A program made the translations under genes and the position numbers. Shown piece by piece: positions 1 through 64,000 of a stretch of DNA of 64,000 nucleotides. The stretch comes from Nitrospirota bacterium. Lineage in GTDB: Bacteria > Nitrospinota_A > UBA7883 > JACRGQ01. Positions within the stretch are counted from its first letter, which is position 1. Each line of letters begins with the position of its first letter. The stretch covers positions 7,480-71,479 of the forward strand of contig JAJRYD010000005.1 of NCBI GenBank assembly GCA_024275955.1, read 5' to 3'. Below the pieces are notes generated by a model that had not been told where the DNA came from, searched no databases, and saw only the letters and a program-made list of their open reading frames with translations.

Positions 1-98
1 GGATAGCGTCAGCCTTGTTCTTTGCCGCCATGTTCGGCAAAATAGTGTCAACGGATATATGCTCGGAAAATCTCATAAGGCAACCTCTTGCGGATTCA

Positions 99-617
99 TT
101 AATATTCCGTTATCCCGATATTTCCATCTGACCTGTAGTAGGCAACATGAACACTTCCTCCTCCACTGGTTTTGTAAACCACAAAATGCTTATTCCCTTC
201 CCTTAATACCTCAACCGCCCGCTCGTCGGTCATCAGTATATCAGTATCGGCATTCTCTCTGATAATTTCCTGTATGGTCGCCTCTTCTTCCTCCTCGCTT
301 ACTACCGGAAGGTCTTTTTCAGAGGCATGGTGGTCTTTCTTTTTCTCCTTAAACTTCTTTGCCTGCCTAGCTATTTTATCCATCACCTTATCTATGGAGG
401 CATACATATCTTCCGTTTCCTCGCTTCCTTTAAGGTGAACTCCTTTGCCGTTTACGGAAACATCAACTTTTTGCCGAAACTTCTTACCGACAGACATAGT
501 CATATGCACCCGTATACTGCCATCCAGATACTTATTCAGTACCGAAACTTTTTCGAGAGAATAGCTTTTAAGCGACGGAGTAACTTCTACTTTCCTTCCC
601 TGTATATTCACAAACAT
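99..617 (-). CDS. hpf: ribosome hibernation promoting factor (long form HPF)
   Basis: 172 aa. N-terminal MFVNIQGRKVEVTPSLKSY...LDG fits the HPF/YfiA fold, followed by an acidic linker and a C-terminal dimerisation domain. It lies immediately downstream of rpoN, as in the conserved rpoN-hpf arrangement. Confidence 0.85.
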   Translation of the reverse strand: MFVNIQGRKVEVTPSLKSYSLEKVSVLNKYLDGSIRVHMTMSVGKKFRQKVDVSVNGKGVHLKGSEETEDMYASIDKVMDKIARQAKKFKEKKKDHHASEKDLPVVSEEEEEATIQEIIRENADTDILMTDERAVEVLREGNKHFVVYKTSGGGSVHVAYYRSDGNIGITEY

Positions 618-641
618 GATGCTCTCCTTATTTAAAAAGAG

Positions 642-2087
642 TTAATAAATCTTTTTCCTCTTGGAACCAGAAGGAATCCCCAGTTCCTTTCGGTATTTTG
701 TGACTGTGCGACGGGCTATCTTAACATCGCGCGTCTGTAACAGCCCAACTATTTTATCATCGGTGGCAGGGCTTTTTGAATCCTCCTCCATGACGATTTT
801 TTTAATCATCTCCTTTACCCTGACAGATGAGACGGTATTGCCAAGGTACGAGCTTACCCCGCTATGGAAAAAGAACTTCAACTCGAAAATACCCTGCGGG
901 GTATGGATATATTTATTCCGCGTTACTCTGCTTATGGTCGATTCATGCATTTCGATATCGTTCGCTACATCTTTTAGAACCAGCGGTTTTAAGTGGGAAA
1001 GCCCCTTATCCAAAAAGCCTTTTTGGAACTTCGCAAGGCTCCTGCCTACCTTAAGCATCGTCTGACGTCTCTGCTCTATGCTTTTCACGAGCCATATGGC
1101 TGATTGCACCTTTTGCTCTATAAACTCCCTTTCTTTGGAATCTTTCGCGCCGACTCCATTTTTCTTGAGTACGCTCCGGTAGTAGTTGTTTATTTTCAGC
1201 ATCGGCACCCCTTCGTCATTAAGGTGAACCTGCCACTCGTCATCCACTTTAACGATATAGATATCCGGTTCCACATAGTTAGCCCTCTGCGGGTTGAAAG
1301 ATTTGCCGGGGGAAGGATCGAGCGCCCTGATAAATTCGACCGCCTCGATTATCCTCTCGGCATCTACCTTTAACAGTTTGGCAATTTTGGCGTAGTGCCT
1401 CTCCGAGAGGTTCATCAGATGGCCCTCAATCAGTTCGCGGATTATCGGGTCGTCTGGTTCAAGCGCTTTTGCCTGAAGCAAAAGAGATTCCCTTATATCG
1501 CCAGCACCGACGCCTGTCGGCTCGAACTTGCTTTTTATCGTCTCTAAAACTTCGCGAACCTGCTCGGCAGTGCCGCCGGTCGCCTCGGCTATATCTTCGA
1601 TGCTCTCTTTTAAAAAACCGTCATCATCCAGTTCTCCGATAATAAACAGGCCTATTCCGTTTAGCACAGGGTCGAGTACCGTTATGTTTAGCTGCCAAAT
1701 TAGATGATCCTGAAGCGACTCTTCACTTCTTAGCGTATTTTCTATAGATGGTCTTTCGGCATATCCTTCTCCAGTGCCGCCGCTATACGCCTCCTCCTGC
1801 AGGAAAGCCTCCCAGTCAGGCTCTTCCGCTTTCTTGTCCTCCGTTTTTTCAGAAACCACAGCCTCTTCCTCGAACCTGTCGTCCTTTGTCTCGGTGTTCT
1901 GGGTATCGTTGCTTTCTGTTTCTGCCTCTTCCTCAACAACCTCTTCGAGGAAAGGGTTTTCGTCCAGCTCCTGCCTTATGTTGGCGACAAGCTCCATTTT
2001 CGTGAGTGGTAAAAGCTTTATCGCCTGCTGCATAGCCGGCGTCATAATGAGCCTTTGGCCCATTCTCATTGTCATAGATAGCTTCAT
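642..2087 (-). CDS. rpoN: RNA polymerase sigma-54 factor
   Basis: 481 aa. Acidic/Gln-rich N-terminal region, core domain, C-terminal HTH and the RpoN box (ARRTVTKYR). Located in the lptB-rpoN-hpf context. Confidence 0.9.
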   Translation of the reverse strand: MKLSMTMRMGQRLIMTPAMQQAIKLLPLTKMELVANIRQELDENPFLEEVVEEEAETESNDTQNTETKDDRFEEEAVVSEKTEDKKAEEPDWEAFLQEEAYSGGTGEGYAERPSIENTLRSEESLQDHLIWQLNITVLDPVLNGIGLFIIGELDDDGFLKESIEDIAEATGGTAEQVREVLETIKSKFEPTGVGAGDIRESLLLQAKALEPDDPIIRELIEGHLMNLSERHYAKIAKLLKVDAERIIEAVEFIRALDPSPGKSFNPQRANYVEPDIYIVKVDDEWQVHLNDEGVPMLKINNYYRSVLKKNGVGAKDSKEREFIEQKVQSAIWLVKSIEQRRQTMLKVGRSLAKFQKGFLDKGLSHLKPLVLKDVANDIEMHESTISRVTRNKYIHTPQGIFELKFFFHSGVSSYLGNTVSSVRVKEMIKKIVMEEDSKSPATDDKIVGLLQTRDVKIARRTVTKYRKELGIPSGSKRKKIY

Positions 2088-2096
2088 AAAATCTGC

Positions 2097-2825
2097 CTAC
2101 TGCCTCATTGAAAAGTTGGAGCCGAGGTATGTTTTTCTCGCCTCTTCCGATTCTATAATTTTGCTTGGAGCACCGCTTTCTATAATCTTTCCAGCGTTGA
2201 TAATGTACGCTCTATCGACAATTTCAAGTGTTTCGTGGACATTATGATCGGTTATCAGTATCCCGATATCTTTTTTCTTTAGGTCGACAATTATCGACTG
2301 TACCTCCATCACTGCGATAGGGTCTACGCCGGCAAAAGGCTCGTCCAATAGCAAAAAGGACGGGCTTAAAGCAAGCGAACGGCTGATTTCGAGCCTTCGC
2401 CTCTCGCCTCCGGAAAGGGAAGCGGCTATCGAATCGGAAAGATGCAGTATGTTGAGCATCTCCAAAAGCTCTCTCGCTTTTTGCTCTCTGTCGTGAGTGC
2501 TCAACTTCAGCATCTCCAAGATGGCCGTTACATTTTCCATAACGGTAAGCTTTCTGAAAATAGAAGGTTCCTGAGAAAGGTAGCCTATACCCATGCGCGA
2601 CCTTAAATACATAGGCATCGCTGTAATATCGGTATCATCAAGGAAAACCGAACCAGCTTCCGGCCTTGTCAGCCCGACAATCATATAGAAGGTAGTTGTT
2701 TTTCCCGCCCCATTCGGGCCGAGAAGCCCAACAACTTCTCCCTGCCGGACTTCGATCTCGACACTGTCTACCACTTTTCTGCCATGATAGCTTTTTTCAA
2801 GCCTTTTGGCGTGTAATCTCTGCAA
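2097..2825 (-). CDS. lptB: LPS export ABC transporter ATP-binding protein
   Basis: 242 aa. Walker A GPNGAGKTT, ABC signature LSGGERRR, Walker B LLLDEP. Sits directly upstream of rpoN. Confidence 0.9.
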   Translation of the reverse strand: MQRLHAKRLEKSYHGRKVVDSVEIEVRQGEVVGLLGPNGAGKTTTFYMIVGLTRPEAGSVFLDDTDITAMPMYLRSRMGIGYLSQEPSIFRKLTVMENVTAILEMLKLSTHDREQKARELLEMLNILHLSDSIAASLSGGERRRLEISRSLALSPSFLLLDEPFAGVDPIAVMEVQSIIVDLKKKDIGILITDHNVHETLEIVDRAYIINAGKIIESGAPSKIIESEEARKTYLGSNFSMRQ

Positions 2826-2853
2826 TTAAGCCTCCCACTAAAGTCGACAAGGT

Positions 2854-3972
2854 TCAATCAACAGCCCCGTCTTCCTTTACCTGTTTTTTGACAGGCTTTT
2901 GCTTGTTCATCGGAGCGATTCGAACCTTGGCCCGATTCTTGCTACCACCGCTTATAATTATATCGTCTCTCTCATAAAAATAGGTGATTTTTTTTCCTTT
3001 AATATCTTCGCCCTCTTTCCTGTAAATGGCGTTTCCCGTTACGATAACTTTCTTGTTTTTGGGATAGAGTACCGCACGGTTCCCTGTAATTTTTCTAAAC
3101 TCGCCTGTTATTTTTACGTTCCTGTAGGCATACGCTTTTTTTATCTCGCTTTTCTCTTTGGCATGAAAAACTTTTATCTCCTCTGCCTCTACCTTTGTCT
3201 CTTTATCTATCGCCACGGCGTTCCCCGACACATCGGTAACTTTTCTTGAAACAAAATGTTCCGCGTGATCTCCGGTGACAACTCCATTGTCAGACGTCAT
3301 CACCACATTGCCGTCAGCAACCAGCTCTTCCATCTGTCTGCCTTCTTCGCCATCATAATAATGAAGTGTCAGCTTATCGGATTCAATTTCACCATCCTCT
3401 AAAAGCGCCAGAGCATTGCCGGTTACTACGCTTTTGTCTTCCAGAGGCAGATGAACCGCATGACTGCCTGTTACCGTCGTTGTTCCGATTATCAGCCGAA
3501 CACCGCCGTTCGCGATAACTTTCTTTAGCGCTTCCCCTTTTTTGCCATAGAACGACTCTATCCTTCTTGCCATAATATCGCCCTCTTCCATTTTCGAAAC
3601 AGCGTTACCTGCCACTACCACCTTTTGCTTACTTGGGAACAGTTCGGCTTTATCTCCGGTTGTAACCCCTGTTTTGCTAGTTATTTTTACTCTGCCGACT
3701 CCTTTAATACTGGAAATCCCTCCGGTTTTTTTATAGAGAACAATTAGTTCGTCCGATTCGACTACAATCCCCTCCTGCACCGCTCTTGCATTGCCGCTAA
3801 AGGTGTGTACTTTCGGATTATTCCTAGAGGTCATTTTGTCCGATGTTACTCTGGTCGGGGCGTTTATAGATTCGTGTTCGGCTACAGCTACCGCCGGAGC
3901 ATGTAGAAAAATCTGTAGAAGAAGAAAAAGCCGGAGCCGCCTTAAAGCAGTCCGGCTAGTTAAAGGTCGCAT
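2854..3972 (-). CDS. lptA: LptA/OstA-family periplasmic LPS transport protein with tandem OstA-like domains
   Basis: 372 aa with a signal peptide. Repeated beta-jellyroll-like segments with recurring (V)VTGNA motifs. Positioned between lptC and lptB. About twice the length of a canonical LptA. Confidence 0.65.
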   Translation of the reverse strand: MRPLTSRTALRRLRLFLLLQIFLHAPAVAVAEHESINAPTRVTSDKMTSRNNPKVHTFSGNARAVQEGIVVESDELIVLYKKTGGISSIKGVGRVKITSKTGVTTGDKAELFPSKQKVVVAGNAVSKMEEGDIMARRIESFYGKKGEALKKVIANGGVRLIIGTTTVTGSHAVHLPLEDKSVVTGNALALLEDGEIESDKLTLHYYDGEEGRQMEELVADGNVVMTSDNGVVTGDHAEHFVSRKVTDVSGNAVAIDKETKVEAEEIKVFHAKEKSEIKKAYAYRNVKITGEFRKITGNRAVLYPKNKKVIVTGNAIYRKEGEDIKGKKITYFYERDDIIISGGSKNRAKVRIAPMNKQKPVKKQVKEDGAVD

Positions 3973-4495
3973 CTACCGAACTCAGAATTTCGACATTTTG
4001 CGTATCAATTTCGATAATCATCCCTTTGCCAGAGATCTTCGTGCCGTCAGTAATATATTCCACATATAGGTCAGTTTTTAAAATTCTCTTGTCGGAGACA
4101 AAGTCGAGCCTTTGAGTTTTCAGCGAAAAAGGCTGTTTAGATTTTACTTCTACGCTACCGCTAAAAACAGCATCTTTTGTTTTGCTCATATATTCCCCTG
4201 TGTCAGATGATATTTCTATTGTCTTATGCTTTTTTGAGCTAAAAACAGCACTTATATATTTCATCTTGGTAACACTGTCATTAACAAGAGCCTCTTTGGC
4301 ATTAAGTTTGAGTACCTCCCCCAAATCGTTTTTGTCCAGAATTCTCAAGTCTAAAACCTTCCCTGTAAGGTTTTCTGTTTTGCCTATTTCTATTTCGACT
4401 TTCTCCGCGCCGCCGCCGACGATAGACTGCATACCGATATATGCAATAGTGGCTAAGAATACAATAATCACTATGGTGCTAAACAGTTCTCTCAC
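3956..4495 (-). CDS. lptC: LptC-like LPS export protein (single N-terminal TM plus periplasmic domain)
   Basis: 179 aa. N-terminal TM LFSTIVIIVFLATIAYIGM. Position upstream of lptA. Uses a GTG start at 4495..4493 that overlaps the tsaE stop (GTGA). Confidence 0.55.
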   Translation of the reverse strand: MRELFSTIVIIVFLATIAYIGMQSIVGGGAEKVEIEIGKTENLTGKVLDLRILDKNDLGEVLKLNAKEALVNDSVTKMKYISAVFSSKKHKTIEISSDTGEYMSKTKDAVFSGSVEVKSKQPFSLKTQRLDFVSDKRILKTDLYVEYITDGTKISGKGMIIEIDTQNVEILSSVDATFN

Positions 4496-4929
4496 TCTGC
4501 TGGCTCTCCGTATGTTATTTCTATCTCTCTTTCATTTTCGCCTGTGATGCTGATTATGACATTTATTTTCCTGCCAGGCGCGAACCGGCAAAACTGCCCG
4601 GGCCACTCCACCACAGATATCCCTTTATCCCAGTAATCGTCAAGACCGAGCGATTCCATATCACTTAAGTTTTCCAGCCTGTAAAAATCGAAGTGATAAA
4701 CAGGCGGTGAACCATTATAAACATTTAAAATGGTATAGCTTGGAGACTTAACGGCGCTTGAACCGCCATGAAGCGAACCAAGAAGCCCCCTTACAAAGCA
4801 GGTTTTACCAGCGCCAAGCTCGCCGTTTAAAAGGAGAACATCACCTTTTTTTAAGAACCGAGCGACAGATGCGCCAGCTTTCTCGGTATCTTGCTCGCCG
4901 GAGCTTTTGAAACGAATCGGATTAGTAAT
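4492..4929 (-). CDS. tsaE: tRNA threonylcarbamoyladenosine biosynthesis protein TsaE (P-loop ATPase YjeE family)
   Basis: Open frame not in the ORF track because it lacks an ATG/GTG/TTG start. Translation reads ...IRFKSSGEQDTEKAGASVARFLKKGDVLLLNGELGAGKTCFVRGLL...YHFDFYRLEN...EWP..., with the P-loop and a YRL motif typical of TsaE. The start is probably ATT at 4929..4927. The stop TGA at 4494..4492 overlaps the lptC start. Confidence 0.6.
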   Translation of the reverse strand: MTNPIRFKSSGEQDTEKAGASVARFLKKGDVLLLNGELGAGKTCFVRGLLGSLHGGSSAVKSPSYTILNVYNGSPPVYHFDFYRLENLSDMESLGLDDYWDKGISVVEWPGQFCRFAPGRKINVIISITGENEREIEITYGEPAE

Positions 4930-4948
4930 TAAAGCATTCCCTTAAAAA

Positions 4949-6121
4949 TCAGATAAAGGACTGCATTTCAACTTCGAGCTGTTCCAGAAACTCCCTAGCT
5001 TCCTTAAAATTCGGGTCGATTTTAAGAGCTACTTTTATCTCCTCAAGGGCCTCTTTTTTCTTTCTGGAATCGTGGTAGGCTTTGGCAAGGTTAAAATGCA
5101 ATACTTCGTCATCCGGCGCTATAGAGAGTGCTTTTTTATACTCGGTTACCGCCTCGCCAAACCGCCCCTTTTTCCTTAGCGCGATACCAAGCCTGTTGTA
5201 GACATTAAGGTTTTTAGGGTCGCTGGCAAGAGTTTGCTTAAATGCCGTAGCGGCAAGGTCGGCCATTCCTGCGTCCATAAACGCCTCACCTATTTCGGTG
5301 CTCATTTTATTATCGCCGCCGGCCTGCTTAAGGGCTATATTCAATGCTACTTTTGCCTTCGTCTTGTCCCCATGCACAAGGTGAATCATTCCCATCTCTT
5401 TTTGTCTCTTGGGGTTATTTGGGCTTATTTTCGCCGCTTTTTCAAGCGATTTAAGAGCATCTCCCGTCCGCTTTTGCTTTGTAAGCAGGTCTGCCATCCT
5501 TTCGTGCGCCTTGGTAAACATAGGGTTTACCTCGCAAGCCTCTTTGTAATACTCTTCGGCCTTGTCATCTTCCCCATTTTTCTCCATCGCCTCACCCATA
5601 GCTATATGCAGACGGGCGCTTTTAGGATATTTTTTAAGTCCTTTGGTAAGTTCCTCAACAGCTCTCGATATCTGGTTTCCCTTGATGAGGATATTGGCCA
5701 CGTTCATCAGGGTGTCAATGGGGGGAGGCTTCGACCTTTTGTCCATTACCTCGTGCATTTTGGCCTCGAAAGTATTATAAACAAAAGGCTTTATTATGTA
5801 GCCGTCGACGAGGGTCTCCGCCGCGTGGGCAACCTGCTCCTCGGTTATCTCGGCAGTGACCATAAGTATCGGAATATTTTTGTTGTCCTCGTCATCACGG
5901 ATATTTTTGAGAAGTTCAAACCCCGACATCTTCGGCATATTCCAGTCTGTAACTATAAAATCTATCTTCTGGGAACGTATTTTTTCCAATGCCTCAATGC
6001 CGTTCGAGGCCTCCAGAAGACTCTCAAACCCCATATTGCGCAACATACCGCGAATCGTCCGACGCATATTACTCATGTCGTCAACGACCAGAATCGTCAT
6101 TTCTTTATTTATCTGAGCCAT
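4949..6121 (-). CDS. response regulator with CheY-like receiver domain fused to a TPR-repeat domain
   Basis: 390 aa. ILVVDD...DWNMPKMSG...KP receiver motifs. The C-terminal ~250 aa are TPR repeats. Immediately downstream of the histidine kinase gene. Confidence 0.8.
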   Translation of the reverse strand: MAQINKEMTILVVDDMSNMRRTIRGMLRNMGFESLLEASNGIEALEKIRSQKIDFIVTDWNMPKMSGFELLKNIRDDEDNKNIPILMVTAEITEEQVAHAAETLVDGYIIKPFVYNTFEAKMHEVMDKRSKPPPIDTLMNVANILIKGNQISRAVEELTKGLKKYPKSARLHIAMGEAMEKNGEDDKAEEYYKEACEVNPMFTKAHERMADLLTKQKRTGDALKSLEKAAKISPNNPKRQKEMGMIHLVHGDKTKAKVALNIALKQAGGDNKMSTEIGEAFMDAGMADLAATAFKQTLASDPKNLNVYNRLGIALRKKGRFGEAVTEYKKALSIAPDDEVLHFNLAKAYHDSRKKKEALEEIKVALKIDPNFKEAREFLEQLEVEMQSFI

Positions 6122-6191
6122 CGGTAAATACTAACACAAAGTGAAAAGTGCTTTAAAGGCAAAGACTGCTTTTATCCATCTCAAAAGAAGG

Positions 6192-7871
6192 TTAAGAAAT
6201 CAGTTTCGGCAAGGTGAAATAGAATATGGAGCCTCCTTCCTCTACCTTGTCGACCCATATATCTCCGCCATGCGCGTCAATCGCCATTTTGCAAAAAGTA
6301 AGCCCCAATCCGGTGCTGTACTTATGCCTCTTGTTGTCTTTGTTCACCTGACCAAATTTCATAAAAATAATATCCTTAAACTCGTCTGGAACGCCAGGCC
6401 CGTCATCCTGCACGCCTACGCGAACCATACCGTTTTCAATGTTTTTTAAAGAGATAAGCACTCTCCCGTTTTCCGGCGAATAGTTTATCGCGTTGGTAAC
6501 AAGGTTGGCTAAAATTCGGGTAACTATTCCATTATCGGCATTTACCTTAAAATCACTGCCATCTTTCTCAAGTATAATTAACTTGTTATCCATTTCGAGA
6601 AGAGCCTTCACCTGTTCTATTTTGTTTACGGCAATCTCCTCGATATCTACAGTGCCAAGGCTAAGCGTGAACTTTCCTTCTTCCATGCGGTTTACATCGA
6701 GAATATCCATAACCATTGAAAGAAGATTTTCGGTTCCCACTTTTGCCAGCAGTATCGTTTCCTTTTCAAAATCTTCCAAGTTTTCTCCGGTCAGCATGCT
6801 GAGGTTTGCCGTTATCTCTCCAATCGGGGTTTTAAGGTCGTGCACAAGCATACTTACAAGGTTTTCCCTTATCTCTTCTAGTTTTTTCAGCTCCTGATGA
6901 GCGATAGATAGCTTTTCCCTCTCTTTCTTTATCTCTTCAGTCAGCGACGCGTTTTCAATAACCGCCCCCAGCCTGCCGAGAAACCTAGATACCGCCACTT
7001 CGTCCTGATCGCTAAACGAGCCACTACTCTTGTCGGTTACGTTTAAAACGCCGAGAGATTTTTCATCAAAAAGTATAGGGAAAGTGAGAAACGCGTCGCC
7101 CGAATATTTGCCGGATTTACTGAAATGAAATTCTTCTATCTCATCAATGTCGTTGACATTAAGAGGTTTCATGTTTTTGACAACCCATGAAGCGACCGAA
7201 GTTTCATCAAGCGATTTGCGAAGGCCTATGAGGTTGTCCTGCGTGCTTGCCATCATCACTATCTCATTAGTATTGGAGTCGATAAGCTGGATAGAGCCTC
7301 TTTCCGCGTCAAGGTGGCCTAGAACTACTCTCAGGCATCTCTTTAACTTTTCTTCAAAAGAAAAATGAGGGGCGGCTAGAATAGCGGCAACCGCCATAGC
7401 CCCCTCTGCTTCTTTCATTCTCATGCTGATATTCTTAGCTTCCGCCACTCTTTGGGCCAAACTGTAGACTACCTCTCCATAAGTCTCCATCTCTGAAAGA
7501 TTGCGTGGAAGAATACTTACAAAACCTTTTTTACCGCATTCCAGCATTTTGTCAAAATCGTCGATGTAGCAAAGCCCTATAGATTCCATCACGGGGTTTA
7601 GCCTTCGCGCGTTAGAGGCTATTTCAAACGGATCTTCGTCAGAGAGGTATAGGTCGGTGATAAATATATCTACCGTTCCTGTATCCAACAGGGTTCCGGC
7701 ATTAATGGATGAATCGGTTTTTTCCAGACGATAGCCGATATCCAGCAGGTAATCGGAAAAGGCGGCTAACGAAGCATCATCCTCACTGAGCAGTAATATC
7801 TTTGTGTTCGAAACGATCCCGCTGTTCCACTTCACGCCATCGTCAATGCCAGCCCCGTCAGGTATCACCAA
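6192..7871 (-). CDS. sensor histidine kinase with N-terminal receiver-like domain, GAF domain, HisKA and HATPase_c
   Basis: 559 aa. Receiver-like N-terminus (ILLLSEDD...DIFITD). GAF-like core. H-box HDLKTPI. ATPase G-boxes (GLGLTFCKMAIDAHGG). Confidence 0.8.
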   Translation of the reverse strand: MVIPDGAGIDDGVKWNSGIVSNTKILLLSEDDASLAAFSDYLLDIGYRLEKTDSSINAGTLLDTGTVDIFITDLYLSDEDPFEIASNARRLNPVMESIGLCYIDDFDKMLECGKKGFVSILPRNLSEMETYGEVVYSLAQRVAEAKNISMRMKEAEGAMAVAAILAAPHFSFEEKLKRCLRVVLGHLDAERGSIQLIDSNTNEIVMMASTQDNLIGLRKSLDETSVASWVVKNMKPLNVNDIDEIEEFHFSKSGKYSGDAFLTFPILFDEKSLGVLNVTDKSSGSFSDQDEVAVSRFLGRLGAVIENASLTEEIKKEREKLSIAHQELKKLEEIRENLVSMLVHDLKTPIGEITANLSMLTGENLEDFEKETILLAKVGTENLLSMVMDILDVNRMEEGKFTLSLGTVDIEEIAVNKIEQVKALLEMDNKLIILEKDGSDFKVNADNGIVTRILANLVTNAINYSPENGRVLISLKNIENGMVRVGVQDDGPGVPDEFKDIIFMKFGQVNKDNKRHKYSTGLGLTFCKMAIDAHGGDIWVDKVEEGGSIFYFTLPKLIS

Positions 7872-8247
7872 AATCTCTCCCTATAAGCTCCATTAGGTAA
7901 ACCATAATAAATCAGCCTCGTACAATTGTCTCTAAAAATAGACTTCTGCCTCTATACCCTTTCGGCAGAAATGCTAATCTATATTATAGCTAAGTGATAT
8001 TTAGACAGTAATAATCGAAACTAGCGCTGTGGGAGACCATTTTGGGTAAAAACTGCGCTTACCGGAGAAAAACATCAAAAAGCTTTAGCCATAAGTGAGG
8101 CGTTCAAAAAGACTGGAGCCGAATGCCTATTTACAAGCAGAATGAAGGGGGAGAAGTGGAAAAAGGCAAAGCTTCAACGCTCCAGCCAACCTCACCAGCT
8201 CACCAGAGCGGCTCTGCTCGGCGTGCCATAAGCCGACATCAGCTGAT

Positions 8248-8377
8248 GGGGCCGTTGCCGAATGAGACAAACTTGATTTTGCTACAAATTGCCAATCTCT
8301 AAAGCCTCTGTTTTTACGAAGTTAGAAAATAAACTTTTCTTTAAAACGCTTAAAAACTCTTTTGGAAACAGTCCCCC
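8248..8377 (+). repeat. MITE/REP-like intergenic repeat, copy 1 of 6 (~130 bp, terminal inverted repeats)
   Basis: GGGGCCGTTGCCGAATGAGACAAACTTGATTTTGCTACAAATTGCCAATCTCTAAAGCCTCTG...AAAACTCTTTTGGAAACAGTCCCC. Near-identical to copies at 22197, 27155, 28504, 42832 and 45533. The ends are inverted repeats (GGGGC(T/C)GTTGCC / GGCAACAGCCCC-like). Confidence 0.85.
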
Positions 8378-8635
8378 GATGGAGAAGGTTCTTCCTGTTG
8401 CCGGCAAGCTTGGGGGGGTCTGCCCTACCAAAAGCGCAAAGAAACATAAAACAGGCTTCAAAAATGGCGTGGCCAACCCTCTCTACAACTCAAGGATGCT
8501 AAGGCCGAAAAAAAGCGAAAATAGGCTTTACAAACAGTGAAACATTCCGCACTAAGGAAAAGCCAAGCATAAAAACCCAGCGCAACAAACCTCTATCGAC
8601 TGCGTAGGCTCACCAGCAAAACGAACGGATAACCG

Positions 8636-8824
8636 CTATCTTGCCACGCCGACCTTTTTCCTGCCCCTCTTCTTTTTGACAGGTTTCGCAGGTTCAATAT
8701 TCATACACAAATCGCATTTGTGACCTATCTCCCTACCGCACATAAGGCATGTATAGGAGTCGCTCGCAAACGTTAAAATCCCGCCGCAGTGATAGCATCT
8801 CTCTTGGCTAGTATTATCGCTCAT
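8636..8824 (-). CDS. small zinc-ribbon protein with basic C-terminal tail
   Basis: 62 aa. CYHCGG...CLMCG...CDLC cysteine pairs and a C-terminal KKKRGRKKVGVAR tail. Short isolated gene, so real but uncertain. Confidence 0.4.
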   Translation of the reverse strand: MSDNTSQERCYHCGGILTFASDSYTCLMCGREIGHKCDLCMNIEPAKPVKKKRGRKKVGVAR

Positions 8825-9050
8825 TTAGGACCTCCAAAGAATATGTCTGGTTTTTTGCACTCTCAAAAGCCAACTGCACAAAATTATCATAATAATTTTC
8901 TGGTAAGCTAGCTTAATAGAGATGAAAAATCAACAATATTCTGTGATTTATAGAGACAAAAGAGACAAAAATGTCCATGAATAAGTAAAACTCATTATTT
9001 TATATAGGTTTAACATAGTTGCAGGTTTTTACTTATAACAGAAAACTTAC

Positions 9051-9914
9051 TCAACAACAGCCGGAATAGCTATCATTTTCAATAGCATACTCTGAATTTT
9101 CGGGAAAGGTTCTCTGTAAATATTTTACCATACTCCCTGCTTTTTTATTATTTCCCAAGCGTCTGTTCAGCTTATACGCCTCAAAAATATCGGCTTCTCC
9201 CAAAAGCCCCTCATTAAACATCGCATTAAGCTCGACCGACGCAAAGATATCCCGCTCTGTTTTTTTGACCTGCCCGTCTTTAGAAAAATAGGCCCAATAA
9301 GAGGTATCGGCAAACCTAAAATACTCCCCACCGTCACGCTTAAGCGCTTTGAGCATAGTATCGCGGTAAAGCTCTTCATTAAATCTAGCTTTCGCTACGA
9401 GAGCTTTGTTGAAATCGAAATAAAAAGAGGCGACAATACCAGCCTTGCCTAAAAACGAAACATCGTTTGAAAGCGGTTTTAACGAGAAAGTCTTCACGCT
9501 AAAGGCGGCCGCTAAAATGAGCATAAGAATCACTCCAGCTTTTTTTCTGTTGCCGTCTGAAAGCTTGAGACCTTTAGCGCGGCTCCAGCCAGCTAGATTA
9601 GAGAGACCAGCACCAAACCTACCCTTTAGGAGCGATAGAATAATAACCAGCAAGATAAGATAAAACAAAACAAGCGGCACCGCCAGCATGGCCGGAACTG
9701 TTCCAAAAAATTCCCCTACTCCATAATAAAGCTCAGATACAGTAGAGGGAAAGGACGGCGGCCTGAAATGCCCTGGAGTATATTTGATGCCTTTAAAAAA
9801 CAGCGGTACCACGGCGTTGAAAGCAAAATTAAAAAGCCTCTCGAATATGAGCAACAGTAAAAATAATATGCCAAAACTTTTATAATCAGAAATATTCTTA
9901 AACGGTTTTCTCAT
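9051..9914 (-). CDS. hypothetical polytopic membrane protein, last gene of the polysaccharide operon
   Basis: 287 aa with several hydrophobic helices. Lies 17 nt downstream of the GT26/GT-C fusion gene. No recognisable motif. Confidence 0.5.
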   Translation of the reverse strand: MRKPFKNISDYKSFGILFLLLLIFERLFNFAFNAVVPLFFKGIKYTPGHFRPPSFPSTVSELYYGVGEFFGTVPAMLAVPLVLFYLILLVIILSLLKGRFGAGLSNLAGWSRAKGLKLSDGNRKKAGVILMLILAAAFSVKTFSLKPLSNDVSFLGKAGIVASFYFDFNKALVAKARFNEELYRDTMLKALKRDGGEYFRFADTSYWAYFSKDGQVKKTERDIFASVELNAMFNEGLLGEADIFEAYKLNRRLGNNKKAGSMVKYLQRTFPENSEYAIENDSYSGCC

Positions 9915-9931
9915 CTATCCGCCATACCTAC

Positions 9932-11992
9932 TCATGCGTAGTAGATCGGCAAAAGATAGCCGAACACCGAAATAAAGTTTAAAAGAAGGAAGAAAAGCAC
10001 GCCAAAGCCTTCCGCGTCCTCTATTTTCCAAAAACTGTTAAGGCTTCGCAAGCTGTACACCACAAGCATTGAAGCTGGAGCTATGGCGTAAAAGAGGTAC
10101 CGCCCGGAAGCTCTATGTATATAGTTCTCCGTAGAAAAAAAGAGAAAAAGGACTATAAATACCGTAAAAATACAGAAGATAGAAAAGAGTATCGAGCGAA
10201 AATCGGCTTCGCTGTCACCGTTCCTTTTCCAGTCACGCTTTAACCCTCCCAGCAGACCGAAACAAACAGCTACGGTAAATGCAAACAGTAAAAGGTAAAG
10301 CCCAAAGCTCATCTTATGAACCATCTGCCCCAGCGTAAACCACGAAGTTACAAAAACAGTACCAACAGCCCGCATCCATTCGGAAAGCGGGATGCCTGCC
10401 CAGTCGCCGGGCGAAGAAAGAAAGTAGCCGGCAGATATCCCAACCCTATCGGCAACCTTTATAACGGCAAGCGGTAAAAAAAATTCCAGCAAAAGCAAAC
10501 TGGCAAAAAGAAACAGAAATAAAATGCCGAGCTTTTTAAAAAGTTTCGCCTTGCCGTTACCGTAAACTGCCACGGCAAAGCCAACCGCCACCCAGCTGAG
10601 AAGAATTACCCCATACTGCTTGGTTATTACCGCGGCGCAAGATAGAAAAAGCAACAGCAACATCTCCTCGAGAGAAACACCTCGTTTCTTCACCAGCATC
10701 GTTATCAGATAAAAGGTTATCGTAAAAAGCAGAATCAAAAGAACATCGGAATTTACCATCACCCCCATATACGAAAACTGCGGATGCAGGCCAGCTATCA
10801 AAAGAGAGGCTGTCGCCAGCCATTCCCGATAAGGCCCCTTGAAGATATTATCGCCGGCAAGGTAGATAAAAAGAAATGTGAGCATGGTAAAAACTACCGA
10901 CACCATTCTTGAAAGCAACAGCGAGCTTTCGATATCGACAGTTTTAAAAAGCTTTAATGGAAGCGATGCCAAAAAATAGTAGAGCGGAGGCCTTGAGGGG
11001 GAAAAACTTTCGCTATGCTGTTTGAGGGCGGTTTCATTAAAAAACTTAGCCCCTAGCTTTGGCTTCTTCATTTCGGCCTTTTCCCAAAAGCCTGTGGCAT
11101 TAAGCGATTTTATTATCTCGGCTTGATTAGAGTTGCCGTCGCCGCGCCCCGCCTTTACCATCACATAATCGAAATGGTTAGGCTCGTCGTTGCCCATCCA
11201 TGGAGGGGTTATAAAAGCAAAAAGAAGCAGTTTTACAAAAAGAAAAAGAAAGACCGGAAGTAAAATCCTCTCGGTAAATAGCTTTTGTAAAAAGAGGCTA
11301 TTGCCGACAAGATACCGTTTCCACATTCTGCCAGGTTCCTGCAAAAACCTGTAAAACCATTCCAGCCCAAGCTTTTGTAAAAACATCGGCGCTCTTTTGG
11401 CTTTTCCGGCCAGCACGTCAAAACTGCCTCCAACGCCCATAACAACCGAAACGCCAAGCCTATCTATATTAGCGTCGGTAAAGTTTTCCTTTTTCGGCGA
11501 ACTCATGCCGATAAAAAGAATGTCGGCAGAGGAACCGCTTATCGCCTCCACCACTTCCGCTTCGCTTTGGTAATAGCCGTCTTTTGCCCCAGCCACCTTT
11601 ATGCCGGGAAAAAGCTCCTTTACCTTCTCTACAGTTTTGCCCAGAACCTCAAGCGTAGCGCCGAGAAAGAAAAAGGAAAAACCTTTCTCGCTCCCTTCGC
11701 GTAAAAGCTCCATCATAAGGTCGATACCGGCAACCCTTTCTGGGATATCTACCCCAAGATACCGCCCCCCCCAGACTACCGCCTGCCCGTCGGCAAAACA
11801 AAAATCGGAGTTAGCAACAGAGTTGCGGAGCTTTTCGTCTTTTTCCATCGCCGCTATTTTTCCGGCGTTAAGAAATGAAACAGAGGTAACCCGTCTCTTC
11901 GTTACCGCGTCGAGCAGTGCCGATACCGCCTCCTGCATAACAAGCGTATCGACACGGCATCCAAGAAACTCTTCGCTTTTTCTATCTGCCAT
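9932..11992 (-). CDS. fusion of a WecG/TagA-type glycosyltransferase (GT26) and a GT-C-like polytopic membrane domain
   Basis: N-terminal ~240 aa carry the GT26 signature (FADGQAVVWGGRYLG...FFFLGAT...GMSSPKKE...WFYRFLQEP). The C-terminal ~440 aa form a multi-TM domain with PPWMGNDEPNHFDYV and VNSD motifs, paralogous to the ORF at 49292..50722. The start is taken at the internal Met (MADRK...) so that it abuts the asnB stop. Confidence 0.7.
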   Translation of the reverse strand: MADRKSEEFLGCRVDTLVMQEAVSALLDAVTKRRVTSVSFLNAGKIAAMEKDEKLRNSVANSDFCFADGQAVVWGGRYLGVDIPERVAGIDLMMELLREGSEKGFSFFFLGATLEVLGKTVEKVKELFPGIKVAGAKDGYYQSEAEVVEAISGSSADILFIGMSSPKKENFTDANIDRLGVSVVMGVGGSFDVLAGKAKRAPMFLQKLGLEWFYRFLQEPGRMWKRYLVGNSLFLQKLFTERILLPVFLFLFVKLLLFAFITPPWMGNDEPNHFDYVMVKAGRGDGNSNQAEIIKSLNATGFWEKAEMKKPKLGAKFFNETALKQHSESFSPSRPPLYYFLASLPLKLFKTVDIESSLLLSRMVSVVFTMLTFLFIYLAGDNIFKGPYREWLATASLLIAGLHPQFSYMGVMVNSDVLLILLFTITFYLITMLVKKRGVSLEEMLLLLFLSCAAVITKQYGVILLSWVAVGFAVAVYGNGKAKLFKKLGILFLFLFASLLLLEFFLPLAVIKVADRVGISAGYFLSSPGDWAGIPLSEWMRAVGTVFVTSWFTLGQMVHKMSFGLYLLLFAFTVAVCFGLLGGLKRDWKRNGDSEADFRSILFSIFCIFTVFIVLFLFFSTENYIHRASGRYLFYAIAPASMLVVYSLRSLNSFWKIEDAEGFGVLFFLLLNFISVFGYLLPIYYA

Positions 11993-11994
11993 TT

Positions 11995-13824
11995 TTAAAC
12001 AGTTACCCCAAACCTCTTGGCCCAAAGCTCTAGCGATATAAGCATAAACAGATGTCTGGAATAATCGTCTCTCCCTTGCCTGTGCTTTTTAACCATCGCT
12101 TCAACGGCGCCGTCTTTAAAAATATTTCTGGTAAGCGCTCCCTTATCGCAGACTATTTCGACAAAATCTTTTGAAAGCTCGCTTCTAAACCAATCGCCGG
12201 CAGGAGTCTCAAACCCTAGTTTTTTACGGTTTATCACCTCTGCCGGAACCTTTCGCTTCGCCATCTCCCTAAAAAAAACCTTTCCATTAAAACCTCTAAC
12301 CTTCTTATCGGAAGAAAGCTGTTCCACGAAACAGGCAAAATTGATATCGAGATACGGGACGCGCACTTCGACGGAGTGAGCCATAGAAACCTTATCGGTA
12401 TAAAGCAGAAGGTCGTCCGGTAGCGATGTCCTCATCTCCACCCAAAGCATTTTGGAAAGCGAGTCGCGCCCCTTTATATCCGATGCGTAGTATTCAATCG
12501 CCGACATATCGTCAGGAAAAGCGTCAGCGAGAATTCCATCGCGCATATAACTGTTGAACACGGAAAAGGTTTTAAGAAAACGGGCAGTGTCGTCTCTCTC
12601 GCCCAAAGCGTAAAAAGCTCTCTTCAAGCCGGAAAAACCTTTTACAGAGCTGGCCAGCATCCCAAGCAGTCGAGAGCCGAAGAGAGGCCTTAAAGCGCCT
12701 GAAAGCTTTTCCGCCCTATGCCGAAAATAACCGCCAAACAGTTCGTCCACCCCTTGCCCAGAAAGAACAACCTTATGACTTTTGCCGATTTCCCTGCAAA
12801 GAAGATAAAGCGGAACGGATGAACTAGTCGCCACCGGCTCTTCCATATGCCAAACGACATCTTCAAGAGCCGATAGAAAATCTAGATGGTCTATCTCTAT
12901 CTTTTCGTGGTTGATGCCTAAAAGCTTTGCCGTATCGGCGGCATATTTCAGCTCGTCAAACGAGTGGTCTCCCTTAAAGCCGACGGTAAAGGCGGTAAGC
13001 GAACCGCCATACCTCTTTGCCGCCAGCGTTGCCAGCAAAGTGGAATCGAGTCCTCCGCTTAGAAGGATTCCGACAGGCACGTCCGATACAAGCTGACGGG
13101 ATACCGCCGCATCCAACAGCTTTTCGGCATCGGATACAGTTCCGGCATCAGCCCCAGAGTTGTCGCCGATAAAGTACCGTTTCTCTTCCAGCTCGCTCCC
13201 TTTTAAGATGAGGTAATGCCCGGGCCTTAGTTTTTTAATCTTCTTAAAAAGCGTGCTTGGCGCTGGCGAGTAGCGGTAGGTGAGCATTGTGTTCAAGCTT
13301 TCGACATCAAATTCTTTTAGCTTTTGGTCTACGCCTAGTATCGCTTTCATTTCGGAGGCGAAAAGAAGCCTGCCGTTGCCGATGGAGTAGTAGATAGGTT
13401 TTACCCCGTAATGGTCGCGCGCCATGAAAAGCTTTTTCTCCGCTCTGTCCCATACCGCGAACGCGAATATGCCGTTAAAACGGCTGAGACAATCTGCCCC
13501 CCATCTGGCATACGAGGCGAGCAGAACCTCGGTATCAGAGGAGGTTTTAAATGGGTAGCCGCCAAGCTCTTTTTTGAGTTCGCGGTAGTTATAAAGCTCT
13601 CCGTTATAGGTAACAACATACCGCCCGTCTGCCGATTCCATCGGCTGGCTTCCTCCGTTGATATCTATAATCGCCAGCCTCTTATGGGCAAGAGCTACGC
13701 CTTTTTCCAGCCATATAGCTTCGCCGTCCGGCCCTCGGTGCGACTGCAAGGCGGACATAGCCTCAAGCTTCGCCTTTTGCACCGGCTCACCGTCAAAGTT
13801 TACCCAGCCGGCTATGCCGCACAT
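11995..13824 (-). CDS. asnB: asparagine synthetase B-family glutamine amidotransferase
   Basis: Ntn-hydrolase start MCGIAG (Cys2 nucleophile). PP-loop SGGLDS. Start chosen at the internal Met, giving a TGATG overlap with the upstream gene's stop at 13824. Confidence 0.85.
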   Translation of the reverse strand: MCGIAGWVNFDGEPVQKAKLEAMSALQSHRGPDGEAIWLEKGVALAHKRLAIIDINGGSQPMESADGRYVVTYNGELYNYRELKKELGGYPFKTSSDTEVLLASYARWGADCLSRFNGIFAFAVWDRAEKKLFMARDHYGVKPIYYSIGNGRLLFASEMKAILGVDQKLKEFDVESLNTMLTYRYSPAPSTLFKKIKKLRPGHYLILKGSELEEKRYFIGDNSGADAGTVSDAEKLLDAAVSRQLVSDVPVGILLSGGLDSTLLATLAAKRYGGSLTAFTVGFKGDHSFDELKYAADTAKLLGINHEKIEIDHLDFLSALEDVVWHMEEPVATSSSVPLYLLCREIGKSHKVVLSGQGVDELFGGYFRHRAEKLSGALRPLFGSRLLGMLASSVKGFSGLKRAFYALGERDDTARFLKTFSVFNSYMRDGILADAFPDDMSAIEYYASDIKGRDSLSKMLWVEMRTSLPDDLLLYTDKVSMAHSVEVRVPYLDINFACFVEQLSSDKKVRGFNGKVFFREMAKRKVPAEVINRKKLGFETPAGDWFRSELSKDFVEIVCDKGALTRNIFKDGAVEAMVKKHRQGRDDYSRHLFMLISLELWAKRFGVTV

Positions 13825-15032
13825 CAGCTGTTCCCTTCCAGCTTCATTTTTGCAAGCCCGACATTCGCAAGAGCTATAACCATCGGTACTGTCGCCCACC
13901 TGCCGTAGTTCATACGCGACAGGCCAAAGCTATACCTCCGGTGATAGTAATAGCTTTTGCTGGCATCGTACATCTCATCCTTAACCTTCTTAAAGACCTC
14001 TTCGGCAATTCCGAGGCATCTGCCAAGCTTACCGCTTGAAACAGAAAGAAGGTTTATAGCTTCGGCCGTGCTTCTTGTATCTATAGATATGCCAAGAGGT
14101 AGGTGGCTCTTCTTGAAATGATTGACGGTGTGGTCTTTATTTACAAACTCCGCGATAAAACTGTCAAGGCCGGCAACGAACGCGCCAGAAGCATCGTTAT
14201 CTTCTACAAAGCCAGAGTATTCGAGAAGATTTTCAAGAACGAAAGCCGAATGAAAGCAGTCTATAAAATTGTCCTTATCTTTTACGCTCCCTTTTTCGAA
14301 ATAGAACCAGCTACCGTCCTTGTTTTGCTGTGCCGTTACGAATTTCATAATCTTTAAAGAGCGCTCGATATAATCATCCCGCCCGAAAAAACTGCCCAGC
14401 TTTATAAGGAGCAACGCCGCGTATGAATTTGCGTTTATTACATATCTTTCGTCATCTTCGGCGTATCGCACCTTGCTACTGCCGTCAGGCAGATCAACCA
14501 GACCTGTGTCGTTAAATACAAACTCCCCCGCGTCCCTTAAAACCTCTCTCTCTCTTTGCGGCATTTTAGAGCCTTCATACGCTTCGAGAATATAGGTAAC
14601 AAGATACGCCGTGTGCGGCACGCAAGGGGTAAAGGCCGGAACCAGCCGATTGGTATACCAATTAAAATTATGCCCAAGCCCTCTTCCGCTCGACGACTTT
14701 CCAAGTTTTTTCAGCATATGCTCCGTAAGCATAAGACGGTCGGCCTCAAAGCTTTCGTCAGCCGTAAGCTGTCGGTAGGCAAGCATCGCCTTGAGGAAGG
14801 ATGGCAACGTCTCAAGCGGTATATCCGGCTTCAGGCCTATTCTAAAAAGTTTTGGGAAAAGAACCTCCATAACATAAACCACGCCGACAATCGGAGTGGT
14901 AAAGAGGTTTCTGGTTTTCCGCAAAAATATGCCTATTCCCCTGCCCCAGAAATCGTAATGGTCGTAAGACCTATAGCCCTCCTTTTGCATCTGCCAAAGG
15001 AGGGCTTTCATATGAGCCGTTACTTCATTCAC
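13824..15032 (-). CDS. hypothetical protein, possibly an (alpha/alpha)-toroid-like enzyme of polysaccharide modification
   Basis: 402 aa. No signal peptide and no strong motif. Translationally coupled to both neighbours (wzx-like upstream, asnB downstream). Confidence 0.5.
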   Translation of the reverse strand: MNEVTAHMKALLWQMQKEGYRSYDHYDFWGRGIGIFLRKTRNLFTTPIVGVVYVMEVLFPKLFRIGLKPDIPLETLPSFLKAMLAYRQLTADESFEADRLMLTEHMLKKLGKSSSGRGLGHNFNWYTNRLVPAFTPCVPHTAYLVTYILEAYEGSKMPQREREVLRDAGEFVFNDTGLVDLPDGSSKVRYAEDDERYVINANSYAALLLIKLGSFFGRDDYIERSLKIMKFVTAQQNKDGSWFYFEKGSVKDKDNFIDCFHSAFVLENLLEYSGFVEDNDASGAFVAGLDSFIAEFVNKDHTVNHFKKSHLPLGISIDTRSTAEAINLLSVSSGKLGRCLGIAEEVFKKVKDEMYDASKSYYYHRRYSFGLSRMNYGRWATVPMVIALANVGLAKMKLEGNS

Positions 15033-16276
15033 GCGGTTCTCTCCCTAAACATCACAGCGACAAATCTAACTACAGCCACAGTCATAAAAAGGGTCATCTG
15101 AAACATTATCAATTTTTCCAGCGAATCCGAAAAATAAAAAATCCCGGGTAGCTGAAGAGCGGTAACCGCCAGTGCCAGCAGAAGAAACTTCCGGCCGCCG
15201 CTGGCAAGGCTGTAATTGAACTCCATTAAAAGAAAAGAGACCGCCCACACAGCTACGCAGTAGTAGGGAAGTAGGCTGGAGACAGCTTTGTCATCAACCC
15301 TAAAAAGCAGACGCATTATATCATCGGACCAAAAATAGGAAAAAAGCGTAACCACGGCACCTACGCCGAACAGCATAAACGAAGCTCTCTTAAAAAGCTC
15401 GATAGAGTTGGCGCTGTTTAAAATTTTACCCCGTACCGCGGCGGGAAAGAGAGCCGCAGATACGACCAGCGCCGTAACAAAAATTGTTTTGCCTATCGTG
15501 GCGAAAGCGCTATATATGCCGGACTCTTCTGGAGAGAAAAGCAAGCGTACCAATATAATATCGACATTGATAAAAAACAGCGGAAAGAAACCGGCGATGA
15601 CAGCTTTGATGTAAAAGCTGAGCATCTCGTGCCTGCCGACATTCGGCCTTTCAGGCTCGACATCTTTTTGATGAGAACTAATAGCGATATGCATAATGGC
15701 GATTGAAACAATTACAGAAAGAAAAAGCGCGGAAATAGCTTTACCGACTGTAATACCGATAGCTATAAAGATAGCGGCCAAAGCAAGCCTAAGAAGACCA
15801 GAGATAGAAAGACCGATCGCTAGAATGCCGAATTTTTCCATCCCCCTTACGAACCCCAGCGGAACTGCCTGCAAAAAGTAGGAGCCTATTAATGTTCCTG
15901 TTATTAAAATCACGCCAAAGCTGTCGATATTGAGGCTCTCTTTCCAGAGAACCGAAGAACCGGCAACCAGAAGTACCGAAAGAAAGGCACAGAGCAATGC
16001 AAGCGACCACGAAAGAGAGTAAAAACCCCACACCTTTCCGGGAAGTTGAAGAGCTAGAAACTGTGCCGTATATTTAGCGTAGACGAGTATCAACGCCCCT
16101 GTAAAAACCGAAAAGATAAGCTGTATGGAAAGAAGCGCGTTCAACGCGCCAAAATCGCCCATTCCCATCGAACGGCCCATCATCAAAAGAAAAATGAAAG
16201 CGGAAGCACTGTTTATAAAAGTGGCGGCAAAGACTGTGGCAGAATTTTTTGTAAGCTCTTTTTTGCTCATAAGCAA
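15029..16276 (-). CDS. Wzx-like polysaccharide/oligosaccharide flippase (MOP superfamily)
   Basis: 415 aa, about 12 predicted TM helices. N-terminus KNSATVFAATFINSASAFIFLLMMGRSMGMGDFGALNA resembles polysaccharide biosynthesis proteins. Confidence 0.6.
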   Translation of the reverse strand: MLMSKKELTKNSATVFAATFINSASAFIFLLMMGRSMGMGDFGALNALLSIQLIFSVFTGALILVYAKYTAQFLALQLPGKVWGFYSLSWSLALLCAFLSVLLVAGSSVLWKESLNIDSFGVILITGTLIGSYFLQAVPLGFVRGMEKFGILAIGLSISGLLRLALAAIFIAIGITVGKAISALFLSVIVSIAIMHIAISSHQKDVEPERPNVGRHEMLSFYIKAVIAGFFPLFFINVDIILVRLLFSPEESGIYSAFATIGKTIFVTALVVSAALFPAAVRGKILNSANSIELFKRASFMLFGVGAVVTLFSYFWSDDIMRLLFRVDDKAVSSLLPYYCVAVWAVSFLLMEFNYSLASGGRKFLLLALAVTALQLPGIFYFSDSLEKLIMFQMTLFMTVAVVRFVAVMFRERTA

Positions 16277-16315
16277 AATGTTAAGGCGTAGGCCGTGCAG
16301 GAATTGATTTAGACA

Positions 16316-18712
16316 TTAAATCTCACCAGAATCGCTCCTGTCGGGTATCAGCACCTGCCTCGGTTTTGCTCCATCCGCGGGGCCGACCATACCTTTTGCC
16401 TCCATCGTTTCTATTATCCTCGCGGCGCGGTTGTAGCCTATACGCAGTCTTCTTTGTATCATGCTTATGCTCGCCTGCCTTGTATTGCTTATAATGTCTA
16501 CAGCCTGTTCAAAATACTCGTCGTCATCATCATCCTCTTGCGCGGCGGCCGACTCTTCGGCCCTCGCGTGCGCCTTTAGGATCTCTTCGTTATAGACAGG
16601 CTTGCCCTGCTTTTTGAAGAAGTCTACCGTTGTCTTTATCTCCTCATCTGCCACGAACGGCCCGTGAATCCTTCTAAGACGTGAAGTACCCGGAGGAAGA
16701 AAAAGCATATCGCCTTTTCCTAAAAGTTTTTCGGCGCCTATCGAATCGAGGATAGTACGGCTGTCTATCCTTGATGTAACCTGATACGAAATACGCGCGG
16801 GAAAGTTTGCCTTTATAACTCCGGTAAGAACATCGACCGACGGCCTTTGGGTAGCTACTATAAGGTGTATGCCGGCGGCTCTGGCCATCTGCGCTATCCT
16901 CGCTAGCGCGTCTTCCACATCTTTCGAGGCTACCATCATAAGGTCTGCAAGTTCGTCTATTACCACAACTATGTACGGAAGCGGCTTTAAATCCCTCTTC
17001 TCGTTTTCGTCCGCCTCATCGCCGTCTCTTTTATCCGCCATCTCAGAATCGCCGACATCTATCGGAGCGTGCTCTTTCTCTGCTTCCTTTTCCTCAAGGT
17101 ATTCCTTAACCCATTTATTGTAGCTGGCGATATTCCTAAACCCCATGTCGGCCAGAAGGTGGTACCGCCTATCCATTTCCGTAACTGCCCACTTAAGCGC
17201 GTTTGCCGCCTTTTTTGGGTTGGTCACTACCGGCGCTATAAGGTGCGGTATGCCGTCGTAAACGGAAAGCTCCAGCATCTTCGGGTCTATCATTATGAAC
17301 TTCACCTCGGCCGGTGTCGACTTGTAGAGTATCGACATTATCATAGTGTTAAGCCCCACCGATTTGCCGGAGCCTGTAGCCCCAGCCACCAGAAGGTGCG
17401 GTATGACGGCAAGGTCCGTAACCACCGGGATACCGCTGGTATCTTTACCCAGCACCATAGTAAGCTTTGAGCCGGATTCTTTGAACTCTTCCGACGCTAT
17501 AATCTTTTTAAGGCTTACCGGATCTACGTTTTTGTTCGGCACTTCTATGCCGACCACAGCCTTGCCCGGCACAGGAGCTAGTATCCTTACCGAGATAGCT
17601 CTAAGGCCCATCGCAAGGTCGTCAGCCAGCCCGACTATACGGCTTACCTTAATGCCGGCCGCTGGTTCAAACTCGTAAAGCGTTATCACAGGCCCGGGAA
17701 GCACCATCGTCACGCGGCCCTCTATGCCGAAGTCCGAAAGTTTTTTTACAAGAATCTGCGAGTTGACGAGAAGCTCTTTTTCGGTGCTTTCCCTGCTTAC
17801 ATGTTTTGGGCTATTGAGAAAAGATACCTGCGGCAACGAGTATGCCTGCCCATCTTCATCGAAGGTGAACGTCGCCTGCTCCGCGTCGAATTCCTCAATA
17901 GTGCTATGGCCGCTACGCTCCGGGTTTTTAACTATTTCCGGCAAAAGCTCTTTTTCTGCCATTTTTTCAGAAGCTATTTCTGTTTCCTTCGGCTCCTCTG
18001 CGCCGCTTACTGCCTGTTCATCTTCACTTCGTCCAATTACGGGGCGATGCTCCTTAAATTTGGAAAGCTTTTCCATTAAAGACTTGCCGGTAGTTTCGAT
18101 AAGTTTAAGCGAGTCGGCAAGTGACCGTTTTAAAAACTGCCAAAACCCGCTTACGGAAACTCTGGTAGCAACCAGTAGCGAAAGAAAAAGAACGGTAAAC
18201 CCGACAAGCGCCGTTCCCGGCCTTGCCAGAAGCGGAATGAAAATATTCTCTGCAAAAACCTTTCCCAAAAATCCGCCGGCAGAAACCGACGGGTGCCTCG
18301 GGTCGACCACCCAAAAAAGATGGCGCAGTATGCAGTAGGAAAAGGTAAAAAGTACCGCGCCTGCTATAAGCGAGGAAGCATAATTCCACGAATTTTGTCT
18401 AAAAAGAAGAATGCCGCAAGCAAGAACAACAACAGGAACAACGTAAGAAGCACCGCCTAAAATTTTGATAAGAATGGAAGAAAGATAAGCCCCTACTATC
18501 CCGCCTAAATTAAGAAGTGGAATGCCGCCCGACCTGTAGTTCCCTAAATCAAGAGAGCTGTACGAGACAAGCCCCGCCACCAGAAAAAGAGTGAACGCTA
18601 TTAGAAAAACGCCAAAAATCTCTTTTGCCAGCCGGTTTCCTAAAAACTCTTGGAGCCTTTCTATCTTGGGCTGTTCCGCCCCTTTTTTCGCCTTTTTAGA
18701 CTCTTTCGCCAT
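16316..18712 (-). CDS. ftsK: DNA translocase FtsK
   Basis: 798 aa. N-terminal multi-TM region, linker, motor domain with Walker A GATGSGKSVGLN and a C-terminal gamma (winged-helix) domain. Confidence 0.9.
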   Translation of the reverse strand: MAKESKKAKKGAEQPKIERLQEFLGNRLAKEIFGVFLIAFTLFLVAGLVSYSSLDLGNYRSGGIPLLNLGGIVGAYLSSILIKILGGASYVVPVVVLACGILLFRQNSWNYASSLIAGAVLFTFSYCILRHLFWVVDPRHPSVSAGGFLGKVFAENIFIPLLARPGTALVGFTVLFLSLLVATRVSVSGFWQFLKRSLADSLKLIETTGKSLMEKLSKFKEHRPVIGRSEDEQAVSGAEEPKETEIASEKMAEKELLPEIVKNPERSGHSTIEEFDAEQATFTFDEDGQAYSLPQVSFLNSPKHVSRESTEKELLVNSQILVKKLSDFGIEGRVTMVLPGPVITLYEFEPAAGIKVSRIVGLADDLAMGLRAISVRILAPVPGKAVVGIEVPNKNVDPVSLKKIIASEEFKESGSKLTMVLGKDTSGIPVVTDLAVIPHLLVAGATGSGKSVGLNTMIMSILYKSTPAEVKFIMIDPKMLELSVYDGIPHLIAPVVTNPKKAANALKWAVTEMDRRYHLLADMGFRNIASYNKWVKEYLEEKEAEKEHAPIDVGDSEMADKRDGDEADENEKRDLKPLPYIVVVIDELADLMMVASKDVEDALARIAQMARAAGIHLIVATQRPSVDVLTGVIKANFPARISYQVTSRIDSRTILDSIGAEKLLGKGDMLFLPPGTSRLRRIHGPFVADEEIKTTVDFFKKQGKPVYNEEILKAHARAEESAAAQEDDDDDEYFEQAVDIISNTRQASISMIQRRLRIGYNRAARIIETMEAKGMVGPADGAKPRQVLIPDRSDSGEI

Positions 18713-19019
18713 TTGGGCTATTTTACGCTAAAATTTCGGGTAAAGGTTTGAATTTTTAACTTTTTTTTGCCGTTTCCGGCGATAACTAGAGGCGATAGTC
18801 CGGTCATTTGTAATTCTCAACTACCACTTCCACCTGAATCATTCTTATAAACTGTTTGAATAAACTCTATCTGAACTAGAGAGTGTCCTTTTGCCTTTAA
18901 ACGATAAAAATCCAACTTCACTGAATGACACTTCCCAGCCATTTGGAAATGCCTCTAGTTGCTCTTTAAATTGACCCCACGGTTATTGACTCCGCCATAA
19001 TCTGCCTCCCAAAAATCTG

Positions 19020-19784
19020 TTACCGGCTATTTAAAGCCCAGTCGTACTCTAGGTACTTTATGCTAAACTCGGGGTTGACTGCCATCCCAGCCTTTTTGGC
19101 TGGCAGATATCGTGCGATAAACCGCCTTACCCCGTCGTCTCCGCCGAAATCGTCTTTAAACCATTTGAAAATTTTCGATATCCAAACAGTTTTAGAACCT
19201 TCGTCGATAGCCAGCCCTTTTTTGCTGTTTGCCAGCAAGAGGGCGAACTGGCTGTCAAGCTCGGCAGAAAGCCGCTCTCCGGTATAAAGCGCTCCCCTTA
19301 AATCGGGGCAGGAAACAGAAGCGCAGACAATCCCAGCGTGTATTTTCGGCAGACCGATTTTGCGAAGAATCTTATGCTCTATATCGTCAAGAGAGTATGC
19401 TTTACCGCCTACAACTCCGGCCTTTTTCTTCCAGACAGGTTTTATGAAAGAGCCTATATTTTTTATCCCTTCCGTTTCCCTATTTTCCACAACCAGTTTT
19501 ATCGCGAATATGTTGTAGGTGTTAATCCAGAAAGCCGCTTTCTCGCTGTCATTTTTAAAAATAGGTTTTAGCATTGCTAAGCTTTCGATAGTCCTAGCGA
19601 ATCTAGGGTCGCTCCCGACCTTGGGGTAGTCGAGAAGGTTCAGCGCGACCCCATTTTTGCTTCCGGCGGTTATGCTTTGGCGCAATAGCCCGCCCCATTC
19701 GTCGAAAACCTGATTAGCAGACGATACACATGGAAAAGAAAAAAGAAAAACAACAGGTAAAACAAGCTTAAGCAAAAGAGGCAA
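19020..19784 (-). CDS. DUF547-family secreted protein
   Basis: 254 aa with a signal peptide. FWINTYNIFAIKLVV matches the conserved INxYN core of DUF547. Confidence 0.55.
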   Translation of the reverse strand: MPLLLKLVLPVVFLFSFPCVSSANQVFDEWGGLLRQSITAGSKNGVALNLLDYPKVGSDPRFARTIESLAMLKPIFKNDSEKAAFWINTYNIFAIKLVVENRETEGIKNIGSFIKPVWKKKAGVVGGKAYSLDDIEHKILRKIGLPKIHAGIVCASVSCPDLRGALYTGERLSAELDSQFALLLANSKKGLAIDEGSKTVWISKIFKWFKDDFGGDDGVRRFIARYLPAKKAGMAVNPEFSIKYLEYDWALNSR

Positions 19785-19786
19785 CC

Positions 19787-29406: not shown

Positions 29407-31113
29407 TTAGTTCAATATCCTTTTTAGTACCTGTTTTCTGATATCGAGGTAGGCATGGTTGTTCTCCGTAAGGTCCAAAAAGGACTGGTACGCTTCTTTT
29501 GCTTTCTTTCTTTTTCCAAGAACGTCGGACGAGTAGCCGATATTGAGGTAGACCTCCGGCATTTTGGGTGAAATTGTTTTGAGGTAATAAAGAGTTTCAA
29601 GAGCTTTATCGTGATCGTTTTTCTGCTGGGCCACTATAGCCCGCTGGAGCCATAAGCCGGACCGCCTACCGTCTATCGCCAACCCGAGCTCAAGATATTT
29701 TTCGGATAGTTCGAGATTACCCGAGCCAAGATACGCCGTTCCTATAAGGAAGTATGCTTCCCATCCCACATTGTCAGAATCGAAAACAGGCATAAGCGTG
29801 TTCACAGCTTCTTTGTAGGAGCCTACACGCACCTGATGTCTTCCGCGGTTAATAAGCACGGCAGGGTCTTCCGGCATCCCTCCGCTTTGCTCTGCTAAGG
29901 TTACCCCTTTTGCCCTAACTTCGCCTTTAGCCGTAGCCATAGTTTTAGCAACTGGGTTCATCCGTGCCAGAAGTTTTCTTTTGCTGTTGCCTAAAATGGA
30001 GTTGCGCCCAAGTATGTTACCTATAACATTTTTCTCATCTCTTAGCAGATCAGGCGGCGGCGCGGAAAGAAGGTAATAGGAGTCTTCGCCATTGTGCTTC
30101 CCTTCGACTATAAATGCCGCGTGACCGCCTCCAATATTGAAAATCGTTTTGGTAACTTTTGATAGGCTGTCGCTTATCGCTATTACAAGCGCCACCCTGT
30201 TATCGGGAAGTGTCTTAAAGCCGGTTTCCCATACAGCGAGGGCAGATTTTATTCCATTATCGTTCAGTTCGCTCCAGCCGTTTGTCATCCAGCTTTCCTC
30301 TGCCCACGTTTTATTTTTCAAAGGAGCGATGTTTGCCGTAAGCTCTTTTGCCTTTACCGCCTTTTGCTCTTCTATAACTTTCGCTTGGGCAACTGCTGTT
30401 TCTCTTGCTATACGGTTTTCTTTTGCCACTCTGTTAGCTTCGGCAACCGCTATTTCTCTGGCAAGCGTAGCCTCTTTGGCTATCTCTTTCGCTTGGGCAA
30501 CTGCTGTTTCTCTTGCTTTAAGGTTTTGAGCCGCAATCCTGTTAGACTCGGCAATCTGCTTTGCTTCGGCCAGCCCAGCTTCTCTCGCCTTTCTAGTCTT
30601 CTCCTCTATCAGCCTAACCTCCGCAAGTGCCGCTTCTTTCGCGCTTCTAGCTTCGTCCATTATCCGTTGCGCTTCGGCCAGCCCAGCTTCTTTCGCCTTT
30701 TGATTTTCCTCGGCAAGCCGTCTGCTATTCGCCATCTCTTCACCTGCGGTAGAGCCTGCCGTATCGGAGAGAGACTTAACCGGAGCTATGGCGGCAGGCG
30801 CTTTGACCGCTTTTGAGGCAGGCTCCAAACCGTCAACCATCGGAACACTTTTGGCAGAGGAAGCGCCGCCCTTGCCGGTTATAAACTTGGTATAGCCGTA
30901 ATAAAGCCCCGATACAGCACCGACCGCTACGATAATAAGAGAAATAAAAGCTATTACATATTTAGCCAAGCCGGGCGAGTCATCAGCCTGTTGGGCTATG
31001 TAGTGATTATTTTTCCAAGGCGAGTTGATATCGGCTTTGGCTCCGTCTGCTTTATCTGTATCTCTTTTTTGATCTTCTTCAAGGCGCTTGAGCGTCTGCT
31101 CGATAATACTCAT
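29407..31113 (-). CDS. MshN-like pilus biogenesis protein (N-terminal TM, tandem coiled-coil repeats, C-terminal TPR domain)
   Basis: 568 aa. TM helix at residues ~50-72. Five to six tandem ~22-aa repeats (KEAGLAEAQRI... / ARETAVAQAKEIAKE...). C-terminal TPR-like region. Directly downstream of the ExeA-like ATPase, matching the MshM-MshN pairing. Confidence 0.6.
   Translation of the reverse strand: MSIIEQTLKRLEEDQKRDTDKADGAKADINSPWKNNHYIAQQADDSPGLAKYVIAFISLIIVAVGAVSGLYYGYTKFITGKGGASSAKSVPMVDGLEPASKAVKAPAAIAPVKSLSDTAGSTAGEEMANSRRLAEENQKAKEAGLAEAQRIMDEARSAKEAALAEVRLIEEKTRKAREAGLAEAKQIAESNRIAAQNLKARETAVAQAKEIAKEATLAREIAVAEANRVAKENRIARETAVAQAKVIEEQKAVKAKELTANIAPLKNKTWAEESWMTNGWSELNDNGIKSALAVWETGFKTLPDNRVALVIAISDSLSKVTKTIFNIGGGHAAFIVEGKHNGEDSYYLLSAPPPDLLRDEKNVIGNILGRNSILGNSKRKLLARMNPVAKTMATAKGEVRAKGVTLAEQSGGMPEDPAVLINRGRHQVRVGSYKEAVNTLMPVFDSDNVGWEAYFLIGTAYLGSGNLELSEKYLELGLAIDGRRSGLWLQRAIVAQQKNDHDKALETLYYLKTISPKMPEVYLNIGYSSDVLGKRKKAKEAYQSFLDLTENNHAYLDIRKQVLKRILN
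30350..30720. repeat. imperfect tandem DNA repeats (~66 bp units) encoding the coiled-coil repeats of the MshN-like protein
   Basis: Recurring CTTTCGCTTGGGCAACTGCTGTTTCTCTTGC and GCTTCGGCCAGCCCAGCTTCT(C/T)TCGCCTTT blocks, visible directly in the sequence. Confidence 0.6.
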
Positions 31114-31126
31114 AATCTCACCCGCA

Positions 31127-31963
31127 CTATTCTACTATCTCCCGCGCCGCGTTAAGCAACATCCGGTACCCTATCTGCATTTTCCCACCGGCATACGCGG
31201 ATAGAAGCGCCCTATCGCAAATCTGGTTTATTCTTCTCGGCGTTCCGCCGCTAAACCTATGCGCGAGAAAAAGGGCCGGCTCGCTAAAACTGGGAGAACC
31301 GCCACTGGTAGTAGCCGCCCTTAGCCTATGGTTTATATAATCTCTTGTATCTCTGTAACCAAGCGGTTTTAGTCGAAATTTAACGCTTATTCTTTGTGCC
31401 AATGGCCGGAGGTTCTTGGCGACAAGGCGGGTTTCAAGCTCCGGCTGGCCAACCATGATAAACGAAAGGAGTTTATGCTTTTGCGTCTCAAGGTTTGAAA
31501 GAAGCCTTAAGCCCTCCAGCACTCTTGGTTTGAGCCTTTGAGCCTCGTCCAGTATAACTACAACTTTTTCGCCGTTTTTGGCGATCCGTATCAGTATCTG
31601 GTTTATTTCGTTAAAGAGCTTACTGTACGAAGCATCCTCTAGGTGTATGCCTGTTATATCTTGGTAAATCGCTTTTAAGAGGTCCATAAAATCTATATAT
31701 GTGTTGTAGATGTAAACGGTTTTTATCCCTTTAGGCACCGAGCTTAAGAGCTGTCTGCAAAGAAGAGTCTTGCCCAAGCCTATTTCGCCTGTAAGCATTG
31801 TAAAACCGTCGGTCTGCAAACCGTACTGAAGATGGTTGAGAGCGGCGACATGCTGTCTGCCCTGAAAGAAAAAGGCGGTATCTGGGGTAAGATTGAACGG
31901 CGATTCCGCGAACCCAAGCTCATGGTAACAGCTATTCACATTTGCCATAAAAGCAGTCCTCAA
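31127..31963 (-). CDS. ExeA/GspA-type AAA+ ATPase (MshM-like)
   Basis: 278 aa. Walker A GEIGLGKT. Walker B VVILDEAQ. ExeA-like N-terminus FAESPFNLTPDTAFFF. Confidence 0.8.
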   Translation of the reverse strand: MRTAFMANVNSCYHELGFAESPFNLTPDTAFFFQGRQHVAALNHLQYGLQTDGFTMLTGEIGLGKTLLCRQLLSSVPKGIKTVYIYNTYIDFMDLLKAIYQDITGIHLEDASYSKLFNEINQILIRIAKNGEKVVVILDEAQRLKPRVLEGLRLLSNLETQKHKLLSFIMVGQPELETRLVAKNLRPLAQRISVKFRLKPLGYRDTRDYINHRLRAATTSGGSPSFSEPALFLAHRFSGGTPRRINQICDRALLSAYAGGKMQIGYRMLLNAAREIVE

Positions 31964-31990
31964 CCGGAGTAAGCACTCCAGAGAATCTTT

Positions 31991-33721
31991 CTATTCTTCC
32001 TCTTCTTCGTCGGCATCTCTGGAAATAATCCTCGGTGTCAGGAATACCACCAGCTCCCTAGTGGTGTCGGATTCGTATGACCCGCTAAACAGCTTCCCGA
32101 AAAGTGGAATACTGCCCAAAAGCGGAACCTGACGCACCGTTTCCGTTTTTTCGTGCTGTATCATCCCGCCTATCGTAGCCATCTCTCCGTCCCTCAGCCG
32201 AACTACAGTGGAAGACTGTTTAATATCGAGTATCGGAGCGGTCGACCCGAACGAAGAAATGACAGTACCGGCAAGTCTCGATATTATCGGCGTAACATCC
32301 ATAATTATCATGCCGTCGGCGGATATCTGGGGCGTGATGGAAAGAACCACTCCGACAGTAACATACTGCACAGACTCCGTTACCGTAGCGGCGGAACCGC
32401 CGACCCCCGGGGTAGTGGTCGCTTCAAAGAAAGGCGTATCGGTGCCGACCTTTATGAGGGCAGGCTGGTTGTTCATTACCATCAGCTTCGGCTTGGAAAT
32501 AACCTTTATCTCTCCTTGTTCCTGCAGGGCGGTTACTACCGCGTTAAAATTGTTTCCATCCAAAACGCCAAAGGCCATCGTCACGGTAGGATCTTTAAAA
32601 CCGGCAAGACCGAACGGTGACGCGATAGTGTTGGTAGATTGGATTGAAGTGGTATCGGTCGCCTGCATAACCTGAGTCCAATCGACCCCGAGGCTGTACT
32701 CGTCGTTAAGGGTAACTTCCATTATCCTTACTTCAATCAACACCTGCCTTTGGATGCTCTCAGTAACATATTTAATATATTGTTCAACGGCGACGATATT
32801 TTTGTGGGCATCGGTTACCATTACCGTGCCGGATGCCTCATTGATAACTAATTTACCCTTTGTAGATATTACATTACCAAGCTCTTCCGCAAGGTCTAAC
32901 CAAAAGTCCATTTCGGCTTCCTGCGATATCGTCACATCTCCGGAAGAAGAGCCACCCGACGATTCTCCACTTGACTGCAGGGTCGCCTGACTTGAACCTT
33001 TACCGCCACGAACAAGCTTTATGTAGTCAATATGGAAAGTCTTGCTTTCTATCGCGTAAATTTTTATCATCCCGTTGTTTTCTTCCCACCAGTAGCCAAG
33101 ACTATCGAGAATAGCTATCATCGCCTCCCTGAATGGAAGTTTTTTAAACTTGACCGTGACGGAACCGCTTACATCGGAGTGGATTATCATATTAAGATCG
33201 TTAGCGCGCGCGAAAAGCTCCAGAGCTTTCCGTATGTCCATACCATCCGCCTGAAAGCTATATGCTCTGCCAGCCATTAAACTTGGCGAATCACTATCGC
33301 CAACAGCCATCCTTCTCCTTAGCTCAAGAAATTCGGATCTGTCGGCTACCTCATCTTCCTGTAGCTGTTCAAGGATTTCGCTCCTCGACATGCCTGCATC
33401 GCCAGCATCTTCGGAGATAAATTCTTCCTCTGTAGCTGTTTCTACCAAGTCTTCTCCAGCAGGAACAACATTTTCATCATTTTCATCGGGAACGCCTACG
33501 GTTTCGGACTGAACAACCGCCATCCTCTTGCTTAAATCGAGGTTTAACGCTTCGCCTTCGGCCAGCTCGCCACCTGCTACACCAGCAGAAGATATTGACG
33601 GGTCAGAGCCTATGCCGGCCTGTTTCGATTTGGAAGCACACCCCGCGGCAAACCCCACGACAAACAGAGCTATAAGAAGCGTCCCTATTAATCTGCCATC
33701 AATCAGTTTTTCTCTGTTCAC
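31991..33721 (-). CDS. type IV pilus secretin (MshL-like lipoprotein secretin)
   Basis: 576 aa. Lipobox ...FAAGCAS. Secretin C-domain with the conserved terminus ELVVFLTPRIISRD. Confidence 0.85.
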   Translation of the reverse strand: MNREKLIDGRLIGTLLIALFVVGFAAGCASKSKQAGIGSDPSISSAGVAGGELAEGEALNLDLSKRMAVVQSETVGVPDENDENVVPAGEDLVETATEEEFISEDAGDAGMSRSEILEQLQEDEVADRSEFLELRRRMAVGDSDSPSLMAGRAYSFQADGMDIRKALELFARANDLNMIIHSDVSGSVTVKFKKLPFREAMIAILDSLGYWWEENNGMIKIYAIESKTFHIDYIKLVRGGKGSSQATLQSSGESSGGSSSGDVTISQEAEMDFWLDLAEELGNVISTKGKLVINEASGTVMVTDAHKNIVAVEQYIKYVTESIQRQVLIEVRIMEVTLNDEYSLGVDWTQVMQATDTTSIQSTNTIASPFGLAGFKDPTVTMAFGVLDGNNFNAVVTALQEQGEIKVISKPKLMVMNNQPALIKVGTDTPFFEATTTPGVGGSAATVTESVQYVTVGVVLSITPQISADGMIIMDVTPIISRLAGTVISSFGSTAPILDIKQSSTVVRLRDGEMATIGGMIQHEKTETVRQVPLLGSIPLFGKLFSGSYESDTTRELVVFLTPRIISRDADEEEEE

Positions 33722-33808
33722 TATCAGATGCCCCCCAACTGGCGAAGATACTCAATACCGGTACCACCACGCCTACTATACAATGCAAACCCCACTCTAC
33801 AAACCCAG

Positions 33809-34285
33809 CTAGTTAAATGTTAACTTTTTATTTCCTTCCGGCCCTTCAAGAAGCACCATACCGGAACTTATCCGAAGCACCTTAAACTCAAAATAACTCT
33901 CACCCAATCCGACTATTTTATTGTTTATAACCGCAAGCCGAACCCCCGGTTCAACAATTACAGCTGTAAGGGTGTCGATCCTTCTGGTTCTTTTTTTCTC
34001 TGCCTCTTCAACCCTCGCCAGCTCCTCCGCGAGAGCTTCAAGTTTAAAAGGATCCCTCACGAACGATTCCGCCCAACCGACATTATCGTAATCTATTTTT
34101 CCTTGCACAGCTTCGGGTTTAACAGCTTTCTCCTTAGCAACGGCAGGTTTACTGTTTCTTACGTTTTTTACTGCCTGTTTCCCGCCTCCTTTAAAAAAGA
34201 TAGGCTTGATAATATTATTAAAAACCACCGCTAAAGCGATAACTGCCAAGATGCCGACAAAAACAGGGTTTTTAAAAATTTTCAT
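33809..34285 (-). CDS. pilus assembly protein (MshK/PilP-like), periplasmic
   Basis: 158 aa. Single N-terminal TM. Position between the PilO-like gene and the secretin. Confidence 0.5.
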   Translation of the reverse strand: MKIFKNPVFVGILAVIALAVVFNNIIKPIFFKGGGKQAVKNVRNSKPAVAKEKAVKPEAVQGKIDYDNVGWAESFVRDPFKLEALAEELARVEEAEKKRTRRIDTLTAVIVEPGVRLAVINNKIVGLGESYFEFKVLRISSGMVLLEGPEGNKKLTFN

Positions 34286-34291
34286 ACGCGC

Positions 34292-34879
34292 TCAACTCGA
34301 AAAACCGACCATAACAATAAATCTAGCTTCTAATCTGCTCGCCGCTTCGCCGGAACCTGCAACCTTAATGTCAACAACCCTTATCCCTTGGTGGTTATCA
34401 ACAATCTTCTTCAACAGCTTCAAAAAATCGACAGTGCCGGCATTCCCTGCATCGGGAGTCAGTATGATATTTAATGGAATATCTGAAATACCGGAAACAA
34501 ACTCAGATATTACCTTCGCCTCACCAAGTTTAAAACTAAGTTTAAAGCCTCTTAGGTTGGCGGCATCGTCAACCTCCTTAACAAACTCGAGCAATGATTT
34601 ATAGCTTTCTGGAATATAGCTTTTGGCTTCCGTAAGTTCATCTCTCAAACCTTTTTCCCTGCCGGCCGGCCATTGAAGCCTCCGTTTCTCTACCTTGGCA
34701 AAAAGAGGCTGGATGCTGTTAATCTCTTTGGTTATTTCCACTACTATGGGAAGCCTGTTTACAAGAGCGTTGTATATAAGAAAAACCGGAATTATTCCAA
34801 AAGCTACCGTTAATACACGAACAACAGGGTTATGAAGCCATAGCGACCTGAAATACTCGCGATCAATTTTTATCTTCAC
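34292..34879 (-). CDS. PilO/MshJ-like inner-membrane pilus assembly protein
   Basis: 195 aa. Single TM followed by a periplasmic coiled-coil and alpha/beta domain. Translationally coupled to the upstream PilM/N fusion. Confidence 0.55.
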   Translation of the reverse strand: MKIKIDREYFRSLWLHNPVVRVLTVAFGIIPVFLIYNALVNRLPIVVEITKEINSIQPLFAKVEKRRLQWPAGREKGLRDELTEAKSYIPESYKSLLEFVKEVDDAANLRGFKLSFKLGEAKVISEFVSGISDIPLNIILTPDAGNAGTVDFLKLLKKIVDNHQGIRVVDIKVAGSGEAASRLEARFIVMVGFSS

Positions 34880-36513
34880 TGTATAGCCCCTTTGAGGGAG
34901 AAAGATGTCATCTTCGCGGTAACGATATTGCCTAATTTAAGCTTTCCCTTGTAATAGTCGTTAAGCCAAGCCTCGTACCACCCTTCGCTTATACCTACCT
35001 GATATGGCCCATTACGCAGAGAATCTACAAGCTCTTTGAGCGCGTCCAAAGCGACTACATACTCAACATTGACCGCTTCCTCTTCGGATGCATCGCCATC
35101 CTTCTCATCAGCCTGCTTGGCCGACTTTGCTTCCAGCAACGCCTTTTTCAAGCCTCCTTTAGAGGTGAGCCTTTTTACGACATCTTCGGACCCGATACCG
35201 GGGCTACCCCCAATACCAGGGTCGGCTTTTCTCGTTTTCTTTTTTTCTTTCTCACCAGCGGTTTTACCTTTACTTTCAGGCTCTTCGGCAATCGGAATCT
35301 CGATTACTCTCAACTTTCCAACGAGGAGCATCTCCCATGCGTCATCCTTTCTCACTATATCCGCCTTGGTAAGGATAATGCCATCAGGTATGACATTGGT
35401 TAAATATCCGGTAAACCACCCCGGCACCTGCTTAGTACCGCTCAATTTCAGCAATTTTATCATCGATTCGATTCTGGCAAGTTCCTTTGCCTTTTCTTCC
35501 AGCACCAGCTCTTCTTTCTTTAGTTTTTCTATCTGCGGCGCTACAAGCTTAAGCTTAGCGCTCTCGTTGTAAATCATATATTCGACAAACCCAGAGGCGG
35601 CCAATGCGCCTATCCACAATGTCGCTATAGAAGCGGCAACTATCTTCGTAAACTTTCTTACATACATTCCCTTTCTTACCTGCGGAATAACAAGGTTGCT
35701 GTCGTGGCCAAATGGAAGCTTTAATGCCTCCCGTACCCAGAAAAAACGGCCGGACTTGGCGATATACTCAACAGGGACGCTAAGACTCTTCTTGAGCATC
35801 GCGAGAAACTCTTCGGAAAATGTTTCGGTAATGTTAAGCAGGGAGACATTTTCGCCAAACTGCTGTTTGCTGAAAAGAATAGAGCGGTTCACCTCGGTAC
35901 TCAGCTTCTCCACATCCTCTTTTATATACATATCGCCTTTAAGGGTACGCTCCGAAAAGATAGAGCCATCCGACTTGCCGATGACAAGCATTATTTTCTC
36001 GCCCATTTTGGATAGCAGAGCACCCATCTCGTCTTTTTGTATGTCGTAGCGAAGGAACTGCTGAGCCATAACGGAAGACAGCGGAGTAAGCTGAATAAGG
36101 AAAACGCCAGAATCCAAAGCTCCCTGCATCAGCTCTTCGATGAAAGCTTTGGGAAGCATATTTACCGATACCGAATCATGCCCCTTTGCAGACGCTGTTT
36201 TTGTATAGCTGAATACCGCCTCACCATCGAACCCTTTTTCCTTAGCTACTTTTCTCTTAAGGAGAACAATAAGATCTTTCTTTTCCATCGGCGGCACTTC
36301 AAAGGTTTTCTGCACCAACAGCTCATGTTCCATTACCACGCTCAGGTAGTAGCCTTTCGATTTCGTCTCTTTAACCCCCTGCCTAATGCTTTCGACAATA
36401 TCTTTAACCTCAAACACCTGCTTGGGAGATGACCAGCTACGCTCGCTACTGCCGTCTATAACAACAGCCCTAAGCCAGTTGTTTATGATATTAATGCCGA
36501 GAGTTTTCGCCAT
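34876..36513 (-). CDS. MshI-like fused PilM/PilN pilus assembly protein
   Basis: 545 aa. N-terminal actin-like (PilM) region, a central TM helix (IVAASIATLWIGALAASGF), then a PilN-like periplasmic region and a Lys/Glu-rich tail. Confidence 0.6.
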   Translation of the reverse strand: MAKTLGINIINNWLRAVVIDGSSERSWSSPKQVFEVKDIVESIRQGVKETKSKGYYLSVVMEHELLVQKTFEVPPMEKKDLIVLLKRKVAKEKGFDGEAVFSYTKTASAKGHDSVSVNMLPKAFIEELMQGALDSGVFLIQLTPLSSVMAQQFLRYDIQKDEMGALLSKMGEKIMLVIGKSDGSIFSERTLKGDMYIKEDVEKLSTEVNRSILFSKQQFGENVSLLNITETFSEEFLAMLKKSLSVPVEYIAKSGRFFWVREALKLPFGHDSNLVIPQVRKGMYVRKFTKIVAASIATLWIGALAASGFVEYMIYNESAKLKLVAPQIEKLKKEELVLEEKAKELARIESMIKLLKLSGTKQVPGWFTGYLTNVIPDGIILTKADIVRKDDAWEMLLVGKLRVIEIPIAEEPESKGKTAGEKEKKKTRKADPGIGGSPGIGSEDVVKRLTSKGGLKKALLEAKSAKQADEKDGDASEEEAVNVEYVVALDALKELVDSLRNGPYQVGISEGWYEAWLNDYYKGKLKLGNIVTAKMTSFSLKGAIQ

Positions 36514-36519
36514 TACTTT

Positions 36520-37758
36520 CTATCTGCCCCACACCGCTGGAGGGCCTGGCGTATAAAAAAATGTTTCAGAACCGCGAATAGTGGTCGAAAAAATCAGATT
36601 ATTGCCGACTAGGTGGTCCCTTAACTGAAGCTGGGTATCCTCTATCAGATATATCTGGCCAGACGCCGGGTAGCTGGTAGGGGTGGTTGTGGTAGGCAAG
36701 GTAAGCGCGTCGGAAGCGGTTGTCCTGTTTACGATCGTATATGTAGGCAAGCCGGCGTAGTGAATAGTTACATCGACAAAGGTAGGGGCAATCGTGCCAG
36801 CGCCTGTTATCACTAGCGCAACAGGAAAGTAGATACTGCCGGTAGCGGCGCTCGCCACAGTCAAGCCTGTTCCAGTGGCGCTACCGCCGCCCGTGATAAC
36901 TGTGCCGGTGGCCAAAACGTCAACGCCTCCAGCTGTAGTTCCAATACTCATTGTCGCCGTAACGGCAGTTGCCGGAGCTACAGGCATAAACCCGCCGGAA
37001 GTGTATGTATACTGGAAGATTGTCGAATTAATAGCGGTATAAAGCATAATAGTGTTGAGAAGGCCGTCTACTGTGTCATAGCCAAACGCTTTTCTGGCAA
37101 AAGCGGCGCCGGGGTGAACAATAATGGTAACAGGGTGGAAATACGGTAAATAGTTTATCCTTTTTATCTTAAGCGTGTTGCTCTCTACCATTGTAGCCGC
37201 CACCGTTTGATCCCACTCTGCGGCAAAAGCGGCCGCGGTAGCTAACGCGCCGTTAATAACGTTAGTACAGCCCGGCGAGATGTCGGAGATAATCATCGCC
37301 CTTAAGGTAACGCCTGTCGGCACCGCTGATGGAATTGTAGCTGACGCGGCGACACCGTTAACCGGCGATAAAGCGGTGTCCTGATCGTACGGTAAACTGC
37401 CAACAGTTCCAAACCCAAGCCAAGCTTCGCCGGAAGGGTCTACCACGAAACGGCGTTGGCACCCATACTCGGTTTCGGCTAGTGATGCCGAAGAGGCGCC
37501 TGTCATCAGCGAAATATTGTCGGCCCATGCTGGCGGGGTTCCGGCAACTCCGATGGCAGATGCCGGGATAGCCCTGTTTTCCAGAAGGTAGTCTATAAGC
37601 CCATCGGCTATAGTATCGAGGTTGCCTTCTTCCGATGTAATTAACGCTCTGTTCATTCTGGTAATGATATTGGGGAGAATCATCGACGAAAGAATAGCAA
37701 TAACCGCGACTACGCCGATAATTTCGATAAGGGTAAACCCTTTGGAATTTTTAAGCAT
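36520..37758 (-). CDS. large type IV minor pilin / pilus-associated adhesin-like protein
   Basis: Class III signal KGFTLIEIIGVVAVIAILSSMILP, followed by a ~380-aa Thr/Gly/Ala-rich beta domain. Start taken at the Met preceding the prepilin leader. Confidence 0.65.
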   Translation of the reverse strand: MLKNSKGFTLIEIIGVVAVIAILSSMILPNIITRMNRALITSEEGNLDTIADGLIDYLLENRAIPASAIGVAGTPPAWADNISLMTGASSASLAETEYGCQRRFVVDPSGEAWLGFGTVGSLPYDQDTALSPVNGVAASATIPSAVPTGVTLRAMIISDISPGCTNVINGALATAAAFAAEWDQTVAATMVESNTLKIKRINYLPYFHPVTIIVHPGAAFARKAFGYDTVDGLLNTIMLYTAINSTIFQYTYTSGGFMPVAPATAVTATMSIGTTAGGVDVLATGTVITGGGSATGTGLTVASAATGSIYFPVALVITGAGTIAPTFVDVTIHYAGLPTYTIVNRTTASDALTLPTTTTPTSYPASGQIYLIEDTQLQLRDHLVGNNLIFSTTIRGSETFFYTPGPPAVWGR

Positions 37759-37858
37759 ACGCCCCCCACATAGTAAAAAAGCAGGCCACCGACTTATCGC
37801 ACGGAGACCCGCCTGTTTCAAAGCAAACAAATTTTATAAAAACCTAATTCCAGCCCGA

Positions 37859-38383
37859 TTATCTCTTTTTGGCACGCGGCTTAACACTGTGCGAAGAACC
37901 GATAGTCTTCCCCTGACCGCCGCTTGCACCAGTTATCGAAGTAGCGCCCGAAGCAGGGCTTGCACCGGACGGTACTATTGAGGTCGACGGACATTCATCC
38001 GATATTATATCAAGGGTGTTGCCGTCAGTTACATCTTGCGCTACATGAGCGTCGTACTCGGCCTGAGTCAGGTCTTTCATTTTTGTATAGCCGCTTACCG
38101 TCCTGTGGCAAATTGTGTATGTAACGACGGTACAGGAACCCAAGTAGTCAACTCCATCTTCCGAATCGTGGCTTCTATGATCGCCAGGCCAATCATCCTC
38201 GTCAATCTGCTTTGTCTCATTCTCAGAATCTGGCTTGTGGCAGATAGTGATTTTAGTGTCGCTATCTTTATCCTTATCTTTGTCATCATCATCACCAGCA
38301 ACAGCTGTCGAAGCAAACATGCCCAATGCCAAAAAAAGGACAGGCAGAACCAAAATTGCCAAAGGACCAAACAACTTTCTCAT
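37859..38383 (-). CDS. secreted Asp-rich protein with two TICH(K/R) motifs
   Basis: Sec signal LAILVLPVLFLALGMFASTAVA, a D/K-rich acidic stretch, and repeated KITICHKP / TYTICHRT motifs. Embedded within the pilus locus. Confidence 0.45.
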   Translation of the reverse strand: MRKLFGPLAILVLPVLFLALGMFASTAVAGDDDDKDKDKDSDTKITICHKPDSENETKQIDEDDWPGDHRSHDSEDGVDYLGSCTVVTYTICHRTVSGYTKMKDLTQAEYDAHVAQDVTDGNTLDIISDECPSTSIVPSGASPASGATSITGASGGQGKTIGSSHSVKPRAKKR

Positions 38384-38493
38384 ATCTTTCTCCTTTTCAA
38401 TTTTGCTCCCGTAACCCACCCGAAAACATAGTCAACGTAAAAAACACTCTCCATACTACAGCAAGTAAATTATACACTATTGGGCCATATTTT

Positions 38494-39717
38494 CTACCCT
38501 ACACTGCTCATTAGCGTCATGATAGGCATAAATATCGCCAACGCGGTAAAGCCTACTATACCGATCATGGTAATCATTATTGCCGGCTCCACTATGCCGA
38601 ATACCGTCTTAATAGTTCTTGGAATAACTTCGTCGTAATAGGACGAAATGCTCTCAAGCGGCGCGCCGAGGTCGCCCGACTGCTCGCCGACAGAAAGCAT
38701 CATAAGCTCCATAGAGTTAAAGATATCGTGTTTTCCCATGCTTTCATAAAGCGTCATGCCGCCTTCTATGTCGGCTTTTGCCTCTCTGAGAGCTTTTTCC
38801 ATTACAAGGTTACCGACAAGCTCCTGACACAGCTCCAAATTCTGCAATACCGGAATGCCGGCTTTGAACAGCGCCGCAAAGTTGGTGGCGAATTTCGATA
38901 CAACGAACATTTTATTAAGCTTTCCGAAAACCGGCAGTTTGAGCTTCATGCTGTCCCACCAAAACGAAAAGCCTTGTGATTTCTTTTTCGCCGCGCCGAT
39001 AATAAAAGGTATGACAGCGACAAACATAAGCGAAACCACGCCGTAGCTTTTGGCAAAATCGCTCACTGCCATAACTATGATAGTAGGCATCGGAAGCTCC
39101 ACATCTAGGCTTACAAGCAGAGTAACGAATTTGGGAACCACAAAGGTAAAAAGCAGGCCTATAAACATCACGATAACGATCAACACTGTTACCGGATATA
39201 TCGTCGCCTGTTTTACGTCGGATTTCATGCGCAATACCCATTCCATATAGGCGATAATATCGGCAAATGTTTCAGGCAGACGGCCGCTCTCTTCGCCGGC
39301 CCTTATCATGTTGGCTGTGTTAGAGTCGAAAGCTTTTGGGTGAGCGCTAAAAGAATCTGCAAGGGTTTCGCCGGATTCGACACCATTACAGACTGCGTCT
39401 AGAACTTTTCTAAAGTAAGGGTTGTCAGAGCCTTTCTGCATACCGCGCAAGCCCTCAAGCATAGGAACACCGGCATTCAAGAGCCCTCTAAACTGAATAA
39501 AAAAGTCGATAACCTCTCTTGGCTTTACCGATTCCAGAAACGTGAGCTTAAATTCTTTGCCGCCGACCGAAACAACATCTTCGAGTGAAGAGCTTTCTAT
39601 AAGAACCTGCCCCATATCGGCAAGCTGTTCTTCCAGCAAAGATTCGTCAACAGCTACCATACTGCCGGTTATAGACCTGCCGGTATTGTCTAAAGCTCTG
39701 TAATTATATTCAGGCAT
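38494..39717 (-). CDS. type IV pilus inner-membrane platform protein (PilC/GspF family; MshG-like)
   Basis: 407 aa. Two GspF repeats and three TM helices. Confidence 0.85.
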   Translation of the reverse strand: MPEYNYRALDNTGRSITGSMVAVDESLLEEQLADMGQVLIESSSLEDVVSVGGKEFKLTFLESVKPREVIDFFIQFRGLLNAGVPMLEGLRGMQKGSDNPYFRKVLDAVCNGVESGETLADSFSAHPKAFDSNTANMIRAGEESGRLPETFADIIAYMEWVLRMKSDVKQATIYPVTVLIVIVMFIGLLFTFVVPKFVTLLVSLDVELPMPTIIVMAVSDFAKSYGVVSLMFVAVIPFIIGAAKKKSQGFSFWWDSMKLKLPVFGKLNKMFVVSKFATNFAALFKAGIPVLQNLELCQELVGNLVMEKALREAKADIEGGMTLYESMGKHDIFNSMELMMLSVGEQSGDLGAPLESISSYYDEVIPRTIKTVFGIVEPAIMITMIGIVGFTALAIFMPIMTLMSSVG

Positions 39718-39742
39718 AAATAAATAGAACCATCTTAAAAGC

Positions 39743-41416
39743 CTACATCACCACTTTAAGCACTTCATCGACGATGGTACGGCCTTCCAATATTTTCCTA
39801 AGTCCGTCTTCCGCCATAGTGAGCATGCCGTTGGCCCTGCCTACATTCTCTAGTTCTTTTATTCCGTAACTATCTACGATAGCTTTATGAAAGCTGTCGT
39901 CTATATGCATTATCTCGTACAGCCCAAGCCTGCCTGTAAGCCCTATGTTGCTACAGCTGGTACAGCCGGCTCCTTCGTAAACCTTAAAAGCGGTGCCTTC
40001 TGGAATTTTGCCCAAAACTTTAAGCTGGCCGATATCCGGGTTTTTAACCTCTTGCTTGCAATTTTCGCATATTCTCCTAACAAGCCTTTGGCCGACGACC
40101 GCCCTTAGCGATGCCGAAAGGAGGTAAGGCTTTATGCCCATATCGACAAGCCTCGGGATAGCGCCTGCCGCGTTGTTGGTATGCAGGGTAGAGAGAACCA
40201 GATGGCCCGTAAGGGCAGACCTTATCGCAAGCTCGGCCGTTTCGGAGTCGCGAATCTCTCCTACCATTACTATATCCGGGTCTTGCCTTAGTATCGAGCG
40301 AAGCCCTGTGGGGAAATCCATCCCTACATCTGGGTGAACCTGCGTCTGCCTGATAACCTGAAGGTTAAATTCTATAGGGTCTTCAAGGGTGAGGATAGAC
40401 CTATCCATCGTGTTGAGGATGCTAAGCGCCGAGTAGAGCGTGCTTGTTTTGCCGGAACCTGTAGGGCCGGTAACAAGAAGCAGTCCGTTAGGGTTTTTCA
40501 AAAGCTCGTTCATGCGGTCTTCGTCGTCTTTCATAAAGCCGAGCGCGTCAAACTTAAGATCGACATTCAGCTTGTCTAAAATTCTTATTACGATAGCCTC
40601 GCCGTTAGATGTCGGCATCGTCGATATTCTCAGGTCGATAACCCTCGAACCTATCTTGAACGACGCCCTGCCGTCCTGCGACAGACGCTTTTCCGTAATA
40701 TCGAGGTCGCTTATTATTTTTATTCTTGCGGTAAGCGCGGCAGAAAGCGACTTTGGGATAAGCAGGTCTTGGCTTAAAACGCCGTCCACCCTTGTACGGA
40801 CTCTAAGTATTCGTTCTTCGGGTTCTATATGTATATCTGTTGCCCGCTTTTTTATAGAGGCAGATATTATCTGGTCGACAAGGGTTATCATCGGCATTAT
40901 GTCGCCGGTAGCGGCATCTAGGTTGTCTGCCAGCCCTTTTTCTATTATATGCTCGATAGTCTTTTCTATCGTGCTTTTGTGGGCGAAATGCCTTTCTATA
41001 GCCTCCATTATGTCGGTTTTGGGCGCGGCGACCACCTCGATAGTAAGCCCTGTTTCCTGCCCTACCGCGTCGATCGCGTTTACATCGAGGGCATCCGCCA
41101 TAGCGACGGTAAGAGTATGCCCATCTTTTTTAAGCGGAAGCACCTGATGCTGTTTGGCGGTGTCGTACACGATAAGCTTTACCGCATCTATCTCTATAGG
41201 GTATGTGCTTAGGTCTACAAGTTCGGAGAGCGTTTCCTGAGCAAGAAACTTGGCGATAATATCCTGCGAGAGGATCTTAAGCTCCTCCAGAGCATCGCCT
41301 AAGTATATCCCTTTTCGCTTATGCTCGTTAAGAGCAAGCTTTAGCTGGGCATCGTTTATAAGCCCGGCATCAAGAAGCCTTTGCCCAAGCGGTTTTACCG
41401 CTGTTTTTTCCGCCAA
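39743..41416 (-). CDS. type IV pilus assembly ATPase MshE-type with N-terminal c-di-GMP-binding MshEN domain
   Basis: 557 aa. N-terminus LGQRLLDAGLINDAQLKLALNEHKRKGIYLGDALEEL matches the MshEN tandem motif. Walker A GPTGSGKTST. Tetracysteine motif CENC...CTSC. Confidence 0.9.
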   Translation of the reverse strand: MAEKTAVKPLGQRLLDAGLINDAQLKLALNEHKRKGIYLGDALEELKILSQDIIAKFLAQETLSELVDLSTYPIEIDAVKLIVYDTAKQHQVLPLKKDGHTLTVAMADALDVNAIDAVGQETGLTIEVVAAPKTDIMEAIERHFAHKSTIEKTIEHIIEKGLADNLDAATGDIMPMITLVDQIISASIKKRATDIHIEPEERILRVRTRVDGVLSQDLLIPKSLSAALTARIKIISDLDITEKRLSQDGRASFKIGSRVIDLRISTMPTSNGEAIVIRILDKLNVDLKFDALGFMKDDEDRMNELLKNPNGLLLVTGPTGSGKTSTLYSALSILNTMDRSILTLEDPIEFNLQVIRQTQVHPDVGMDFPTGLRSILRQDPDIVMVGEIRDSETAELAIRSALTGHLVLSTLHTNNAAGAIPRLVDMGIKPYLLSASLRAVVGQRLVRRICENCKQEVKNPDIGQLKVLGKIPEGTAFKVYEGAGCTSCSNIGLTGRLGLYEIMHIDDSFHKAIVDSYGIKELENVGRANGMLTMAEDGLRKILEGRTIVDEVLKVVM

Positions 41417-41552
41417 TATATACTGCCCCCAAAGAAACCAAAGATGCGAGGAGCGTCAACGCCGCCCCAGCCTTTAAAAGAAAATCTCCGGCTGGCGGCC
41501 TGTTAAAACGGGCCACCAGCCGATAAGAATAAAAGCTTCCTAAACCAAACAG

Positions 41553-42266
41553 CTAGTTTATAAGAGCGGAAGCGAGGTAAATGGTCATAGTCCCCTGATC
41601 ACTCACTCCGCCTTCTGTGCCGTCCCATTTCACTTTGCCTCTAATACCACTTCTGGCATTAACGGCACCAGCTCCGCTACCTGTTTTACCTCCGTCAATG
41701 ATATCTTCGATCCTCTCCCAATCGGTCTCTGCTACGGCGGCGTAAGTGATAAAAACAACAATCTTGTTATTTGTCGAGCTTATCGTGCCAGTACTAGCAA
41801 ACGCGAAATCGTTAGTTGTAGCTGTAACCGCGGTGGTAGTACCAAGCGCAGATATTATCTGCCCGACAGAGCCTATAGAGGTGTGTTTGATAGCATCGAG
41901 GTAAGGGCCCTCCCATCTTGCCCACAACCCGGTAGTAACATTAGAAGCTGTACCTTTTATCCCTATATTCATCAGCTGAAAACCTAAATCGTTAGTAGAT
42001 GTGGATGTAGCTGTGGTGGTTACCGCCAGAGCCGCCACAGGGACGCCGCTTGCGCCAAGTACGTTCAATGTGCCTATATCGGCATACCAGTCGTTAACAG
42101 CGGCGGTGTAGGTGCGGATATCGGAAGCGAGTGCCGATGCTTTGGAATCTGCAATAGTATCGAACACTTTAGGCGCTACCAGTGCCGCAAGCACGCTTAT
42201 AACGGCAAGAACGCCGATAATTTCTATCATAGTAAAACCAGCTTTACTTTTAAGACTCTTGAACAT
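41553..42266 (-). CDS. type IV major pilin (MshA-like)
   Basis: 237 aa. Prepilin leader MFKSLKSKAG/FTMIEIIGVLAVISVLAALVAP. Thr/Ala/Gly-rich body. Confidence 0.8.
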   Translation of the reverse strand: MFKSLKSKAGFTMIEIIGVLAVISVLAALVAPKVFDTIADSKASALASDIRTYTAAVNDWYADIGTLNVLGASGVPVAALAVTTTATSTSTNDLGFQLMNIGIKGTASNVTTGLWARWEGPYLDAIKHTSIGSVGQIISALGTTTAVTATTNDFAFASTGTISSTNNKIVVFITYAAVAETDWERIEDIIDGGKTGSGAGAVNARSGIRGKVKWDGTEGGVSDQGTMTIYLASALIN

Positions 42267-42330
42267 ATCTATTTAACCCCCAAAAAAAATTAAACTGTTT
42301 AAACAAAATTAATAATACAGGAAATCTACG

Positions 42331-42666
42331 CTATCTCTTTTCCTTCGTGTAAACTCCAACAAAAAACAGACCGACTGCTATGCCGAAAAAGTAAGGCCGC
42401 AACAAAACCGTAACCAAGCGGAACATCTCAAGCTTGTCCGGCACCGCCGCCTCTGCGCCACTATTGTAACAGAAGTCAAAAACTTTGCCAGCATAACTTA
42501 TCGCCCGATTATTTGTGGCAGATTCCCCTCTTTTTGCAAAGCGGGAGGAGAGTGGTTCTTGCTTGGTAACCATTCCGAAGTTCGACAGGCTCACGCCGCC
42601 CTCCCTTCTTATAAAGGGAAAGGTTTCTACGGCAATTCCCGTAAGTAGCCGCTCCTGATAAAGCAT
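42331..42666 (-). CDS. small hypothetical protein with C-terminal TM helix
   Basis: 111 aa. Lies 64 bp upstream of the pilin gene. No motif, so possibly non-coding. Confidence 0.3.
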   Translation of the reverse strand: MLYQERLLTGIAVETFPFIRREGGVSLSNFGMVTKQEPLSSRFAKRGESATNNRAISYAGKVFDFCYNSGAEAAVPDKLEMFRLVTVLLRPYFFGIAVGLFFVGVYTKEKR

Positions 42667-42831
42667 GTTTTTAGCGTGGCAAGGTTTTGTAACTGACCTT
42701 CCTGTTCAGTTTTCTGCCGATAAATCTTCGTAAAACCGCCAGCCAAAAAGAAAAAACAAGAAAGCCCTTCAGTAGCTTTCTCATATTATGCCCCGCACCG
42801 CAGAGAACGGCGTTCATCTTGTCGCCCTCTT

Positions 42832-42961
42832 TGGGGCTGTTGCCGAATGGCATAAATTCGATTTTCCCACAAATCGCCAATCGCTAAAACCTCTGTTTTT
42901 AAGAAGTTAGAAAATGAGCTTTTCTTTAAAATGCTCAAAAAACTCTTTTGGAAACAGTCCC
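42832..42961 (+). repeat. MITE/REP-like intergenic repeat, copy 5
   Basis: GGGGCTGTTGCCGAATGGCATAAATTCGATTTTCCCACAAATCGCCAATCGCTAAAACCTC...CTCTTTTGGAAACAGTCCC. Confidence 0.85.
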
Positions 42962-43369
42962 ATAATCGTTTAAACAATAAACGGCTTTTTGTAGGAACGA
43001 CATAAGTAGCGTAGACATTCCTGTCTGCGATTGTCCCGCAGGGGCAACAGACTTGGCGGTGTCGCACTAAAATCGGATGAACAACATGTAAAAATGCCCG
43101 TTCCACCGCAAAACGAGCTTCCTAACTTTTTCAATAACCGCGAATTTCTACGAGCCGAAGTTAAAGCGCAAACCAAATCCCCTCATTTACCGCCTACGGT
43201 AGCTAAAGCGCCTACCCCTGTATTATCTAATTCCATCAATACTGCCTGAATCCGCAGACAAGAACCCCCGCTATTGATTGAAATTCCAAAAAAGGCAGGG
43301 AGCAAGTTGTCTGCGCTCTGCGTCTGCCGTCTGCGAGAACCGGCATAAGATACTTTGGAATCTCCCTTC

Positions 43370-44173
43370 TCATTTTGCGTAAAACTTTCCAAAGCTGTTA
43401 AGCTCTATCATCTGCATAATCTCCGCTTCGGTGATTCTCCGGCTATAGTCGCATTTTTTTATACCAACAAGCTGGTTCCACTTATACTCTATCCCCTCGT
43501 AGCTAAAAGCGGTCATACGACACTCTCTAACCTTCTTTTGGCCGGCAGACTTATATTCATAAACCGTTCTCGCTATATAATGCCCGTTTTGCGAGTCGCG
43601 CCAGACAATATCGGTGCTAATATGCTTAAACGATTTCGGGTCGCCTATACCTGTTTTGACTATCCCCTTAGAGGCATCGCGGAACTTTTGGTCAGGATGA
43701 AGAGTCGCGTAATCTATCACCTTTAGAACGGTAAATACGAGAAGAGAATAAAGTAGAATCCTTTTCCAGTTCAAGAGATAGAGAACCGAGAAAAGAAGCT
43801 TATCCCAGTTCCTTTTGCTGTCGGTCTCCTGCTGTTTTTTTTCTGGTTTTTTATTATCCGATGTTTCTTTAGGCTCTGGCTTGGCATTGCCGTCCAGATA
43901 AAAACTATCGCCGTAGATAAGCTGGCCGCAGTCGCACTTTAGTTCGTCGATATCCTGTCCGCAATCGCATCCGGCAAACTCGGCCTCTAACGAAAATGTG
44001 TCATTTTCCCCGCAGTTGGGGCATGCCAACGCCCCTTCTTCGCCGCACCCAAAACATTTATAAAAGACCGACCTGTTATACTCAACCGCCAAACTAACAC
44101 CCCGCCGGAAAAGAAAGAAAACTCCCACCGTCCACTTTTTATACCATGCCTTTGTAGCTGTATAAGAGCCCAA
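43370..44173 (-). CDS. hypothetical membrane protein with N-terminal Cys-rich zinc-ribbon region
   Basis: 267 aa. CFGCGEEGALACPNCG...CDCGQ...CDCGQ cysteine pairs, a TM helix (LLYSLLVFTVLKVI), then a ~130-aa C-terminal domain. Confidence 0.5.
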   Translation of the reverse strand: MGSYTATKAWYKKWTVGVFFLFRRGVSLAVEYNRSVFYKCFGCGEEGALACPNCGENDTFSLEAEFAGCDCGQDIDELKCDCGQLIYGDSFYLDGNAKPEPKETSDNKKPEKKQQETDSKRNWDKLLFSVLYLLNWKRILLYSLLVFTVLKVIDYATLHPDQKFRDASKGIVKTGIGDPKSFKHISTDIVWRDSQNGHYIARTVYEYKSAGQKKVRECRMTAFSYEGIEYKWNQLVGIKKCDYSRRITEAEIMQMIELNSFGKFYAK

Positions 44174-44281
44174 AATCCGGTTTTTCGGGTATTTGCGTTT
44201 TTATCAAGCTATAATCTCTGACATGAAACGTTGCCCAAAAACAGCCCTGCCTAGAAGAATAACAGGAAAACGATACAACGT

Positions 44282-45454
44282 ATGAGGCGTGAACGGTTCA
44301 AGGCTATATATAAAAACAGCCCTATACTTCTTGGCATCGGGCTTAAAAGCATGCGCGCTACAGTAAGGGGGATGTTCCGGCAGATAGGCTCTTCCGAAAT
44401 AGTGGAAGCCGAAACCGGCGAGAGCGTACTGACACTCCTAAACAAATTCTACAAGGAAAAAAGTTATTTCGTAATCCTCGACTGGGATATACCCGGAATG
44501 CCGGGGGTAGATGTGGCAAGAGAAATAAGGGGCAACAAACGGCTCGAAAACACCCCTCTCCTGCTGATGGCGGAAGACGCGGTGGCAGGGGATGTCGCTC
44601 TGCTTGGAGAGATAGGCGTGAACGGATGCGTCGTAAAGCCATTAATCTTTAGCCTTATGCAAAAAAAGTTCGAGGAGATTATCTACACAAGAGCCAACCC
44701 GCCGGAGCATGTGCGGATTATAAAAGAGGGTGAGGACCTTCAGGAAAAGAAAAATTACAAGCAAGCACTTAAGCTGTTTACCCAATCGCAGGATATAAAA
44801 AACTCGGCGCGTGTCAACGTGCTTATAGGAGAAAGCTACGAGAAGATGGAAGAGCATAAAGAAGCTCTTAAACACTACCAAATGGCAACCAAAATCAACC
44901 CGATGTACATCAAGGCGTATCAATACGCGGCTAGCCTTTATCTAAAGCTGAACGACGAGGAGAATGGGTTAATTTATCTGGGCAAAGCGGCCCAAATAAG
45001 CCCAAATAACCACGAAAGACAGGCTCTGCTTGGCAAGCTGTATATGGCAAAGGGAGATATAGTAAAAGCCGAGGAGGCTTTTTCCTTCGTCGTTAAAATA
45101 CAGCCGGAAAAAGGAAAGGAGATAGGCGAAAAGTTTCTGGAAGCTGGGCATTCGAGAACTGCGGAAAACTTTTTCAAAAAATCTATAGCCTTTGAAAGAA
45201 GATCTATACATACCTATAACCGTCTTGGGATAGCTCTAAGAAGGCAGGGCAAATGGCAAGAAGCGGTAGATATATACAAAAAAGCTCTGCTGATAAGCCA
45301 TAGGGATGAAGGACTCTATTTCAACATGGGCCGCTCGTTTATAGAGGGCGGCAGAACTTACGAAGCGAAAGAATCGTTCCACAGGGCGCTAAAACTAAAC
45401 CCAAAGATGGAAGAAGCAAGGGAAGAGCTGGCAAAGCTGGGAAAGAAAAAGTAA
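44282..45454 (+). CDS. receiver-TPR protein, paralog of 4949..6121, with a degenerate receiver acidic pocket
   Basis: 390 aa. VILDWDIPGMPG...KP receiver motifs, but the N-terminal DD pair is replaced by GI (ILLGIGLKSM). The TPR region aligns with the paralog (AAQISPNNHERQ / YNRLGIALRRQGKWQEAV). Confidence 0.75.
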   Translation: MRRERFKAIYKNSPILLGIGLKSMRATVRGMFRQIGSSEIVEAETGESVLTLLNKFYKEKSYFVILDWDIPGMPGVDVAREIRGNKRLENTPLLLMAEDAVAGDVALLGEIGVNGCVVKPLIFSLMQKKFEEIIYTRANPPEHVRIIKEGEDLQEKKNYKQALKLFTQSQDIKNSARVNVLIGESYEKMEEHKEALKHYQMATKINPMYIKAYQYAASLYLKLNDEENGLIYLGKAAQISPNNHERQALLGKLYMAKGDIVKAEEAFSFVVKIQPEKGKEIGEKFLEAGHSRTAENFFKKSIAFERRSIHTYNRLGIALRRQGKWQEAVDIYKKALLISHRDEGLYFNMGRSFIEGGRTYEAKESFHRALKLNPKMEEAREELAKLGKKK

Positions 45455-45532
45455 CTTTTCTCGAACCGGCCGATATTCCCGGCAGTAGCCGAAGCGTCCT
45501 AAAATATCGACGTATACCGTGATACCGGAAAT

Positions 45533-45661
45533 GGGGCTATTGCCGAATAAGACAATCTTGATTTTGCTACAAATCGACAATCTCTAAAACCTCTCTTTTA
45601 AAGAAGTTAGAAAATAAACTTTCTCCTAAAATACTCAAAAAACTCTTTTGGAAACAGTCCC
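45533..45661 (+). repeat. MITE/REP-like intergenic repeat, copy 6
   Basis: GGGGCTATTGCCGAATAAGACAATCTTGATTTTGCTACAAATCGACAATCTCTAAAACCTC...CTCTTTTGGAAACAGTCCC. Confidence 0.85.
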
Positions 45662-45708
45662 TTAAACAGCCGGTGCAACCTGCCGGCCTCTGGTAAAATA
45701 AGGCCGAG

Positions 45709-46335
45709 ATGAAAAACTTTTTACCGCTCTCAATATTTGCCATAGCGTTTGCCGTTGTCGAGGCGGCTGTGGTGGTCTACCTGCGCCAGCTTTATTACCC
45801 TGAAGGTTTTGCCCTCCCGCTAAAACCGATACCGACCGAGATACTGCATATAGAGATGACACGCGAAGCGGCAACCCTTCTGATGCTTATATCGGTAGGA
45901 ATAATCGCCGGAAAGAACCGCTGGCAGAAATTCTGCTATGCCGTTTACTGCTTTGGCCTTTGGGATATCTTTTATTACATCTGGCTAAAGCTTTTCACCG
46001 GATGGCCGGAATCGTTCCTAACCGCCGATATCCTTTTTCTGCTTCCGGTAATATGGTGGGGACCACTGCTGGCCCCTGTTACGGTAGGCCTTTCCTTATG
46101 CGTTGCGTCGATGGTAACCATAGGCAAAATGGAAAGCGGCTGGAAGCCGCTAGTGAGGGCGGCAGACATTTTCTGGATTGTTTTAGGAGCTGTGATTATA
46201 CTCTATACCTTCATGGCGGACGCATCGACGCTGGAAGCAGGAGGATATCCGCCGCCCTACCGCTGGGTTGCATTTGCTATCGGCGAGCTTGTCGGCGTTA
46301 CCGCGTTCGTGAAGATGATTTTGAGAAAGGTATAA
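45709..46335 (+). CDS. hypothetical polytopic membrane protein
   Basis: 208 aa with 5-6 TM helices. Its stop abuts the birA start. Confidence 0.5.
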   Translation: MKNFLPLSIFAIAFAVVEAAVVVYLRQLYYPEGFALPLKPIPTEILHIEMTREAATLLMLISVGIIAGKNRWQKFCYAVYCFGLWDIFYYIWLKLFTGWPESFLTADILFLLPVIWWGPLLAPVTVGLSLCVASMVTIGKMESGWKPLVRAADIFWIVLGAVIILYTFMADASTLEAGGYPPPYRWVAFAIGELVGVTAFVKMILRKV

Positions 46336-46336
46336 A

Positions 46337-47098
46337 ATGAACCCCGAGCTGATTGCTGAAAAGCTGACGACAAAAGATATAGGACGCAGTATTGTTTACC
46401 TCAAGGAAACCGATTCCACCAATCTCCATGCCGGCAGAATGTTTAAAAACGGTGAACTTCGTCACGGCATAGTAATCATCGCTGGTTCGCAGAGTGCCGG
46501 CAGAGGGCGGATGGGAAGGTATTGGTACTCTAACGGCGGTCTTGCGATGACGGTGGTGGTAGAGATACCGGAAAAGGTGGACAATCTGGCCCCTATCACC
46601 TTGACGGCCGGAGCGGCGACAGCGGTTGCCATATCGGAGCTTACCGGCAAGAAGTTCGATCTGAAATATCCCAACGATATAATGCACAACGGCAAAAAGC
46701 TTGGCGGCATACTCTCCGAACTCAAAATAGATAAAAACCGTTTCGTGCTTTTGGGCATAGGGATTAACGTAGAGCAGGAGAGCTTTCCAGACGAAATAGC
46801 AGGTATAGCGGTAAGCCTTAGGCAGGCAGGGCTAAAGGTAGCCGTTGAGGATGTAGCCTCGGCGATACTAAACCAGCTTGAACCGATGCTCGACACTTTT
46901 ATGGCGAACGGTTTTGCCCATATACGCCGATACTGGCTGGAGGTAAACTGCACCATAGGCAAAAAGATAACTGTCACGCAACCCTCGGGCTTGATAAAAG
47001 GAAAGGCGATAAACATAGACGACGAGGGAGCGCTGATACTTGAAACCGAAAACGGAACGCAAAAAGCGCTCTCTGGAGATTTTACGGTGGAAAAATGA
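46337..47098 (+). CDS. birA: biotin--[acetyl-CoA-carboxylase] ligase (group I, no DNA-binding domain)
   Basis: 253 aa. GRGRMGRYW biotin-protein-ligase signature. Sits upstream of coaX, the conserved birA-coaX (Baf) arrangement. Confidence 0.85.
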   Translation: MNPELIAEKLTTKDIGRSIVYLKETDSTNLHAGRMFKNGELRHGIVIIAGSQSAGRGRMGRYWYSNGGLAMTVVVEIPEKVDNLAPITLTAGAATAVAISELTGKKFDLKYPNDIMHNGKKLGGILSELKIDKNRFVLLGIGINVEQESFPDEIAGIAVSLRQAGLKVAVEDVASAILNQLEPMLDTFMANGFAHIRRYWLEVNCTIGKKITVTQPSGLIKGKAINIDDEGALILETENGTQKALSGDFTVEK

Positions 47099-47865
47099 AA
47101 AAACTGCTCGCTATTGATATAGGAAATACAAATACCGTAATCGGGATATTTGAAGGAGAAACCCTTAGCGAAAAATTCCGGCTTACAACCAACACTCTGG
47201 AAACATCCGACGAAGTGTCAATTAAAATTGCCGCCCTTTTACGGGAAAACGCGATAGAAAAAGATGACATCGAAAACGTAATAGTATGCTCGGTTGTTCC
47301 GCAAATCACCGGACATTATGTAGCTCTGGCAAAAAAGTCGTTCGGCCTAAAAGCGACCATCGTAGGCCCGGGCGTAAAAACCGGAACGCCTATCCTGTAC
47401 GACAACCCTAAAGAAGTTGGAGCCGACAGAATAGCAAATACGGTAGGCGGCTATAACATCTACGGTGGGCCGCTTATAATAGTAGACCTCGGCACGGCGA
47501 TTACCTTCGACTACGTTTCCGAAAAAGGGGAATATGTCGGCGGAGTAATAGCGCCCGGTATAGCTACATCTATGGCATTTCTCTCGAAAAAAGCGGCACA
47601 ACTGCCTCAGGTGGCGCTTACAATGCCCAAAAATGTTATCGGAAAAAATACTGTGGAAAGCATGCAGTCGGGCGCGGTATTCGGCTTTTCGGGGCTTATA
47701 GATTCGATAGTCGAAAAGATAAAGCTGGAAACCAAAACAGATATCAAAGTGGTGGCGACCGGAGGCGACTGCGAATGGTTAAAAGAACTTTCCAGCAGTA
47801 TAGATGAATACGAACCAAACCTAACCCTCTACGGCTTGCTGAAGATACAATCATTGCAAAAATAG
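47095..47865 (+). CDS. coaX: type III pantothenate kinase
   Basis: 256 aa. LAIDIGNTNTVIG start, GADR motif, actin-like fold. Overlaps birA (ATGA). Confidence 0.9.
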   Translation: MKKLLAIDIGNTNTVIGIFEGETLSEKFRLTTNTLETSDEVSIKIAALLRENAIEKDDIENVIVCSVVPQITGHYVALAKKSFGLKATIVGPGVKTGTPILYDNPKEVGADRIANTVGGYNIYGGPLIIVDLGTAITFDYVSEKGEYVGGVIAPGIATSMAFLSKKAAQLPQVALTMPKNVIGKNTVESMQSGAVFGFSGLIDSIVEKIKLETKTDIKVVATGGDCEWLKELSSSIDEYEPNLTLYGLLKIQSLQK

Positions 47866-47938
47866 CCGACTAAAAAAATGCTTTACATAATCTGCAAACT
47901 GTTTAAAATCAGAGTGTCTTAGTAGTGGAGGGAAGTTT

Positions 47939-48334
47939 GTGACCACCTTGAAAGAGGGTTTTACCGTTCTGCATGTCGATGACTCCAAAACCATCCGTAA
48001 GATGGTGCTGAAAATACTGGTCGAAATCGGTATAAAGGAGGAAAATATTGACAACGCCAGTAACGGAAAATCTGGGCTACAAAAGCTGGAAGAGGGAAAA
48101 AGCTACGATGTAGTTCTTCTTGACTGGTCTATGCCCGGAATGACAGGAATAGAAATGCTTGGTGAAGTAAGGAAACACGAAAATTCTAAAATCTCCACTA
48201 CGCCTGTAATAATGGTTACCGCGGAAGCTCTTAAAGAAAATATAATCAAAGCCGCCAGAGTGGGTGCCAACGGATATATAACAAAACCGTTCACCGGCCA
48301 AAGACTTTTAGAAGTGCTGAACAAGGCTCTGTAG
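47939..48334 (+). CDS. single-domain CheY-like response regulator
   Basis: 131 aa. HVDDS...LLDWSMPGMTG...TKP receiver motifs. Confidence 0.85.
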   Translation: MTTLKEGFTVLHVDDSKTIRKMVLKILVEIGIKEENIDNASNGKSGLQKLEEGKSYDVVLLDWSMPGMTGIEMLGEVRKHENSKISTTPVIMVTAEALKENIIKAARVGANGYITKPFTGQRLLEVLNKAL

Positions 48335-48362
48335 GTTTCGCGTATCTCTGCCGGTAGCTTTT

Positions 48363-48797
48363 ATGAATAAGACCGTTTTTCTTTTTGCAGTACTCTCTTT
48401 TACCATCGCGTCTCCTTCTACTCAAGCTATAGCCAGCGAAAAAAGCGCGCGCCTGCGGTTTTTTATGACTGAAATTCACGCATATTACAGAGCTATCCAA
48501 GCCGGCATAAAAAACGGCGACTTCGATAAAGCAAAAAAAAGTGCCAACCGCGCCTACAGGTTCTTCGGCGAAATACCGGGCTTGATGCCGAAAACAAATA
48601 AGGACGGAACGCCGCTCAACAGGGAAATCTTTTTAAAAAGCATCAATACGTCAATGAAAACCATCGCCCAGCTAAAGGAAGCGCTGACGCAAAAAGATGT
48701 CAAAAGATCAGAGGAACTTTTGGGAGATATTTTTAAAAAATGCGCCAAGTGCCATAACAACATTTTAAAAACATCCAAAGCTAGTCAATCGCCTTAA
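48363..48797 (+). CDS. class II c-type cytochrome (cytochrome c'-like four-helix bundle)
   Basis: 144 aa with a signal peptide. Single CAKCH heme-binding motif near the C-terminus, as in cytochrome c' / c556. Confidence 0.6.
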   Translation: MNKTVFLFAVLSFTIASPSTQAIASEKSARLRFFMTEIHAYYRAIQAGIKNGDFDKAKKSANRAYRFFGEIPGLMPKTNKDGTPLNREIFLKSINTSMKTIAQLKEALTQKDVKRSEELLGDIFKKCAKCHNNILKTSKASQSP

Positions 48798-48980
48798 ATC
48801 TCAAGAGAGTTAGAGAAACTAGAAGGCATGGCAAAACAGATTGAACAAAGATGACAAAAGTTTCTAAACATAGGAACTCTATAGCTTTATGAATGAACCA
48901 ACATATCCTAAATGTAGTCACTATGTAGTCATTTTGGGATTTTCAAAGACCAGAAAATAAGCCTCAACTTATTGAAAAAA

Positions 48981-49054
48981 TGGCTGCCCCCCAAGGATTC
49001 GAACCTCGACTAACTGAACCAGAATCAGCCGTCCTGCCATTAGACGAGGGGGCA
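48981..49054 (-). tRNA. tRNA-Gln (anticodon CUG)
   Basis: Minus-strand sequence TGCCCCCTCGTCTAATGGCAGGACGGCTGATTCTGGTTCAGTTAGTCGAGGTTCGAATCCTTGGGGGCAGCCA. Folds as acceptor 7 bp (U1-A72), D arm, anticodon loop UUCUGGU, T loop GGTTCGAATCC, discriminator G and encoded CCA. Confidence 0.8.
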
Positions 49055-49074
49055 ACATTAAAATTGGATAGTCA

Positions 49075-49102
49075 GAATAGCTTTTTACAGGTTATCCTGC
49101 AA
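49075..49102 (-). promoter_or_regulatory. candidate sigma-70 promoter for tRNA-Gln
   Basis: On the minus strand, TTGCAG-N17-TATTCT ends ~16 nt upstream of the tRNA 5' end. A weak match to the consensus. Confidence 0.25.
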
Positions 49103-49291
49103 CAGTTTTTGCCAAAAATTGCTCCGGCATACCATCAAAAGCTAAGCCCCCCCTTAAAATTCCGCCTATTAAAGGTTAGAATAACCGAGGTTACTTCTAT
49201 CAGAAAAGAAAAAGATACTACATAGATAATGCTATTATTAACCTCGTAACTTATTACTCATGAAAAGTAATTATGAGGCTGACGGAGGCTG

Positions 49292-50722
49292 ATGCCAAGC
49301 TTTATAGATAAACTAAGCAACAGCGCTAAAAACCTGTCTGCTCTGGCTATCCTTCTCCCGCTTTTTGTCCTTAACAGCCTCGCCTTATGGTACTTCTCCC
49401 CCACCCCGTTTTACCCTGATGAGATGATGCACTACGCGTTAATCTCGCATATAGATAGATATGGCGGGACGCCGGCAGTAGGCGACAAAATAAAAAAACG
49501 AGAAAAAATTTTCCACATGAACTTCGGTTATGGAAACTATAAAACAGCAGATGGCGGCAAAGGGTTTGCCGAAGATATTACTAAAGAAGTAGCTAACGGC
49601 TGGAAAGAGTTAGATTCCCCCGTAGAGCAGATGACGGAGAAAGCCCCTACCTATTACATTGTCGGAGCATGGTTCAAAAAACTTGTTCTTGGCAACAGCA
49701 GTGATATCTTCACGGAGCTTGTTACGCTAAGGTTATACTCACTTATTTTATGGGCTTTCACCGTCTTTGCTATGGCTGGCATAATGCGCGAAGCATTTCC
49801 AGAGAACCGCCTCTACCAGATGCTCGGGCTTGGGCTTATAGGGTTTAACCCGCGCTTTACCGCCGCGGGGGTTTCTGTCAATTCCGACATGCTTGGAATA
49901 CTTATAATGACGCTTCTCCTCTGGAGGATGATGGTCTTGATAAGGTCGGACTCGCTTAAAACCTTTAACACTCTTTTGTGCTTTGCGCTTTCGCTTATAG
50001 CACTAATGGCCGAACCTCAAATGGTACTTGCTATACCGTACATGGTTCTTGCTGTGGTTATCGGCCATCACCGAAAATTCGACAAAAAAAAGATGGCGAT
50101 TCTTTTGGGAACTCTCTTTCTGCTTTTCATTGTAGAGGCTCTAGCCTATCACTATTTCTTTCGGCAGACGGGTGCCGGCAAGTCGATATTCGATATCGGC
50201 AGAAGATCTATTTTCGACCCTGAAATAATATATTTCTTCTACAGAACATTCTCCGATATTTTCATAATACCGTTTATCTCTGTCATAGATAAGGAACAGC
50301 CGTTCCAAGTATTCTTTCAATACTGGGCCTACGCTCTACCCGGAAGGGCCGAAGGGTACGCCGTAATCGACCAGATAAACCTTGTAGTCCTAAAAGTTTT
50401 CGTATGGACAGGAATGATAGGGATGACTCTCGCCGTAATAAAACAAAAAGTTACCCGCATAGAGCTATTTCTTATCACAATAGCAGTTTCATGGTGGCTA
50501 TGGATAAACCTTCTTACATGGATAGTCTCGGAAGCTCCGTACAGTTTTCTACAGGGACGGTTTTTCTTCCCCGTGATAGGAGCAACAATACCGGCCCTTA
50601 TAATAGGATGCTTCCACTTTATAAAAGAAAGAAGAGAACCGTTTGCCAAAGCGGGGCTATTGTTTATTATTTTCTATTTCGAATTTGAAACAATCAAAAC
50701 CGCATTATTGGCATTCAAATGA
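49292..50722 (+). CDS. GT-C-like polytopic membrane protein (putative glycosyltransferase, DUF2142-like)
   Basis: 476 aa, ~12 TM. PFYPDEMMHYALISHI loop after TM1 and GVSVNSDMLGILIMTLLLW, both paralogous to the C-terminal domain of 9932..11992. Confidence 0.6.
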   Translation: MPSFIDKLSNSAKNLSALAILLPLFVLNSLALWYFSPTPFYPDEMMHYALISHIDRYGGTPAVGDKIKKREKIFHMNFGYGNYKTADGGKGFAEDITKEVANGWKELDSPVEQMTEKAPTYYIVGAWFKKLVLGNSSDIFTELVTLRLYSLILWAFTVFAMAGIMREAFPENRLYQMLGLGLIGFNPRFTAAGVSVNSDMLGILIMTLLLWRMMVLIRSDSLKTFNTLLCFALSLIALMAEPQMVLAIPYMVLAVVIGHHRKFDKKKMAILLGTLFLLFIVEALAYHYFFRQTGAGKSIFDIGRRSIFDPEIIYFFYRTFSDIFIIPFISVIDKEQPFQVFFQYWAYALPGRAEGYAVIDQINLVVLKVFVWTGMIGMTLAVIKQKVTRIELFLITIAVSWWLWINLLTWIVSEAPYSFLQGRFFFPVIGATIPALIIGCFHFIKERREPFAKAGLLFIIFYFEFETIKTALLAFK

Positions 50723-51357
50723 AAAAAATCTATCAAACAATTTTTATCGGGCTGTTGATCATTCCGTTTGTTCTTATGATTACCTCGAAAACAAAAGAGG
50801 TATACGGCACTGCGCTTTCTGCGCATTTTACGGTGGTAAAAGCCGAAAAACAGCTTTCCTCCAAAGCGGTAAAGAGCAAGGGCGCTAACGGGGTTTTAAT
50901 CTGCTGGAAAAATATTTTTGAAAGCGGACAACGTGTCGCCGGAATAACAATCAACGAAGCTTCCAAAAACCTTGTGTTGTCGGCACAACAGGTATCTGCC
51001 ATCCATACCTGCATGGAGGCACATACCGGAAAAATAGCCTACGAAACAAAAAAGAGATACGGGAAAAAGCCGAATTTTGAGCCGCTACCTGAGATAATCA
51101 AAATTACGGCATTCCCTGCCGATGGCAAGCAATTAGAAATAATGACAGACGAAGATGGCTACCTTAAAGTCTGGCTTTTAAAGGAAGAATGGTTTGGCGA
51201 ACGGTTTTTTTACCACCTTGCCCAGATAGTTGAAAGAGCTGGCCAGTACAAACCTGTTTCAAGCTTTTTTGGCTACATACTGTTATTCCTATGGCTGGCT
51301 GGAACTGTAGTGACAGCTTTTATTATAATAAGAGAAAAGCAGACGGAGCCTCTCTAG
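50719..51357 (+). CDS. hypothetical bitopic membrane protein
   Basis: 212 aa. N- and C-terminal TM helices. Overlaps the upstream gene (ATGA) and abuts the cytochrome gene. Confidence 0.5.
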   Translation: MKKIYQTIFIGLLIIPFVLMITSKTKEVYGTALSAHFTVVKAEKQLSSKAVKSKGANGVLICWKNIFESGQRVAGITINEASKNLVLSAQQVSAIHTCMEAHTGKIAYETKKRYGKKPNFEPLPEIIKITAFPADGKQLEIMTDEDGYLKVWLLKEEWFGERFFYHLAQIVERAGQYKPVSSFFGYILLFLWLAGTVVTAFIIIREKQTEPL

Positions 51358-51358
51358 C

Positions 51359-52507
51359 ATGAACTGGAAGAAAACTTTACGCCTAGCTTTAATATTGTCG
51401 CTCACTGTTTTTTTCGTCCACCGTTTCACTATGGATCTACATTTCTTTAGCGTTACGGAAAGGTTTGAAAGGCCGCAGCCGGTAAAGATACCAAAAGGGC
51501 TAACCGGCATAAGCGCGAAAGACTGCGGTACCTGCCACGAGGAGATTTACAACGAATGGAAAACGACAATTCACTCGCAGGCATGGACAGACCCCTATTT
51601 CCAAGTAGACTTTAAATACGACCGTTACCCGCAGATATGCCTTAACTGCCATACACCGCTTGAAAACCAGCAAGAGAACCTTGTTACAGGCTTTAGCGAC
51701 GAGGCGAAGTTCCGCCCAATCCTTGAGCCAAACCCTAACTTCGACCCAGAACTGAGAGACGAAGGGGTGACATGCGCCGTATGCCATATAAAGGACGGCG
51801 TTATAGTCGGCTCGTACGACATAGAAACAACAGCCCACCCAGTCCGCAAATACGAGCGGTTTTTGGACGGCAGAGGTATCTGTCAAAGGTGCCATATGGT
51901 ACCTAGCGTAAACAGGTGGGATTACTTTCTAAAACTTCCGCCGTGTGGAAATTTTGCGGAAATAGAAGCAGGAGGCAAAAAAGCCGACTGCGTTAAATGC
52001 CATATGCCGGAGGTAGAAAGGCCACTCGTGGAAGACGGCCCTGTGCGAAAAACAGGCAGGCACTTCTGGCGCGGCGGACACGACCCGAAGATGGTAAAAA
52101 AAGCGGCAGAGATAACACTGGCAGAAAACAGCTCCGCAAATAAAAAAACTTTTACGCTCCATATAAAGAACGCAGGCACGGAACACCGCTTCCCCACAGG
52201 AACTCCAGACCGTCACTTAAGAATACTATTCAGGCTTCTGGATGAAAAAGGAAACGTAATAAAAGAAAAGAAACGTTTTATAGAAAGAACAATTCTCTGG
52301 AGACCGTTTATAGCCGATATATACGATAACCGCATCCGATACCTAGAAACCGCTTCGTATTCGTTTAGCCTAAAGGCCGGAGAGGGCGCTTTCCTAGAAG
52401 CAGAGGTAAGGTACGGCCTGTTGCGTGAAAGCCGAAGAAGGCGCATAGGGTACGAAAACAGCGAGCCTATCCACTACCGTATCTTTTACAAAAAGGTTCC
52501 GCTTTAG
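51359..52507 (+). CDS. pentaheme c-type cytochrome with N-terminal membrane anchor
   Basis: 382 aa. Five CXXCH motifs (CGTCH, CLNCH, CAVCH, CQRCH, CVKCH). N-terminal TM/signal anchor. Confidence 0.8.
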   Translation: MNWKKTLRLALILSLTVFFVHRFTMDLHFFSVTERFERPQPVKIPKGLTGISAKDCGTCHEEIYNEWKTTIHSQAWTDPYFQVDFKYDRYPQICLNCHTPLENQQENLVTGFSDEAKFRPILEPNPNFDPELRDEGVTCAVCHIKDGVIVGSYDIETTAHPVRKYERFLDGRGICQRCHMVPSVNRWDYFLKLPPCGNFAEIEAGGKKADCVKCHMPEVERPLVEDGPVRKTGRHFWRGGHDPKMVKKAAEITLAENSSANKKTFTLHIKNAGTEHRFPTGTPDRHLRILFRLLDEKGNVIKEKKRFIERTILWRPFIADIYDNRIRYLETASYSFSLKAGEGAFLEAEVRYGLLRESRRRRIGYENSEPIHYRIFYKKVPL

Positions 52508-52555
52508 CCGACACGCCCGCACAGCTTGACAGCTTTTTAGCTTCGCTGTTACTAA

Positions 52556-52975
52556 CTAGCAGGCACCCCGATACCCTGCTTCGCACCCCTTTTCATAGTC
52601 GGCCTTAGCCTTACCCATCTCACCCATTATTTCGTTTGCCTGCCCGCGCACATAGTATGCCTCGCCCAGCTTTGGGTCAAGTTCTATCGCTTTATTGAGG
52701 TCTTTAAACGCGCCGTCGATATCTCCGGTATCTTTCTTCGCTTTTCCTCTAAGCGCGTATGCCGGAGCATACTTGGCATCTTCTATAATAGCCTTATTGG
52801 TAAGGTCGATAACTTTGGAATAGTTGGCGCTTCCATACGCGCCGCGCGCCTCTTGGACAAGACCTTTTACCTTCTTAGACGGACCACCGCCAAAAACGCC
52901 AAAATCAAAAGCCGAGGCTCCTGTAGCAAAAAAAGTAACGAGTGCCAGAAACAGTGTAAACGTTCTTATATTCAT
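52556..52975 (-). CDS. small secreted TPR-repeat protein
   Basis: Signal peptide FTLFLALVTFFATGASA. Two to three TPR-like repeats. C-terminal CEAGYRGAC. Confidence 0.55.
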   Translation of the reverse strand: MNIRTFTLFLALVTFFATGASAFDFGVFGGGPSKKVKGLVQEARGAYGSANYSKVIDLTNKAIIEDAKYAPAYALRGKAKKDTGDIDGAFKDLNKAIELDPKLGEAYYVRGQANEIMGEMGKAKADYEKGCEAGYRGAC

Positions 52976-53089
52976 TTTATATCCTTTCAGCATCTTCAGT
53001 TACCCCTATAGTAAAGCAAATCTCCGCACGAACAAAACCTGTTATTCCAATCAGCCTTTGCCATCCACCTTTCATTAGCACAGGCTGTT

Positions 53090-55978
53090 TTAGTTTTTCA
53101 GCCTCTCCAGCATCTTGACTATCGCCTTTCGCTCATCTTTAGAAGGACTCAGTGACAAAGCCTTTCTGTACAGTTTTTCGGCCTCCAGCGGGCGGTTAAG
53201 GCTGGAAGCATACAGCCCAGCCAGATTAACCAGACCTAGAAAATAGTTTTCTTCTACGCTTATAGCCGCCTTGAATTCCTGCTCCGCTTCAAGCGCCATC
53301 CCCGCTTTTGCAAAAAACATCCCCTTTAGAAAATGCAGTTGGGAGGCGAACCAGCCGTCACTGTCGAGACGCTCGGTGTCTTCAAGCATCCGCAACCCCA
53401 TCTCTGCCTTGCCGCTTGCCACCGCAGAGGTAATCGCCGAAAGGTTAAGAGTTATATTTGCGTATCTAGCGTCTAGGTTGTCGCTGTTGACTTTAAGCGA
53501 GCGGTTGTAATAACCGGCGGCGCGTCCTTTCTTTCCGTTGCTTTTTTCTACCTGCCCCGCAAAGAAGATAGACTGCGATTCAAAATACCTCTTAAATATA
53601 TCTCTTTGCCTGTCCGATGCAAAGAGGCCGTCGGGAAATTTGCGGTAGCGCAGTAAACCAGCAAGGTTATCACCTTTCACCGCCACACCCTCATCGCCTA
53701 CACGCGGAGAGGTAAACTCTACAACCGGCCAATCGTCGTACAAAGGTTTTACGCCGTCTACAAACTTTTTAAGCTGTTCCTTATTCATCATATAATCGGA
53801 GACAAGCTGGTAAACATTGGTAACGCCTATCTCCTCTAGGCTCGCTTTTATCTCCGGCTTTTCCATTCTTTCGCGGATTCTTTCGACATCAATGCCGATT
53901 TTATCGTCAGAGCCTATCATTATCGCGTCCCACTTCGTGTACCACATATCGACATACCGGAACGACTCGAGAAACGCGGCGACCAGCATTTTAAAATCAA
54001 CTTTAGAAAGATGGTGAAGCGGTATCCATTGGGAAACTATCCCCCCTTTTTTCAGCCTATCTTTATGAAGAAGATAATATTCTTTGGTATAGAGAGAAAC
54101 GACACCGGCATTAGAGGGGGGAGGAGGCTCTGACGATATAAAATCGAACTTTCTTTTACTCGTCAAAAGAAAGCTCCTCCCATCTTCTTCTATCAATCTT
54201 GCTTTGCCGTTATCGAGAAGGCTCATATTCCCATCGGCAAAATAAGAGCCTGCTCTAAAAACTTCCGGCGAGATATCGACAACTGTAATATCGTCGAGGC
54301 CATGCGCCAGCGCCGCGCCGGCGGTAGAGCCTGTTCCAAAACATATTACAAGCCCGCTCTTAGGACCGTGGTGTAAAAGAAGCGGTATATGTGCCTGAAG
54401 CCTTTCCAGTTGTAGCGCTTCCCGAAACACTCCTGCTATCGGATCGCCGTTTATCCATATCCTTTTTACAGGTTTATGGCCTATAGACATATCGGTAGGG
54501 GTAGAAGAAACCATCACCGCGGCGGACGGCCCCTCTTCGTAAAACAAAACTGTGCTACCGCCGTCAAGTTTCTGCACGCTAAGCAGGTAGCCGACATCAC
54601 TCCTCAAGATAAAAAGCGTAAGCGGAATAATAATGACGGCAAAAGCCGGATTCCAAACACGGCTCTCTTTTTTGTATCTCGCGTTCAAAAGATAAACCCC
54701 GCTTGCGACAGCGATTAACGAAATAATTACGATACTTTTATGAACCCCCAGCATAGGTATTAAAAAGTAACCGGCAAACAGAGAACCGAGTACGCACCCT
54801 AATGTATTTACGGCGTAAAGCCTGCCGACCTCCCCCCCAAGCTTATCTGCTCTAAAAGAGATAGTTTTTACTATCAGCGGCATACCGCCGCCCATAAGGA
54901 ACGTCGATGGAAAAACTATAAAGAAGGAAAATAGTATCGCAGGCACAAGACGCTCGCCTCCGGGAATCATCTCGACAAAAATATTGCCGCTTCCAAACAG
55001 GCTGTTGAGAGTTTCGACAATAAAACTGCTATGCGAAAGTCCGGCGAGAGAGAGAATAGCAAAAAATCCTATACCTACCTGAAAGAACGCGAACAGACGT
55101 CCGCCATTGACAGATTTCCATCTGGGCCTTGCCATCACGGCACTCCCAGCCCCTATTCCCATAAGGAAAATGGTTAGTATCATGGCAAACGCGTATGTAG
55201 TGTTGTTTAAAAGCAGAACCAGCACTCTGGTCCATAGCACTTCGAGAGCTAGCGCGCAAAAGCCCGAAACTCCAAAAAGAACTACAAGCATTCCGTCCTT
55301 TGCCACACCAGAATCTTTCTTAATATCCGGCACTCTAGCCGGAGTACCTTCCTTCTCGCGCAGAACTATCCAGACAAAAAAGCCTATCAGCAGATTTATT
55401 ACCGCGCCGATACGCAATGTTTCTGAAAGGCCAAAAAGCTCTATCATCAAAAAACCGGCAGCTACACAGCCTGTCATAGCGCCGAATGTGTTTACCGCGT
55501 ATAGCTTCCCTACGGAACTGCCGGCATCTTTTTTACTATCTGCCATATACCGCGATAAAGCCGGTAGCGTGCCGCCCATAAGAATGGTCGGGACGGCAAG
55601 AAGAATGATTGCGAGAGTGAGACGAAGCACTATCAGATAAAACGATACCCCTTCGTTGCCAGAGTGTAAAAGCAGGTAGACCTTTTCCATTAGGCCAAGC
55701 AAAAAAGGAAAAAGAAGCACATAAACCCCAAGAGCTATCTCTAAACCAGCGTAGAGACGAAGACAGCGCGCCCCCTTGTCGATAAGCCGTCCAAAAATTT
55801 CCGAGCCTAGCCCAAGCCCTCCGAGAAATGCCACAAGAACCGCGCTTACCGCGTAGATACTAACGCCTAGAAGCAGTGATAGCTGTCTAGCCCAGACAAT
55901 CTGATAAGCGAGCCCGACGGCACCGGAAATGAAGAATACGGTGTAGATTGAAATATGGCGGGACCGGAGGCTGTTCAT
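53090..55978 (-). CDS. fused MFS-like transporter / spermidine synthase-like (SpeE-fold methyltransferase-type) / TPR protein
   Basis: 962 aa. N-terminal ~480 aa with 12+ TM helices. A central domain with spermidine-synthase-like motifs (VICFGTGSTAGAAL...DITVVDISPEV...FDFISSEPPPP). C-terminal TPR repeats. Confidence 0.75.
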   Translation of the reverse strand: MNSLRSRHISIYTVFFISGAVGLAYQIVWARQLSLLLGVSIYAVSAVLVAFLGGLGLGSEIFGRLIDKGARCLRLYAGLEIALGVYVLLFPFLLGLMEKVYLLLHSGNEGVSFYLIVLRLTLAIILLAVPTILMGGTLPALSRYMADSKKDAGSSVGKLYAVNTFGAMTGCVAAGFLMIELFGLSETLRIGAVINLLIGFFVWIVLREKEGTPARVPDIKKDSGVAKDGMLVVLFGVSGFCALALEVLWTRVLVLLLNNTTYAFAMILTIFLMGIGAGSAVMARPRWKSVNGGRLFAFFQVGIGFFAILSLAGLSHSSFIVETLNSLFGSGNIFVEMIPGGERLVPAILFSFFIVFPSTFLMGGGMPLIVKTISFRADKLGGEVGRLYAVNTLGCVLGSLFAGYFLIPMLGVHKSIVIISLIAVASGVYLLNARYKKESRVWNPAFAVIIIPLTLFILRSDVGYLLSVQKLDGGSTVLFYEEGPSAAVMVSSTPTDMSIGHKPVKRIWINGDPIAGVFREALQLERLQAHIPLLLHHGPKSGLVICFGTGSTAGAALAHGLDDITVVDISPEVFRAGSYFADGNMSLLDNGKARLIEEDGRSFLLTSKRKFDFISSEPPPPSNAGVVSLYTKEYYLLHKDRLKKGGIVSQWIPLHHLSKVDFKMLVAAFLESFRYVDMWYTKWDAIMIGSDDKIGIDVERIRERMEKPEIKASLEEIGVTNVYQLVSDYMMNKEQLKKFVDGVKPLYDDWPVVEFTSPRVGDEGVAVKGDNLAGLLRYRKFPDGLFASDRQRDIFKRYFESQSIFFAGQVEKSNGKKGRAAGYYNRSLKVNSDNLDARYANITLNLSAITSAVASGKAEMGLRMLEDTERLDSDGWFASQLHFLKGMFFAKAGMALEAEQEFKAAISVEENYFLGLVNLAGLYASSLNRPLEAEKLYRKALSLSPSKDERKAIVKMLERLKN

Positions 55979-57009
55979 CTTAAAATATTTTTGGGAGGTT
56001 TAAACCGAACCTTCAGGTTTTTGGCAATCTCGCCAGCCAGTTTAATATCTAAAAAACCTATGCTCGATTTGCCTACCTCCGTGAACCAGATACTCCCTTG
56101 CGAATCAACCGCCATAGATACCGGCTTGGCTTTTGCCGTTGGAATATCAAAAGTCTGAAAATGTGATGCGCCCGGGCTGAACCTCAAAAGACGATTATCG
56201 GTATGCTGTATAAGCCAGATGTTGTCTTTTTTATCAATCGCTATTTCCTTAGTGCCTTTGTTCTTAGGGATAACAAACTCCCCCACGATTTTTTCTGCCT
56301 TAGGGTCGAACCGTGTAAGCTTGTTATCTACCATCTGAATGAACCATATAGACCCTTTAGAATCTACGACAGTTCCCATCGCCATCTGGGCCGACTCTGC
56401 TATTTTGTATTCCTTAAAGGTGCCGCTACTTGGTTCAAACTTTGTCAGCTTGTTTGTACTTCTTTGGATAAACCAAAGCCACCCATCCGCGCCTTGAGCT
56501 AAATCGTAAGAGTTACTGCTTTTGCTTGGGATTTTGTAGCCTCTAAATTCTTCGGATTTCGGATCAAAGCTTATGAGCAAATCGTTATTCCAGCCTAAAA
56601 GCCATACCAAGCCTTCACGCGCCACAAGTACAGACGCAGGTTTCGCTTTTGGAAACGGAAGTACATACTCTGTAAACTTTTTCGTATTTGGGTCGAACTT
56701 TCCAAGCGAGTTTGAATCTTCCTCAGAAAACCAGATAATACCGTCACCACCGACAGCGGTATCAATAGACCCGCTTTTAGAAGTAGGAATCTTGAACTGC
56801 TCTAGTTCCCTCGTTTTTGGTATAAACCGCGCAAGGGAGTTGTTGCTGTATTCCAAAAACCAGACATCACCATTTTGGTCTACGCTGATTCCTGTCGGAT
56901 ATGTGTTTGGTATCGGAAGCGGGTATTCCGTAATCATATCGCCCGCAAAAGAATGAGATGAAATGACCGCGGTAAAAAAAACTGCTGTTAAAAGCTTGAA
57001 AAGGGTCAT
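55975..57009 (-). CDS. secreted seven-bladed beta-propeller protein of the Vgb (streptogramin lyase)-like / NHL repeat type
   Basis: 344 aa with a signal peptide. Repeated blades of the form Y.IP......GI..D..G.IWF.E...N.L.RF.P.T.EF. Confidence 0.65.
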   Translation of the reverse strand: MTLFKLLTAVFFTAVISSHSFAGDMITEYPLPIPNTYPTGISVDQNGDVWFLEYSNNSLARFIPKTRELEQFKIPTSKSGSIDTAVGGDGIIWFSEEDSNSLGKFDPNTKKFTEYVLPFPKAKPASVLVAREGLVWLLGWNNDLLISFDPKSEEFRGYKIPSKSSNSYDLAQGADGWLWFIQRSTNKLTKFEPSSGTFKEYKIAESAQMAMGTVVDSKGSIWFIQMVDNKLTRFDPKAEKIVGEFVIPKNKGTKEIAIDKKDNIWLIQHTDNRLLRFSPGASHFQTFDIPTAKAKPVSMAVDSQGSIWFTEVGKSSIGFLDIKLAGEIAKNLKVRFKPPKNILR

Positions 57010-58334
57010 GAGTCCTTAATTTTAGAGCGGGAAACTATAAATACCAAAAGCCCAAAAGCTATTACGATAACGGCGACAACGCCTGCTATAGAGCTACCGC
57101 CGGCCTTTGCGCTCTCTTTCGCGATACTCTCCTCAGAGACAGTCTCCGATAGCTCCTTTACGGTAGAACGAACGACTCTCGCTATTCTGTTCGCGTTTCG
57201 ATCGCTTTGCGTAAACCATACATCACCTTTAGAATCAATTTTTATATCCATCGGCTGCGCGTGCATAGTGGGAATATCAAAAATGCTCCACTCAAGCTCG
57301 TTAGGGTCAAAAAAGCCTACACGGTTCATCATGCTGTCAACGAACCATATCTTCCCGTCATCTGCCGGCATTATAGATTGAGAAACAGCGTTAAACCCCG
57401 GAATATCGGCAACGCTAAAAATTCCCGGATCTGGCATAAACAGCCCTATCTGTTTTGTCCGCAACTGGCAAAACCAGAGTTTTCCATCTTTGTCGAACCT
57501 CATTACACCCGGCTGAGCGTTGTGTACATTTATCGGAAACTTCTTTAGCTTCTTCGTTTCGGGGTTGTAGCGTCCTATATAGTTGCCTACGACATCCCCC
57601 AGCCATATATTGCCATCGGCATCGCTTGTTATTCCCATCGGGTTTGCGCCGACGCCAAGGCTCATTTCAAATATTCTCTCCTCCTTTGGGTCGAGGTAGC
57701 CGAACTTACTAGCATTTTGTTCTATAAACCAGATGCGGCCTTTTGGGTCTTCCGTAAGGTCGTACGGGATGGAATTGGCTGTTGGAACCATTATCTCGGT
57801 AAATTCTTCTTTTGATGGATCGAAGCGGACTATGCTGTTCCCAAGTTGCATAACAAACCATATCATCCCGTCTCTTGCCACGATAACGTTACCCGGGTTG
57901 CCGACGCTGTAGTTCACTACCGTATCTTCAGGTGTTGTACGGTTTTGGGGGTCGTACTTCCAGTCGAGGCCATCAGTCAGGCCGACGGTTGACGGCACCC
58001 TGTATTCCTTTAGTTCTCCTGTCGACGGGTCAAACAGAGCCAAAGAGTTGCCGGCCATCTGCGTAATCCATATTCTGTCGCTAGAGTCTATAGCAAGCCC
58101 AAAAGGTGAGCTGTACTTTGTCGGGAGCTTAAATTCTTCAATCGTAGGATTAACAGAAGCAACAAACCCCTTGATTTGGGAAATTTTTGGAACAACAACA
58201 CCAGACACTCTGCCGCCGTTTGTGGAAGCAAAAGAGGCGGAAGAAAACAGAACAAACAGGAGCAGGGCCGCGAATGATGCGGCTAGTCTAGCTATACTGC
58301 CAGCACTCAGCTTACCATGTGAAAGTAGGTTCAT
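57006..58334 (-). CDS. Vgb/NHL-like beta-propeller protein with C-terminal TM anchor
   Basis: 442 aa. Signal peptide. Repeated GxxIWF...N.IGRFDP blades. C-terminal hydrophobic helix IAGVVAVIVIAFGLLVFIV. Confidence 0.65.
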   Translation of the reverse strand: MNLLSHGKLSAGSIARLAASFAALLLFVLFSSASFASTNGGRVSGVVVPKISQIKGFVASVNPTIEEFKLPTKYSSPFGLAIDSSDRIWITQMAGNSLALFDPSTGELKEYRVPSTVGLTDGLDWKYDPQNRTTPEDTVVNYSVGNPGNVIVARDGMIWFVMQLGNSIVRFDPSKEEFTEIMVPTANSIPYDLTEDPKGRIWFIEQNASKFGYLDPKEERIFEMSLGVGANPMGITSDADGNIWLGDVVGNYIGRYNPETKKLKKFPINVHNAQPGVMRFDKDGKLWFCQLRTKQIGLFMPDPGIFSVADIPGFNAVSQSIMPADDGKIWFVDSMMNRVGFFDPNELEWSIFDIPTMHAQPMDIKIDSKGDVWFTQSDRNANRIARVVRSTVKELSETVSEESIAKESAKAGGSSIAGVVAVIVIAFGLLVFIVSRSKIKDS

Positions 58335-59025
58335 ACATATGCCTCATCTGCCAGTTTGCGTCTTTGTATCCGCCGGCTTCTTCATTTTTGCTTTCGTAAA
58401 TCATATTGCCAGAGTTGTCAAGACCGCCGGATTTGCCAGCCCTATATTTGCCAACTCCAATCTGCCTCGCACGGTCGACCATGTAGTAGTTAAAAACATC
58501 CATCGGCGGTATAGCCATCCTGTGCCCCATAGCCGGATTATGGCACGAATCGCATCCTAAAATCTTGGCCTGATGCCCGCTCCTTACGACACCTACCATC
58601 AGCACAAAGAAGCAGACAAGCGCCGGGACGGCGTAGACAAAGCTTTTCTTAAAGCCGGACCGCATAGCCCTAGCCTTTTCCATAAGGCCTTTGAGGCCCG
58701 GGATACGGTCTAAAGGCAGTTTATGCATATACGGCAAAAGCACGAGGTATATCATTATGGCGATGGGAATAAGAGGCATTATGAAAAGATATTTCTTCAT
58801 CCGCCCTTTTAAATACCAAAACGGCATCCATAAAATCGTGAAAACCCACTCAGGGCCTGGCACATTGGCCCCATGATCCGGTAACGGAATCTCCATAGGG
58901 GCATCATCCGGTACAGGGAAAAGGTAGGCAAGCAACACTATAAGGGCTGTTGCTACCAACATAAGCAGAGCAAGCCGTAAAACATAGTGCGGCCACCATT
59001 TTATCTCTTTTTTATTTTCACTCAT
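58312..59025 (-). CDS. cytochrome b6f subunit-IV-like membrane domain fused to a monoheme cytochrome c (QcrC-like)
   Basis: PGPEWVF (PEW motif of the cytochrome b C-terminal half / subunit IV) and 3 TM helices. C-terminal CDSCH heme motif with a downstream Met. Start taken at the internal Met. Confidence 0.6.
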   Translation of the reverse strand: MSENKKEIKWWPHYVLRLALLMLVATALIVLLAYLFPVPDDAPMEIPLPDHGANVPGPEWVFTILWMPFWYLKGRMKKYLFIMPLIPIAIMIYLVLLPYMHKLPLDRIPGLKGLMEKARAMRSGFKKSFVYAVPALVCFFVLMVGVVRSGHQAKILGCDSCHNPAMGHRMAIPPMDVFNYYMVDRARQIGVGKYRAGKSGGLDNSGNMIYESKNEEAGGYKDANWQMRHMYEPTFTW

Positions 59026-59029
59026 AGCG

Positions 59030-59665
59030 TCATACCCTGTCTGAAAGGCCAAGACGCCTCTCAAGTATTATATGGATCAACAACGCCCCAAACAATAAAG
59101 TGGGCAGAATGAAAACATGGGCTATATAGTTTCTTCCAAGAGTGAAGTATTTAAGCATCGGCCCTTTCAGATAGGAACCGAGCAGGGGAATGTTGTCTAC
59201 CCAGTCGGCCCAGATTATAAGCTCCCAGTAGCTACGCCAATCCCACGGAACGATTATGCCGGTAATAAGAAGAAGGAAAAAAAGAAAACCCATAAAAAGA
59301 CCTATCCACCAGTTAATCTCTCTTGGCGCGCGGTACGCTTTTTTAGCTATTATATGAAACATATGAATTACCAGAAAGAACACCCCAAAAGTAGAACTCC
59401 AGCGGTGTACATTTCGGAATATTGCCCCGAAGGTAGCCTCGTTGCACATAGATTTTATACTTTCATGTGCCAAATCCGGCACCGGAACATAATACGAAGC
59501 CATATATATGCCTGTAATTACCTGAATTACGATGCACCCTATTGTCAGGCCACCGAAGTATGTCCAAAAGCTCCAGTGTTCCGGCATAGTGAACGCTATA
59601 TGATCCCTGTAAAAGCCTTTCACTCCCAGCCGTACGTCAATCCAGTCTATTAAGCGTTCAAACAT
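59030..59665 (-). CDS. cytochrome b6-like di-heme cytochrome b (N-terminal half of cytochrome b, 4 TM)
   Basis: His pairs in helices B and D (VHRWSSTFGVFFLVIHMFH; AHVFILPTLLFGALLIH), typical of PetB/QcrB. Start taken at the internal Met to avoid overlap. Confidence 0.75.
   Translation of the reverse strand: MFERLIDWIDVRLGVKGFYRDHIAFTMPEHWSFWTYFGGLTIGCIVIQVITGIYMASYYVPVPDLAHESIKSMCNEATFGAIFRNVHRWSSTFGVFFLVIHMFHIIAKKAYRAPREINWWIGLFMGFLFFLLLITGIIVPWDWRSYWELIIWADWVDNIPLLGSYLKGPMLKYFTLGRNYIAHVFILPTLLFGALLIHIILERRLGLSDRV

Positions 59666-64000: not shown

Follow-up and report, generated by a model that had tools for sequence, protein, structure and literature searches.

Introduction

The classical bacterial MITEs, among them Correia/NEMIS in Neisseria, RUP in Streptococcus pneumoniae, ERIC, and Nezha in cyanobacteria, are elements of 100-200 bp with terminal inverted repeats that lie between genes, are co-transcribed with their neighbors, and are present in many diverged copies. 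Correia and RUP duplicate TA. The REP/RAYT and IS200/IS605 systems make no target-site duplication, carry no terminal inverted repeats, and insert beside a fixed short motif. Members of the Tn3 family commonly have GGGGG tips and typically generate 5-bp duplications (PMC4337579). In TIMEs, the inverted repeats are imperfect and 38 bp long, and the direct repeats are AT-rich and measure 5 bp, sometimes 6 bp (PMC4133298; PMC13367494). Published TIMEs are 209-288 bp long, are usually present in 1-4 copies, and have left and right ends that agree at 29-30 of 38 positions (PMC4133298).

Here we describe a family of short repeats in a 64-kb stretch of DNA, referred to below as the window. The element is an ordinary class of mobile genomic parasite. 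Like Correia/NEMIS, RUP, ERIC, and Nezha, it falls in the 100-200 bp range, has terminal inverted repeats, and occurs between genes in diverged copies that are co-transcribed with their neighbors. Its termini and duplication differ from those of Correia and RUP, with which it shares no sequence, and no promoter or binding site of the Correia kind was found in positions 27000-28800, the stretch covered by the promoter scan. With TIMEs it has in common the lack of coding sequence, GGGG tips, imperfect terminal inverted repeats, and AT-rich 5-bp duplications. However, at 129 bp it is about half their size, and it is present on a chromosome in 6 copies within 37 kb, whereas TIMEs are usually plasmid-borne and few in number. 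The hosts differ as well, an uncultured Nitrospinota-like lineage in our case and a gammaproteobacterium in the case of TIMEs.

Six copies of a short AT-rich repeat

The window holds six copies of the element, which are 128-131 bp long (typically ~129 bp), all on the plus strand and all intergenic (Table 1). The coordinates that the earlier note had assigned to them proved accurate to within 1-2 nt; its figure of hundreds of copies across the genome is an extrapolation. A profile search of the window (nhmmer --max) detected the six copies (E 1e-36 to 1e-41) and no seventh one; a minus-strand candidate at 54167-54047 (E 0.015) was rejected on the basis of its alignment. The 24-mer at the right end has 5 matches in the window compared to 0.00 expected, and the 15-mer at the tip has 19 matches compared to 3.25 expected, 12 of which are ends of the element.

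Pairwise identity among the six copies is 78-91%, which is lower than the ~85-95% claimed previously. From the conserved core described at the right end, copy 4 departs and copy 2 is one base off (AAATAG for AAACAG). The element has a G+C content of 32-38%, compared to 46.4% for the window. The copies are dispersed across 37 kb, with copies 3 and 4 only 1.2 kb apart; their flanks are unrelated and similarity stops at the termini. The ORFs that overlap the copies are not conserved from one copy to another, and the element is without coding capacity. Small ORFs near two of the copies (8289-8540, 8636-8824, 42970-43176, and 43031-43249) have no Pfam match.

Table 1. Positions of the six copies in the window, with the 5-mers on either side of each
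Copy	Position	Strand	Length (bp)	Left 5-mer	Right 5-mer	Duplication	Remarks
1	8248..8375	+	128	CTGAT	CCGAT	4/5 match	36.7% GC
2	22197..22324	+	128	ATTGT	ATTAT	4/5 match	
3	27156..27285	+	130	ATTAG	ATTAG	perfect	best preserved
4	28502..28632	+	131	TTCTA	TTCTA	perfect	most decayed; termini GAGGCTG...CAGACCC
5	42833..42961	+	129	TCTTT	ATAAT	not recognizable	
6	45533..45661	+	129	GAAAT	TTAAA	not recognizable	

Terminal inverted repeats and target-site duplications

Perfect 12-bp terminal inverted repeats, GGGGCTGTTGCC...GGCAACAGCCCC, are found in copy 3 alone. The earlier note had ascribed 12-bp repeats to the family as a whole, but in the other copies the agreement is 8-10 of 12. When the right end is reverse-complemented, it agrees with the left end at 8-12 of the terminal 12 and 11-17 of the terminal 19 positions across the six copies. 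These inverted repeats, with the tip GGGGCTGTTGCC, are imperfect, recognizable over ~19 bp and faintly so to ~38 bp. All left tips read GGGG except that of copy 4 (GAGG). At the right end, copies 1, 5, and 6 have GGGA, copies 2 and 3 have GGGG, and copy 4 has GGGT.

The copies carry target-site duplications of exactly 5 bp, which are perfect in two copies, match at four of five positions in two, and are lost in two. Comparing the flanking 5-mers of copies 1 to 6 gives 4, 4, 5, 5, 1, and 2 matches, or 21 of 30 in total. Random pairs of positions at equal spacing give 7.4±2.4 matches, and a total of 21 was never attained in 40,000 random sets. No signal is present at the flanks of the six copies for duplication lengths of 2-4 or 6-10 nt. 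The duplicated target 5-mers are AT-rich (ATTAG, TTCTA, ATTGT/ATTAT, and CTGAT/CCGAT). Because copies 3 and 4 each carry their own perfect duplication, they inserted independently. A composite transposon as the origin of this closely spaced pair was rejected on the same grounds, and because the outer flanks differ.

A MITE family and its proposed mobility

The element is short and contains no transposase gene, and it has terminal inverted repeats, a duplication of fixed length, and dispersed copies. We consider it very likely that the six copies represent a MITE family, AT-rich and non-coding, that depends for its movement on a DDE-type transposase acting in trans from elsewhere in the genome. 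A MITE had already been proposed, and the 5-bp target-site duplications both bear out this reading and make it stronger than when it was first put forward. The two copies that have no duplication count against it. Pfam scans of the ~55 ORFs in the window identified no transposase, resolvase, or Y1 transposase, and the element is thus non-autonomous here.

In the mechanism that we propose, the putative DDE-type transposase, encoded outside the window, would bind both ends of the element and join them to target DNA whose two strands are cut 5 bp apart, and repair of this stagger would give rise to the 5-bp direct repeat at the flanks. Of this scheme, the analysis demonstrates the repeat family, its inverted ends, the 5-bp duplications, and the separate insertion of each copy. 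The family is old, with copies that have diverged to 78-91% identity and duplications that are decayed or lost at four of six sites. Copies persist only in intergenic spacers, where insertion is tolerated, and several of them must share transcripts with their neighbors, in either orientation. Integron attC sites were also rejected as an explanation, since the ends of the element do not fit RYYYAAC/GTTRRRY and its copies are scattered among core genes that lie on both strands.

Affiliation of the parent element

The GGGG tip, the 5-bp duplication, and the AT-rich target 5-mers make a Tn3-family transposon the most likely parent, and we tentatively view the element as a very small TIME-like unit. 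Both the GGGG(G) tips, allowing for variation between copies, and the 5-bp AT-rich direct repeats are those of TIMEs, and we know of no family other than Tn3 that has both a G-rich tip and a duplication of 5 bp. The right end of copy 3 is the best preserved; this 38-mer begins with GGGG and finishes with TAAG, as do the Tn3/Tn21-type repeats. In fixed register, it agrees with the left repeat of IMU at 23 of 38 positions and with the right repeat of TIME244 at 21 of 38 (position-matrix P ~0.003), a match that becomes borderline once corrected for twelve tests. The other 11 of the 12 ends do no better than random sequence (P 0.07-0.78) against this profile of eight published TIME repeats, which is a narrow set, enterobacterial in origin and drawn from the Tn3 and Tn21 groups. 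A direct-oriented pair of TIMEs can bracket a gene, and copies 3 and 4 are found around an ion-channel gene in an arrangement that resembles TIME-COMP.

Several differences from TIMEs temper this assignment. The left and right ends of the present element agree at 18-23 of 38 positions, which is under the value for published TIMEs, the likeness to known Tn3-type repeats is weak, and a cognate Tn3-family transposon was not found. Many Tn3-family members are known for target immunity, which is hard to reconcile with six copies inside 37 kb and a spacing of 1.2 kb between two of these. A more specific form of the Tn3 assignment, which we think quite improbable, would be an unusually small (129-bp) Tn3-type MITE that has been amplified on the chromosome to high density and whose insertion or retention is polar to replication. 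If true, such an element would escape the target immunity typical of Tn3-family transposons, and its copies within one replichore would share a strand. To our knowledge, neither immunity escape nor replication-polar insertion or retention has been described for TIMEs.

It is also possible, if somewhat doubtful, that the MITE derives from an insertion sequence outside the Tn3 family, belonging to the IS1 family, to the IS1595 family (IS1016 group), or to an undescribed family. The tip GGGGCTG fits termini of the form GGnnnTG or GGGgctg, which occur in IS1 elements and in the IS1016 group within IS1595. The clear part of the inverted repeat, only ~19 bp, is more IS-like than Tn3-like, the lack of significant similarity to Tn3-type repeats at 11 of 12 ends points the same way, and IS-derived MITEs are typically dense on chromosomes. 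However, elements of the IS1 and IS1595 families make 7-9-bp duplications, whereas the signal in our copies is at exactly 5 bp. Flank matches for copies 1 to 6 are at chance level at 7 bp (0, 1, 2, 2, 1, and 2), 8 bp (4, 3, 2, 2, 1, and 2), and 9 bp (3, 1, 2, 2, 4, and 1). For these two families, the tip fits but the duplication length does not.

Scans of collections of genomes, metagenomes, and viruses for sequence patterns gave chance matches only and no autonomous parent with matching ends. Exact-pattern scans gave 4 such matches in 185,579 species genomes and 11 in JGI metagenomes, and two scans of IMG/VR gave 3 and 14, the latter being mostly one recurrent phage coding sequence. None of the matched loci fits the profile of the element. 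Because these scans require an exact match to a degenerate 17-26-mer, they would miss diverged relatives. A BLASTN search of the element against 72,556 plasmids returned only short AT-rich chance matches.

Shared orientation and possible recruitment by the host

That all six copies are on one strand whatever the direction of the flanking genes, as the earlier note pointed out, is correct: relative to neighboring genes, three copies are sense and three antisense. The further suggestion that this orientation reflects selection is less secure, since for six copies, all from the window, the two-sided P is 2 x 0.5^6 = 0.031. The common orientation is most simply explained by chance or by a weak local effect.

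We consider it unlikely that a transposon-derived element has been recruited by the host and that its orientation is kept by selection, whether as an RNA hairpin altering mRNA stability or termination, as a protein-binding site, or as a replication-polar sequence. Such a role would account for six of six copies on one strand. It would also be consistent with the cumulative GC skew, which drops almost monotonically across the window, so that all copies are probably in one replichore, and with the location of several copies in spacers between co-directional genes, where they must be transcribed. However, six of six is expected by chance with P 0.03, and the equal numbers of sense and antisense copies argue against an orientation-dependent RNA role.

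The RNA-level function that had been suggested has no support from how the copies fold. Folding is significantly better than that of shuffled sequence in copies 3 and 5 (z = -6.4 and -2.8), but no better in copies 2 and 4 (z = -0.3 and -0.1) and only marginally so in copies 1 and 6 (z = -1.9 and -1.7), and there is no conserved fold. Compensatory covariation is absent, with compensatory changes in 0 of 29 and 1 of 36 predicted pairs, and sequence decay is distributed across the entire element. In Rfam 15, no family reaches its gathering score for the element, and the whole window yields one tRNA only; permissive Rfam searches gave AT-rich or generic hairpin alignments of 20-26 bits, compared to thresholds of 60-140. 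Neither a promoter-like site nor a terminator was found inside a copy in 27000-28800 (copies 3 and 4), the one stretch scanned, and no sigma-54 -24/-12 motif was found by eye.

A lagging-strand orientation bias would be accounted for by a REP/REPIN element that depends on a RAYT, or by a palindrome-associated element that depends on an IS200/IS605 TnpA, as transposition of a single strand yields single-strand orientation. REP/BIME/REPIN and IS200/IS605 elements are likewise short, abundant, and intergenic, with strand bias possible. However, this origin is extremely improbable, because those elements insert single-stranded and directed by a motif, whereas the present element has terminal inverted repeats and 5-bp target-site duplications, a unit of 129 bp rather than a 20-40-bp palindrome, and left flanks (CTGAT, ATTGT, ATTAG, TTCTA, TCTTT, and GAAAT) with no common tetra- or pentanucleotide and thus no fixed target motif. 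The duplications and variable flanks contradict the REP-like reading in the earlier note and the TnpA or RAYT partner that it envisaged, and no Y1 transposase (Y1_Tnp domain) is encoded by any of the ~55 window ORFs in the Pfam scans.

Host lineage and genomic neighborhood

The host's nearest relatives, with 63-68% amino-acid identity, are metagenome-assembled genomes of Nitrospinota; for the U32 peptidase, the one protein searched, the best non-self match is 68% identical. The element is absent from the ~20 kb around the U32 peptidase orthologue in these genomes. Literature searches on the terminal 12-mers and on MITEs in taxa with names beginning in Nitrospin returned nothing relevant, and mobile elements in this Nitrospinota-like lineage appear to be undescribed. 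Our analysis documents a MITE family, for which the evidence of transposition is clear, in a poorly sampled lineage close to Nitrospinota, one known from metagenomes alone. In practical terms, it is useful as a marker for assembly breaks, strain typing, and annotation, since the copies create spurious ORFs and false start codons (TTG 22210). If the link to Tn3 is true, TIME-type elements extend well beyond Proteobacteria and plasmid-borne resistance contexts.

The copies stand between core chromosomal genes. Their intergenic placement, noted earlier, is confirmed for all six, with gaps of 17-675 bp to the flanking ORFs. Copy 1 sits in a 1.18-kb spacer between a histidine kinase gene (6192-7871) and a 287-aa ORF (9051-9914), both on the minus strand. 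Copy 3 lies 49 bp past the U32 peptidase stop codon and 116 bp short of the ion-channel gene, and copy 4 begins 17 bp past the stop of the latter. Copy 5 is flanked by minus-strand ORFs at 42331-42666 and 43370-44173, and copy 6 by a plus-strand response-regulator/TPR gene (44282-45454) and a plus-strand 208-aa ORF (45709-46335). On either side of copy 2 are a rhomboid gene, with its stop at 22434, and a GDPD gene, whose start is likely the ATG at 22183. Because both of these genes are on the minus strand, copy 2 is antisense in a spacer that is probably co-transcribed. It overlaps a TTG-started ORF (start 22210) by 14 bp, an overlap that disappears if ATG 22183 is the real start.

A well-delimited family of MITEs that duplicate 5-bp target sites

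The six intergenic copies form a real, well-delimited family of MITEs, short non-autonomous transposons, with 5-bp target-site duplications. In an alignment of the six intervals with 20-nt flanks, similarity begins sharply at GGGGC and ends sharply at CCC, and the sequence outside these borders is unrelated. A six-copy profile run with all filters off gives exactly six plus-strand matches in the window, with E-values of 1e-36 to 1e-41, which recovers the six same-strand copies described in an earlier note from the sequence alone. The next match (E 0.015, minus strand, within an ORF) shows no MITE copy when aligned. An independent repeat finder also picks out this family, with no further notable dispersed repeat in the window. 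The right-end 24-mer occurs 5 times in the window against 0.00 expected, and near-matches to the tip 15-mer number 19 where 3.25 would be expected, 12 of them at element ends; the motif scan finds no solo element ends in the window.

The element is 128-131 bp long, its ends carry GGGGCTGTTGCC, and its G+C content is 32-38%, compared with 46% for the window. No ORF is conserved among the six copies. Compared over 12 bp, the inverted ends agree at 8-12 positions, and over 19 bp at 11-17; the 12-bp terminal repeat that the earlier note ascribed to the family is perfect in copy 3 alone. The copies are indeed similar to one another, although their pairwise identity, 78-91%, is somewhat below that note's estimate.

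The decisive result comes from the flanking sequence. Over the six copies, the 5-nt flanks agree at 21 of 30 positions. For random 5-mer pairs placed equally far apart the figure is 7.4±2.4, and a total of 21 is not reached by any of 40,000 random six-pair sets. By chance, a lone perfect 5/5 match would arise with probability 0.001. For duplication lengths of 2-4 and 6-10 nt, the flanks of the six copies match only at chance level. The flank repeats are duplicated target sites with a length of exactly 5 bp, and every copy therefore arose from its own transposition by an enzyme that cuts with a 5-bp stagger. Together with the inverted ends, the length, the absence of a conserved ORF and the low G+C content, the duplications complete the structural description of a MITE. 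The copies have diverged, and four of the six duplications are decayed or lost, both signs of an old family.

MITE copies and other features of the window, with refined coordinates for the copies
Feature	Positions	Strand	Flanking 5-mers
Copy 1	8248-8375	+	CTGAT/CCGAT
Copy 2	22197-22324	+	ATTGT/ATTAT
Copy 3	27156-27285	+	ATTAG/ATTAG
Copy 4	28502-28632	+	TTCTA/TTCTA
Copy 5	42833-42961	+	TCTTT/ATAAT
Copy 6	45533-45661	+	GAAAT/TTAAA
Spacer around copy 1	7872-9050		
Spacer after rhomboid gene	22183-22434		
Likely GDPD start (ATG)	22183		
GDPD longest-ORF start (TTG)	22210		
Copies 3 and 4 with ion-channel gene	27156-28632		
Ion-channel gene (360 aa)	27402-28484		
TPR ORF (568 aa)	29407-31113	-	
Tandem repeats in TPR ORF	30372-30711, 31030-31079		
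Response-regulator receiver + TPR proteins (two, 390 aa)	4949-6121, 44282-45454	-, +	
Vgb-lyase-like beta-propeller proteins (adjacent)	55975-57009, 57006-58334		
Spermidine-synthase-like domain + TPR repeats (pair)	53090-55978, 62908-63951		
tRNA-Gln (anticodon CTG)	48981-49054	-	

Relationship to known transposase families

The pairing of a G-rich GGGG tip with a 5-bp duplication marks the Tn3 family and is not known to mark another. GGGGG is a common tip among Tn3-family elements, and their duplications are typically 5 bp long (PMC4337579). In Tn3-derived MITEs, or TIMEs, the imperfect inverted repeats measure 38 bp and the AT-rich direct repeats 5 bp, sometimes 6 bp (PMC4133298; PMC13367494). 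We compared the 12 ends found here, in fixed register, with the 8 ends of four published TIMEs (Table S2, PMC13367494). The right end of copy 3, the 38-mer GGGGCTGTTGCCAAAAGAGTTTTTTAAAGCATTTTAAG with its final TAAG, matches the left repeat of IMU at 23 of 38 positions and the right repeat of TIME244 at 21 of 38, and the block TAAAGCA...TAAG occupies the same positions in this end and in the matched repeats of these two TIME-type elements. Scored with a TIME position matrix in which the GGGG tip is left out, this end reaches P about 0.003; the other eleven ends give P 0.07-0.78. Together, the tip, the duplication and the end comparison are suggestive of a Tn3 link but do not prove it.

Several features nevertheless argue against a Tn3 origin. 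Because target immunity is found in many members of the Tn3 family, a density of six copies within 37 kb, with only 1.2 kb between two of them, is unexpected. In addition, the left and right ends share just 18-23 of 38 positions, and known TIMEs are about twice as long as this element and usually occur in 1-4 copies (PMC4133298). The likeliest mobilizing enzyme is a putative Tn3-like transposase with its gene outside the window.

GGGGCTG also resembles the tips of IS1 and of the IS1016 group of IS1595, but these elements make 7-9-bp duplications, a length without signal at the six copies. REP/RAYT and IS200/IS605 systems, proposed as partners in the earlier note, carry no duplications or terminal inverted repeats and insert next to a short, fixed motif, and all three expectations fail for the element here, which has both and lacks such a motif. 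Pfam scans of essentially all plausible ORFs in the window find no Y1 transposase, for which that note had suggested a search, and no other transposase, resolvase or integrase.

RNA-level function and strand orientation

The suggestion of an RNA-level function gains no support from folding, compensatory changes or Rfam. Consensus folding of either strand gives essentially only pairing between the two ends, in which 0 and 1 changes are compensatory; a fold better than that of shuffled sequence is limited to copies 3 and 5, and z is near 0 for copies 2 and 4. The element has no Rfam match at gathering thresholds, and the permissive matches, to plant miRNA precursors and Nitrosomonas psRNA6, score far below threshold and align through generic hairpins or AT-rich sequence. 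The stretch scanned for promoters and terminators, 27000-28800 around copies 3 and 4, contains no promoter-like site and two terminator-like sites, neither within a copy. Copies 3, 4 and 6 are sense to co-directional neighbors and copies 1, 2 and 5 antisense, and an orientation-dependent RNA role is therefore unlikely.

If orientation were random, the two-sided probability of six copies all on one strand, here the plus strand, would be 0.031. Almost the whole window shows negative GC skew, and most genes lie on the minus strand; the window is probably within one replichore, with the plus strand as the lagging strand. A replication-linked bias is compatible with the six-of-six count because all copies probably share this replichore. 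With a sample of six, too small for proof, the shared orientation most likely reflects chance, and the family is of modest interest unless genome-wide copies show true strand polarity.

Genomic setting and individual loci

In the Pfam scans, the window is ordinary core chromosome. It carries hpf, rpoN, lptB/A/C, ftsK, birA and coaX, a type IV pilus cluster (secretin, PilB-like ATPase, PilC-like protein), and genes for asparagine synthase, glycosyltransferases, cytochrome b and many TPR proteins. The U32 peptidase, the one protein searched, has a best non-self match of just 68% identity among 5.8 billion proteins, and the source lineage is therefore poorly sampled. By this protein, the nearest named relative is the Nitrospinota metagenome-assembled genome GCA_029881495.1; in the nearest relatives, the U32 peptidase gene is followed by another gene, not the ion-channel gene.

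That ion-channel gene (Pfam Ion_trans, Ion_trans_2) lies between the direct-oriented copies 3 and 4, a layout like that of a composite transposon (TIME-COMP-like). We rejected a composite: a perfect 5-bp duplication of its own surrounds each of the two copies, and their outer flanks differ, which makes them separate insertions. Copy 2, in the spacer after the rhomboid gene, stops 13 bp short of the likely GDPD start, on its upstream side; the longest-ORF start, which extends into the copy, is probably an artefact. If the rhomboid and GDPD genes form an operon, copy 2 must be transcribed antisense. The spacer around copy 1 measures 1.18 kb, an unusual length in a window so dense in genes; it contains no convincing ORF, and Rfam gives no match there even with permissive thresholds.

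The three ORF pairs in the table are likened by Pfam domain make-up alone. The tRNA-Gln gene is the sole RNA gene detected in the window, and the tandem 54-nt and 108-nt repeats in the TPR ORF may be coding repeats.
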